Assembly: GCF_947568905.1 (NCBI RefSeq)
Contig: NC_079164.1
Location: 111,228,001 to 111,292,000 of the forward strand
Origin: Ostrea edulis
Lineage: Eukaryota
Reading direction: 5' to 3'
DNA length: 64,000 nucleotides
Shown: positions 1 through 64,000 of the stretch, piece after piece
Layout of the letters: the number at the start of each line of letters is the position of its first letter
Position numbering within the stretch: position 1 is the stretch's first letter
Program-made: the position numbers and the translations under genes
The notes under the pieces: model-generated
Database searches by the model: none
Told to the model about the DNA's origin: nothing
Seen by the model: only the letters and a program-made list of their open reading frames with translations

Positions 1-607
1 ACAACGCGTTGTGTTTAAAGACCTGACAACCATACATAATCACTTCACTCTTTCTCAGCACCAGCATCCATGAGAGATATATGTCTTGTTTATCAGTCAC
101 ATAGCACCTTGAGATCACCATCCGACCAATGGAAACTGGTAGTGAAGAAATCATCAAACAAATACGGTACAAGAGCCATAAAACACTAAGTACACAGTTG
201 TGGAATAAACTGCCATTGGAACTTCGAGAGCTTGAAGCACATGGATCATTCCGCAAGAACCTAAAAACACTCTTGTTCAAGTGTGAATATGCCCTGTGAA
301 TGTAAAATTCACTGCAATATCAAGGATTTCATGTGCAAGCTCTTGCAAACTGAATTTTGATCCAGCATAATAATGCCTGTATGCAAATTGCATCGTGTCT
401 AGTCAAAGTCAACCACTTTGTTATTTTACTACCATGTTTTATTCAAATTCTTTCTATTGTTTTATCATTTCCTTTATTGTTCTTGCAGGTTTTCTATTGG
501 TATATTATCATTGATAATTAGCACAAACAGTGTACAGCGCATAGAAACTATGTGTAATTTTGCGCTTTATAAATGAATAAAATAATAATAATAATGATAA
601 TAATAAT
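1..607 (+). mobile_element. 3' end of an L2/CR1-group LINE (RT C-terminus, 3'UTR, (AAT)n tail)
   Basis: 198-299 reads LWNKLPLELRELEAHGSFRKNLKTLLFKCEYAL*, a typical L2/CR1 ORF2 C-terminus, with a frameshift near 180. The 3' end has cagcgc...gcgcttt, then aataaa and (AAT)n at about 578-607. Confidence 0.75.
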
Positions 608-2072
608 CAAGTCCATTATGCGAATACAATTCCTTTATTTTCACAGACAGTTTGTAAAGAAACTACTTTATGAGTGCTATCATATCGTTATAACCGATCC
701 CTGTTAAATTTTTATAATGCTGTTTAAAGAAAATTGCAATTTTCCAATGTTGATAAACACTGAACGATTTGGGTTGAACGGTTTTGTTTGGGGAACGAAA
801 GCTGAATGGTTTGAATGGAGTGGTTCAGCGAGAACGGGCAATCAAATTAGAATTAGATGCTAGATCCGCTCACATACTCGCTACACAAAGATCTAACAAC
901 ATCCCATAGAGGGTCATGTCAGAAGACAAATTTGCATGAAAAATTAACCAATCGCTACAAAGGTGGACGTGTCATCGGCATCCAATGAGAATCTACATGA
1001 TATACTGTATTTGGTTACTTATCAAAGATGGCGAACGATGAACCGCTTTGTAGATATTTGATTTCGAGGCTTTAATACATGAACAAAAACAGATTCTTAA
1101 TGTCTTCTTTGTTGAAGTATACATGAAAATATCCCCCGATGTCGCCATAGTTTAAAATCTAAAAAAAACACGTGATAAACAAGTCACGATCACGGGTGCC
1201 ACCATTTTTTTCTCTTCCGTACGTAAAAAATGCATGACATTCTGGGATAATGCCCTACTGATATGAAGCGGGAAATTTAACCTCTGACGTGACCTTTTAT
1301 GGGATGTTGCTATATGTTTGTGTTGCGAGTATGTGAGAGGATCTAACATATAATTTTAATTAGATTGCGAAAACGGGGCGCTTTTTATCGAGAATGAAAC
1401 GCTTTGAGAAAGGGAAGCAACAGACAGTTCTCACCAGGAACGGAACACTTTGGGAACGAACGGTTTAGCCTCGATTTCAAATTCTGTATTTCAAACGCTT
1501 TCCGTACTTTTAGTTCATACATATATTACGAGAAAGAAAGTTGATTGTTTTTAATTTGTCGATAGGAGATTTTGAAACAAACAAAATATCAAATTAAAGA
1601 ATATAATTTCAGAACGTATAACTCTAAAACTGATATGAATTAGACATGTTTTGGAGAAAGTTTTGGAGAATTGGAATGTATTGTTTACGTGTTAGTATTT
1701 CAAATGATGTGCTGCCGTCTTTTAAAGTAGGTATGAATTTATCTGGAAAATAAGGGTTGCTAGGGTAACGGTTTACATATATAAGTGAACAGGAAAGTTG
1801 ACAAAGAGTCCACTCTATATGTCCCTGTCTCAAGTAACATTAGTTTCATTGATATCCCTCTTTAAATTTTGACAGTTGTCTTCAAAGCTTTCTTCAGAGC
1901 TTTTTAAATATGTGTTCCGAACGGGCACCATTAAGTGTTCCATCAATCACCATGATAAATCGCCATTGAAAATTGTGGGCATTCCCCTATCAAGTTAAAA
2001 CGGAAAATATATCAATTTTGAAAACAATTTTAAAATAATTTATTATTACGTTACATCAATTACATAAACATG

Positions 2073-2252
2073 GAAGGTGAAGATAACGAAGAGGGATCAA
2101 TCAAATAACGCCTATAAGCAATGCAATATAAAAAGGTGGGCAGACACAGACTCCTGGACATACCAGAGGTGGGACCAGGTGCCTTGGAAGAGTAAGCATC
2201 CCCTGGTCACCGGTCACACCCGCCGTGAGCCCCATGTGTTGATCAGGTAAAC
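2073..2252 (-). mobile_element. Penelope-like (Naiad-type) element, 3'UTR-only fragment
   Basis: Reverse complement of the 3' segment found downstream of the RT ORF at 29940-31372 (ctcacggcgggtgtgaccgg...gatgcttactc...ggcacctg...cccacctctgg). Confidence 0.85.
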
Positions 2253-2309
2253 TTAGTTAACATGTATTGGCCTATTCATTTTGGATATCTTCATTCTGTA
2301 TATAAATGA

Positions 2310-2454
2310 ATGTTGAAGATAACAAACAGTAATCAATGTCATAACTTCCAATAGAGAGTTGGGTAAACTCAGACCACTGGATATACCAGTGGCGGGACCA
2401 GGTGCCTAGAAGTGGACAATATCCGTTGTCTACTAGTCACACCCGCCGTGAGGC
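2310..2454 (-). mobile_element. Naiad-type 3'UTR fragment, second adjacent and more diverged copy
   Basis: Same motifs as 2073-2252 (ccaggtgcctag, gtcacacccgccgtgag). Confidence 0.75.
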
Positions 2455-2460
2455 CTACAT

Positions 2461-2532
2461 GATGTAAAAACTTATACGGTACCAATTTTGATGCACCAGA
2501 TGCACATTTCGACAAATAATGTCTCTTCAGTT
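2461..2532 (+). repeat. Dispersed repeat fragment shared with 50735-51008
   Basis: aaacttatacggtaccaattttgatgcaccagatgcacatttcgacaaataatgtctcttcagt occurs as a near reverse complement at about 50938-51008. Confidence 0.7.
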
Positions 2533-4147
2533 TAGCGCAGTTTGGCAGTTTAGCGCGTTATAAACACTGTATTTGTAAATTTAATTGTTCTTTTAAAATA
2601 CTTCTGCATTAAGTAATCAAAACAAATAATAAAATTAGGACCTGAAATGACCTATTGCGATCGTTTCTTTTTAAACAAGAATGTTCTTTTCTATTAATTA
2701 CATTAAATATCGTTGACTTTGCCGATGTGGAATTAAGGCATATTATTATGATATTATAACTATATTTATATATACCTTCATTCCATTTTAGAATATGCAT
2801 AACTGTAATTAAATTAAACTGTTAGTTCGGCAAGGAATATTGTCAAATCAAGAGCTATGGTCTTTTATCACTTCGACAAGCGTCATGTTGACCTAGAATG
2901 GCGGACTGACGCGCGAGCAGTTTTAGGGAACAAATGCTTTGATGGCACGAACGGTTTTCGATGAGAACGGAACGTTTTGGACTGGGAATGAAACATGATA
3001 ATGATAATAATGATATAATAATAATACTTTATTCCAATAAGTCGACCTGAATGCTTCACACACTATTCTTTCCCAGGTCCTTTTACCACTCGGATCACCT
3101 CAATCGATTCCATCTAACCTCAAATGTGTGGTGTTTTCCGCCACAGTGCGCATGCAGTAACGTATAACAAATATCGCTGATCAAGTAAAACTACTGACAA
3201 CTCCCGCGAAATAAAGTTCATTTTAGCATACAACACTCTTAATGCTTGTAATTACACTGCATTTCTCTTTGAGAATTTTTTCTGTCGAAATTGAGCGAAG
3301 GTTTGTAACGAAAATTCGTAGAATTTATTTTAAACAAAAAACATATTTTGATCACTACTTTCTGAAAGGAGGGTAAATATACGTTCACATTTCAAATGTA
3401 AGGTTTATCTACATATCAATTATCATCACACATCGGAGGTTAGTTGAAGGATACCAGCATCTGCCGAAGTTTGTCGAATGGGCCTTCCCATCGATACATA
3501 CAATTATGTACACGAATAATAACTTAAAGCAAAGTCTTAAAAACACGAACAAGTCAATATCACTTAATATGATTGAATATCAGTAATAAATGATAACAAA
3601 ATCTATCATCATACCTCAGCATGAAAATTCTATGCAACGTCTAATCTATTTAGTATAGATATTCACGCGTCAGGGATGATAAAACTTCGTATTTCCCTCT
3701 CAAACATTACATTACCCCATTATATTTCACCCGTTCTGCAGCTTCGTGCATTATTCTTTATTTTTTGTGAAGGTAGACGTAGTTTATTGTGAGTCACAAT
3801 AAGTCCGAGTCCATGTACATTTATTGTTCATAAGACACAACATATACGGGTCTCAGATATACAGTTTTGAAATCGTCTGCTTTTAATTGATGTAAAAACA
3901 AGCGTTTGGATCAGCATTCAAGGGTAATGGAAATACAAGAAATGGTTATCATATCACTGAACTTCGTTGTTTGTACCTTCTAATTAATACATTGACTGCG
4001 CTGTGTTACCACTAAGGCAATCTCAGCTACATACGATATATATATGGCGGACTGCAAAATGTAGTCTTGCTTTGTTGTGGTATAATAAACAATCTATTGC
4101 ATGAATGTTCTGGAGATTCTATGATTGTTATAACTATCTGGTTCGTC

Positions 4148-4406
4148 AATATAACCTACCTGACGTGTTTCATATATATTGTTAGGCCGTTCTTGGCACA
4201 CTGATTTTGACTACGGATAACTCTGTTTACCTGATCAGTGTATAGGGCTCACGGCGGGTGTGACCGGTCGACAGGGGATGCTTACTCCTCCTAGGCACCT
4301 GATCCCCCCTCTGGTGTATCCAGGTATCCGTGTTTGCTCAACTCTCTATTTTGTATCGGTTATAGAAGTTACGCAATTGATCACTGTTCGTTATCGTCAC
4401 CTTTCA
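4148..4406 (+). mobile_element. Naiad-type 3' end (last codons plus 3'UTR)
   Basis: ctgacgtgtttcat...gttaggccgttcttggcacactgattttgactacgg...ttcgttatcgtcacctttcat matches 31120-31372. Confidence 0.9.
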
Positions 4407-4699
4407 TGGATGTTCTGGAGATATGACGATTTATTCACCCAAGAGAAATCATTTTCCCCTCGGGCGATAATATTGTTCTTGGTTGAGTAAATCTTCATAT
4501 CTCCCTTACTATGAATAACTGTATGATATTCCAGATTGTGAATAACAGACAAATTCATATAATGTATATACAAGAAGAAAAAAGCATACTTAAATAGTGG
4601 TACGGCAGCTTGTAATGTATTTCTCTACATTATTCTTAAAAAAATATGTTAAGAATGAGTGAGCCTTATGTGTTGTAGTTTGTGCAACAGGTTTACACC

Positions 4700-6850
4700 C
4701 GAGTATTGTAAAGAAGTTTTAGAATGCTAGTATCAATAAGGTGAGTGACCGGTGCACATTATGCATGTATCTATACGAAATATCCAAGAGGTATGGACCG
4801 ATAATGTCAACATGTAAGAGAATTTTTAACATAGTGAGAACTTCACTTTCATCAATTTGTTGAATTCCAAAATGAGTACCATCATAAAGTTTTGATGTAG
4901 CAAATTGCTGTCGAATATTTAGGCTATACAGATGTTTTGCCAAATTTTCTAAAAGCTTACTTGACACATTCATGGGATGTTTTCGCCTCCTAAGCAGCTG
5001 ATCCCACCTCTGGTATATCCATGGGTCAGTGTTTTCCCACCTCTCTATTTTGTACTGATTATAGGAGTTGTGAGATTGATCACTGTTCGTTATATTTACC
5101 TTTGATCCACAAAATGAGACTTAAAAATATTCACTATATCGTGCTAGATATCTACTATTGCCGGGTTAGAAAACAAGTTTGAAAGAGTTATGATGAGAAC
5201 TGGTTTAAGTATTTCTGCATTTCTTTGGGACTAGAACATTCTTCAATTGCAGTATATGATCATTTTGCGTTGTCTATAAGTATGTTTACCTTGTTTCGAT
5301 ATAGTTTATAATTTTCCATATCTCTTTTGTCTGGTAAGAGTCACATACATGTAAGTGTCTAGCATCAATTTCTTGTGTTTGCCATTTTGGTTGAAGTTTG
5401 CTCTTTAATCGCTTAGTTTTACGATTTGGATGTTTGTCAAATAATATATTGAATAATTCATAGGATTCAGTTAAAATGTCATTTGAGTTATGTATTTGAA
5501 GGAGGTTGTTCAATTATGAATGTTGTCAGTCTTGTGGAAAGTTACTTTCATTATTTTTTTCTAATGCCCCGATATTGCAATTGAATTTCGATATGATTTT
5601 TTTGGCTGCATGCTGTCAGTTTTTCTTGAGGCACAGATACGGTAATGGTCATATATAGCACTAAAGGATATGTTATTTTCACACACATTTTCTGTTTTAT
5701 TAGCACAAAGGTGATCAATAAGGGTACTTGAAGTGCTATTTACTCTTGTTAGGGTTGTTATTGTTTGTTAAAACCAGACTCTTCTAAAACCTATATCCAA
5801 ATTAGGTTTTTTTTTAGGAAGTCCACATTAAAATCATTTCTACGCTTATCGCTTGTATTATTAGAAATAAAAACCACAATTTCACCACCTGCCCTTAAAG
5901 AGCGACAAATGCTTTCAAAATCAAAACACTGAATATACAACGCAGAATTGCTTATTTGTTCATTCCAAAAGGTTTGAAAAAGTCCTAGAATATTAAGAAT
6001 TGTTTGTTTTGGAGACGCGTTTTGCTTTCCTCAAGTTTAGACAGAACATGACATATATTTCATTTCCCAAATATTGGACCCTTTTTAATTAGTCCACAAC
6101 CGTTATTGTGTGAAATCAAAAGTAGATACAGTAGGATTATTGCTATTTACAGAATTAAAAACCTCCTTGGTATAGATATTCTTATTTGCCTTAAGATATT
6201 TAGACGTAATTGCCTGAGTAGTTCAATCCCATAAATTTTGTACAATTGCCCAAAAATCATCATAATGGTGACATGAACAATCAGGCTTATTGCAATATGA
6301 ACATATGTCATTAATAATTGAATAGGCATTGCTGTTTGACAAGAATGATAGAGAATTGTTGTCGGCTACACATTCGTTGCGGGTTTTCTAAAAGCCATGA
6401 TGGCAGAGTTTGTTTTTGTGCCCGAACTCCCCACACGTCCAGCAGCCAAGTTATCCCCAGTGCCTACAACCGCGAAATGTGTTTACTTTCTCCACAGAAC
6501 CCCCCCCCCCAGAAAGTTGAATGAATTGAAAGGTGGGAATCCGACATCTTCCCACTTCAATTAACGCGTTCACCAACAGATTTAAGGATATCTTCGCAAC
6601 TTTGAAATAATTTGAGTAGCGCCGCGGTGCCTCTGTCCGATATGTATCCCATATTTCCAAGCACAATTCCTGGTGAGGGTTTCCTTTGCTAAATATGTTT
6701 GTAGGAATCTTTGTACCACTATACATTTCACTTATTTGATTTCATTTACCGCACTTGTGTCTGTATCATGCCTCGCTGGAACTTCAGAAATATACACACT
6801 AACATTTGGATTCCTGGTTTGGAGATCCAGTAATTGTTTCTACAAAGTCA
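4700..6850 (-). mobile_element. Degenerate L2/CR1-group LINE, 5' part (ORF1 zinc knuckle, APE endonuclease, EN-RT linker)
   Basis: Minus-strand fragments: CWTCGEFGHKNKLC (zinc knuckle, about 6400-6445); TRVNSTSSTLIDHLCAN...DHYRI (APE C-terminal motifs, about 5630-5760); KLQPKWQTQEI (linker, about 5370-5410); SEVLTMLKIL (pre-RT, about 4820-4850). Many stops and frameshifts. Interrupted by a Naiad piece. Confidence 0.6.
4972..5103 (+). mobile_element. Naiad-type 3'UTR fragment nested in the LINE
   Basis: ctgatcccacctctggtatatcc...gagattgatcactgttcgttat. Confidence 0.8.
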
Positions 6851-6859
6851 TGCTTAATT

Positions 6860-7166
6860 GCCTCTGGGTATCGTTGTCTCGTTCGTCAATACAACCTATC
6901 ATTGGGTCAAATGCTGTCTGACATGTTTCATACCGATTGTTAGGCCGTTCTTGACACACTGATTTTGACTAGGGTTTGCTCCATTTACCTGATCAGGATA
7001 AAGGGCTCACGGCGGATGCGACCGGTCGATAGAGGGTGCTTACTCCTCCTAGGCACCTGATCCCGTCTCTGGTGTGTCCAGGGGTCCGTATTTGCCCAAA
7101 TATCTGTTTTAAATTTGCTTGTAGGAGTTATGAGATTGATCACTGTTTGTTATTTTCATCTTTCAT
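6860..7166 (+). mobile_element. Naiad-type 3' end
   Basis: gttcgtcaatacaacctatcattgggtcaaatgctgtctgac (RQYNLSLGQMLSD) followed by the full 3'UTR. Confidence 0.9.
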
Positions 7167-7979
7167 ATGCTAAACGCTAGAAGATATTTAATTATGTTCA
7201 GAATTAACTTGTTAATTGAGAAAAAAATCCGCTTTAAATGAACGTTTACTGGTATAACCGCCGTGGTGGTCTAGAGCACAGGCAATTATATCACTTGGCG
7301 TCTGCGCTATGACTTATCACAGCCGTTTTGACAGTGCCGATAACTACCCAAAATAACATCAATAATATAAATCGTCAAACGTCTGTGTTAAATAAAATAA
7401 TAAGACATTTTTCTCTTTATAATGACTTGTTATTACCATTATGTATGCACTGCTATTGATGAAAAATAGCATTTGATTCTTTAAATCGTTAAGGTCTTTT
7501 AATCTTGTATGGGTAATATAGATGCTTCGGTAAAAATGGCTGTGATAAGTCAAAATGCAGACTTTCTTATACATTTTCAGTCACTTGGGGCTATTAACAA
7601 CTACCGTTTATCAATTCGGGTAAGAAATTCAACTTCGAAATAATATTTAATGCCGCACATGCAATGCAATAGTTTGTTACAATGCTCAATCATTCTGTGT
7701 AGTCATATAGTGACACGGCCCAACTAAAAGTCGACCAAAATATAATAGGCGTTTTTCCTAATTTATTTCGGCATATCTTGAGAAGTATACTAAATTTTGG
7801 GATGAACTTTGGAGGCAATGTAGATTGATTAAGTATAAAATATTAGAACACAAAGTATAATATTATATCATTTGGTTTATTGTTTTTACATCGCTGAACT
7901 TTGTTACCCTACATGTATATTTAGAGCTATATACCTTTATTCTTTATTGATAGTAAATTTGACCCAAGCGATATAATTA

Positions 7980-8310
7980 CCTGTGGTTTAGAAGTAGAGT
8001 GTTCGCCATGAATGCGAAAGGTTGGTGTTTGAATCCCGGCCGCAACAGATCTAAGTCGTTTAAACAGGTATTGACAGTTTCATCGTCAAACGCTCGGCAT
8101 CAGGCTTGAATATCAAGGGTCCACGGAGATGACCTTAAAAACGGATGTCCCGTGTCACAGTAGGTGTCACATGCTAAAGAACCCCCACTGCTCAATGGCC
8201 GTAAGCGCCGAGCATAAACCTAAATTTGAAGCCCTTCACCGTTCTTGGTGACGTCTCCATATGAGTGAAAAAATCTCGAGAGGGACATTAAACAAGATAC
8301 AATCAATCCA
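7980..8310 (+). mobile_element. tRNA-derived SINE (probably MetaSINE-type)
   Basis: A-box-like gtggtttagaagtagag and B-box gtttgaatccc, central cccgtgtcacagtaggtgtcacatgctaaagaaccc, and a (caat)n-like tail. Related copies at 38672, 40497, 44530 and 47085. The Meta-domain assignment is from memory. Confidence 0.75.
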
Positions 8311-8819
8311 TTTACTTGTATATTTTAGCCTATGTAAACAAAACAAGCATTGTTTGTATAACAAAGATATGTGAGCTATGTATCTCTCTTGTATCTCGAC
8401 AACTAAATTTTTGCTGACTATTGGAAATATCTTAGTTAAGCATTCTAAACATTAGAAATAGAAAAATAAAATTTGAAAACTTCCCGCTCAAGACGTGTCC
8501 ATGTCCCTATAAAAATAGAATTTAAAGTGTATCGAAAGTGTGAAATTAAAACTCCCTGTGTGAGCATATCAAATGGGATAGTTTTGTAGCCTATATGCCT
8601 CTTAATAATAGAACCCTGTTGCTGCCAAAATTTTCAACTGAATAGGGTTCAGTAATAGATGTGTAATATGTATGCACCAATGAGATCAGTACTGGATCAG
8701 AAAATACTTAGTTATAGCATCCAGCTCAGGTGTGCTCGAAAGCTAAGGAGGTAACTTCCTTGAGTGCAATGTTTTCACACTAACTTTGTCACTAATGCTT
8801 CCTATGCTATTACTTACAG

Positions 8820-9107
8820 GGCCACCATTGAAACCCACTAATCTAACATTGGTATGTGACACTTTGTCAGTAAAGTTATCATGGATTTCCAACTTTAATG
8901 GTGGAGACAGTCAGACATTTAAGATTTCCTATTCCACTGTTGGGGATTCTACCTATAAAGATCTAAAGACCATCAGTGACAAAGGTTATGGCAGACTTCA
9001 CAGTTACACTCCCAGTATTGAGTTACAGGGGACAGTATGGTTTACTGTGACTGCCTCCAACATGTTTGGGAATTCTACATCAGATTATGTCCATTGCATT
9101 CTTAAAG
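8820..9107 (+). CDS. Receptor gene exon A: fibronectin type III domain (nephrin-like Ig/FN3 receptor)
   Basis: ttacttacag|GG...AAAG|gtaaat, phase 1-1, 288 nt. Reads GPPLKPTNLTLVCDTLSVKLSWISNFNGGDSQTFKISY...VWFTVTASNMFGNS. The W-x-x-F-N-G-G-x-x-Q-T-F and A-x-N-x-x-G motifs fit the membrane-proximal FN3 of nephrin-like proteins. Confidence 0.9.
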
Positions 9108-9796
9108 GTAAATATTATATTCAACAGTCACCCCTGGGATATTTCAAAGGGAATTTCTGAAAGCCACTCACTATCAGAGATGCAACACAGCGTAGTTTCC
9201 GTCATTTAGCATCGATTAGTCCTTTCTTTGAAAAATGTGTACTGGTAATTAGAAAACAATTTTAGAAATGGTTATTTCATCATTTATGACTATCATAACA
9301 AACGTTTCACATATGCATTTAGACCTATATATGCATGTTTCTAATAACCGTATATATGAGGTTTCTTTACCGTGCCAATACCTACAGGACACCTTACGTT
9401 TGTAGAGAATCATACTCGGGCACACGATTGCGAACCAAACACCTTGTCGATCGGACTACTGCGACCGGTCTATGAAAAAAATGAATATCTATTATTGCAA
9501 ATAAATTAGCTTTGTACTAGGTATTCATTGTCGGTCTCCATCCTTCTATTAGTTTGAATTTGATGCAACTCGGTTAAATTGTTTTCTTTTTTCGACAATG
9601 GTTGAAAACAGGAAATTATCCACGGTATTCTTACGAAATTGTTACTTTAAACAAGGTATCAAATATTAATTACATGTAAAATAGATATTCATTTTGACAG
9701 TTTATAGAAAATACTAAATGTACAGTGCACGTAAATTGATTATAACACATTTAATTTTTCATCATTAGAGTACCAGTACTTAAAGGGAAAAATCAA

Positions 9797-10110
9797 ACAG
9801 GAAACTGGAAAAACATTTGAACACTGATATGATATTTCACGGGATGAACACACGCACACTCAAAGAAAATTGAAATGAAGCTGGTGACATAGAGATAATT
9901 ATTCATGAATCTTTCAGCTTAAAAACACATACCGACCATAACAAAATCTGAACTTGACATGGTAAAGCAATGTCCAAATTTCAAATAAATATATCTTAAG
10001 TATCATCAAAAAGGTCAGGAAAACGTATTTGCCGGAATGACAGACAGATGGACGGATGAACGAAGTGCAAACTTAAAGTCCCTCTAGGCTCCGACGGTAG
10101 TGGACTTAAA
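9797..10110 (-). mobile_element. Probable Helentron-type non-autonomous element remnant
   Basis: gacagacagatggacgga microsatellite followed by the short hairpin aagtccctct...gtggactt, the usual end arrangement of such elements. Boundaries approximate. Confidence 0.4.
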
Positions 10111-11486
10111 ATCGAAAGCTAAGAAAATGTCATTACATTTTTATTTAGAAATTTCTTTGCACTGATTTGACGAATATAAATATTTTTCATAAAGTAATGT
10201 CATTATGATGGAATGCTCTAAATTTTCTTGTTGAATTACATATTTCACTGTAGATCACTTCGTTGATCCTCGAACACAATGTATCTTACTATTCCACAGC
10301 CCAAATCAGAATAATATATGCACTTTTCAAAAAACCATCTGCTTGGTCATACAGGGAATCAAATGTATGCCACCGCTGAAGCGGATAATTATATATTTTG
10401 TTAATGTAGTAGTGTATGTTTTGTGTATGATATGGATATATTTTCTGCTTTATGATTTAAGAAATGAAACTTATAATTCGTTGTTTCATGCATGTATCAA
10501 ACGAAACATTGGATGGAAAACTTCATCAATGCACGTAGCGCATTGATGAAAAAGTTGTCCGTCCAATTTTGCGTTTGATACATGCATCAAACAAAGAATT
10601 ATAAGTTTCATCTCTTATCATTTAATTATGTTTTCAAGATAGAAAAACAAATAATTTCTCCGGTCAAAAAGCTTGAATTAACGTTTTTGAAATGGTGCGT
10701 AGGAATACATATATGTACGAATGAAAACAACAACAACATGGCATGGCTGTGTGTTCAGGTCAGGTACAGTTACTATGCAGATTTATATGGATTATACGCC
10801 AAATTAAAGGTGCAATGGTTAAAAGCTGAATTAAATATATAGGAAGAAAACAAATGGTGACTGGATTTATGCTGCATTGTGTTTGAGGAGACGTTGAACA
10901 CCGGTTGTGTCGTCGGAACGGTGGAATGCAGCACGGCTCCATTTCAATATCGAGTAAAAAATTCAACACCTCTTCATCTAAAACTCACTTGTTGACTGCA
11001 TTCGATATATCGCAGTTCAATTTCATTAATATTTACCAGATCAGACGTCTTTTTCTACCAGAAAGTGGATCTACGTCATCAAGTTGACTATTCTGCCACG
11101 TCATTGCCTTTGTATGTTGTTTCATTAAATTAATTTGTATTTTATTCATATCTTTATTTGTGCTTATTTTTGATAGCAATGAAAAACAAACATCAAACGA
11201 ATGCATTTCGTTATATATAATGCTTGTGTGGAAAATCCCGTTCTATAGATAGCGCTAAAATTAGAAAGGGGAAGACGCATTCCAGAGAAAAGTATTCCGG
11301 CGTGCTTAGTGCAGATGAACTCCAAAGGAAATTTTGACACAGAAATCAAACGCATTTTTCAACCAATCAGCGTCGTTCTTAAGTCATCTCTTTAAAAGTT
11401 ATTAAATGATATATAAATGTAAATTAAAGTTAAAATTCAAGTTCTGTCATCTTAAAAATGAAAAGAACGACCAGTAACCATTTTCA

Positions 11487-11632
11487 CAAATCTCATAAAA
11501 AGTATAAAACCAATAGCACGGCAAACACGGACTCATGGACACATTAGAGGCGGGTTTAGATGCCTTGGAGGAGAACGTATCATCCGCCAATAGACTATAC
11601 CCGCCATGGACTCTCCATCTTGATCAGGTACA
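11487..11632 (-). mobile_element. Diverged Naiad-type 3'UTR fragment
   Basis: ggcaaacacggactcatggacacattagagg...cttgatcaggtac. Confidence 0.7.
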
Positions 11633-11796
11633 CAGAATAATCTAAGTGTTTCAAAAGGCGTACGTGAGAGTATTTTCTGTGCTTGATCAAATTCTAAACC
11701 AAGATTATTTAAAGTCAGCAATTTTACAAATTTTATGGTTACTGTTGTAATAGTCCTGGTAACTCCGCTTACTTAATCAATACAAAAGCTTACGGC

Positions 11797-11950
11797 GTAT
11801 GTGAACGGTCAGCAAGGTATGCTTACTCCTCCAAGGCATTTGATCCAACCTGTAATTTTTACAAGAATCCGCCTTTACCGTGTTCTCAATTTTGTATTTT
11901 TAAAGGATTTATGAGATTGATTACTGTTCGTTATCTTCGCCCATTTTATA
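11797..11950 (+). mobile_element. Diverged Naiad-type 3'UTR fragment
   Basis: atgcttactcctccaaggcatttgatcc...tatgagattgattactgttcgttatc. Confidence 0.75.
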
Positions 11951-12082
11951 CATTAAGGGAACTATTCAAGTAGGAAATATGTATACCATTTCCCCAAATG
12001 CTTGTTTGAGAGAAAGGTCAGTATACATGTACCCGATAGACACGGAAGACTTTTTGTTGATTTTATTTGTCATTGTATTTAG

Positions 12083-12217
12083 TAGGAATACAAGAGGAGG
12101 TCAGCCGTCAGACGGAGACGATTGTCGGCAGTGTTGTCGGCAGTGTGGCGTTCATCATCGCTGTTTTAGTCCTTGTGATCTTCCTTCGAAGGCGTTATAA
12201 ATGCACCTGCAGAATAA
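12083..12217 (+). CDS. Receptor exon B: transmembrane helix and stop-transfer sequence
   Basis: Tandem acceptor tttag|tag (12083 or 12086, both in frame), donor A|gtaatg, phase 1-1. Reads (V)GIQEEVSRQTETIVGSVVGSVAFIIAVLVLVIFLRRRYKCTCRI: a hydrophobic run followed by RRR. Confidence 0.85.
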
Positions 12218-12408
12218 GTAATGTATCAATCTTTCCTAAGAATTTATATATGTTTTGAATAGCATATCTATACACATTTCAACAACGAATCTTTTAACGT
12301 AATTCAACACTTTTCTTAATACAAAATTTCATAGATATTATTATAAATTTTATTCGCCTGTCCTCTGTCCGTCCCACATCTGATTTGTGTTTAGCTCATT
12401 TTCAAATA

Positions 12409-13906
12409 TACTAGCGGAAAAAAGAAACTGTGCATTGTAAAATTTCGTACAATTTTTCTATATTTATTGTTTATGTTTATAAAATCTAAACAATCGATAA
12501 AGGTGATGTTTTTTTAACAATATCGGATAGTACCCGACTCAGATGCACGGACGTTTTCATGGTTAGTGAACACGTTGTTTATTGAAGTGTTCGTACGCAC
12601 GATTTTTTCTGGCTAATACTGTTTGGAGTAAGAAGTGTAAAAGGTTTGTTTGGATACTATTCGTTACGGAAAGCACTTTAGTTTTGACAAAATTTACCCT
12701 TCTGTCATGCCACGACTCGGCAAAAACCAACGTAATCGTGCTGTTGAGATGCTTCAAGCTGGAATGGCACAAAATATCGTAGCAAGAAACTTTGGAGTTC
12801 ATCGGAACACCACCCAGTCATTATGGAGACGTTTCCAACAATATGGTAACACTCGGGATCGACCACGTTCTGGGCGTATTCGTGTGACGTGGCGTCGACA
12901 GGACAGCCATATTATACTTATGCATCCGAGAAATCGTTTCCAGACAGCACGTTTGACTGCTCATAGCATTCCTGGACTTCGACCAATCAATCCAAGAACT
13001 GTCCGTAATCGTCTACGCGAGCACAACATCAGACCAAGACGTCCAGCGGTGCGCCCAATACTGCTTCAACGTCATCGTATCGTCATCGTATCGCTAGACT
13101 AGCGTGGTGCAGACGACGTCTGCGATTCAGAATACAGGACTTGGACAATATTCTGTTCACTGATGAATCCAGATTTCATTTGGATAGCAGTGACGGCCGT
13201 TGTAGAGTGTATCGTCACGTTTGGGAGCGGTGTCAGGATGCTTGTGTTGTGCAACGTCCACAATTCGGTGGAGGTAACACTATGGTGTGGGGTGGAATAA
13301 CAGCACGTGGAAAGACCCCTCTACAAATTGTCAATGGAAATCTCACCGGCGTACGCTATCGAGACGAAATTATTCAGCGAAATGTGATACCATTCATACA
13401 GAGACAGCAAAATCACATCACTCTGCAGCAAGACAATGCAAGGCCACATGTTGCACGTGCAGTCAGGGACTTTTTTGTTCAACAGAATGTCGATGTCTTA
13501 CCTTGGCCAGCTGTTTCCCCTGATATATCGCCGATTGAGCACGTCTGGGATGAAATGGAACGACGTCTATCCTGTTTACCAAATCGGTCAGTGACATTTG
13601 CTGATTTAGGCCAGGCTTTAACCATATCTGAACACTTTAGTGGCATCAATGAGGCGCCGTTGTCAAGGATGCGTGAATGCAAATGGTGGTCACACGCGTT
13701 ATTAACTTTGTTAATTCAAGTTCGAATACAAGTGTCTTTCGAGTGTGCTGAAATTGACGTTATTCAACGTAAACAGTAATGGAATATGAAATGTTGTAAC
13801 GAATACATTTGTTAACAGTATTACAAAAAATAAAAAAAAATCATTCTTATTTATCATTATTTTCTTCATATATTAAATAATGCACAGTTTATTTTTTCCG
13901 CTAGTA
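12409..13906 (+). mobile_element. Complete Tc1-family DNA transposon
   Basis: 28-bp TIRs tactagcggaaaaaa(g/t)aaactgtgcatt with one mismatch, flanked by TA on both sides (12407-08, 13907-08). Encloses a transposase gene. Confidence 0.95.
12707..13705 (+). pseudogene. Tc1 transposase (DD34E), frameshifted
   Basis: MPRLGKNQRNRAVEML (HTH), FTDESRF, QQDNARPH-(34 aa spacing)-SPDISPIEHVWD, ending GGHTRY*. Broken by an 11-bp tandem duplication near 13071-13092 and a deletion near 13625. Confidence 0.93.
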
Positions 13907-15931
13907 TATATTCGGTATATCTGATAGTTAAACTTCATGGACAAATATTTTTTTTAAAAAGGAACCGACCCTTGATCGATTATTCATCTTGACACTCCTA
14001 TTCCCACCTCCAGTTTTTTCATCGATTTCAAATTTCTTGGTTATTGACTACAACACGATTAGGAATGTATATATTTGCATTAGGAGCAACTTTGAATGAC
14101 GAGTTGCCTTTATGCTGGTGATACTAGGTATGATTTCCATATTCTGTTTGGTGACTTGTAAAGAACAGTAAGATTTGCCAATCAGAATTCTATGAAAGAA
14201 TTCCGTTATATGATATTATTTATTATACTATTTACTTGTTTCAACATCATGAACTTCATACGTCTACCGTTAATCTATATCTCTTAGTTCAAATAACAAA
14301 TTCCTTGAAATCATTATATAATTCATATCTGTTTTTGTATTTTCACACTGTACATTATGTATAGTGGATATTGCTAAATAACAATCAAAATCCCGAATAT
14401 GTCTCTCCAAAGTTAATATTAAGGTACACACCATCAAATGCCCATCCGAGGTCATTGCGTGATAAATCGGACCAACCTGTTGTGCACGGCTTCCACTCAA
14501 CGACTGGTGGTGAACATCTGCCCTAATATTCGATCAAAAATCGTTATATTACTTTTTTTCAAATTTAAGAATGAAAATTCGAATTTCACAAGCGCACATT
14601 CGTCAAAATTCACGTTTCTGTTTGCGTCCATTATTTGCAAACATAACTGACATTAAGGTACTACCAAACAGTATTCGATTTTGGAAACACCTGTGGCCTC
14701 GCTTTTCACGTTTACAACAGTTCAGCACATCAGAATCGGGCTGTATCGTTAACTCACGTGTGTAACAAGAGTTCATTTCAAAACAACAACGGTGCTAGCT
14801 ATGGCATCACAGTCAATCACACTACGTTACAAATATATGGTGAAGTATGAAGCGCGAGCTTCGGGGTGGCTACAACAACGCTACCATTCAGAGTCTCTCT
14901 AATGCGGCATAAAAATCAAATAATCGATGCAATTGGCTCATTTGGGCTGACCAAAGCACCAGTTACCCGTTGTTTGTGTGTAGCACCAATTAACGGGAAA
15001 CCAATTTAACATTTACGCGGCGTTTGAGGCAAGCGTTAGTAGCAACAGGTAATACAAATGACACTAGTCTCGTACAAAATTTATAGCGCGAAATTCTACG
15101 TAAATAGCTCAGCATTTTCGTCGCAAACCATGCATAGTGTCTCCGTTCACACTATGTCATAGCCGTGGCTGTATGATTAAGAAAACCCTCGACTTTCAAC
15201 TACTTAAGTTCATATGCAAACTAATCGGAATGTTTCGAGGGATAGAAGGAAGCGGAATAATCCGAGGATTGCCTATCGGGAAAACTGACAAAGTACGCAT
15301 AGCCTCTGTTATTAAGGCAAATTTCGTTTAACATATAACTATATGACATATAACTATATACTTGACTTGCCTCTAAGAGTGATCTGTCATCGTTTTGTCT
15401 GATATTATTTGTAAACAAACGCCACGAGTTTAACCTGTGGGTGCAGCCAATAAAATATATTATTGGCCAATAATTGATTGTGTTAATTCATCAAAATCGA
15501 GGTTTTCAATTATCAAACAGCCACTATATCAGGTAGGGTAGTTACTTCCAGATTTAGTAAGCGTGGCCAGCAATCCATGATGGTCTCAGTGTAATTAAGT
15601 CCGGGTATTCTCTATGCAATATATAAGTAACATATCACAACATCACTGTGACGCGGACAACTTTCCTCTGTTATGGTCTCAGCAGTAAAACTGATGCAAG
15701 GGAATTTCTTTTACATAAGAATAAGATCATTCCATCTGAAGTCGGGATTTTAAAGCATACAAATAACTTAAAGCTCTGTACTGTTATTTACCGTTATCAA
15801 CATTTTGCGAGTGGGCAATTTATGTTGTAGGATCGCTGTACCCCCATGACTGGGCATTCATGAATTATTCACATATCTTGTACATGCTCTATGGCTACGA
15901 TACACAATCCTTTTCTTTTTTTATTTTGTAG

Positions 15932-15950
15932 AAATGGAGATAGAGCGCAT
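15932..15950 (+). CDS. Receptor microexon (19 nt, KMEIER)
   Basis: Strong acceptor cttttcttttttttattttgtag and consensus donor gtaagt. Phase 1 to 2, exactly bridging exon B and the next exon. Confidence 0.75.
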
Positions 15951-16200
15951 GTAAGTTTCGCTAACATCACCTATTGCAATCATTTCTGCATACTTGTAGG
16001 GTGAAATGAACAGTTTTGAATTTATGTCTAGTCTCGAATGCAGTATTAAGTAACAAAGAAACATAGATCATTACAGAGGTTTTCAAAATAATATTTTGAA
16101 TGTTTCTTTTTTCGAAAGCTATATTTAATTTGCTCCTGAGTATCGTATGTTACAGTCCTCTAAGTCTCCATTTAGCACACAACACTTTCCATTAAATGTA

Positions 16201-16440
16201 TGAAAAGGTGAATATAACAAACAGTGATTAATTTCCTATAATCAATACAAAATTACGAGTTTGGCAGACACGGACCCTGGATATACTCGTAGGAGAGGCG
16301 ACATCAGGTACCTAGAAGGCGTAAGCATACCCTGTCTACCAGTCTCACCCGCTTTGAGCCATATACCTTTACCAGGTAAACGGAGTAGTCTGTATCTAAA
16401 ACAAATGTGTCCAGAACGACCTAGCAATTGGTATTCAACA
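16201..16440 (-). mobile_element. Naiad-type 3' end
   Basis: gaaaaggtgaatataacaaacagtgat...ggaccctggatatac...caggtacctagaagg...accaggtaaacggag. Confidence 0.8.
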
Positions 16441-16445
16441 CATCA

Positions 16446-16638
16446 TACATCGTCGGAAACCCACGGTCGGTCTCACTTCTTTTACCTCCCGTTGGAGACA
16501 ACGCCGACATTTTTGCATAACTCATTAAAATGCATGACCGTATGTGATCTATCGAGGACCAATTGGAATCGCCGTAAGTATACCCGGAACACTACGGGTC
16601 AGCAGAAATGGCACCGCCAACGGGTTTCCGACGATGTA
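16446..16638. mobile_element. MITE-like element
   Basis: Perfect 17-bp inverted ends tacatcgtcggaaaccc / gggtttccgacgatgta, whose outer TA could be a Tc1/mariner-type TSD. Confidence 0.6.
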
Positions 16639-17532
16639 CGTCATACAGCATTTAACCTAATGTCAGGCTGTTATATCGACCATATAATTCTCGAAATGCT
16701 GTATATGACCATATTTCCTTCAAATGAGTAGTGTGTTATATCGTAACTGTAATCCATGTGTGGAAAGGTGGATGCAAAAACGACCACGAAACTTCTTCGA
16801 GTTTACTGCTAAGATATAACACGTATTCCACAGGTCTGGTCACCAATGACTATAAACGCTTGTACTTTTTAGAATATTACCATGATAAATAAAGCATATG
16901 TCTTGTTACATACTAGAAATTAATATTTTGTGTGATGTTATTAACCTAACATCAAGTAGATCAAAACAATAGGTTCATGGCGAGTATGTGTTGTCAACAT
17001 TGGGGCTAACTTCCCCTATGTACCCTATATCACCTCTGCTGTTTCCATGAGTTTGTGATTGCCCAACTCTCGATCTATATATGTTTTAAAGAATTAAGAA
17101 AATGATTGCTGTGCGTTATTTTCACGTTTATCATTCTTTGTAAGCTTTGTCTTAAAACAACCATGTAGAAAAATGCACAGCTATCAATAACATTTTTAAA
17201 ACTTAAATGTTCGGGGGATCAAGGGGTCATGCGCGATATTCACATATGGCTGGTACATTTGGTTAAGTGGGTCAGGAATTTAACACCAAGCATAGGTTAA
17301 AGTATGTACTCTGATTAGAGTGATTCCCCGTGTAGTTTTTGTGTATTTATCAGTCGCAGTATTATGGAAATTCAGATGACAGATTCCATATCAAATCTCT
17401 TATTTCAAATGTCGGATGAAACATCTCAGCATCCGTGCGGTAGTCTAGTATTATTGCAATGTCATCGCACCGGAAGGGCTTGATTTCGATTCTGCATTCC
17501 TGTAAATGCGTGAAACTTTATCGTTCAACATG

Positions 17533-17677
17533 AAATGTGAAGATAGTGAACAGTGATAAATCTCACAACTCCTATAATCAATACAAAATAGGGAGTTGGG
17601 CAAACAAGGTCCCTGGATATACCAGAGGTGGAATCGGGTGCCCAGGAGGAGTAAGCAGTCCCTGTCGACTGGTCATA
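17533..17677 (-). mobile_element. Naiad-type 3'UTR fragment
   Basis: gaaatgtgaagatagtgaacagtgat...ccctggatataccagaggtgg...gtaagcagtccctgtcgactggtca. Confidence 0.8.
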
Positions 17678-17925
17678 ACATATTTCGTGATTATTCATTC
17701 GTCAAGTACGTGGTATTAGAGATTTGGGGATAACTTAGCTGTCCATATGATTGATTGGTTGGGGTTTTACGCCGTTTTGGCAATAGTTCAGCCATTTGAC
17801 GGCGGCACTGTCCATATGCATACTTATACTTAAACTATTGTTTGTAATGTACTGTCATGCTACGATGATAGCCAATCCCCACTTAAAGTGACGTTAACAT
17901 GCTAATTCAGCCAATTGTATTATAG

Positions 17926-17984
17926 AGATGAAAATGTAAAAGCAGCTGAACTGTCTCAAGATGGATCTCAAATATCTTTGGCAG
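17926..17984 (+). CDS. Receptor cytoplasmic exon (IDENVKAAELSQDGSQISLA)
   Basis: ttgtattatag|A...GCAG|gtaagt, phase 2 to 1. An alternative in-frame acceptor at 17911 would add QLYYR. Confidence 0.75.
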
Positions 17985-18995
17985 GTAAGTAATTGCATCC
18001 AGCTTAAGAATATTGATAACTTCTACATACGGAACTGCCTGTCGAGTCCAACATCCAATGCTAAGTAGGTATAGGAAAAGCATTTTGAATGTTGATATCT
18101 TCCTTTTTTTCTTATTCGTGTAGGAATTTTATTTTCCAATGAACAGATAATTGATTCGGGTGGGTCTACTTCGATATTTTTTTATTCGTCGTAAACATTT
18201 TGATGATTATCATGCAACTAAAGCAAATATTATCATAATTCCTAACATTATATATATCTGATCTATTCTATATAATTTACCTAACCTGATCCAAAGATTT
18301 GCATGTCAGGTTTCCTGATAAAAAAAATGTGCATCTGTGTCTCTGTTAAATCTTCACAAAATTCTGCTAAATGAATACACCTGAGAATCCTGGACGACAT
18401 TTGCAGAGGTTAGCCTTGCTCAATGACCGATGTCAATTTCAAGCAGTTTAATTGGTGGACCAGTAACCTCAAATTAGAGTTTTTTGGTTTAATTCTGGTC
18501 TAATTCGCTTTTTTATTCCCACTTTGCTCTATAGTAATAAATTACAATGTGTAATGCAGTAGACCTAACCCCTTGAACTGACAGGTGAGTAACCTGCTCT
18601 GGTGTGCGATTCCTCAACAGTGAACGCTTTAATGACGTAAAAAAGTCACCATCATCCGTTAGCCAGATAGCACAGTTTTTGACGTATCTAATATTCTAAA
18701 GTCACGGGTTCATATATTGAACCTCCGTTAGGTCCGATGGGATTATGACCTATTTCAGTCAAGTATAGTCATACTTATGAATGAATATATAATGTGCCAG
18801 TATCCTCATGTCGTGTAGATCCATTTTAATTTGCATCATAAGCTTTAGAACCATTATAGGATTTAATATTTACATGGTAAAATGTATCTTCGCTGGTTAG
18901 CAATGCACCCCATGGGTCTTTTATGGAGCTAGTTTGTTTGGATCAAGTATAAGTGCAAATTCATAAGTCGTTTCATGCTCATTTCTAACATTATC

Positions 18996-20250
18996 TATCT
19001 CACCGGATCTGACAGCTCAAGTCAGCTCTTCTGACCACCCGTTGTCCGTTGTCCGTCTCTCTGTCCGTTCGACTGTCTATAAATATTTCATATTTTCGAC
19101 TTCTCAAGAATAGTTGGGCCAATTTCAACCAAACTTGTCATAAACCAACCCTTCGAAAGGGGTTGAAGTTTATTTACACGAATGGTTATGTTCACCTCAA
19201 AGGAGGAGATAATCTCAAAACTTCGGTGGGATCATTTGCAAATCTTCTCAAGAACCACTAGGCCAGAAAAGCTAGATTGACAGAAAAGTTTTCGGACATA
19301 GTGCAGATTTAACTTTGTTAAAACATTGACCCATTGGTGTACGTTGCAGCCAAACTAGGGGATCAAAGTTAAACATACAGGTATATAAAAAAAATCTTTA
19401 AAAATCTTCTTCGCAAGAACCACTGAACCAGAAGAGTGGAACGTTTTGATTTAGAGAATATTCAAGTTTAATGTTCAAATAATGGCCCCCAGGGGTAGGA
19501 TGGGGCCACAATAGAAGATCAAAGTGTTCATGTAGATGCATAGCTAAAATAGGGGATCAAATTTTTTACATGCGAATATGTAGGGGAACTCTGTAAAAAT
19601 CGTCTCAAGAACCAACGGGCTGTAAGAGTGGAAATGGAAATGAGATATTCCTGATATAGAGCAGATTCGAACTTGTTCAGATCATGGCCCTCAAGGATAG
19701 GGTTTGGCACATTAGGGGATCAAATTTTTACATGCTGATATCTCGACAAATCTTCTTCTCTGGAACCACTGGCGCCTATTTAAATTAACCGTGACACAAA
19801 TAATTCTTGGGTAAAGGAATCCACGTTTGTTCAAATCAAAAGTCATACCCCCTTGCAAGGGAAAATAATCACAAAAAATGCAAAACTATGGTGTGCTTTA
19901 AAGAATATTCATCTCAAGAACCAATGGGCTAGAAAAGCTGATATTTACATGATAGTTTCCCGACAAACTGGAGATTCGAGTTTGTAAAAACCATAGACAC
20001 TCGTGTTAGGGTGGGGCCAAATCAGGGGATGTCACTTTTTACATGTCAATATGAAAGGTCATACCCGTCTACAAAGGCATATGATAATGAATGAATTTGT
20101 AGTCAAGGTAAACAATTAAGTTTGATGATTAATGAATTTTTAATCGGTACCTTTGACACGTTATTTTCTGAACCAGGCTGCTTGTATAATGATGGTTTAT
20201 TGATAGGAACTGCTGATTAGTTGAGCGATGTGGCCTATGGGCCTCTTGTT
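18996..20250 (+). mobile_element. Helentron-type non-autonomous element with tandem satellite core (oyster Cg170-like)
   Basis: Starts with ctcacc...gctcaagtcagctcttctgacc and a (gtcc/gtct)n microsatellite. Recurrent ttctcaagaaccact/ggggccacaatagggg units roughly every 160-170 bp. Ends gagcgatgtggcctatgggcctcttgtt. Confidence 0.75.
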
Positions 20251-20683
20251 ATTATATGATATAGTACGGGATTTGAATGGTATGATATATCTACATGGCA
20301 TCTTTCTCTTATATTTTTTTATTTTTCTTTCATACAAACAAACAAACATTGAAGTCAATACCAATGACATTTGTTTTGAAACACTCTCTACGCCTGAACA
20401 CTTTCAAAGAGTACATACATACCGTACACATAAGAAGAACATATCTAGTTAAGTGATAGATAGATTTGGTATTTTATCTTGCAATAAACAAATGAAAATA
20501 TATTGCTTAGCATAGAGAATAATACAATTAATGAATTTGTTATCAGTGTAGATTGATATAAGATGACATGCTGTGTTAAAGTATGCCATGCTATGATACT
20601 TTACGAATCACATTTTCTCCAGACGTGTTTCCAAATATCCATTTCATTAAAAGAGAAAAATGGTTTAAGTATATGTAACAAAT

Positions 20684-21301
20684 AAAAGACACTACAGAGT
20701 CGTCCACTTCTGCTTCATACTTATATATTTTATTGAAAGTAGACATTAACGGCAAACTGACAACTCAGCTGTATGACAAACGGGATGACTGCAGCTTTTC
20801 CATCGTCAACTTCCCATATTTATGTAGCAATATTCCATTATCACTTGTGTATGGTGTGTATATCTCTCAATTGATTCGATATGCACGAGATTGTTCTGCG
20901 TATAGTCAGTTTTTAAATCCAGTGAAGCTACTGACAAACAAGTTGATGGTACAGGAGTTTCAACAGTCTCGATTAAAGTCAGCATTTCGCAAATCATATG
21001 GTCGTTATAAGGATCAGGTTCGTCAATACAACCTATCATTAGGGCAAATGCTGTCTGACGTGTTTTATGCCGGTTGTTAAACCGTTCTTGGCACAATGAT
21101 TTTGACTACGGATAACTCCGTTTACCTGATCAGGACATAGGGCTCACGGCGGGTGTGACTGGTCAACAGGAAATGCTTGCTCATCCTAGGCACCTGATCC
21201 CACCTCTTGTGTGTTCAGGGATCCATGTTTGCCCGACTATCTATTTTGTATTGCTTATGGGAATTATGAGATTGATCACTGTTCGTTATATTCACCTTTC
21301 A
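20684..21301 (+). mobile_element. Naiad-type element, RT thumb plus 3'UTR
   Basis: ORF 20733-21080 (LYDKRDD...NFPYLCSNIP...YISQLIRYAR...GQMLSDVF) followed by the 3'UTR. Confidence 0.92.
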
Positions 21302-21381
21302 CTCATATGATAAAATTCAGTAGAAGATTATTTTATACACACTTGCTGCTTTTTCATTGAATTAATATTTGTATTTTTCAG

Positions 21382-21403
21382 AGCAAAATATACAGGGAGA
21401 AAG
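21382..21403 (+). CDS. Receptor microexon (22 nt, EQNIQGE-R)
   Basis: ttgtatttttcag|AG...AAAG|gtagat, phase 1 to 2, required to put exon 28799 in frame. Confidence 0.65.
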
Positions 21404-22382
21404 GTAGATACAACTATTGGAAGGGAAGTGGTGATGTAATGCTTTGAGAATTTATTCATAGCTTTGAACATGAATGCAGTTAACATATACTTATTGCTGG
21501 AATATTTTCCATTTGTTTCTGAAAAAGGTTTTGCATTAAAACTGGCTTCAATTATTACTTAATTAGTCCATTTAATGCATGCTATTTATTTGTTGTGATG
21601 AAAGGTGCTGATACTGATAATGCATGCACCTAAACACATTCGGTCATTTATTTCTAGATACCATTGCTGAAAAAAAAGAAGTTAGAAATCAGTACAAATA
21701 TTATTGTTATTCAAATACATGGACTTATTTTCAACTAAATACGGAAAATTTATGTAAATTAAACTGTTGACACGCAACATACGTTTCGTTCAATTTTGCA
21801 ATTCTCTAAATATGTCACAAGTACCCCCTCCCTCCAAAAAAGACACCCCTCTCCTTTTCTCAGGCTCCTGCTCTTATTTGCCTTGGAGCAAAATATCATA
21901 CAATAGCTGGGCTCGTATAAATATTGATGAAAATACTTTGATTATCTATTTTCACATCTGAAAAGCACGTGCTGCGAAAATTATAGGATTGGTAAATAAA
22001 TTACATATGCGTGTATACCGTAAGTACCTAATACACTCTTCTTAAAGTACATGACGTTGAAGGCCTGTTTATGTTCACAAAATAGCGGATAATGCATCCA
22101 AATCATGTGCTATCTTATTTTGTATAGAGCTACTCCGGGTACGTTATCAAGTTCGAACATATTTTCGTAATGAAGAGGCTTCTAGTACAACTTTTGTTAT
22201 TTTTTTTTTAAATATCGACTATGCGGGCTAGATTTATAGCCATGTGAAAGCTAGCAAAATTTAAATTAGGTTGGTCTTAGGATGATTGTAAGATTATCAC
22301 ATTTTTAAAAACATTTTTGTCACGCAATCCTTTGCCTTTTTAGGCTTTTATATAGAAGAAATTCCACTTATAATGAAAAAGT

Positions 22383-22638
22383 TACCTGTAGGTGTTCAAT
22401 AAATTGACAATTGATGTCCATTATTTTTAAGAAAAAACAGATACTGTCCGTTCTTAAAAATAATGGACAGTAATTGTCAACTTATTGGACAGTGCCAGGA
22501 AAACCCACAGGGGTTACGCCCGTTTGCGCCCGAACTCAGTGATACCATAAATACATATTTATGGTATCACTGAGTTCGGGCCCAAACGGGCTTAGCCCCT
22601 TTGGGTAAACCCAAAAACTTATTAGACATCTACAGGTA
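22383..22638. repeat. Cluster of nested palindromes / MITE-like element
   Basis: Hairpin at about 22385-22498, a 50-bp-arm palindrome at 22504-22605 (4 mismatches, 2-nt loop), and outer inverted ends tacctgtaggtgttcaataa / ttattagacatctacaggta. Confidence 0.75.
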
Positions 22639-23460
22639 GGCTGAAAATAAAAGAGAGATAATACATGTACATTTGTCAAAGACATACAAATTGATTTGAA
22701 TTTTAAATATCCTACAAGTAAGAATCATCACAGATATTGGAAAAATCATTGAAACACTTAAAAACGATATTTCCCCTTAGTAGAATTCTTTGCTCCAACT
22801 TTAAGATTCACAAAGTTTTAATGTCCATTGGCAATTATTATATCACATCAAAACTTAAATTTGAGAGACATATTTCCATGCTGTATTTGAATTTCGCTGG
22901 ATCCAGAGGTACGGTACATTCCGACATTTCTTTACAACGCTTTTTTAAATGTTTTATTTGTTAACATATCCTAATTTTGAAATTATCATTTTCGCTTTCA
23001 TGAATAATTTCATTTCATTTCACGAGATGGGCGTATTGGGTTCTTTTGGCTGGCATTAATTATCTCCTAAACCAAATATTCAAAAACACAATGTTTTTCA
23101 GATGAAAATTTGGCTCCATAACCTTCTCACCCTCCTTATTTTTTTTATCATATAACACTCATTAACATAATATTCGCAGTACTTTCATTAAAATCATTTT
23201 GATTGTGCAATGAAAATGCTCTCCCTATCAAATGACGATATCTTCATATGACTTAGTAATACATCGGGAGTGAATATAAAACCTGCAGTACAAGATTACT
23301 TACCTGACATTGCTCAGTAAGTGAACAGTTGAAACAGACTTCTCGGCAATATTTGTTATATTGTCCGACTATTCAAAAATAGCTTTATTCATACTTACCA
23401 TTGTCAGTGGGTTTACCTGAACCTGTCCACTTTTAGAACAAAATGTGTAATGTTTTAAGT

Positions 23461-23572
23461 AGGATATAAGCATCAAACTGTCCATTCTGTGAGAGAAAGA
23501 ACTGATCTCGACCCTACAGGCCTCGATCAGTTCTTTCTCTCACAGAATAGACAGTGTTTGGCTTGTATCCTT
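23461..23572. repeat. Palindromic MITE-like element
   Basis: 31-bp arms at 23477-23507 and 23525-23555 with one mismatch and a 17-nt spacer; weaker pairing extends outward. Confidence 0.75.
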
Positions 23573-25012
23573 TACTTAGATATAATTTTACAAATGAAAA
23601 ACTATTATAACATTCATTTTCAAACGAAAGAGATGAACAATCTTTTGAAATCATCTTCATTCTAAAACATAGGAATAGGAAAAATTAGACTTGATTTGAT
23701 TCCGGAAAATAACGAACATTTATACCAACAGACAAAGCTACGGTAGATTAGTTGGTAAAGTGGTCGCTTCCTGTGTAGCAGGTAGTCTTCGGCAGATCTA
23801 GTTAATCAAACCGTGTGGTCGCTGCTTCTTCGCCAAACGCTTGCAGTTGGCATTGTCAATGCTAGTCGTCGGTCTTTCTAATGAGACATTAAAAGCTGAA
23901 ATTCCCTTTCATGGTAACCGGTGGTATGATAAAGACTCCTCATTGCTAAATGGTTCAAAGTCTCCAACATGTTTCAGAATATGTGGCAGTTCACCTGAGG
24001 TTGGTGACGTTTTTAATGAGTGAAATATCAACAAATCAAACGCCTAAACTCGCTTGGACACATCTTGGCAACAGCACAACGCTGTTGTAGAAATGTTTAA
24101 AATTAATCAACATTATTTAGTTAAAATTAGCCAGTGTAAATTACTGTTAATGTTCAATTTTAGTGTCTATCATTAGTACCGTAAATGATTGTTACCAGTA
24201 AAATAGCCTGTATGTATTTTTTTGACCATGAGTGTAACATTTTTGAGAGAAAAGTATCATGTATGCAACGTTCATTTGTTATACACTTAATGCTGAGAAT
24301 TGAAAAGTGTTAATTAGTAATTTGAAAAATCGCTACGATGAAACACAATCGTTGTCATCACTTGTTCTGTCCTCAGAATTTAATGCGTCTTTATGGCGAA
24401 GCTAACGCTTATATATATAGCAACACAAATTAAGGTTCCAGTGTATGACATCGGTCGCTAACTTTAACACGTGGTTTTTGAAACTTTGCTAGGATTAATC
24501 GTAAGACATATATCTTAGAACAAATCTTATGACACTCTTAGGACTATCTTATGACAATCTTAAATTGTAAGCCAAAGATGTCTTAGGATTGTTCTATTAA
24601 AATTGGAATTGGAATGGTCTTAGGATGGTCGTAAGATTATCATACTTTTTAATATCAATTTACGAATGAAGAAGTATTATAACATTCATTTTCAAACCAA
24701 AAGGTGGGCATTTTTTAAAAATCATCTTTAGTTTAAAACATAGAAATGGGAATAAATTAGATTTGATTTAATTCCGGAAAATGACGAACATTTATATCAA
24801 TTATTTTAAAAGATGAAATACATCTACAAAACCAAGCAGTCCACCAACTTCAATTGCAATTATTGGTATTATGAAAATAGTCAATTATATTATGATTTGT
24901 GAGGTGAAAATGAATAATTATTTAAGACTTTTTCCCTATGGAATATGAATTGAGAAGTAAGACAAACAATATTTTAAATTACAACAAATAAATTAAAATA
25001 AAGGTCCCAATA

Positions 25013-27788
25013 TTGTTTGTTAATGTTAAAAGCTCAAGTGACTTATTGTAATCGTCATCTATCTCTCTGTTTGTCCGTCTGTCTGTCCGTAAACTTTTCA
25101 CATTTCATTTTCTCCAGAACCACTGGGCCACTTTCAATCAAAGTTGGTACAAATCATTCATGGATGAAGGGGATTCAGTTTTGTTCAAATGAAGCGCAGT
25201 TGCGTTAAGTAGGGCCATAGAAATATGTCAGAGGAAAAAGCATTATAAACAGATCAATTTTTGACAAATTCTGTACACACAACATTTATATACAAAAAAA
25301 AAAATGTGTATATATAATTAAGTGCATATTGAACTCCCATACATTTTTCACCAGACCGACAGTCTCTACATCAGCTGTATATCACGTGATCAAATATGAA
25401 GATAAAATCGAACCGTGTATGTATAAATCGTTCCACTGGCACGATATCCAGATATCAATGCAAGTTGAAGTTATGACTTCAAAACATATTAATTGCTTAA
25501 TTTGAAAAGTGATGAGATCAAGTTTATCGTGACTTGTAACATGTCGAATTTTTGCATTGAATATGTAAGATGCGGCGATTTTTGCATATACTAAGTTGAA
25601 TCTAGTCTGAAAAACATGTTTTCTGTTGAAGCCACAACTTGCTCACCTAACTTTCCTTTTACACTGAAGTTCACATGTCACATAAATCAAACATCTTTCA
25701 CTCAAAAACCTCGGGCTGTTGTGCCAATGATGAAATTTGTATGTAAGGAAATCCTGTTTATGCAAATGAGTTCATTGTGAAAGTCACTATATAGGTGCAG
25801 ATTTAGGGGGGATATCAGGATCACAATATAATATGGATATTACTTTAGGATGTATGTTATATAAAGAAGAAATTAAAAATATTTCAATATCAAAGAGAAT
25901 TAATATAATCCATTTGACAGAAACTTTTACACGATTGCGGTTTATTGTTTGACAGCAGCGAAAACATATTTTGACATTTCTAACCGCAAAGGGAATGTAG
26001 ATATATACGTCATGACCTTCATCGTGACGTATTTTTCGTTGTGACGCCATGTAATGTGTCAGTGCGGTAAAGTACATGTTTACAGCACTGGTATTTATGA
26101 GGAACGTCTGAATTCAGCGCGAGGGTCATGTCCCCTTCAATGGGAACATAATCACGAAAATGCAAAAATAGGGTGAGGTCATCGAAAAATATTTTTCTCA
26201 AGAACCAATCGGCCAGAAATATCCAAGTCTACATGGCAGCTTTCTGACATAGTGCATATTCAAGTTTGTAAAAAAATTCGCCCGGAGCTAGGGTGGGACC
26301 ACAATAGGGGATTAAAGTTTTACATGCGAATATATAGGGAACATCTTTTAAAATGTTTTCAAGAACTGCTGGGCCAGCTTCGGGACATAATGCAAATTCA
26401 AATTTGTAAATATCATAGCCCTCGAGGGTAGGGTGGGGCCACAATACGGAATAAATGTTTCATATACCAGTATATACGGAAAATCTTTAAAAGTCAAAAG
26501 ATTCACTTCTTTACATGAAAATTCCCTGACATAGTGCAGATTTAATTTTTTAAAATCATGGCCCGGGCATAGGATGGGCCCACAATAGTGGACAAAGTTT
26601 TACATCGGAATATTTAGGGAATATCTTCTCAAGAACGACTAGTCCAGGGAAGTTCAGATTTACACGAAAGTTTCCCCGATCTAGTGTAAATCAAACATTG
26701 TGAAAATCAGAGTATCCAATGTTAAGGTGGGCAACAATAGGAGATAACATTTTGCATGAAAGTCTATAGGAAAAGTCTTTTTAGAATCTTCTTTTCAAAA
26801 GCGACAAGGTTAGAAAAGTGGGACTTTACATGACAGATTCCTAACATAGAGTAGGTCCAAATTTCTTACAGTCATAGTATCTGTGGTAGGGTGGGCCACA
26901 ATAGGGGATCAAGTATCATATGCTGTAATATAGAAAAAATATATAAATATTTTTCTTCAACAATTAAAGCTAGAACTGTCATATTTTGTATACTATATTC
27001 TGTATGGGAAGAAATTGTTTTTCCATGAGGTTTGACCTTTTGATATTGACCTAGTTGTTGGACCTACGTTTTAAATCTCTGACGTATTCAATATCTCCTG
27101 AACTATTCAAGCAGATCTTTACTTTTTGGTATATAGATTTCATTTCATACTAAGACCTTTTACCCTTTGACCTGAGAATTTGACTTGCTTTAAAGAAAGG
27201 TAACATATTAGATATTTTCAAAAATATTCAAGATAGGGCTTTCATCCTGTGTTTATAGATTTCTTTGACAAGATGCTTTGATACAATTGCATTTTATCTT
27301 TTGACATTGACCCATTTTCCAAAAATTCTGACCTAATCAATATCTTCTGAACTATTTGAGGTAAACCTTCCATATTTTGTATACGTATCATTAATGGCAA
27401 GACCCTGTTGTAGTTTGGTGTTTGACCTCGTGCCTCGACCTGGAAAGTTTGACCTACATTTGATTAAAAAGTCTGACCTATTCAATATATCCTGACCTAT
27501 ATGTATTTAAGATAGAGCGTTCATATTATGTGTATAGTTTTAAAACTTCATTTGGTCAGATATCATATCATATCAAGATATATGACCTTGTGACTTTTTC
27601 TTAAATAGACCAGCAAGGTCATGCTAGTCATATTGGTGTTATATATGCTTGGGTCAAAATACGGGGCGGGGGGTCAACATTTTTCACAGGAAAAAAGATT
27701 GATAAATACCTTTTTAAAATCTCGACAGCTGAATAACGGCAGGGCCAAGATGACTCTAGTAAACGATATGGCTCACGGGCCACTTGTT
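25013..27788 (+). mobile_element. Interrupted composite Helentron-type non-autonomous element
   Basis: Same 5' motif and (gtct/gtcc)n as 18996. Core resumes near 26110 after about 0.9 kb of unrelated sequence. A second repeat type (tgacct-rich) lies at about 27000-27600. Ends aacgatatggctcacgggccacttgtt. Confidence 0.6.
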
Positions 27789-28798
27789 TAATGATGTATG
27801 CTACCTCTTTCTACTATTTGCCTGTTTACATTTGAATAAAGACGCACATGATTGGAATGAACATTTATATTGTTATATCAAGGACTAGTAATGGGTAATG
27901 GTTCAAAATTTAGCCCGACAAACATTTATCCGTGCATTTCTTTACATATTCTATTACGACGGATATTATTAGCTCGTCTTTGCAATTGAAAGTACACAGC
28001 TGCCATATTTGTATTGGGGTGACGTTCTAGATTTTGCCTGTAACTTAGAACCATCCTCAATTTATCTAAACTTTTGTGACAATCTAAAGACCATCCTAAG
28101 ATATGTTGCTTGATGTCCTAAGATTTAGTCCGATCTTAGAACGAATCCTTCTTTAGGACTCAATCGTAAACATGTCTTATGACTTAAACATGCCCTAAGA
28201 CAATCCGAAAACATGTTTCAGTCCGGGCGACACATATTAACGTTTTTGTTGAAACAATTACAAATTGATCAGCATTATAAAGTTTAAAGTAGAACGATGT
28301 GTAGTGGTGTATACTAATTACATGCAATATTGCTTTTGTTACAATGGTGCTCAGCGAGTTACTTTTTATATTTACATACTCATGATAGGACGGGCATTAA
28401 AATAAACAATCATTTTTGCTTTACAAATTCTAACGGCACATTACAATTAAAATATATTTCTTACATTGTAGCGAACCAGGTTTATATCATAATTGCTTTA
28501 GAATAGTTATTTCATAAGCTATTCAAAAACGGAATATATTGAAATTAACTCGATCAGCTTCAAGTCATCACCCATGTTTTGTTAACCAAAGACAAGAAAT
28601 AATATATACTCGAAGTTTTGCTTGGTTTTGAAATCCAATAAGATGCAAAAGAAAGAGAAACTGCATTGATAATAAAATATTTTACTGAGGCAAAATCATA
28701 TCACTTGTGAATGGTAATTTGAAGAGACCACATCTTGGTCTATGAACTTTGAGTATTTTGTTTGAATTATAAACATGATTTTTATCAATGTCCATCAG

Positions 28799-28863
28799 AA
28801 GTGTGTATGAAGAATTAAAAGAGCGGGAAACTGGAAATCAATACCAGGATCTCTCCACTAAAG
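28799..28863 (+). CDS. Receptor exon carrying ITAM-like motif 1 (RSVYEELKERETGNQYQDLSTK)
   Basis: gtccatcag|A...AAAG|gttatg, phase 2 to 1, open frame with YEEL-x8-YQDL. Confidence 0.8.
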
Positions 28864-28989
28864 GTTATGTATTGTTTTAATCTGGATTTGAAAACTTACA
28901 TTTTATTATACTAATTTTGATAACAAGTGCTAAGATGTAATTATTTTCTTTATACAGGAAATCAAGAAAGTAAAACGTAAGATGAATAT

Positions 28990-28992
<3 letters not shown>

Positions 28993-29069
<77 letters not shown>
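28993..29069. repeat. (CT)n microsatellite
   Basis: Perfect dinucleotide run. Confidence 0.99.
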
Positions 29070-29072
<3 letters not shown>

Positions 29073-29323
29073 CTCGTCCTATTTTGCGATTCAGCGTCAT
29101 TCATCATACTTTCAACTTCCTCTCAAAAAATATATACCTTGTCAACGATAACCGAATTTAGTGTGTATAGTCTTCTGGGGAGAGGAAACAAAGACATTGT
29201 GAATGTTGTTTACTGTCCCTAGGACGTTATTGTTGAGGACAAGTTCTAATTTTGACTAGGGACGTTAGTAAATATAAGTGAACTATTTGTTTTTTATTCA
29301 GTTTTATAATGAAGGAATATTAG

Positions 29324-29345
29324 AAGTTCATACTCTGCAAAAAAG
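29324..29345 (+). CDS. Candidate receptor microexon (22 nt, EVHTLQK-R)
   Basis: A phase 1-to-2 exon is needed between 28863 and 35114. This one has the same length and E...R ends as 21382-21403. Its acceptor is weak; a longer form 29302-29345 with a strong acceptor plus a phase-0 donor at 28868 gives the same frame. Other candidates are 29450-29489 and 34807-34819. Confidence 0.45.
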
Positions 29346-29737
29346 GTCACTTATGACCAAATATCGCGTTAATACCCTAAATCAAATAAAGTGAAAAAAT
29401 AATTTCCATTGGGTTATAATGCACAAGAAATATTAAATGTTTAACACAGATATTGCTCTGCTCAGACAGTGTGCAATGGTCTGCATAGGGTATGATTTGA
29501 CAAATGTCAAACTCACTGGTACATTGCACCTATAAAAATAGAAAGAAATCGTTTAACTATGTAATACTGATAATATCCTTTATTTATAATGAATTGCACA
29601 ATTAGTTATCCAAACAATGCTCTCCTGTCTTTAGCATATCTACATATCGAGAACATATATGATAAAAAATGAAACTATCACAGTTTAAATATATACAGAT
29701 AAGATATACCCAAGACGAGACCATAAGCACATGCATA

Positions 29738-31372
29738 TGAGTTACGTACCTATACTGGATTCCTAAACCACATACAAACCCTTACTAAAGATACATTGCT
29801 GGATCTAGTAAGTACACTACCAAGCCCCTATCGTTGCTCCTCACTAAAATATTAATAGCTGTGAAGGAGAAACTTCAAACTTACTGTGCCACTACATATG
29901 CCAGAAGTCGTGTAAATCCAATGTGGATTCTAAAAAAAATTGAAAGAACGTTTAGTAAACTTGAAATCGGAAAACTTTTCTCGAATGAGCACCATCAAAA
30001 CGTCTGACTTTTCAACACTTTACACAACCACTCCTCATGATCAATTAAATACTAGACTTTGTAACCTCGTAGATAATTGCTTCTTCAACAAAAATGGAAA
30101 ACGCAAATATCTCCTCACGAAAATGTTAACAGCTGTGAAGGAGAAACTTCAAACTTACTGTGCGACTACATATGCCAGAAGTGGTGTTAATCAAATGTGG
30201 ATTCTAAAAAATTTTAAAGAACTTTTAGTAAACTTGAAATCACAGAATTTTCCCCAAATCAATAGCAATAAAACCTATGACTTTTCAACACTATACACGA
30301 CAATTCCTCACGATAAATTAAAGACTAGACTTTTTGACATCATAGACAGTTGCTTCTTCAACAAAAACGGAAAACGGAAATATTCATATCTAGTGATCAG
30401 TCATTCCAAAACTTCCTTTGTTAAACACAACTCTGATTCCACGCACAAGTACTCTGAAGTTGAAATAAAAAATATGCTAGAGTTCCTCATTGACAATATC
30501 TTCGTGGTCTTTGGTGATCAGGTCTTCCAACAGTCTGTTGGAATTCTCATGGGCACGAATTGTGCTCCTTTGTTAGCTGACCTGTTTTTATATTCATATG
30601 AAGCAGAATTTATTCAAAAACTTCTACGTGAGAAGAAAAAATCTCTCGCTGTGACCTTCAATTCGACTTTTAGATATATCGATGACGTTTTGTCTATTAG
30701 CAATGATAGCTTTCATTCATATGTCGCTTTGATATATCCCTGCGAGCTCGAAATAAAGGACACCACAGAGTCGTCCACTTCTGCTTCATACTTAGATATT
30801 TTATTGAAAGTAGACATTAAAGGCAAACTGACAACTCAACTGTATGACAAACGGGATTATTTCAGCTTCTACATCGTCAACTTTCCACATTTATGTAGCA
30901 ATATTCCATTATCACCTGCATATGGTGTTTATATATCTCAACTGATTCGATATGCAAGAGCTTGTTCTAGGTATAGTCAGTTTTGAAATCGAGGTAAGCT
31001 ACTGACAAACAAGTTGATGGTACCGGAATTCCAACAGTCTCGATTGAAGTCAGTATTTCGCAAATTCTATGGTCGTTATAACGATCTAGTTCGTCAATAC
31101 AACCTCGCATTGGGTCAAATGCTGTCTGGCGTGTTTCATACCTATTGTTAAGCCGTTCATGGCACACTGATTTTGAGTGCGGATAACTCCGTTTACCTGA
31201 TCAGGATATGGGGCTCACGGCGGGTGTGACCGGTCAACAGGGGATGCTTACTCCTCCTAGGCACCTGATCCCACCTCTGGTGTGTCCAGGGGTCCGTGTT
31301 TGCCCAACTATCTATTTTGTATTGCTTGTAGGAGTTATGAGATTGATCACTGTTCGTTAACTTCACCTTGCA
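29738..31372 (+). mobile_element. 5'-truncated Penelope-like retroelement of the N-terminal-EN (Naiad) type
   Basis: RT motifs YDFSTLYTTIPHD, GILMGTNCAPLLADLFLYSYE, FRYIDDVL, YLDILL, LYDKRD, YISQLIRYAR. The frame ends at ...VFH(T/P)xC* with no C-terminal GIY-YIG domain, followed by the conserved 3'UTR with no poly(A). The clade call rests on recalled Naiad features. Confidence 0.8.
29940..31152 (+). pseudogene. Naiad-type reverse transcriptase remnant
   Basis: 348-aa ORF 29940-30986 that continues past a premature TGA to the normal stop near 31150. Contains an internal duplication. Confidence 0.85.
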
Positions 31373-31387
31373 TCTAGAGATCAGTCA

Positions 31388-31533
31388 TCCTTACAAATTA
31401 CTTGGTTAAACACCACTCTGATTCCACGCACAAGTACCATGCACTCTGAAGTTCAAATAAAAATATGCTAGAGTTCCTCATTAACAATATCTTCGTGGTC
31501 TTTGGTGATCAGGTCTTCCAACATTCTGTCGGG
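31388..31533 (+). mobile_element. Naiad internal RT fragment
   Basis: Near copy of 30420-30545 (ctctgattccacgcacaagtac...ggtgatcaggtcttccaac). Confidence 0.85.
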
Positions 31534-31552
31534 ATTCTTAAGAACACGAATA

Positions 31553-33410
31553 ACAATGATAATGATGATAATAATAATAATAACAATAATGCCCTTTATT
31601 TAAACAGGATGGTACAATTAGCTTAAAAACCAGTGTATATTGTGGTTCTGAAAATATATATACAGACAGCAGTATTATACAGATACAATATAAAATAGTA
31701 TATGAAGGTATGTTGCATACAGACATATACGCTATCTACATATTCAAAACTGAAACTAAATAAATAGATAAATAAAATGAAACTGAAAATGATCAAAAAC
31801 AAATCTATATAGTTTTAATTTCCCGAAGATAAGCGGATTTGAAAGTTTCCAATGTTTGGTAATATTTTAAAAATTCTGGCATATCATTTCAATTGTAAAA
31901 TATCTTCTAAAACATTGTGTCTAAATTTCCCGCTGGATATATAATGAATTACTTTGACTTAATCTGGTGGATATACTGCTAACTTTATGAACATACTGAA
32001 AACATCTAAATAAACGGGGGCAGACCAGGTAAAACTTTGAATACAAGAATGATAGTTCTATATACAAGTCCGAAAGAAGTATCCATCTAAGTTGTTGCAT
32101 CATTTCTGTTGTAGGTGTATACAAATTTCTATTTAAAATCACTCTAGCGGTTCGCTTATGAACTTTGCATTGTTTGTAAAAACCATCCTTGTTTTTCATA
32201 TTGCACCAAATAGTACAACAGTAGTTAAAATGAGGAAAAACACTTGTATTAATTTTTTTCAGTAATAATTCGGTTGACAAGAATGAATGTAATCTAGATA
32301 ACACACCTATTTTGCTTGCACGTTTTAAAAAAAAAAGTTCAACATGTCAGACCACGTGAGACATCTGTCAATATAAACACCAAGTAGTTTTGCACATGAT
32401 ACATTTTCTATGGCGATATTGTCCACTTTTATCAATAGTTTTCTACAATTTCTTAATCTTTTGTACGTACCAATCATCATGCACTGCGTTTTCTGGAAAT
32501 TGATTGTAAGTTTGTTTTTATCCATCCACTCCAAAGTATGTTTAAGATCCATATGTAATTTGTTTTCTATAACATCTATACTTTTATCCGAGACATCCTG
32601 AATTGTATCGTCAGCATGCATATGGGCTGCAGAGTATTGTAAGCAATCTGTATAGTCATTTACATATAGAATAGAAAACGAAGGACTAAGTATTGTTCCT
32701 TGGGGTATCCCTATTGTAATATCTAATTTGTCGGACTGAATTCCATTCCATCTAACATATTGTGATATATTTGTTAAACAAGATTTAAACCAATGGTATG
32801 AATTCTCACATATTCCAAACGACAGTAGTTTGTGAAGTAACACGTCATGATTTACCGTGTCAAAAGCTTTACTTAGATCCACAAATAAGACACCTGTAAG
32901 TTTTCCATTGTCAATGTTTCGTAACCATTTTTCAAAAATACTATGGAGAGCTGTTTCACATGAATGTTTTCGTCTGAAACCAGATTGTTTTTCATTGATA
33001 AGATTGTGACGTATTAATTATTCGTAAAAATAATTGTGAACATGCCTTTCAATAATTTTGCTGACAATAGGCAGAAGACACACTGAACGGTAGCTATTGA
33101 CCAAAAACGTTTCACCAATTCTGTACAGTGGGGTAACCCGTGCATTTTTCCACTCATCAATAAACACATTCGACTTAATTGAAGAATTCATAGTATGTGT
33201 TAAAATATCGCCTATTACATGAATGCTAAGTTTTAGAAGTTTAACAAAGACATCGTCTAAAGCAGTAGATTTTGAGTCACACATAGACAAAACCTCAGCA
33301 CTAACAAAATGTTCGCTGATGAGATGTATTGAAAATTAACCTTTCAGCAGTTATTGCTTAACACTGGGTAATATATTGTCAAATTAAGCTGCATAGTTGT
33401 ATTCGATATT
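31553..33410 (-). mobile_element. 5'-truncated L2/CR1-group LINE (RT, 3'UTR, (ATT)n tail)
   Basis: Minus-strand ORFs with WKNARVTPLY, YRSVCLLP, DLSKAFDTVNHDVLL, GIPQGTILSP, HADDT, LLGVYID and FNYCCTIW. The 3' end reads gtaccatcctgtttaaataaagg followed by (att)n. Confidence 0.92.
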
Positions 33411-33419
33411 AGAAAAACC

Positions 33420-34165
33420 GTGCTCCTTTGTCAGCTGACCTGTTTCATATTCATATGAAGCAGAATTTATTCAAAAACTTCTACATGAGAAGAAACAATT
33501 TCTTGCTGTGGCCTTCAATTCGACATTTAGATATATCGTCGACGTTTTATCTATCAACAATACTGACTCTCATTCATATGTCAATTCGATATATCCCTGT
33601 AAGCTCGAAATAAAAGATGCCACAGAGTCGTCCACTTCTGTTTCATACTTAGATATATTATTGAAAGCAGACATTAACGGCAAACTAACAACTCACATAT
33701 ATGACAAACGGGATAATTTCTGCCCCTCCATCTTCAACTTCTCATATCTATGTAGCAATATTCCATTATCACCTGAATATGGTGTTTATATTTCTCAACT
33801 GATTCATTACGCAAGACCTTGTTCTGCGTATGGTCAGTTTTTATAGGGGTTTCATCAGGCTTATTTAAAGTCAGCATTTCGCAATTCGGTAGTAGTTATA
33901 ACGATACAACATATCATTGGGTGAAATACTGTCTGACGTGTTTCATACCGATTGTTAGACTGTTCATAGCATACTGATTTTGTCTACGGATTACTGTTTA
34001 CCTGTTCACGATATAGGACCCACGGCCAATATTATCGGCCGACAGGGGATGTTTATTCCTCCTAGGCACTTGATCCCACCTCTGGTGTGTCCAGAAGTCC
34101 ATGTTTCCCACCTATCTATTTTACATTGATTATATGAGTCATGATATTGATAACTGCTCATTATC
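33420..34165 (+). mobile_element. Naiad-type element, RT palm/thumb plus 3'UTR
   Basis: ORF 33508-33846 (FRYIVDVL...YDKRD...YISQLIHYAR) followed by the 3'UTR. Confidence 0.9.
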
Positions 34166-34344
34166 ATTGAGAATCAAAATAATGTTTGAGATAGGCTGAT
34201 TTAAAACATATGGTAGTTTTGCATTTTCTAATAAACTCTGGTGATCAGTTCCATTACATTGCTGCTGAAATGATAAAAGATCTTCTAAAATTTTCAAATA
34301 AAATAATTAGAGCTCGGCCTTATATTTCTTGTGTTTACCTCATC

Positions 34345-34760
34345 CACAAGTCTAAATACATTTTAATACCCTGGAGTTATGTGATGTAAAACTTTAAAAA
34401 CAAGAGCAATGTTTCGATACATAAAATAGTTAAACAAAAGCATCCACCTCAAATTTGATGATATACAAGAAGTTGACACTGAATAAGGTACTTTGATGTG
34501 AAAACTGATCCTTGCGGCTCCCTTTTGTAATTTAAAAAGCCTATCAATATTGTCTTGTTTATGCCATATTGTACAATAGTTAAAATTAGGAAAAACTCTC
34601 GTATTGTAAATTTTGAGTAGTGCTTCCTTTGACTTAAATGTACCCAATCTCTTTAAAACACCAAGTGTCTGACTATTTCTTTTACACAAGGCATCTATGT
34701 GGTAAGACCACGTAAAACATTCATCGATGTAAACACCTAAACGTTTGGCATATATGACAT
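34345..34760 (-). mobile_element. L2/CR1-group LINE RT C-terminal fragment
   Basis: ORF 34363-34689 (ALLKIYNTRVFPNFNYCTIW...KLQKGAARI...NLRWM) is homologous to 31921-32304. Confidence 0.8.
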
Positions 34761-35113
34761 TTTCAAAAAATGATTGTCACCTGGTTTTTATGCATCAATT
34801 CCTTAGAATTTAAAAGGCCGTATCACATCTAGATATTTGTATCAGAAACATCTTGCGTGGTATCATCTGCATGTCATGATGCAGGTCATGGGTGAGGAGA
34901 CATCGAAATATATCATGAAACACTGTTTTTTTTATAACCAGGCAGCATGTCTTGACCCTGAAGAAAAAATCATTTGACCCAATGAAGGGTCTTGGACAAA
35001 GAATAGAAATATATCTGAAACTGATCAGTGCAGGAACAGTACTAGTACTGATCCTCACTTTTGCCGTTTGGTTGCTTGAAACACTAAACTATTCATATGA
35101 CATCAATTTCTAG

Positions 35114-35190
35114 GCAAACTTATGAGACCATACAAGGACCCAGTGCTGACAATAAATACGAAGAACTTTCAACGGTTTCTAAAAGACAAG
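35114..35190 (+). CDS. Receptor exon carrying ITAM-like motif 2 (QTYETIQGPSADNKYEELSTVSKRQ)
   Basis: caatttctag|G...CAAG|gtaagt (consensus donor), phase 2 to 1, with YETI-x8-YEEL. Confidence 0.85.
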
Positions 35191-38100
35191 GTAAGTCCAA
35201 TTATATATAGGAATTCTTGTGTTACTGTTTAACCACTGCTCAATGTTGTTGGGTATTAACGGTAACTGCAATTTACGAAATCACGATGCATATCACATAC
35301 CTACTATGATTTCATGAAAAAATGTTTATAATGCTGTTCATTAATATTGACACGTGTCATTTATGGGATTACCCGACGTAAAGGATAAATCCCAAGTGTC
35401 CAGGTCCCATCTTTACTAAAGTTCGTAGACGTAAACGTAAAGTAAATCTAGACGTTTACGTGTGGGATGTTATTCACTAATAGTCGTAGACGTAGATTTA
35501 CGTCAGAAATAAGTGTAACTCTACGTGTGCTATACTAGTACACGTAAGCTGATCATAACTTTAAGAATAAACAAAGCAAATGGCGACTTGTCATTTGTAT
35601 CGATAATTTCTTGCGTAAAGACCTTACAACCCCTCTAGATGCATATAAGCTGGTTATTAATAAACAAATTAATTGTATTTATCCAGATTATCGATTTTTT
35701 TTAGATCATCTGCAATTGTGTGACAATTCTCATTTAATCCCGATCTAATTTACATTGTGGCGCATCTCAGTCCGATTTAAAATCCCACCACGCAGCGACT
35801 GTCCGTATATCTGGTAAAGTGAGAGGTTTGATTTTAAATCAGACTGGGCGGATCTAACCTTGCCTTTAGAAATAATTGGGAAGAATTTTATTTTAGTCAT
35901 GCAGGATATTAAAAAAAGAAGAAGAATATTTGCCATTTATCTTATTATATAGGGTAGATCTAGCATCTTTCAGGGAAATACATTTTTTAAATTTTCCAAA
36001 CATGGTGGAATTAATGTATATATATGCAATCAAACATGCAGTGTTTTAGATTTGAAAAGAAGAGAGTCACTGTGTATACAAGAATACATGGTGATCGACA
36101 GCTATAGAAACACTATTTCTACTGGATTGATAGGTGAGCTTTACTTTGTGGTCATAAGCAAATACTGGTAGTCCAAAATAACTATTTGTTACATTGTAAC
36201 TTACACAACAGGGAAATGAGCCTCTAAATCAATATTTCTTTAAAGATATGCATTTCATTCTAAGAATACAATTTGGTGAAATTTGTTTCAGAGAGCAATT
36301 GTGATGCCTACTAGTGTAGTCATGTGTAGATTTTCAATCTTTCAGAGTGCCATTTCCTATTAACTATAATCCTACATGAGTCAAACCTTCATTGATAATG
36401 CATCTATGAATCTTTCTACCATTCATGATTTGTATGCAATTGACCTTTATATGTGATCAGCTAGGTAAAAATCGTTGCATTATATATTACCAAACTCCAA
36501 GGATGATGCCTTCAACATACATATTTTTTGTTGAAGACCCCCCCCCCTTACAAAAATATCATTGATAAAACTTCATTCTGAAGGCTTCTCACATTAATCC
36601 GACATATGTACTAATGACCCTCTTTACAAATTTTAACCCACTAGGCAACATTGTTGACAACTATTTAAGATTTATTTAAATTGTCATATTTTTAATATAA
36701 AGATGTTAAAATCATTCTAGAAATGAAAGTAATACATGTACATGTCAATATCAATAACAACATGAAAATTCATCTAAAAATTTATCTATTTAACAAATAT
36801 AATTACATGTACATAATTGTATGTATAACAATGCATGTACTTAATTTCTTAAATATGTATTGTAACAAATTCTATTTTACTGTCAAATGTCCATACGATA
36901 TAAATGAATAAATAAATATATATGATGATATCAATGTAGCAGATGGACCATCAGCATGGCTTGGTCAGTGGGTAGAGTACCAGACTACGGGTCATGGGTT
37001 AGATTCTCAACCCTGCCATATATTTTTGAATCATTCCTCTGCTCGTCCTTTCACACAATCATGGCAATAGAAGATTAGCATTTCTCGGTTTCGCAAAAGA
37101 TTTTTTAGGATTACAGTATTGTACCCATATACCTTAAAAAATAATAGTATTACATTGATTTAAACAACTGTCATTAGACTGCAATCAAATTTCATAAGGG
37201 TTGAAAAATACATGCAACATAATTGTTATTTAAATAAACTGTAAAATTGTGTTAATACTGATTTTATTGTATATTTATCTACACCATATCTGGGAAGATA
37301 TCAGCAAGTATCACCTACAATTTCTAGTTTTAATGATTTATAACCCAAGAGCCCATAACAGGAAAAAGATTTCAAATGACCCCAATGTCAACTTTAGTAT
37401 TTCTTCATTACCCATTCCCCATTGTAATGAAATTGGCTTCTTTCCAAAACATAAATAAATACTCTTTAACGAAGAATGGTAAGTTTCAATTAAAGACATA
37501 CACGTTTCTAAATAAAAAAAATAATTTGTCGTGACATTTTAAGTACAATTCACTTGCATTCTATTGTGTTTCTACAAAATTCTCAGGTTTGATTTAGTCT
37601 ACAGTTAACATATTTTGATAGTTCTTGGTTGTGGCAAGTAAAATTGTAAAATCAGCTGATATGTACTGCAGTAAGCTATATAAATGGGATTTTCCTGTAA
37701 CAAAGAAGGTGAGAAAAATCTTTAGAACAATTGAGTATCGAACCTGGTACCTGTACATTACTACATTACTAGTTAGGTGATCTAACCACTGAGCTACTCG
37801 GGCTGACATATAATGCATGATAGTACTACACTATAAAGGACAAGGTACGGTTTTAGCCAAAATCTGCCCTGTCAAGGAAATTCACCAAAATACTAAATCT
37901 GGTATTTGAGAATGTGCCATTTATGAAAATGACCATTGTTATTCTTTATCTACCATAGTAGTTGTAATATATTCAACGGAAAACTTTATATTAACCTGAC
38001 GACGTCACCAAATTTGACGTTAATTTTGACGTAATATACGAGAGTTCTCCCCAAGCGATGTTTTGAGTAGGAAAATAAAAACTGTATCACACATAGAAGT

Positions 38101-38593
38101 ATTAATTCTTAATAAATGCGAAATTATTGGTTTTTGTACTGATTTGAATGGGTATTAAATGGAAATTGAAACCACATCAGATATGCCGCACAGGGGCAAA
38201 AACTGCAGGTATTCGCGGAAAGCTTTTCTGGTGCAGAAATATAATGGTTTGAACACCAAATTAATTAAAGAAACATTTATATACTGGTAATAGTGATTTC
38301 TTATTTCTGTCTCCAACTTCCTTCATTGTGGCGAATTTCAAGATTTTTTTTTTATATATTTGTTAGAGTCTCGCGTGCATTCGAAAAAAAAATGATGACA
38401 TCAAAGGCAGCTCAAATTCAAAACACTGAATTTTATGCGAAGTTTGGGTTATCACCAATGTAATTCTTCACGAATCGGTACACAATAGAATTCATCGGTA
38501 TTTGTTTTTAATTGGCATACGCAATATTCCATATATGTATATTCTCAATAGTATATGCATGGTATGAAGTTGGAGCAAAATGTCATTTCATAG

Positions 38594-38683
38594 GTATACT
38601 CAGGAAAAAACGCAGTGTTTCTGAGAAAGTAGAAACACAACTTCAAAGGGAAGATAATTATGAAACGGTTATGGTTATCAGTG
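38594..38683 (+). CDS. Receptor exon with a single tyrosine motif (GILRKKRSVSEKVETQLQREDNYETVMVIS)
   Basis: tgtcatttcatag|GT...AGTG|gtagga, phase 1-1, 90 nt, with acidic context EDNYETV. Confidence 0.75.
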
Positions 38684-39115
38684 GTAGGACATTCGCTTCG
38701 TAACCGGGAGGTATAGTGTGTTCGAACCCGGCTCATGACATGCCACGTCGAACCTGAGACATATACATGTGCTCTTCGACAAATGCTCGACAAAAGTGAG
38801 AATCACGGGTCTTTCAGATAGGCACTTGATGCCACCTCGACTGTGTCCAGGGGTCCGTGTTTGCCCTACTCTTTAATTTGTATTCTTTATAGAAATTACG
38901 CAAGTTCGAATTCATCACTATTCGATATCTTCAGCTTTTCGTGACCTTCAAAAAGGAGGTCCTGTGTCACAACAGGTGTTGGCACGTTAACAAAAATCAA
39001 TGCTATAGCCTTATGTGCTAAGCATAGGTTTTATATGTGGTACTTCACATACAGCTGATGATTTCTCAATTTGAGCGAAAAGTTCTCGAAAGGACGTAAA
39101 ATAAACAAACAAAAC
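38672..39115 (+). mobile_element. tRNA-derived SINE interrupted by a Naiad 3'UTR piece (38821-38940)
   Basis: Head tcagtggtaggacattcgcttcg...gttcgaacccg. The body breaks at ggtctttcagat and resumes at gtgacc...gtgtcacaacaggtgttggcacgttaa. Tail gaaaggacgtaaaataaacaaac. Confidence 0.7.
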
Positions 39116-39135
39116 ATGAAAAACTTTTAAAGTCA

Positions 39136-39141
<6 letters not shown>

Positions 39142-39200
<59 letters not shown>
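39142..39200. repeat. (CT)n microsatellite
   Basis: Perfect dinucleotide run. Confidence 0.99.
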
Positions 39201-39205
<5 letters not shown>

Positions 39206-39924
39206 TATATCATGCCTCAAACAGACCATCTCTCATATACATATTCACACACACTCTCACTCACCACTATCAGGCTTCTCCACAAAAAAATCGTCAATGT
39301 GTTCGGTACTGTACAACTGAGCGATACAAAGCTGGTACACCCCAACACTTGGTTTGAGCAATTTAGTGTCATTGTATCCACTTTTGCCCAAAGAAACCCT
39401 CTTAAAAGTTGTAAAATACAAAAATCATTCGATAGTTTATACAAGAGAAATAAAACTTAAAGACTTGCTAACCAACCCCTGCCCCATGATAAAAGTAAAC
39501 CATTCAAATATAAACTGCATTTTCTCATTATGCAAGTATATACATACATCGTATATTTATCTCGAATGGAGAAAATTTGACTTAAAATTTTGACGGAATG
39601 CTCAATACTGAGAATCTCAATATTATATTTGTATATATCCATATGTTGTGTATTCGCATTGTGTAGGCCTAACTCCCCTCCCCCGGACTGCATTTTATAG
39701 TAGTAGAGAAAGATAGATGAAATGTAATTGTAAGTGATACATTGGATACATGTAATCAACCCACTCCATTGACCAATGATACCAAAATCCCTATTTTTGT
39801 GTTTGTCAATGTTTTCGAGAAGTCACCCCCCCCCCTTTTTTTTGGTTGAAAAAAACGATCTATGCGCCTATAATCTTGTAAATTAAAATACATATCGTAA
39901 TACAAGTAACACATATGGAGCAAA

Positions 39925-40263
39925 TTAGTGTTTGTACAAAGACCTATGGAGATCGAAGGTTTGATGTAACAGCTGCCACACTATGGAACAGCTTACCGAT
40001 AGACACCCGTTCGTGTGGTACTGTCAAAAGTTTTAAGACAAACCTCAAAACATATCTTTTTATGAAATCTTATAACCATATTTTGTAATATATTCTTTTT
40101 TAAAGTAAAGGCTGGTTTGTCGCATGAACTCGTAATGTTTAAATTGTTTTATTTTATTGGATGTTATATTTTATGCTCTGATTAATCTTATGTTTTACAT
40201 TTTACATTGTTAAAGCGCTTAGAGTAATTACAAATTATATAAATGCCGCACATTATTATTATT
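39925..40263 (+). mobile_element. L2-type LINE 3' end
   Basis: TKTYGDRRFDVTAATLWNSLPIDTRSCGTVKSFKTNLKTYLF, then aaagcgcttagag...ataaatg and an (att)n tail. Confidence 0.75.
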
Positions 40264-40496
40264 TATCTTTCAGGCACCTCAATCATACCATTTAAAAATA
40301 ATTTTAATGAGTAACATATATTCCTTCTAGGACTAATGCAAGTAAAAAGTGCCTTGCAAGAAATGTATATTAATCCTTATCTTAGCTACACAAACTTTTT
40401 TTGTTTTGTATTGTGTTTTCAAAAATGAAAGTGAATTCGTGTTCCGAAATAGTTTTGTAACCATTGCAGATATATTAAAACACGGAAGACCCCCAG

Positions 40497-40660
40497 TGCC
40501 ATTCGTTTTTAAGGTGATTTCCGATCACCTGATGCCGAGCGTTTGGCGATGGAACTGTCACTACCAGTTTTAACGACTTAGGTCTGTCGCGGCCGGGATT
40601 CAAACCCCGGGCCTTCCGCATGCGAGGCGAACGCTCTAACCGCTCGGCCACCTCGGCGGT
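40497..40660 (-). mobile_element. Well-preserved 5' part of the tRNA-derived SINE family
   Basis: Minus strand gccgaggtggccgagcggttagagcgttcgcc...gtttgaatcccggccgcgacagacctaagtcg matches 7980-8110. Confidence 0.85.
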
Positions 40661-41272
40661 GTATATTTAGAGATAGTGTGCGTAAAATTCTATATTCGTG
40701 AATAACCATCGTAAACTTTCTGACAAATAAATTGTTGTCTTTGAAAAATATAAAATGTTACACTCGCACTAAATACGTCACTGATGTACGTACGTACCTA
40801 GGTGGATATTGTCGTCTGCTGTTACATGTAATATACCACATGCCGTTTCCCATTTAATCAAATGAATGTGAATGGTAAAAAACAATGCTTGAATCTTCAA
40901 GGAATATATTATTTATTAAAAGAATCGTCCATCGTTATATAAACTATTTAAATGTAGTTTGCCTGATATGTAACATAAATTCTCACGAATCGTCGGTTGG
41001 TGCTATTTATACACCGTTCTGTTTACGCTATAGTCATAACAACAAAAATGGCATCCGGTCTGTAAGATAGGCTTAAATTTATCCGGATTTTTATTATTAT
41101 TATGATGATTTTAATAAATGTCAATGTGTTTAAATAAATAACTATATGAACATATATTATTTGAAAATATATTTACTACTCAAGTGATTCTCGTTTCCTC
41201 TTCAACCGCCACGATCAACGCAAATTGCGTCACGATGGCGAATTTGTTAGCATCTTTCAACTGATATTTTAA

Positions 41273-41376
41273 CCCCTCTTCCATCGTCGCCCGGGATAAA
41301 ACTAAGAAGAATTGTAAGTTATTTAGTAAATTTTTAATCCATATAAAAATTATTCCCGGCGACGAGGGAAGAGGTG
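41273..41376. repeat. Short inverted-repeat (MITE-like) element
   Basis: cccctcttccatcgtcgcccgggataa pairs imperfectly with ttattcccggcgacgagggaagaggtg across an AT-rich spacer. Confidence 0.55.
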
Positions 41377-42319
41377 TTCAATTTCACAAGTTCATCAATA
41401 CAAAAACCATGAAAACACCACAAATAGCCTGAAAGTCCTTACTTTATTTGATTATGTACTACGCATGCGCGTAGATGAGTTGATTTACATACGCTTTTGA
41501 GAGTTACTATAAGTTACTTTTTTAGGAATTTGACAGGAAAATATCTGCAACGCAAAATAATTTTCCTCCATAAACGCCGGGCAGAATTTGGCCAAAACCG
41601 TACCTACTCCTTTAAAGGGGCATATTTGCTGTGAAAGTGATGGCAACAATTTCTATCTCTCAAAATATCCCAATGGCAAAGGAATATGTATTACTGACTA
41701 ATAAAAATATTTCGTTTGTAAAAGAAAAAACAAAAACAAAAAAACAAGAGAAACCTAATAAAACTACATTTGATAACCGCTTTTAGTGTAAAGAAATATA
41801 TTAAGAAAAATTATTCGCTTGCAAGATAATACTTATTTAATCACCAAAATTATATATTCATTTGCTTGCTTTGAGATTAAAAGGTGTTTGAAATAACTGA
41901 ATACTTGTGTTATTACTGAAATATATAATATAGAACAATTTTTATTGAATTCAAATTTTGGTGACAACATTACAGCTAATGTCCCTTTAAAATTATTTTG
42001 GAAATCATGCAAGAATTCTTCATATCGAGGAGATAAAAAATAATTTCAGAGAAACATAGTGTATGTCCTTAGATTGGTTAAATTTCTATTCGCCAAAAAG
42101 GTGAAGAGATGCTAGACAGACAGGTACAAAACATGCAAAATAGACAAACTTTGATCATAAAAACTCATAAATTTATGTTCTTAAGTCTTTGCCTAAGGTT
42201 TTAATCATCAATGCATTAAGAAAATCATTACATGTACCATAATTTATTTTGATTTTTTAAAACTTTGTAAGTACAGAAATGATTATGTGTACAAACAGTG
42301 GATATTAAAATTATTGTGC

Positions 42320-42976
42320 CAGGAACGGCCTAACAATCGGTATGAAACAAGTCAGTGAATATAGCAATATTCCATTATCACCTGCATATGGTGTTTATTT
42401 ATCTCAACTGATTCGATACGAAGAAGCTTGTTCTGTGTATGGTCAGTGTTTAGATCGAAGCAGGCTACTGACAAACAACTTGATGGTGGAGGGGTTTCGT
42501 CAGTCTTGTTTAAAGTCCACATTTCGCAAATTCTATGGTCGTTATAACAATCTAATTTGCCAATACAACATACCATTGGGTCATATTCTTTTTGAAGTGT
42601 TTCATGCCGATTGTTAGGCCGTTCTCGGCACAATGATTTTGACTATGGATAGGTATGTTTAACTGATCATGATATAGGGTTCACGGTCAGTTTGAATATA
42701 TTGAAAAAAAATCCGGGGTAAATGGAAAAATAGGATATTAAAATCAATTTTAACACAATAATTGTGCATTAACTTATTAAATACATTGTTTTAATTTATG
42801 ATAATATCCGTTTAGATGATCAGGAAATAGGGCTCACGGCGGGTGTGACCAGTCGACAGGGGATGCTTACTACTCCTAGGCACCTGATCCCACCTCTGGT
42901 GTTTCCAGGGATCTGTGTTTACCCAACTATTTATTTTGTATTGGTTATAGGAGTTATGAGATTGATCGTTGTTCGT
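42320..42976 (+). mobile_element. Naiad-type 3' end with an inverted 5' piece and an internal interruption
   Basis: 42320-42357 is antisense Naiad sequence joined directly to a sense copy starting SNIPLSPAYG. About 130 bp of AT-rich sequence interrupts the UTR at 42687-42815. Confidence 0.85.
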
Positions 42977-44529
42977 TATTTTCACATTTAATTTTCATTT
43001 TGAAAAATAAGATACCAAAATATCGTAGATAATCATACGGAAAAGGTAGAATTAGATGTTTTAAATACATTTATATCGGGATTGAAGTTCCCATTATAAC
43101 GAACCCATTTGTATACACTACTATTGTGCCGACGATTTTTTGAGTCGTTTTTCTGTCAACGTGTGCAAGTTGTAGTGACGATGTTATGTTGTTGTTACTG
43201 ATCAGTAGTTATTAACACTAACGGTCGATTGAACTTGATATACAACACCGCGTAAACAAGACAGGACCCAATATTTCTTTGTTAGGCCCAGAGGCCAGGG
43301 GCTCAGTTTTAGGGTGTTTTGCACAGGGAATTGTCATGTTTAAAGAAAAAAGTAATTCTTCTCAGAGAAAGAATGTTTATGACCCCCTCCACCACATCCG
43401 AAGATTACTACTTTTTTATACATGGTCATATGACTTAAGGTAGTTCCAAACTCTTGTGAAATCCATATTCACCTATAAATAAGTATCTTTTGAAATTTAG
43501 TAATCTAATTAAATAAACCCCAATAATACTGTACAAATATTCAATGATGTTATGATTTAATAAACTCTCTATGAACTCGTTTATCTTGTTTTACCATAAC
43601 TGAATTATTATTACAAAATGAATCACTGTTGAGAGTTGCTCGTTCAGGGAGTTACTACTTTAAGGTCACCTTAGCTAAGTTTTTCCCAACCTACGTCACT
43701 GTTTATCAGTACTCTCAGTACCAGTGCTTTGATAAGTTGTCTTTTATTTACAAACGGAAAATATTGTTGTTGTCTCTATTTTTTGACTTGGAAAGACAAA
43801 TATGATGTCACAATGCTCTCTCGGCTGGCGTTATATTCCACGTGTTAAATGAATATGCAGATTATGTAATTCTCCTCATATGTTCCCTCTTTAATATTTG
43901 GACATTACTGAGCGTTGTGCACAAGGCAAATTTTATAGGCAATGAATATTTTCAAGTGAAAGGCTATTTCCACTTCTAATATTTATCGTACTTAATTAAC
44001 TGAATTCTTGCATAAATGATTTTCACTTAGAACGTCAATTACCATTTCATGCTTCGCGCGGTCCAACAGTCACATCGGATATGCATATTAATGATAATGA
44101 TAAAATAATAATCATGGTACCGTTGGTTGCTGTGGGAGCAGCAATGTGATAATCACAGTTTCAAACAAAATAATAAGCAATCAGAGACATGCTCGTCGGA
44201 GACTAGCTGATGAAGAGCAAATTACTTGACTCAAATGTGTAATCTCGTCGATGCAACGCGCTTTCAAATTCTCATTTGAACTTCAATGCCAAAATAATTA
44301 GAAAGGTAGAAAGAGCTACATAAAAATGGTTCACACTGTGAGTGTAACCGAAGAAAAACTCAAGGTTACCCATTAGAAAACTATATGAAATGAAAATTTA
44401 ACGAAAACAACACAAAATATGTTACTTCACCATGTAACGTAAATAATACAAAATATAGTGGTTCAACAACAGGACTTGGTATATTGTGTAACCGTTATTA
44501 GTTTTCAGCTAAGACGGATAATCTAAAGG

Positions 44530-44770
44530 CACGGCTTCTTCTTCAAACGCTCGACATTCAGCAGTGAGAGTTGCAAGTCTTTACGGTGGGCTTTAATAAC
44601 TAACATCCCCTGTCACGGCAAGTGTTGTTATGATAAAGAACCCTCACTGCTAAAGCCTTTTAAAAGCGCCATGCATCAATCGAAATTGATGGCGCTTCAC
44701 AAACAGTTGGTGATATTTCCATATCAATAGAAAAAATCAGAGCGATGTAAAAAAAACAAACAAAAAAACA
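44530..44770 (+). mobile_element. Diverged tRNA-derived SINE body
   Basis: caaacgctcgacattcagcagtgagag...cccctgtcacggcaagtgtt...gataaagaaccctcactgc...A-rich tail. Confidence 0.6.
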
Positions 44771-45121
44771 ACTGACAAATTAGTTCAAGGAAGGTTTATG
44801 TATGAGCAAAGTGACTCAGGTGTGTTTTGGGATCATTGGTCTCTAATTAAGTTTATTCAAAAACATGGATGAGATTTGCAATCCCGCAACCTTCTCGTGA
44901 CGTTTAGTTTAATTAGTTAATAAAATGCTCAATATAATACATTCTAAACAATGAAATTGAATATCTAAAAAAAATAGAAAATTCAGGATTAAATCGTGAT
45001 TTTGAACTTAACGGGACTGGGTTAAACTCATATCCTAACTAAGTTCTAACTTGTCAAGGTGAAGTCGATCCCAATCGCATTCATGCAATGGAATTAATTT
45101 ACATTTCCTGATCAAACAGAT

Positions 45122-45190
45122 TCAGGACAATGAAAGGTGAAAATAACAATAGTGATCAATCTCATAACTCCTATCAGGAATACAAATTAA
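45122..45190 (-). mobile_element. Naiad-type extreme 3' fragment
   Basis: gaaaggtgaaaataacaatagtgatcaatctcataactcctat. Confidence 0.7.
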
Positions 45191-45480
45191 ATTCAATTGT
45201 TGAGCGTAATGTGATACGCTTTAGTTCTGTTTTCATTTCTCTTTTTTACTAATTTGTACAGAAATTCTCGTTACATCATTATATTACTTTCATGTGATTT
45301 CATTTAATGTCGCGCTCTAGTTTACTACTACATGCCTTCTACTTTCAATTTTTTGGGCATCGGATGTATGATTATGTTCATGTTATTTTTATTCAAAAAA
45401 AGATAACTGATCATTCACAATTCCTTTGCTATGTACTCTAACAATAAAATATATCAATGAAATGAAAGTTGATTTTCCAG

Positions 45481-45560
45481 ATCAGAGAGATCAGACTTAC
45501 TACAACTCCCAGACGGTAACGCCCACTGATGTGTACGTCAACACCCCATTTCAGAACTAG
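45481..45560 (+). CDS. Receptor terminal coding exon (DQRDQTYYNSQTVTPTDVYVNTPFQN*)
   Basis: gttgattttccag|AT, phase 1, open to TAG at 45558-45560, with two YxN motifs. It closes the 10-exon model in frame (857+1 nt = 286 codons including the stop). Confidence 0.75.
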
Positions 45561-45732
45561 TCAAATGAGGTAACGCCCACTGATGTGTACGTCAACACCT
45601 CATTTCAGAACTAGTCAACTCCCAGACGGTAACGCCCACTGATGTGTACATCAACACCTCATTTCAGAACTAGTCAACTCACAGACGGTAACGCCTACTG
45701 ATGTGTACGTCAACACCTCATTTCAGAACTAG
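45503..45732 (+). repeat. Four-copy minisatellite (59, 54, 59, 58 bp) made from the end of the coding exon
   Basis: Unit caactcccagacggtaacgcccactgatgtgtacgtcaacacc(c/t)catttcagaactagt. Confidence 0.97.
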
Positions 45733-47084
45733 CCACGTGATAGTCATGTGAACTCTAGAAGATACTTACGATTTCTTGTGGGGTTTTTTCTGGTTGTGTG
45801 CTCGTGGGTGAAAATATATAAAAGCAAGGCACTGTTTATTGAACAAACTACTGTCATGCATGTGCATCTAATGCTACGGAGAATGATTTTCTTGGCAATT
45901 TATTAATGTTAGAACTTTTAAAAGTTATTCAATTTTTTTTAAATGAATGAAGGCGTCTTTCTGAAAAAAAATAATTATTTACTTTTTGACTATATTTGAA
46001 TGATAATATCACCTATACATTATCTAAACACAAATAATATTCATGTATTGTTTCTTTATATCCGTCGCATATTGCTCATAATGTATGACAATTTTATACA
46101 TCATTGAAATGGGGAGAACTATCTAAAGTTTTGAACTTATGCATACTCCTTTTGATGTTTTTGTCAATAGAATATGTTCAGTTAAAATTGATCAACCTAA
46201 TAAATGGTTTTAGCAGAATGTTGATACGCGTAACTATTAGTCTTAAGAATTATAAGATCATTACATTCATAATATTAACTGTTTTGTATACAAACTCAAT
46301 ACACCAGTTTCGAGATACGTTCGAGTTATTTCCCTTTGAATAACTCTCGTACATAGTAAGGCGCGAAACAACTTGTTCACATACGGGAGTGGGACGAATA
46401 TTCATCACTGCATAAGTAAATGTATTTTTCTCATACGCTGTTTCATCACCCGAATTCAACTGATACACAGATTAAATAAGTGATAAGTATTCAAGGAATA
46501 ATTAAATACATGGAATCCTTATTATATCACGAATTTCGTTGGTAATAGGTATCATATCAAGAATACTGCTTTCAAATATGTCATTGTTGTTATGTTTCTA
46601 ATTTAGTAAAACATTTCTTTCGATAGTATTTTGTATTTCCTAAATTTAGATATCTAAAGAGAAGCCGCTTTTAATACATTTCATCGTCTTCCTCACTGTC
46701 TGTAGGTTCACTCTGTCCCACTTAGGCCTTAAAGTTTTACTAAATCTACCTCTTACACAGGCGAGCTCTTATTTCGAAACTGGCGTATTGATAGATGTTT
46801 AATATTGTTATTTCATTTACTGAATGGTGAAGTTGATACTCAATTCTTTCTTTGGACTTTTCGTTCGCGTTGTTGCACTCTTAAATTAGCTGTTTTTTTA
46901 CTTCATCACTAACATATTCATCACATTCCGATTAAACACTCTCTGTAAACAAAATATGTTTCACTTTTTATGCGACTCAGAGGAGATACAATTCGCAAGG
47001 TACGGTTATGATATCTAAGCAACTTCATATCCAACTGTCGGACGAGAAATTTGGTTTTGATGCAATATTCCTGACTTGACAATA

Positions 47085-47355
47085 CTTATAATAAATAATT
47101 GATCGATTGTGTATTGTCCCTTTCGAGAATATTTCGCTCATATGGAGACGTCACAAATGCTGATGAAGGGCTGCAAAATCTAGGCCTATGCTCTGTGTTT
47201 GCGGCCCTTGAACAGGGATGGAACTTTATCGTGCCACACCTGCTGTGACACGGGACCTCGGTTTGTGCGGTATCATCCGAAAGATCGCCTCCTTTAGTCA
47301 TCTCTTACGACAAGCAAGGGGTACTGAGGACCTATTCTAACCTGGATCCCCTCGT
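47085..47355 (-). mobile_element. tRNA-SINE-related element, 3' part
   Basis: tttatcgtgccacacctgctgtgacacgggacc is the reverse complement of the conserved central motif; atatggagacgtcac is shared with 8250-8265. Confidence 0.7.
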
Positions 47356-47904
47356 GACATATTCATAACGATATGAAGTATAGCAATGATGATAATCCTC
47401 ATAACCTTTATATATCTATCCAGATTAAACAAAATAGAATACTAATTTTCATTGTAGTTATTCATTCAAGTATGGATATTAGTATAAAATGATGAAAATA
47501 AGTTACCTTTCAGCTTTCTAAATGGTATAGTTTCATCTTGTGTATACCACCACAAAGTGAGCATTTAACTATATATGTATCAAAGTATGAATACACAATG
47601 AAAGGTATAGATAACGAATAATTTGAAACCATTAAAAAGTGCCATGGCAAAATTATATAGGTATTAAAGTATGAATACACCTTAGAGAATAACCTTTTTT
47701 CCTCTCTCTTTCTCTCTCTTACAAACAAACACAATGTACATGATAAATAACTGACTCGAAAATTGTGGTCCCTAAAGATCTACTTTATCAGTAGTTAACA
47801 TACCTCTCCATCTGATATATTGTCATTATTTAAAACCATTTAAAAGTATTATGGCGAATTCCAACAGTTATCAGTAATAAATATGTGTAAAAGAACTTTA
47901 CGAA

Positions 47905-49200
47905 AGGTGAATACAACGAACAGTGATCAATCTCATAACACTATAAGCAATACAATATAGATAGTTGGGCAAACACGGATCCCTGGACACACCAGAGGTG
48001 GGATCAGGTGCCTAGGAGGAATAAACATCCCCTGTCGACCGGTCACTCCTGATCAGGTACACGGAGTTATCAGTATGCCAAGAACGGCCTAACAATCGGT
48101 ATCAAACACGTCACACAGCATTTGCCCTAATAATAGGTTGTATTGACAAACTAGACCGTGATAACAACCATAGAATTTTCGAAATGCTGACTTCAATCGA
48201 GACTGTTGAAACTGTAGACGACTCTGTGCAGGTGTATAAATTGTTGAATAAATTATGCTTTAAATGAATATAGAAACAGGTCAGCTAACAAAGGAGCACA
48301 ATTCGTGTCCATGGGAATTCCAACGGACTGTTGGAAGACCTGATCACCAAAGACCACGAGGATATTGTCAATGAGAAACTCTAGTATATTTTTATTTCAA
48401 CTTCAGAGTACTTGTGCGTGAAATCAGATTAGTGTTTAACAAAGTAAGTTTTTGGATGACTGATCACTAGATATGAATATTCGCCTTTTCCATTTTTGTT
48501 GAAGAAGCAACTCTATATGATGTCAAAAAATCTAGTCTTTAATCTATCGTCAGGAATGGTCGTGTAAAGTGTTGAAAAGTCATACGGTTTGATGTTGTTG
48601 ATTTGAGAAAAAATTGCGATTTCAAATTTACTAAAAGCTCTTCAGGATTTTTCATAATCCACATTTGATTTACACCACTTTTGGCATATGTTGTGGTACA
48701 GTACGTTTGAATTGTATCCTTCACAGCTGTTGATATTTTCGCGATAAGCAAAGATAGAGGCTTGGTAGAGCACTTACTGGATCCAGCAATGTATCTTCGT
48801 AAGATTTTTAATGAAATCTAGGAATTCAGTATAGGTAAAGTAGCTCATATTCATCCGACTCATTAAATGATAGGTCGTATTGGCAAACTAAATCATTATA
48901 ACGGCCAAAGAATTTGCGAATTTCTAACTATAAACGAGACTGTTGGAATCTTTGCAACATAAACTGGTTTGTCAGTAACCTGCGTCGACTTAAAAAAATA
49001 TGATCCTACGCAGAGCAAGATCTTGCGTACCGAATTTGTTGAAATATATGCACACCATATGCAGGTGATAATGGAATATTGCTACATGTGCATAAATATG
49101 GGAAGTTGACGATGAAAAAGCAGAAATGATCCCGTTTATCATAAGATTGAGTTGTGAGTTTACCATTACTATCTAATCCCAATAAAATATCTAAATATCA
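47905..49200 (-). mobile_element. Head-to-tail tandem of Naiad pieces
   Basis: On the minus strand, an RT-thumb piece (49200-48870) is fused to an RT-fingers/palm piece (48865-48240), then after a deletion to thumb plus 3'UTR (48240-47905). Confidence 0.85.
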
Positions 49201-49684
49201 AAACGGAGTTCACTTGCGTCGGCACGTTAAAAAACAATGGTACGGACGTAAGCGTTGAGCATCTGAGACTATATGTGTGGTACTTGACCTACAGCTGTTG
49301 ACATCTGAATGAAAAATTATCGACGGGACTTAAAGCAAATAAACAAACAGTGTCGTGTTTTAAATGTGGTATGTACATGTAGGGGCAGATTAGGATAGGA
49401 AATAAAATGGTAGACTCGAAATTTTAAAAGTGGCGGAAGTTTTAAAATAGCCACATATACCTCATTAAATTTTCAAAGTAGTCTAATGTCAACAAAATTT
49501 GGAAATCTGACAACTCTATTAGGATTTGATATTTTGACATTCTCATCAATAATTACTCTGTAGATATCTGACATTTAGTAATGTAGTTGTAAATGAAAGC
49601 AGATATATTTTTATTAGTGTGCCCAGAGCATATATCCTTATGCATACAGTTACCTATATGATTATAGATAGTTCAGTATAGTCG

Positions 49685-49858
49685 AATCCCGCTCGCGCCG
49701 GTAAGTGAGAAAGTTTCCCAGTATACTGTCGGAGGGTCGGTGGTCTCTTCCCAGATACATTGTATCTGGGTTCTCTTTTCCACCAATAAAAAAACTGGGT
49801 GCCACCAGATAACTGGAAAATTGTTGAGTGTGGCGGAAAACATCAATCAATCAATCAT
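49685..49858 (+). mobile_element. SINE remnant of a second family
   Basis: gtcgaatcccgctcgcgcc (B-box-like), ggtggtctcttcccag, and ccaccagataactggaaaattgttgagtgtggcg followed by (caat)n. Confidence 0.55.
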
Positions 49859-50734
49859 TATATTCACCTTCGAGGACTTCGGATTTCGCTAAGGTTTCTT
49901 TCCACAGGGAACCCTGGAAACAACCCAACACAAACATTACACTCTAACATGTACATGAAATGTCCCATTTGGCTACCAAATTTGACAATATAAACTACTT
50001 GACGAAGAAAGAGTCATTGTTTTTTTTAAATGTTTTATGATCAAGAATCTTACTCTAATCCACTTTGATGAAAATGTTAAATAAATGAGTAAGGTCAGCG
50101 TTGTGAGTCACGATAGTCTTGCTTAAAGTATCCAATCAAGTTTTCAAAGTCATTATTAATTTGAATTATAATGTTCATTGATACGCATTCTAATGACAAA
50201 TATACACATTTTGTTTCAACACACGATAACGACAAAGATCCGACTGCCTCACAACCCCAAAACAATAAGAACTGCTGATGTGTAAATCAACACATCATTT
50301 TAGATTTAGTGACTTAAGCGGTGCTTTAAAATTGTGACAACCATGTAAACATTTTGTTCAATCTTGAACGAGCAGAAATGTTTACCTACAATGTATGAAG
50401 TGGCGGATTCAATTAATCTGGATAGATATATAAAGGTTTTGAGTATTATCAATGAAGGGTCCAGGTCCCATTTTTGTGAACAAAAATAAAAAGATAGTAG
50501 GACGACACAGAATGTATTAGATTTGACACTAAGCATACAAAAAAGTGCAAAAAGATGAAGAAATCAATTATTCGTTGCTCCTTCATTATGCATAAAATCT
50601 TACTAGAATAAGCCATGAAATAACATAAAAAGCATGAAGAATTTGGATCCACCAGAGCACCAGCTTTTTGCGCCCACTTCTTATCACATCCTGGAGCCAC
50701 CACTGCAATGTACATGTACATTACGACCCCTGGG

Positions 50735-51008
50735 TCGAGGCCTCTGCTGGTGGACAGCTTTTATTTAATTGCTGTTATAAAATTTAGAAATTCATTTCAA
50801 AATTAAGGATTATCTCCCTCATGCACAGTTCTTATCCTTAGGCGTATTGGACTCCGCTTTTTTGGCACTCTGTTTTTCCCTAAAATACCTCTAAAACTTC
50901 ATTGTTATTTCGGATTTCAAACATTTCGGTAAAGCATCACTGAAGAGACATTATTTGTCGAATTGCACATCTGGTGCATCAAAATTGGTACCCTATAAGT
51001 TTTACATG
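50735..51008 (-). repeat. Dispersed non-autonomous repeat
   Basis: Contains the reverse complement of 2461-2532. Superfamily not assignable by eye. Confidence 0.55.
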
Positions 51009-51082
51009 TAATATATATACGCGGGTTGTGTCGGAAATTTGAGTTTTAAATAACTAACAGTGTCGTGGCCTTTACAGTGCTT

Positions 51083-51085
<3 letters not shown>

Positions 51086-51142
<57 letters not shown>
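51086..51142. repeat. (TA)n microsatellite
   Basis: Perfect dinucleotide run. Confidence 0.99.
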
Positions 51143-51145
<3 letters not shown>

Positions 51146-51594
51146 GTTTATATATAAATATACTACGATTATTTCCATCGGTATTGATAGACATTGTGGA
51201 GAAAAATATCTGGATATATTTCAATCTTGAAGGAGAACGGCAATAAAAAATGTATATGATTAGGTCAATTATGATAACGAATACAAGGACAAATATATAA
51301 GTAAAATACATGTGGTTGGTCTTAGCAATTTCTAAGGAACACGACATAGAACTAAAGAAAATCCATGATGTCTTAGTAAATATATGATTAGAAAAGTACA
51401 TAAACTAAAAAGATGTCTACGTTGAATGTGTTTGAATTATATGGAAACATGAAGTAATTCGTATGATGGTCCGATCCGATTATGTATATCCACGAAAATA
51501 ATCTAGATACTTATTCAATATATTTACATTTTTGATATGTAGGTTTCTATTTTAAATTCAAAAACATGTGTTATTACCGGTATGCAAAAGTAAA

Positions 51595-51920
51595 AGGATG
51601 GAAGACAAAAATAACGAACAGTGATCAATCTCATAAATCCTGCAAGAAATACAGAATAAAGAATTGGGAAAACATGGACCCAACGACAAACTGGACGTGG
51701 TATCAGGTGCCTAGGATGATTACGCATCCCCTGTCAACCGGTCACACCCACCATGATCCCTTTGTTTTGAACAGGTAAATGAAGTATTCCCTAGTCAAAA
51801 TCAATGTCCCAAGAAAGGCCTTACAATCGGTATGAATTACCTCAAACATCATTTGACCCAAATATAGGGAAACAAGATAATCGTATTGACCATATAATTT
51901 GCGAATTGCCGACTTTATAC
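51595..51920 (-). mobile_element. Naiad-type 3' end
   Basis: aataacgaacagtgatcaatctcata...atcaggtgcctagg...gtcaaaatcaatgtcccaagaaaggccttacaatcggtatgaa. Confidence 0.85.
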
Positions 51921-52704
51921 GAGATTGGTGAACGATATATTGAAAAGGCAGATGTTCTGGAAAATGTAGATTTTAAAGCATATCAGCAAATTGTTTACAG
52001 GTAACATGTTCTGCATATACAACGTATGTCAGCATAACATATTAAGTAAAATATTGTGTTCAAAAACAATATTGTAAAATCAATACAAAACTAGGAAGTT
52101 ATTTTCGCTATCCTGCACTAATATGAAAGTTTAGAGACATAGGTATGTACAAGATAACATTTTTTCTTCAAAATAATTTATGTGAATTTGAAAAATATTT
52201 ACTAAGATAGACACGGGGATATTATGATGACTATTATAACTCAACTATAAACTACTGTATTATATATGTGTGTTTAACAAATTAAAAATCAGCGAATAGT
52301 ACACAGATATACGGTTTTTTATTTTAGTTATGTTATTTGTTAGATATCAATCTTAGTTTTCACGTGTTTTTTTCCTAATGTAAATATGATAAATACTTAA
52401 CTACTTGTACCTTCATGTTGTTCACTAGAACTTCAAAGAGTTTCTCAAATCAGCACGGTATGATTTAATTATAAAATGTATGGTATGTAATAAATACATA
52501 CCTGAATAAAACAAAATATATACAATGATCAATAAAACACGGTTTTCTAACATTTAATTCAATAAATAGGAGCAAAAGGGCGCTAGCAGATCAAACTGTC
52601 GGTCGGCAGCCTGACACTCTATCCACTAAGCTACAATGATAGACAAATTTACATGCTGATTTTGACAACGTATTACTCGGTCTACTTGATCAATATATAA
52701 TGAG

Positions 52705-52822
52705 AACTCCTCTTAGGCACCTGATTCCTCCTTCGGCATATCAAAGGGTCCGTGTTTGCCCAACTCTTGATTTTGCATTCCTTATATGAGTTATGAGATC
52801 AATCAATGTTCGTCATCTTGAC
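52705..52822 (+). mobile_element. Naiad-type 3'UTR fragment
   Basis: actcctcttaggcacctgattcc...gggtccgtgtttgcccaactc...gagttatgagatcaatc. Confidence 0.8.
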
Positions 52823-52874
52823 ATTTAATTGATTAAACAAATTAGTGAGTGTATCTATCCTGAATAACTCGCGT

Positions 52875-52950
52875 CTAAGTGGAGGACTTTTATTTTGGAT
52901 ACGGATGCCAGCAATGACGCGATAGGAGCTGTGTTATCACAGATTCGGTG
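52875..52950 (+). mobile_element. Gypsy RNase H fragment
   Basis: FILDTDASNDAIGAVLSQI. Confidence 0.65.
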
Positions 52951-54319
52951 ACCAGCTGCAGAGAGTACCTGTTACGCATCGCCGCTCACTAGCCAGTCGA
53001 CGGAGACCTAACCCTTTGAAGACGCAGCCAGTACGCCCATCCGTCGCAAACGCCAGACTTCAGTCATCAGCCGCTAGCCGATCAGATTCTGAATCTGAGG
53101 GGTGACCAGAGAATGAGACCCCCCAGATACCCCAGACCCAGAAAACATGGCATGGGCGGGTCATAAAAACAAAGACAATAATCAAAGACATCCGCCTCGA
53201 GGCTCCAATTAGGTATTGGTGAGGACCCAGGGGGCGAAGCCCCTAGATTTTACAGATTTTATAGGGCTTGAAATATGTTTCCTATTTAGTCATTTGTACT
53301 ATTTTCCTTCATTTATAAGGTGAACTAATAAAATGACGCAAATTTTAATGATTTTTGGAAAAAAATTAAGTTCTCCCAATGAAGTAATTCAAGAAATCAA
53401 AAGATTTTGTCATTGTGGAAGAAATTATTGCTTCTTTTATCGTTTAGTACATTTTTCTAAAAAAGATACCACGATTTACCTTTAATTTGAAAATTTTAGG
53501 GGGTTGCGCCCCCTTAAATTCGCCACTACCAAAGGCGTTACTTTGAGAGTGTCCGATAGTTGAGGGTGTCAGTAAGTGATGTAAGAATGAAAGTATATTT
53601 AGTTTGGATGTAACGCAGCGTGCTCATGAGACATTTGACAATGGACAAGGGTTAAGCCCCGAGCCACTGCCACCAGACAAATTCTGACCTGAAATAGTGC
53701 CAACGCCACACAAACCACTGCGATGATAGAGGATGATAAGTAGAGAATGATAAAATGCAACTAAACGCAAATGTCCGAATCCTACTCGATTTGGGCATCT
53801 CTACAATAAGATATGGAGTTCGGATCATAAGCAATTCAATCACATCCCACCATGAGTGTGTCTGTAGGATGATAAAGGAATGAACGATAATGTGTATACG
53901 AGATAAGAAATTGGTTTAAAATGAAGTATGAAGTGAGAAGGACAACCTACACAAAAACGCAACTAAACACAGATGACAGAATCCTACCTCAAATGAGCAT
54001 CTCTACAATAAGATAAGGAGTTCGAACCATAAGCAATTCAACAACATCCTAGTGCGGACTGTCGCCCCCCAGCCCACCCCACATATTTAGATATATCGTG
54101 GCCTGTACTGTAGTTAGTTTATCTAGTTGATGTGATAGAGTTTGATATTGCTGGTACAATAGTGATAATATTGCTCGTGGATATGGTTAGAATAGTTTGA
54201 GGGTTAAAGGTAGTGACTCCTGCTGCGTGAAGTCTTTGTGTGAGGTTTGTTCTTTGGTGGTTGTGTAGTGAACAGTGTAATAGGTAATGGGCGATTTTTT
54301 CTGGGACCTATGAGAAAAT

Positions 54320-55698
54320 TGGAATGCTGGACAACTCGCCTCCAAGACAACTCGCCCTCAAGACAACTCGCCGCCTCTCAGAACAACTCGCCCTCTCTCA
54401 GGACAAGTCGCCCCTTCTCTTAAGACAACTCGCCCCCAATATCATCTATAAATATATTATCACATTTTATTTTCATTTTCTGTGTGTGTGTAATTGTACA
54501 AAAAAATAACACTCTCAACCCTATAAAGATACGTCTTTTTATTTGATACCTTAACACGAGTAGTAAATTGTAATAGAATTATACACCGATTTAATTATTG
54601 CATTTCAGAAAAAAAATGATATTTTTCATGCTTCATTTAGCAAGGAAAATTATATTTACTGATCTTCAGGTAATTGATTAAATTTATTAAATTAAATACT
54701 GAGAAAAGTTTTTTTTAGGGGGGGGTGGGGGGGGGGGGGTGGAAGGTGTGTGTTTTATCGATACAGTATACGTAAGTGTAAATGTGAATCATGAATATTC
54801 TAATACATGTAATTATCTTTTAATGCGTTTCTCAACTAATTCCCGTTGGAAATTCATAAAATTCTCATTTTAGAAATTTTATAACGGCTTTGCTTTCCTA
54901 ATTCTTTTGACGCGGCGATTTCAAAGTGAAAAGTACTCTGATTATGAGTACCTTAACGTTTGAAGTACATTTACAACAGCTTGGGGGAAGTCAAACAATT
55001 AGATTTAACAACAGACGCAGGTTATAGATAATTATACTACACCAGCTGTAGACCAAGGTAATACTGGCTTCCCTACCAAACGCTAATTTAACTTGCTTCC
55101 GCTGAAATTATATATTTTACGTGTACATAAAAGTGATGATCAATTTACTGAACCCAAACACTGGATTTTCACTAAAATCTTTCGTCTTGTTCAAAAAGCA
55201 TGAAGTTCGGTGTTTATGTGAACATTTCTTTTTGTTTGTAATTTATAATCTCTAAAAAAAATTCGTAATTTTTCCTAATACACCTCTTAAATATTTAGAC
55301 AAAAAATAATAATTGTAAACATGTATAATATGAAAGGGCGAGTTATCTCAAGAGAGGGGGCGAGTTGTCTTAAGGGCGAGTTGTCCCGAAGAGGGGGCGA
55401 GTTGTCTTGAGGGCAATTTGTCCCGAAGAGGGGACGATTTGTCTTAGGGGCGAGTTGTCCAGAAGAGAAGGCGAGTTGTCTTGAGGGTGAGTTGTCTTGA
55501 GGGCGAGTTGTCCCGAAAAGAGGCGAGTTGTCTTGAGGACGAGTTGTCTTAGGGGCGAGTTGTCCCAAAGAGGGGCGAGTTGTCCAGAAGAGGGGGCGAG
55601 TTGTCTTGAGGGCGAGTTGTCTTAGGGGCAAGTTGTCCCGAAGAGGGTCGAGTTGTCTTGAGGGCGAGTTGTCTTGGGGGCGAGTTGTCCTGATACCA
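54320..55698. mobile_element. Foldback-like non-autonomous element with inverted subterminal tandem arrays
   Basis: Six gacaactcgccc units on the left (54329-54437) and about 20 gggcgagttgtc units on the right (55337-55690). Ends tggaatgctggac / gtcctgatacca, with AAAAT on both flanks. Confidence 0.75.
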
Positions 55699-56746
55699 AA
55701 AATTGGGATTTAAATATAATGGTATGTCTGTATAAACTACCTGATATCGTATGTTTTCATTTATTTTATCTTTTAACCCGATCCAGGCTTTGTTCACATC
55801 TTTCCAAATTTAAAAAAAACTATTTTGCTTTTCATTACATGTTCTAAATACGTCTTTCCACAGGTAATTCTTTTAGCTAGATCAATCGAAGGAGAGAAAA
55901 AACATAATTCTTTAGTTCTAAAAATAAGTTGTCTCATCTAAAAGATCTCCAAAGAATTCAGAAAAGCTTTAAAATCTGCCCTTTCAACCATAGCTCCTTA
56001 AATGTTTTAACAATAGAATCTGTCTTGACCTTTTTTCTTGCACCTTCTATACAAGAGAGAAGAAATGTTTCTCTAATTCTTTACAGAAGGATGCATTTGG
56101 ATTTGGAATAGACATACTAAGTGATTCAAAAGGGAAGTACTAAGGATTTTAGAATAGTGATTTTTCCTATTGGAGTCACGAAAATCAGCATCGAAAACAA
56201 TTCCAAGTAGTGTAAATCTATTAACAGCCCGAGAGTGGGTGATTATGTTCTGATCGTTCTTCCAACTCTTAATGCAATGAAAATTCCATTTATCGTAGTT
56301 TCACCCACCTGTGACGTCATAAGATTTCGTAAAGTCAATGATTCAATAAAATATATGCATGACAGGAACATGATTTTTGTTAGAGTCTTTTTCAATAGTT
56401 ATTATAAAAAATCTTGTTAACCATAAAATACTTCAAAAGTCTATGAATGATCAATCATGTATCAAAATATTAAATCCATGGGCAATAGCGCTGTTTTCAT
56501 TAAATCATTTATCAAGCCCACTGTGCAATAAATTTACTTTATTTTTCACAAATATTTTGCATATTTCTTAAAGAAACAGTTTCATGAAATTGTTATGAAT
56601 ACTTTTATATCGTTTTAACCAGGTTTTGTAAAATTTTGATAATGAAATTGCAATTTTCTGAGGTTGATACCGGTATATGTGTGCTAATTGATAAAAAAAA
56701 AAAAATATCAATATGGCAACATACTTATTTTATCACTTTTTATTTG

Positions 56747-57863
56747 TGTAATGAGTTCTTTTTAAATGTTGTCAGATTAAGAAAAGACTGACGATAAGTT
56801 GTAGAAAAAACAAGAACAAATTTATTGTTTAAATAAATAAATAATATATAAAACAAAAAATATGCACACTCACTCCTTTCACTCTCAACACAAATTTACA
56901 TGAATAAGCAATTGGCAATATAGATATATGATACGTTGTAAACAGTTCTTTTGAAAAGTTCGATAGTACGTATCAGATGGAAAGCAAATTTACTGGTATT
57001 AACTTTTCAAGTTAAAACAATATTCAAAAGTAGTATAATTTAGAAAAAGTTCCAATATTCAATTATCCTTTTCTGTAATATAATATTCTTTGGTTTTGTT
57101 TCTAAATTTCGAGTTACTTTAACTTTATAATGTAACTAATCTGCACTCTGAAGACACTGTTCCGGTTTCCCGCCAACTTGCGATAAGCACGCCCAGAATG
57201 GAAAACAATCCACCACCATGCAAGCCTTGCACAAGCTATCGTCAATTCCTGACAATACACCACGGTTCCGATGCCTCCCAAGTCTCGGGTTATTCTTTAC
57301 GGAGCTACACCACGCCCTTCCATATTGTAGTACAATATCCGCATGGACCTCCGTATATCTTAATCCTGCAACTCACTGCCTGCCTTCGGGTTGAAACTGG
57401 TTTTGTTAAACACCCATGTACGCACTGAAATTAATTTCATAAAAACTACCAACTTGCAACCAAACAAGAAACCGAAAACTTACAAATAACAAGACCGTGC
57501 TAGACTAATTATTAATACTCACGAACTATCAGAATACAAACAAAACACGCTTACTGGCTAGGAAAAAGATGTGCCCTCCAAACAAACTACTATTTCAGTA
57601 CTTATATTTCTCCCAATGTCCTACATAAAATATGACAGGAAAATAGCCATCCCCTGAACTTCTAGGACCTGTCAACGTGGCACCCAGCTGATGTCGATAC
57701 CGTGCCCTATCTAATTACAGCCAGACAAACCGGTCTCTTTTATACTAGCAACTAAAAACAACTCCCACCCGACTCACTCTTACGATAACCCATTCGCATC
57801 AAAATCAAAACAAACGAAAAATACAAAACGCTAAATCAGCAAAACTGAATCAATTTCATTACA
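56747..57863 (-). repeat. 3' LTR
   Basis: Direct repeat of 62421-63536, preceded on the minus strand by the PPT-like aaatgggggtgta. Confidence 0.95.
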
Positions 57864-57927
57864 TACACCCCCATTTATTTAACAATGTCAATTGTAAAAT
57901 AAATCAATAATGATGTTGATAAGAATC

Positions 57928-60900
57928 CTATATAGAACGTGATAGGTAATCCGCCATCTGGTTGTTTTTTCCTTTGATGTGTCGTATAATGTACTTGTAC
58001 TCCTGTAGTACAAGACTCCAACATAATAATCTTGGATTTTTTGACTTCATTGTTTTCAGCCATTTTAATGCACTGTGGTCTGTTTTGATGATGAATTCTC
58101 TACGATACAGATACTTTTGCAGACGCTGTACTGACCACGCAATACTTACTCTTTCTCCACTGTGGCAAAGTGCTGTTATCTAGGAAGAAGCTTTTTACTG
58201 AGATATACCACCGGATGATACTCACCACTTTTCTCTTGTAGCAATACCGCCCCCAGCCCTCTGTCGCTTGCATCTGTTTGTAATACAAACGTTAATGAAA
58301 AGTATGGATTCCACAAAACTGGCGCACTTACCAAATCATCCTTCAGTTAACGAAATGCTTCATCGTGCTCATCTGTCCACGCTATTTTGTTTGGATACGA
58401 CTTCGTAGTAAGATCAGACAAGACCGCGGATTTTACCGAAAAATTCGGTATAAACTTTCTGTAAAAGTTTATAGACCCCAAAAAAGATCTCACCTCTTTT
58501 TTCTTTGTTTGAGCGGGGATATCCAATACAGCCTTCACCTTGTCTGACGTTGGTTTTACCTGTCCACGACCAACTATATGACCGAGAAATTCCATTTCTC
58601 TAGCTCCGAACTCACATTTCTTGGGATTTATCGTTAAACCTGCATCCTGAATAGATTGGAGAACTGATTTGATATGATCAACATGACTATTCCAATCCTC
58701 ACTAAAAATAATGATATCACCAATGAATGAATCTACAAACTCTTCATGACCTGCCAGAATCTTTCTCACCACCCTGTTAAAAGTGGCTGCTGAATTCATC
58801 ATACCAAATGGCATCACGGTAAATTCATAATGACCAAATGGTGTGATGAATGCACTCTTTTCCTTCGCATCATCATCAAGCGAAATCTGCCAATAGCCCT
58901 TAGTCAGCTCTAATTTACTGAGGTACTTAGCCTTGCTTAATCTATCAATAATATCCTCTATTTACGCATTTGGCTCCAGATCAAATTGTGTGACCTGATT
59001 AAGTTTGCGGTAGTCAACACAAAATCTCATAGATTTGTCCTTTTTTGGAACAATAACAACCGCTGAAGCATAGGGACTAACTGACTGTTCTACAACACCT
59101 GCCTCTAACATTGCATCTAATTCCTTCCTCACTTCATCGCGAAGAGAATGGGGAATCTGATACGGTCTCTGATGAATTGATGTTTCACTAGTAGTAATCA
59201 GTTTGTGTTTAAGCATATTCGTCCTACCTGGAACGTGTGTCAAAATAGAATCAAATTGTTCTAAAACTTCCCACAACTCACAAGTTTGCTCTGGGTTAAG
59301 TTTACGAGATATGTTCACATCCTTCACCGTATCTCTAGTATGCATCAGGGGGTTTCCGATCCAATCTTCGTCTGAAGTTTCAGCCTGATATACAGCTGAC
59401 ATCACAACATTGTCATCCTGTCTCTCTATCCACTTCTTTAACATATTAAAGTGGTAAACTTTTCTGACACCGTTGCCGTACTGAATCTTAAAAAATCTAC
59501 TGGACTCACCTTCTCAATAACTGAAACTGGTCCTTTCCACTGTGCTAACAATTTTCTTGTATTCGTAGGTAACAAAACTTATACCTTGTCACCAACCTTC
59601 AATGATCGTTGTCTTGCCTTCCGATCATATTACCTGTTCTGGTCACACTTACTTGCCTCTTCGTTATCCACAACAATATCCGCCATTTTAGCTAGCCGAT
59701 CTCGAGTCTCAAGCAAGTAACTCAACACTGACGGTTGCAATTGACACTCACCTTCATTTTCCTCTAAGCTCTCTCGCAAAATGGCTAAGGGACCTCTCAC
59801 ATACCTACCATAGAGCAACTCAAATGGGGAAAATCCCGTAGTTTCCTGAGGAACCTCTCTATAGGCAAACACTAAATATGGCAACATTTTGTCCCACTTA
59901 CCAGGTTCATCTTGTGCATATACGTGAAGCATTCTCTTTAGAGTACCATTAAACCTTTCAACGAGCCCGTTTGCCTCTGGGTGGTACGATGTAGTGTTTA
60001 ACTTGCGTACATTGATCAAACGACAGAGTTCTGTAATTAAGGAAGACATGAAATTCGTACCTTGATCCGACAGAATTTCTCTGGGTATTCCTACCCTCGT
60101 AAATATCTCCATCAATGCTTCAGCCACTACTTCAGCATCTTGACTTCGAAGAGGTATCGCTTCTGGATACTTGGTTGCGTAGTCACACATCACCAGAATA
60201 TACTGATTGCCTCTTTTTGTCCTCGGCAATGGTCCCACCATATATATCGCCACCCGCTGAAATGGTTCTTCAATAGCAGGAATCTTTACTAGAGGCACCT
60301 TACTTACCTTTTTCTTTGCCGTTCCCAATTGACATTTTGGGCAGGATTGACAGTATTTTTTTGTATCTTCAAAAATACCTGGTCAAAAGAAATTTCTAAG
60401 TATCCTCTCTCTAGTCTTCTTGATTCCCAGATGACCATCCAGCGGAATATCGTGACCTAAAGCTAATATTTGCTTCCGAAACTTACTTGGTACAACGACT
60501 TGTTTCAGCGTCTCACCTGTTTTCCCTCTGAACACTCTATACATCATACCATTTTCCCTTATGATATAAGTTCTCTTCTGGACAATCGTTTACTGTCCGC
60601 CTTCTAAAATGTTCTAAACTAGAGTCCTTACCTTGTTCCTCTAGCCACTCGTCCCTAGAAACTATTTCATTGACTACAGACCGTGCTTCAAGAACTTCAT
60701 CATCTTGTTTGGTCTGTTTTTCTGATGCTCTCGTTTCTACTGCCCAACATTTCTCGTCTACAGCCTTATCCACCTTACGAGGCATGTCCTGGGGAATATC
60801 GACTCTCGTAAAATTCCCACATATCAATTCTGCAAATGGAGAGTTCATTACTAATGCTACAACCCTACCTTTAACATAAGGTGTATCTACATCTATCCAA

Positions 60901-61154
60901 ATCTCTGGACATGTTTCTGAACTCCCGTTTGCTAACATGACCTTGCTTGTCACCCCTGTCATGTCCTTATGTTCAATAAGTCTACTTGATACCAATATTG
61001 AGGTACAACCCGTATATCTCAATACAGAAGCATTCTTACCGTTCACTGTACCTGTCTCAATTCTCAGTCCTCTCTCTTTACTGTCTGACTCACAAACAAC
61101 CTTGTTTTCTTTCACCAACACTGGAAGTTCTACTGATTGGCTTTTCCTATACAT
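57928..61154 (-). pseudogene. pol: protease, HHCC-integrase, RT, RNase H (frameshifted)
   Basis: PR LRYTGCTSILV; HHCC GHDIPLDGHLG...CQSCPKC; INT VMCDYATKYPEA, SDQGTNF, NGLVERFN; RT DYRKLN, MPFGMMNS, FIGDIIIFS; RH LQTDASDRGLGAVL, TDH, MADYLSR*. Confidence 0.93.
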
Positions 61155-61229
61155 AGTTGGCGATTAAATCAATCCCACTCTTTCTTTACCTGACACTTTG
61201 TTTCGCACTATCCTGAACATTTGGTTGAC

Positions 61230-62240
61230 TTACACCTGTTGTAGTATTGTTCTTAGGTGATTGCTTGCGAAGAGGAAAGTTTTTTTTATAAAATGACCTG
61301 CCTTTTGACAATGAAAACATTTCTGTTCTGCCTTACCTTGCTGATGTATTTCTGAATTTGTATTACCTTGTGCACCAGAATTTCTAGTTTTGTCCTTTTG
61401 AGACACTGATGCTCGGTGTGCATTCTGGTATGCTTCTGCCAATTCCATCATTTCCTCTACACTCTTAGGTTGTCTCTCCCTCAACCAAACCTGTAGCTCT
61501 CGTGGAGAAATATTAACAAGCTGTTCACGCATAAGAATATCCAATAAATTTTCATAACTACTGTCTACTTTTTCCATCTGACACCAGTGGTCAAAGTAAT
61601 TGAAAGCACGACTAAAAAATTCTCTAAACGTCTCATTTGAATACTGTCTACAGCCTCTGAACTTATCCTTATACGTGCTAGCTGTGAGATTGTATCGTTT
61701 AAGAATTACTTTCATTATGACTTCATAGTCATTTGCAAATCCTTCTCCCAACCGTGCATAAATGTCTAACGCCTTACCTGTCAGCTGGGGTATCAATCGT
61801 AGAGCCCATTCTGGTTTGTGCCACTTGTGAAGTGTTGCCAAACGCTCGCAAGACCTTAAGAAAACATCTACATCTTCACCCTCCACATATTTCGCTAAAT
61901 TAAACTTTATCTCGTGTTTTCTTTCTCTATTACCAAAATCTGACTGTTGAGTAGTAGCTCTCTCCCCCATAGCGTGTTCTTGCAATTCTAACTCCTTCAT
62001 TCTTGCCTTTAATTTCCTTTCCTCTAGTTCTTTCTCCTGAAGGAATTTCTTTTGTTGAACATCGCTTTCTAATTTTATTCTCTTCAATTCCTGTTCTTCC
62101 TTCTCCTTCTCATGTCTTGCCATTCGCTCATCCCGTTCAACTGCGCTGGCCTGCTTCCACAACTTAAGACAAACAGACATATCATGACCCTTATCAACAG
62201 CATCCTGAACCCAACTAGCTAACGACACTATGACACCCAC
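61230..62240 (-). pseudogene. gag with SCAN-like capsid domain and CCHC knuckle
   Basis: LDILMREQLVNISPRELQVWLRERQPKSVEEMMELAEAY resembles the SCAN helices; CFHCQKAGH is followed by a frameshift. Confidence 0.88.
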
Positions 62241-62400
62241 TAGCCAAAACCAACCTAAATGAACAAGTACTCTTCAGTGTGCCTAATCCTGAAATAAATC
62301 ACAAAATTTATGAACATTTACTGAACCTTTTCTGTACCACTAACTTGTAAACTTGGATCTATTCTACAAAATATCTTCTTGCTCAATCCATTCTAACAAC

Positions 62401-62418
62401 TTCCCACCGCTGCCATCA
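62401..62418 (-). other. Primer binding site complementary to the tRNA-Leu 3' end
   Basis: Minus strand tgatggcagcggtgggaa, 2 nt from the LTR. It matches TGGTGGCAGCGGTGGGA (complement of ...UCCCACCGCUGCCACCA of eukaryotic tRNA-Leu, from memory) with one mismatch. Confidence 0.8.
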
Positions 62419-62420
62419 TA

Positions 62421-63536
62421 TGTATCGAGTTCTCTTTGGATTTTGTCAGATTGAGCAAAGACTAACGATAAGTTGTAGAATAAACAAGAACAAATTTATT
62501 GTTTAAATAAATAAATAATATATAAAAACAAAATGTGCACACTCACTCCTTTCACTCTCAACACAAATTTACATGAATAAACAATTGACAATATAGATAT
62601 CTGATACGTTGTAAACAGTTCTTTTGAAAAGTTCGATAGTACGTATCAGATGTAAAGCAAATGTACAGGTATTAACTTTTCAAGTTAAAACAATATTCAA
62701 AAGTAGTATAATTTAGAAAAAGTTCCAATATTCAATTATCCTTTTCTGTAATATAATATTCTTTGGTTTTGTTTCTAAATTTCGAGTTACTTTAACATTA
62801 TAATGTAACTAATCTGCACTCTGAAGACACTGTTCCGGTTTCCCACTAACTTGCGATAAGCACGCCCAGAATGGAAAACAATCCACCACCATGCAAGCCT
62901 TGCACAAGCTATCGTCAGTTCCTGACAATACACCAGGGTTCCGATGACTCCCAATCTCGGGTTATTCTTTACTGAGCTACACCACACCCTTCCATATTGT
63001 AGCACAATATCCGCATGGACCTCCGTATATCTTAATCCTGCAACTCACTGCCTGCCTTCGGGTTGAAACTGGTTTTGTTAAACACCCATGTACGCATTGA
63101 AATTAATTTCATAAAAACCACTAACTTGCAACCAAACAAGAAACCGAGAACTCACAAACAACAAGACCGTGCTAGACTAATTATTAATACTCACGAACTA
63201 TCAGAATACAAACAAAACACGCTTACCGGCTAGGAAAAAGATGTGCCCTCCAAAAAACTCCTATTTCAGTAGTTTTTTTTCTCCCAATGTCCTACATAAA
63301 ATATGACAGGAAAATAGCCATCCCCTGAACTTCTAGGACCTGTCAACGTGGCACTCGGCTGATGTCGTTACCGTGCCCTATCTAACTTACAGCCAGCCAA
63401 ACCGGTCTCTTTTATACTAGCAACTAAAAATAACTCCCACCCGACTCACTCTTACCATAACCCATTCGCATCAAAATCAAAACAAACGAAAAATGCAAAA
63501 CGCTAAATCAGCAAAAACGGAATCAACTACATTACA
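62421..63536 (-). repeat. 5' LTR
   Basis: Direct repeat of 56747-57863. Confidence 0.95.
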
Positions 63537-63884
63537 ATTTGCTACTAAGATATATTATTTGAAGAATCAACAATCAAATATAAGATTGAGTCTATAATTC
63601 TAGAAGGGTGTAATTACCTTAAAGTGATATAGAAGAAAGGACCCGCAAAGATACAAATGTATGAATAGTACAGAGAGACTGCTTCATGTAAATTTGTTAT
63701 AGAACTACAATGTAAAAGGAGAACTGAAAGCTGCTACGATCCCATCATCAGAAGTGATATTGGAATCCGAGAAGAAACAAGAATCAAATAACGGAGAGTT
63801 GTTGTTAGTTGTTATATATTTTACCTCTGAAAGCCACAACGTCCTTTCTCAATGTCAAAGTCAGTGTTGCAACTTTATTATTTG

Positions 63885-64000
63885 ATGACCAAAAGTGTGT
63901 AAATAACTTACTGCGATAATGTCAGAATGTGTTTACTGATCATCCGGGAAAAACCGATGTAATCCAGCATGAACTTCACCAACAACAGATGAACCAATTA
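63885..64000 (+). mobile_element. Start of the RT region of a second, older Gypsy-type element (runs off the window)
   Basis: NLLR*CQNVFTDHPGKTDVIQHEL then (frameshift) TTDEPI, parallel to ILTHVPGRTNMLKHKLITTSETSI in the full-length element. Confidence 0.6.

What the first reader, a model, noticed from the sequence alone, without database searches (positions are those of the whole stretch)
8820..45560. Hidden nephrin-like receptor with two ITAMs and five-plus tyrosine docking motifs
Joining canonical splice sites gives one continuous frame: FN3, TM, then ...RRRYKCTCRIKMEIERIDENVKAAELSQDGSQISLAEQNIQGER-SV[YEEL]KERETGNQ[YQDL]STKEVHTLQKR-QT[YETI]QGPSADNK[YEEL]STVSKRQG...EDN[YETV]MVISDQRDQT[YYN]SQTVTPTDV[YVN]TPFQN*. 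Seen in sequence: splice sites, phases and motifs. Established: YxxL/I-x6-8-YxxL/I is the ITAM that binds Syk/ZAP70 tandem SH2 domains, YxN binds Grb2-type SH2 domains, and an ITAM-bearing Ig receptor has been reported in oyster haemocytes. Inference: this is an invertebrate activating immune or adhesion receptor combining double ITAMs with Grb2 sites in one chain, probably from an expanded family that automated annotation mis-models because of its tiny exons. This is the best candidate for an undescribed system in the window.
Basis: partly seen in the sequence, partly recalled or inferred. Interest (0 to 1): 0.78.

Follow-up and report, generated by a model that had tools for sequence, protein, structure and literature searches.

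The report
Oyster Ig-receptor gene with ITAM-like tail
The window holds the back half of a real oyster cell-surface receptor gene whose inner tail carries two conserved ITAM-type tyrosine pairs and two Grb2-type sites.

Summary
On the + strand, nine exons with canonical AG/GT sites and consistent phases join into one open frame from 8820 to the stop at 45560. They encode an FN3 domain, a transmembrane helix and a 123-residue tail.

Every exon, including three microexons of 19-22 nt, has a collinear counterpart of the same length and phase in two tandem Ostrea edulis paralogues. The product is 80-95% identical to RefSeq models named hemicentin-like, NCAM1-like or uncharacterized.

Two reader exons fail:
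- The microexon at 29324-29345 should be 28958-28976 (GNQESKT).
- The "EDNYETV" exon at 38594-38683 has no counterpart and lies in repeated DNA.

The corrected tail has YEEL-x8-YQDL, YETI-x8-YEEL, YYN and a C-terminal YVN. Tail tyrosines are 84% conserved across 11 oyster tails, against 48% for other tail residues. Shuffling the tail gives two ITAM patterns in about 1 of 10,000 trials.

Full-length paralogues carry a signal peptide and many Ig domains. No Ig exon lies in the window.

No RNA data were available, so Syk or Grb2 recruitment is inference. An ITAM-bearing Ig receptor that binds Syk (CgIgR) is already published for the Pacific oyster.

Verdict: a new member of a known kind. The scan had noted this same stretch before (s1-302149).

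The parts
8820..9107 (+). FN3-domain exon (288 nt, phase 1 in and out)
   Evidence: It is 95% identical to the O. edulis hemicentin-2-like model P0135 and 82% to P0003. The AlphaFold model has pLDDT 89 and is all-beta. The top Foldseek PDB hits are FnIII domains such as myomesin, Ihog, Robo3, DSCAML1 and titin. Pfam alone gave only weak hits.
12086..12217 (+). Transmembrane exon (132 nt, phase 1/1): 23 hydrophobic residues followed by RRRYKCTC
   Evidence: tblastn to paralogues gives 80-96% identity. There is a tandem NAGNAG acceptor at 12083/12086, and paralogue proteins fit the second AG. A counterpart exists in both L001 genes.
15932..15950 (+). Microexon 1 (19 nt, KMEIER, phase 1 to 2)
   Evidence: AG/GT sites are present. 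Paralogues read KMGIERI or KMEIERI. There is a 19-nt counterpart in both L001 genes, and the exon is 95% identical against 66-75% for its flanks.
17926..17984 (+). Exon 4 (59 nt, DENVKAAELSQDGSQISLA, phase 2 to 1)
   Evidence: It is 100% identical to P0135 residues 879-897. Counterparts exist in L001.
21382..21403 (+). Microexon 2 (22 nt, EQNIQGE, phase 1 to 2)
   Evidence: AG/GT sites are present. It is identical in P0135 and has 22-nt counterparts in L001.
28799..28863 (+). ITAM-like exon 1 (65 nt): SVYEEL-x8-YQDLSTK
   Evidence: It is 96% identical to P0134 and P0135. Both tyrosines are conserved in 9 of 9 oyster tails that have this exon.
28958..28976 (+). Microexon 3 (19 nt, GNQESKT).
   Evidence: It is the only one of 94 frame-compatible candidates that matches the paralogues' GNQESKT / GNKESKT. 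There are 19-nt counterparts in both L001 genes.
35114..35190 (+). ITAM-like exon 2 (77 nt): QTYETI-x8-YEELSTVSKRQ
   Evidence: It is 96% identical to P0135. The first tyrosine is conserved 10/10 and the second 6/10. The +3 L/I residue is lost in two O. edulis paralogues.
36940..36997 (+). Candidate alternative exon (58 nt, frame-shifting), derived from repeated DNA. It would end the protein early, without the YxN sites
   Evidence: It is homologous to the extra exon in RefSeq model P0135 (ADEPSAWIGQWIEYQTTGHG), with AG and GT kept. It lies in high-depth repeated DNA and has no counterpart in L001. Its use in this copy is not shown.
45481..45560 (+). Last coding exon: DQRDQTYYNSQTVTPTDVYVNTPFQN, stop TAG at 45558-45560
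   Evidence: It is 81-92% identical to paralogue C-termini. The C-terminal YxN is conserved in 9 of 10 oyster tails. A terminal YVN also occurs in distant nemertean FN3 relatives.
45503..45732 (+). 59-bp tandem repeat, 4 copies, starting inside the last exon. Each copy re-encodes ...TPTDVY(V/I)NTSFQN plus a stop
   Evidence: Tandem Repeats Finder gives period 59, 4.0 copies and 90% matches. Two copies are seen at the same place in both L001 paralogues.

Best explanation
Shown: window 8820-45560 (+) is the 3' half of one copy of a tandemly expanded oyster gene family. The closest relatives are in Ostrea edulis. The family encodes type-I membrane proteins with a signal peptide, many Ig domains, one FN3 domain, a TM helix and a tail of about 120 residues spread over seven small exons. 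The tail carries conserved tyrosines: a juxtamembrane RRRY, two YxxL/I-x8-YxxL/I pairs, a YYN and a C-terminal YVN.

Inferred: ligand binding by the Ig ectodomain clusters the receptor. A Src-family kinase then phosphorylates the paired tyrosines. A Syk-type kinase docks on them through its tandem SH2 domains, and a Grb2-type adaptor docks on the pYxN sites, driving ERK-type signalling in haemocytes or other cells. This mirrors what was shown experimentally for the C. gigas ITAM receptor CgIgR.

The Ig exons of this copy must lie upstream of the window, if they exist.
For: Gene structure:
- Nine AG/GT exons give one open frame.
- All nine have collinear, equal-length counterparts in both tandem paralogues of L001.
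- The product is 80-95% identical to RefSeq proteins P0003, P0133, P0134 and P0135.
- The FN3 fold is confirmed.

Family:
- Full-length paralogues have Ig_3, I-set and C2-set domains plus this FN3, TM and tail.
- Members occur in O. edulis, Saccostrea cucullata, C. gigas and C. virginica.

Motifs:
- Tyrosine columns are 84% identical against 48% for other tail columns.
- Two ITAM patterns arise in 1.3e-4 of tail shuffles.
- The tail otherwise evolves fast (dN/dS 0.7-1.0 against 0.24-0.31 for FN3), as expected for a disordered tail held only at short motifs.

Precedent: CgIgR, with an ITAM of the same 8-residue spacing, binds CgSyk and activates ERK (PMC6994640).
Against: - There is no RNA evidence. 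The four runs that hold this DNA behave as genomic contigs and cross the exon-intron border at 35190.
- No Ig or signal-peptide exon lies in the 8.8 kb upstream, whereas three paralogues have the preceding exon 1.2-2.4 kb away.
- The classical acidic residues before the ITAM tyrosines are missing.
- The second YxxL of ITAM2 is lost in two O. edulis paralogues and in Crassostrea.
- YEEL, YETI and YQDL also fit Src-SH2 and YxxPhi sorting motifs, and SVYEEL fits the ITIM consensus.
- Phosphorylation and binding partners are untested.
Confidence: 0.55

Rival explanations
1. It is an adhesion or recognition molecule of the nephrin/SYG-2/NCAM type. Its tail tyrosines would be general phosphotyrosine docking sites or YxxPhi endocytic sorting sites for Src-family SH2 domains, AP-2 or PI3K, not a Syk-coupled ITAM module.
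For: - The ectodomain of the closest complete paralogue best matches SYG-2 among solved structures (E 6e-15).
- NCBI names for family members are all adhesion-type.
- All four YxxL/I sites also fit YxxPhi, and YEEL and YETI resemble the Src-SH2 optimum pYEEI (own knowledge).
- P0134 has YESM, a p85-type motif, at the ITAM2 position.
- The second half of ITAM2 is not conserved.
Against: - The pairing at a fixed 8-residue spacing is conserved for ITAM1 within Ostrea and in C. gigas, although the spacing ranges from 6 to 10 residues elsewhere in the family.
- Such pairing is very unlikely by composition.
- Nephrin's YDxV motifs are absent from the tail (sequence).
Confidence: 0.25
2. It is an inhibitory or dual-function receptor. 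SVYEEL would act as an ITIM, or the pairs as inhibitory ITAMs, recruiting SHP- or SHIP-type phosphatases as reported for the oyster receptor CgNCAM1.
For: - SVYEEL fits (S/I/V/L)xYxx(I/V/L). IVYEEL, VQYEEL and SLYDEL fit it in several relatives.
- CgNCAM1 (3 Ig + FN3 + TM + 2 ITIMs) binds SHIP2 and dampens inflammation (PMC11841013).
Against: - The -2 position is not conserved: it is N or G in other paralogues and N in C. gigas.
- CgNCAM1 is a different gene. Its cloning primer encodes a C-terminus ...EEDERL, unlike this family's YxNTSF end.
- Relatives with clearly ITIM/ITSM-type tails exist separately (P0010, P0063).
Confidence: 0.1
3. This particular copy is a 5'-truncated partial duplicate holding only FN3, TM and tail. 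It would not make a receptor, even though the family is functional.
For: - There is no Ig exon anywhere in the window.
- In three paralogues the preceding exon is 1.2-2.4 kb upstream of FN3.
- Homology to L001 stops 9 bp upstream of the FN3 exon, while it runs 140 bp downstream.
Against: - All nine exons are intact, with canonical sites and no stop codons.
- FN3 dN/dS is 0.24-0.31.
- The acceptor and pyrimidine tract are intact, and a related contig (P0001) shares the upstream intron end.
- The upstream 8.8 kb is full of dispersed repeats that could simply have stretched the intron.
- RefSeq genes in this cluster span 110-485 kb.
Confidence: 0.2

Closest known systems
RefSeq paralogues in Ostrea edulis: XP_055999867.1 (uncharacterized LOC125655883), plus models named hemicentin-1/2-like and NCAM1-like (P0133-P0135, P0127)
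   Same: They share the same FN3, TM and seven-exon tail, with the same tyrosine motifs and exon lengths. Identity is 80-95%.
   Different: The window copy is not identical to any retrieved model. Several models are chimeric, truncated or frame-shifted. The upstream Ig part of this copy was not seen.
CgIgR, the 'BCR-like' ITAM receptor of Crassostrea gigas (PMC6994640)
   Same: It is an oyster Ig-superfamily type-I receptor with an ITAM in its own tail, of the same 8-residue spacing (YTEL-x8-YEKL). It was shown to bind Syk and activate ERK in haemocytes.
   Different: CgIgR is described with five Ig domains, one ITAM and no FN3. The ITAM sequences differ.
CgNCAM1 of C. gigas (XP_034303240.1; PMC11841013)
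   Same: It has Ig domains, one FN3, a TM helix and a tyrosine-motif tail, is expressed in haemocytes, and has NCAM1-like naming.
   Different: Its tail is reported as two ITIMs that bind SHIP2. Its C-terminus, read from the cloning primer, is ...EEDERL and not YxNTSF. It is a different gene.
Single-chain ITAM receptors: vertebrate FcgammaRIIA and CEACAM3, and Drosophila Draper with Shark kinase (own knowledge, not tested here)
   Same: The ITAM or ITAM-like pair sits in the ligand-binding chain itself, not in a separate adaptor.
   Different: The ectodomains are unrelated. Those receptors have one ITAM with other spacings, while this tail has two pairs plus two YxN sites.
Immunoglobulin tail tyrosine (ITT) motif of membrane IgG (PMC4263166, title and abstract only)
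   Same: A YxN-type tyrosine that recruits Grb2 works alongside ITAM signalling.
   Different: In the B-cell receptor the ITAMs and the ITT lie on different chains. Here both kinds of motif are on one chain. This is an analogy only.
Nephrin / SYG-2 / Sns family
   Same: Paralogues share the multi-Ig + one FN3 + TM architecture. SYG-2 is the best solved-structure match.
   Different: There are no YDxV Nck-type motifs, and orthology is not shown. NCBI's automatic names for the family are inconsistent.

Membership tests
ITAM-bearing immunoreceptor (motif class) | YxxL/I-x6-8-YxxL/I in the cytoplasmic tail | tested here: met
   There are two matches, both with spacing 8: YEEL...YQDL and YETI...YEEL. 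The chance of two matches given the tail's composition is about 1.3e-4.
ITAM-bearing immunoreceptor (motif class) | The motif lies on the cytoplasmic side of a membrane span | tested here: met
   A 23-residue hydrophobic stretch followed by RRR precedes the tail, and FN3 lies upstream of it. The topology is inferred from the positive-inside rule.
ITAM-bearing immunoreceptor (motif class) | Both tyrosines and the +3 L/I conserved in relatives | tested here: inconclusive
   ITAM1 tyrosines are conserved 9/9 and 9/9. For ITAM2 the first tyrosine is 10/10 and the second 6/10. The +3 residue becomes N, T, F or V in some relatives.
ITAM-bearing immunoreceptor (motif class) | Acidic residue two to three positions before the first tyrosine (classical D/ExxYxxL) | tested here: not met
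   ITAM1 has E at -4 only (GERSVY). ITAM2 has none (SKTQTY).
ITAM-bearing immunoreceptor (motif class) | Tyrosine phosphorylation and binding of Syk/ZAP70 tandem SH2 domains | not testable with these tools
   Only a precedent exists: CgIgR binds CgSyk in C. gigas (PMC6994640).
Nephrin / SYG-2 family | Many C2/I-type Ig domains + one FN3 + TM | tested here: inconclusive
   This is met in full-length paralogues. In the window only FN3 and TM are present, and no Ig exon was found.
Nephrin / SYG-2 family | Sequence relationship to nephrin/SYG-2 beyond generic Ig similarity | tested here: inconclusive
   SYG-2 is the top solved-structure hit for P0134 (E 6e-15). MDGA1, FcRL5, contactins and CADM4 follow closely.
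Nephrin / SYG-2 family | Cytoplasmic YDxV (Nck-binding) tyrosines | tested here: not met
   There is no YDxV in the 123-residue tail. The feature itself comes from own knowledge of vertebrate nephrin.
Fibronectin type III domain | Seven-strand beta-sandwich fold of FnIII type | tested here: met
   The AlphaFold model has pLDDT 89.3. The top PDB matches are nearly all FnIII domains, with TM-score up to 0.81. Pfam fn3 itself falls below threshold.
CgIgR orthologue group | Sequence homology to CgIgR | not testable with these tools
   No accession or sequence is in the held text and no supplement is held. The published ITAM string was not found in any of the 154 retrieved proteins.

The most novel reading that the evidence does not exclude
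The family could be the activating arm of a paired-receptor system in oysters. That would mean tandem arrays of multi-Ig/FN3 receptors whose own tails combine two ITAMs with a C-terminal Grb2-type YxN 'amplifier'. They would be matched by relatives with about 44% identical ectodomains but ITIM/ITSM-type tails (P0010, P0063). This would be an invertebrate analogue of KIR/LILR/FcR-type activating and inhibitory pairs, evolving by tandem duplication and exon-cassette shuffling.
Probability: 0.2. Interest if true: 0.7.

Novelty: new member of a known kind. Interest (0 to 1): 0.4.

Why it matters
Oysters lack antibodies but have hundreds of Ig-superfamily genes, and how these signal is known for only a few. 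This family gives a clear and testable case. One chain carries two conserved ITAM-type pairs and two Grb2-type sites. It is present in flat, rock, Pacific and eastern oysters, and it sits in tandem arrays that current annotation stitches together wrongly.

Correct exon models, including the microexons given here, are needed before expression or disease-association studies can count these genes properly. Bonamia and Vibrio studies in Ostrea edulis are obvious examples.

The concept of an ITAM-bearing Ig receptor that signals through Syk in oyster haemocytes is already published. The gain is therefore a better-defined family and a corrected gene model, not a new kind of system.

Tried and rejected
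It is one of 94 frame-compatible candidates, and homology picks 28958-28976.
It has no counterpart in any paralogue or in L001, and it lies in high-depth repeated DNA. I suspected a tRNA-derived SINE head at its 3' end and at 36940-36997, but Rfam and ARAGORN recognise only the tRNA-like element at 40585-40657. The SINE label is therefore not established.
- RNA evidence: the run search found no RNA run. The four runs laid are genomic-type contigs with no exon-exon joints.
- Ig exons in the window: tblastn with 11 family proteins found none.
- Link to CgIgR: no sequence or accession was available.
- Link to CgNCAM1: rejected, because its primer-derived C-terminus differs.
Loci L001 and L003 are other paralogues at about 80% identity.
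- Word-based protein searches from the Saccostrea tail found no Crassostrea members. Those came only from the exhaustive search.
- ITAM pattern counted over the raw window: not above chance.

Full report
**What is in the sequence**

The window is AT-rich animal DNA (about 35% GC) with many dispersed repeats. I rebuilt the model exon by exon. The nine exons are:
- 8820-9107 (FN3)
- 12086-12217 (TM)
- 15932-15950
- 17926-17984
- 21382-21403
- 28799-28863
- 28958-28976
- 35114-35190
- 45481-45560 (stop TAG)

All nine are bounded by AG and GT. The phases are consistent (1/1, 1/1, then three microexon-plus-exon pairs running 1>2>1, then the last exon). The product is an open 252-residue partial protein.

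**Outside evidence for the exons**

An exhaustive profile search with the FN3 exon found oyster proteins of 540-1050 residues. In these, the same FN3 is followed by the same TM segment and tail. They are RefSeq models from Ostrea edulis with assorted names: uncharacterized LOC125655883, hemicentin-1/2-like, NCAM1-like, peroxidasin-like and DSCAM-like. Related models come from Saccostrea cucullata (syg-2-like), Crassostrea gigas (syg-2) and C. virginica.

The closest is O. edulis 'hemicentin-2-like' (P0135). Its identity to the window is 95% in FN3, 100% in exon 4, and 96% in each ITAM exon. Earlier notes of this scan call the genome flat oyster, which fits.

In locus L001 (O. edulis OX387710.1) two tandem paralogues each contain all nine exons. 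They are in the same order, with the same lengths (one 6-nt indel in FN3) and the same AG/GT borders. This is strong evidence that the junctions are real, microexons included. It remains indirect, however. The run search returned no RNA run, and the four runs that hold this DNA are genomic-type contigs that read straight across the donor at 35190.

- The microexon 29324-29345 (EVHTLQK) is one of 94 AG..GT candidates of the right phase in that intron. The paralogues read GNQESKT or GNKESKT there, which is encoded by 28958-28976, only 95 nt after the ITAM1 exon.
- The 90-nt exon 38594-38683 (…EDNYETV…) has no counterpart in any protein or in L001. Joining 35190 directly to 45481 gives SKRQ-D-QRDQTYYN, which matches the paralogues residue for residue in length. 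That stretch also shows about 100-fold higher word depth and dozens of variant contigs compared with the unique ITAM2 exon, so it is repeated DNA. The tool warns that this depth is not a copy number.

The YETV motif must therefore be dropped.

**The tail**

The corrected 123-residue tail has eight tyrosines: RRRY at the membrane, YEEL-x8-YQDL, YETI-x8-YEEL, YYN, and YVN six residues from the C-terminus.

The ITAM pattern is common by chance in six-frame translations of this AT-rich DNA, with 38 hits against about 19 in shuffles. The motif alone would therefore prove nothing. Inside the real tail, though, two matches arise in only 1.3e-4 of composition-preserving shuffles.

Across 11 oyster tails, tyrosine columns are 84% identical against 48% for the rest. 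The per-site figures are:
- juxtamembrane Y: 10/10
- both ITAM1 tyrosines: 9/9
- first ITAM2 tyrosine: 10/10
- C-terminal YxN: 9/10
- second ITAM2 tyrosine: 6/10, with its +3 L/I lost in two O. edulis paralogues

The rest of the tail evolves almost neutrally, with dN/dS 0.7-1.0 against the L001 copies. FN3 gives 0.24-0.31. That is the usual picture for a disordered tail held only at short linear motifs. These counts are small.

**The ectodomain**

The FN3 exon folds confidently (pLDDT 89). It matches FnIII domains of myomesin, Ihog, Robo3, DSCAML1, titin and NCAM2. Pfam alone barely sees it.

Full-length paralogues have a signal peptide and five or more Ig domains (Ig_3, I-set, C2-set_2). Their best solved-structure match is C. 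elegans SYG-2, the nephrin homologue. MDGA1, FcRL5 and contactins follow closely. 'Nephrin-like' is thus fair as a description of architecture, but nephrin's YDxV motifs are absent and orthology is not shown.

No Ig exon is in the window. In three paralogues the preceding exon lies 1.2-2.4 kb upstream of FN3. Here 8.8 kb of repeat-rich DNA precedes it. The Ig part is either further upstream or this copy is truncated. I put the truncation at about 0.2.

**How it most likely works**

Shown: the gene structure, the family membership and the motif conservation.

Inferred: clustering of the receptor lets a Src-family kinase phosphorylate the pairs. A Syk-type kinase then binds through its tandem SH2 domains, and a Grb2-type adaptor binds the pYxN sites. 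The precedent is CgIgR of C. gigas, an Ig receptor with YTEL-x8-YEKL in its own tail. CgIgR binds CgSyk and drives ERK phosphorylation and phagocytosis (PMC6994640).

Rival readings:
- The tyrosines are generic docking or YxxPhi sorting sites in an adhesion molecule.
- The receptor is ITIM-like and inhibitory. SVYEEL fits the ITIM consensus, but the -2 position is not conserved.

CgNCAM1 (PMC11841013) has a similar layout with ITIMs and SHIP2. It is a different gene, because its cloning primer encodes a different C-terminus.

**Annotation quality**

- XP_055999867.1 joins exons of two tandem copies.
- P0135 includes a 58-nt repeat-derived exon that shifts the last exon out of frame. The window has the homologous piece at 36940-36997 with its splice sites intact.
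- P0136 and P0138 stop in or just after the TM region.
- Gene ranges in the chromosome-scale cluster are 110-485 kb.

No retrieved protein is identical to the window's product, and none was flagged as window-encoded. My searches could not see models of 240-409 residues, so I cannot say whether this copy is annotated.

**Novelty and verdict**

This is a genuine, probably functional member of an expanded oyster Ig-superfamily receptor family with a conserved ITAM-like and YxN tail. The family is already in public protein sets under uninformative names. The idea of an ITAM-bearing Ig receptor signalling through Syk in oysters is published. I found no paper describing this particular family or its dual-pair-plus-YxN tail, but my literature search was limited.

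Relatives with similar ectodomains but ITIM/ITSM-type tails exist (P0010, P0063; 44% identity to a C. virginica member). That leaves open a paired activating/inhibitory system as the most interesting reading.

I rate it a new member of a known kind, with moderate interest.

Noticed in passing
window 45503-45732: A 59-bp unit is repeated four times, starting inside the last coding exon. Copies 2-4 lie after the stop and re-encode ...TPTDVY(V/I)NTSFQN plus a stop. They carry the family-typical S where the translated first copy has P (TPFQN). Both L001 paralogues have two such copies at the same place.
   Followed up: partly
window 36940-36997: A 58-nt piece of repeated DNA has AG and GT borders. 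It is homologous to an exon used in the RefSeq model of the closest paralogue. If spliced in, it shifts the frame and ends the protein at ...SERSDLLQLPDGNAH, without the two YxN sites.
   Followed up: partly
window 12083-12086: There is a tandem NAGNAG acceptor (tttag|tag|GA) at the TM exon. Use of the first AG would add one valine. The TM exon is 132 nt and phase 1/1, so skipping it keeps the frame. One O. edulis RefSeq isoform of a paralogue (P0005) lacks the TM segment in just this way.
   Followed up: no
window 12641-13776 (+): A Tc1/mariner-type transposase remnant is split over two frames (HTH_Tnp_Tc3_2 and DDE_3). It sits in the intron after the TM exon.
   Followed up: partly
window 31924-33335 (-): A non-LTR retrotransposon reverse transcriptase (RVT_1, E 4e-25) lies in the intron between microexon 3 and the ITAM2 exon. 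A 350-residue open frame at 29934-30983 (+) has internally duplicated text and no Pfam match.
   Followed up: partly
window 56000-64000 (-): There is strongly negative GC skew and an RT_RNaseH domain at 57931-58179 (-). This is probably an LTR retrotransposon downstream of the gene.
   Followed up: no
window 40585-40657 (-): A tRNA-Ala(CGC)-like element was found (ARAGORN; Rfam tRNA 38.8 bits). It is inside the large last intron and may be a tRNA gene or a SINE head.
   Followed up: no
L001 10001-97300: The RefSeq protein XP_055999867.1 is a chimera. Its exons match tandem copy A at 100% up to the ITAM1 exon, but its last exon matches copy B at 100% and copy A at only 92%.
   Followed up: partly
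window tail exons versus L001: Synonymous divergence is much lower in the tail exons (dS 0.11-0.17) than in the FN3 exon (about 0.4). This hints at gene conversion or mosaic ancestry among paralogues. The counts are small.
   Followed up: no
proteins P0010, P0063, P0129 (Logan assemblies, species not named): These relatives have homologous Ig/FN3 ectodomains but long tails with VVYAAV, LLYVEV and TDYATV (ITIM/ITSM-type) motifs in place of the ITAM-like pairs.
   Followed up: partly
window 28990-29080 and 39130-39200; 51086-51141: (CT)n and (TA)n microsatellites give long SLSL... and YIYI... open frames. They inflate motif counts in six-frame scans.
   Followed up: no
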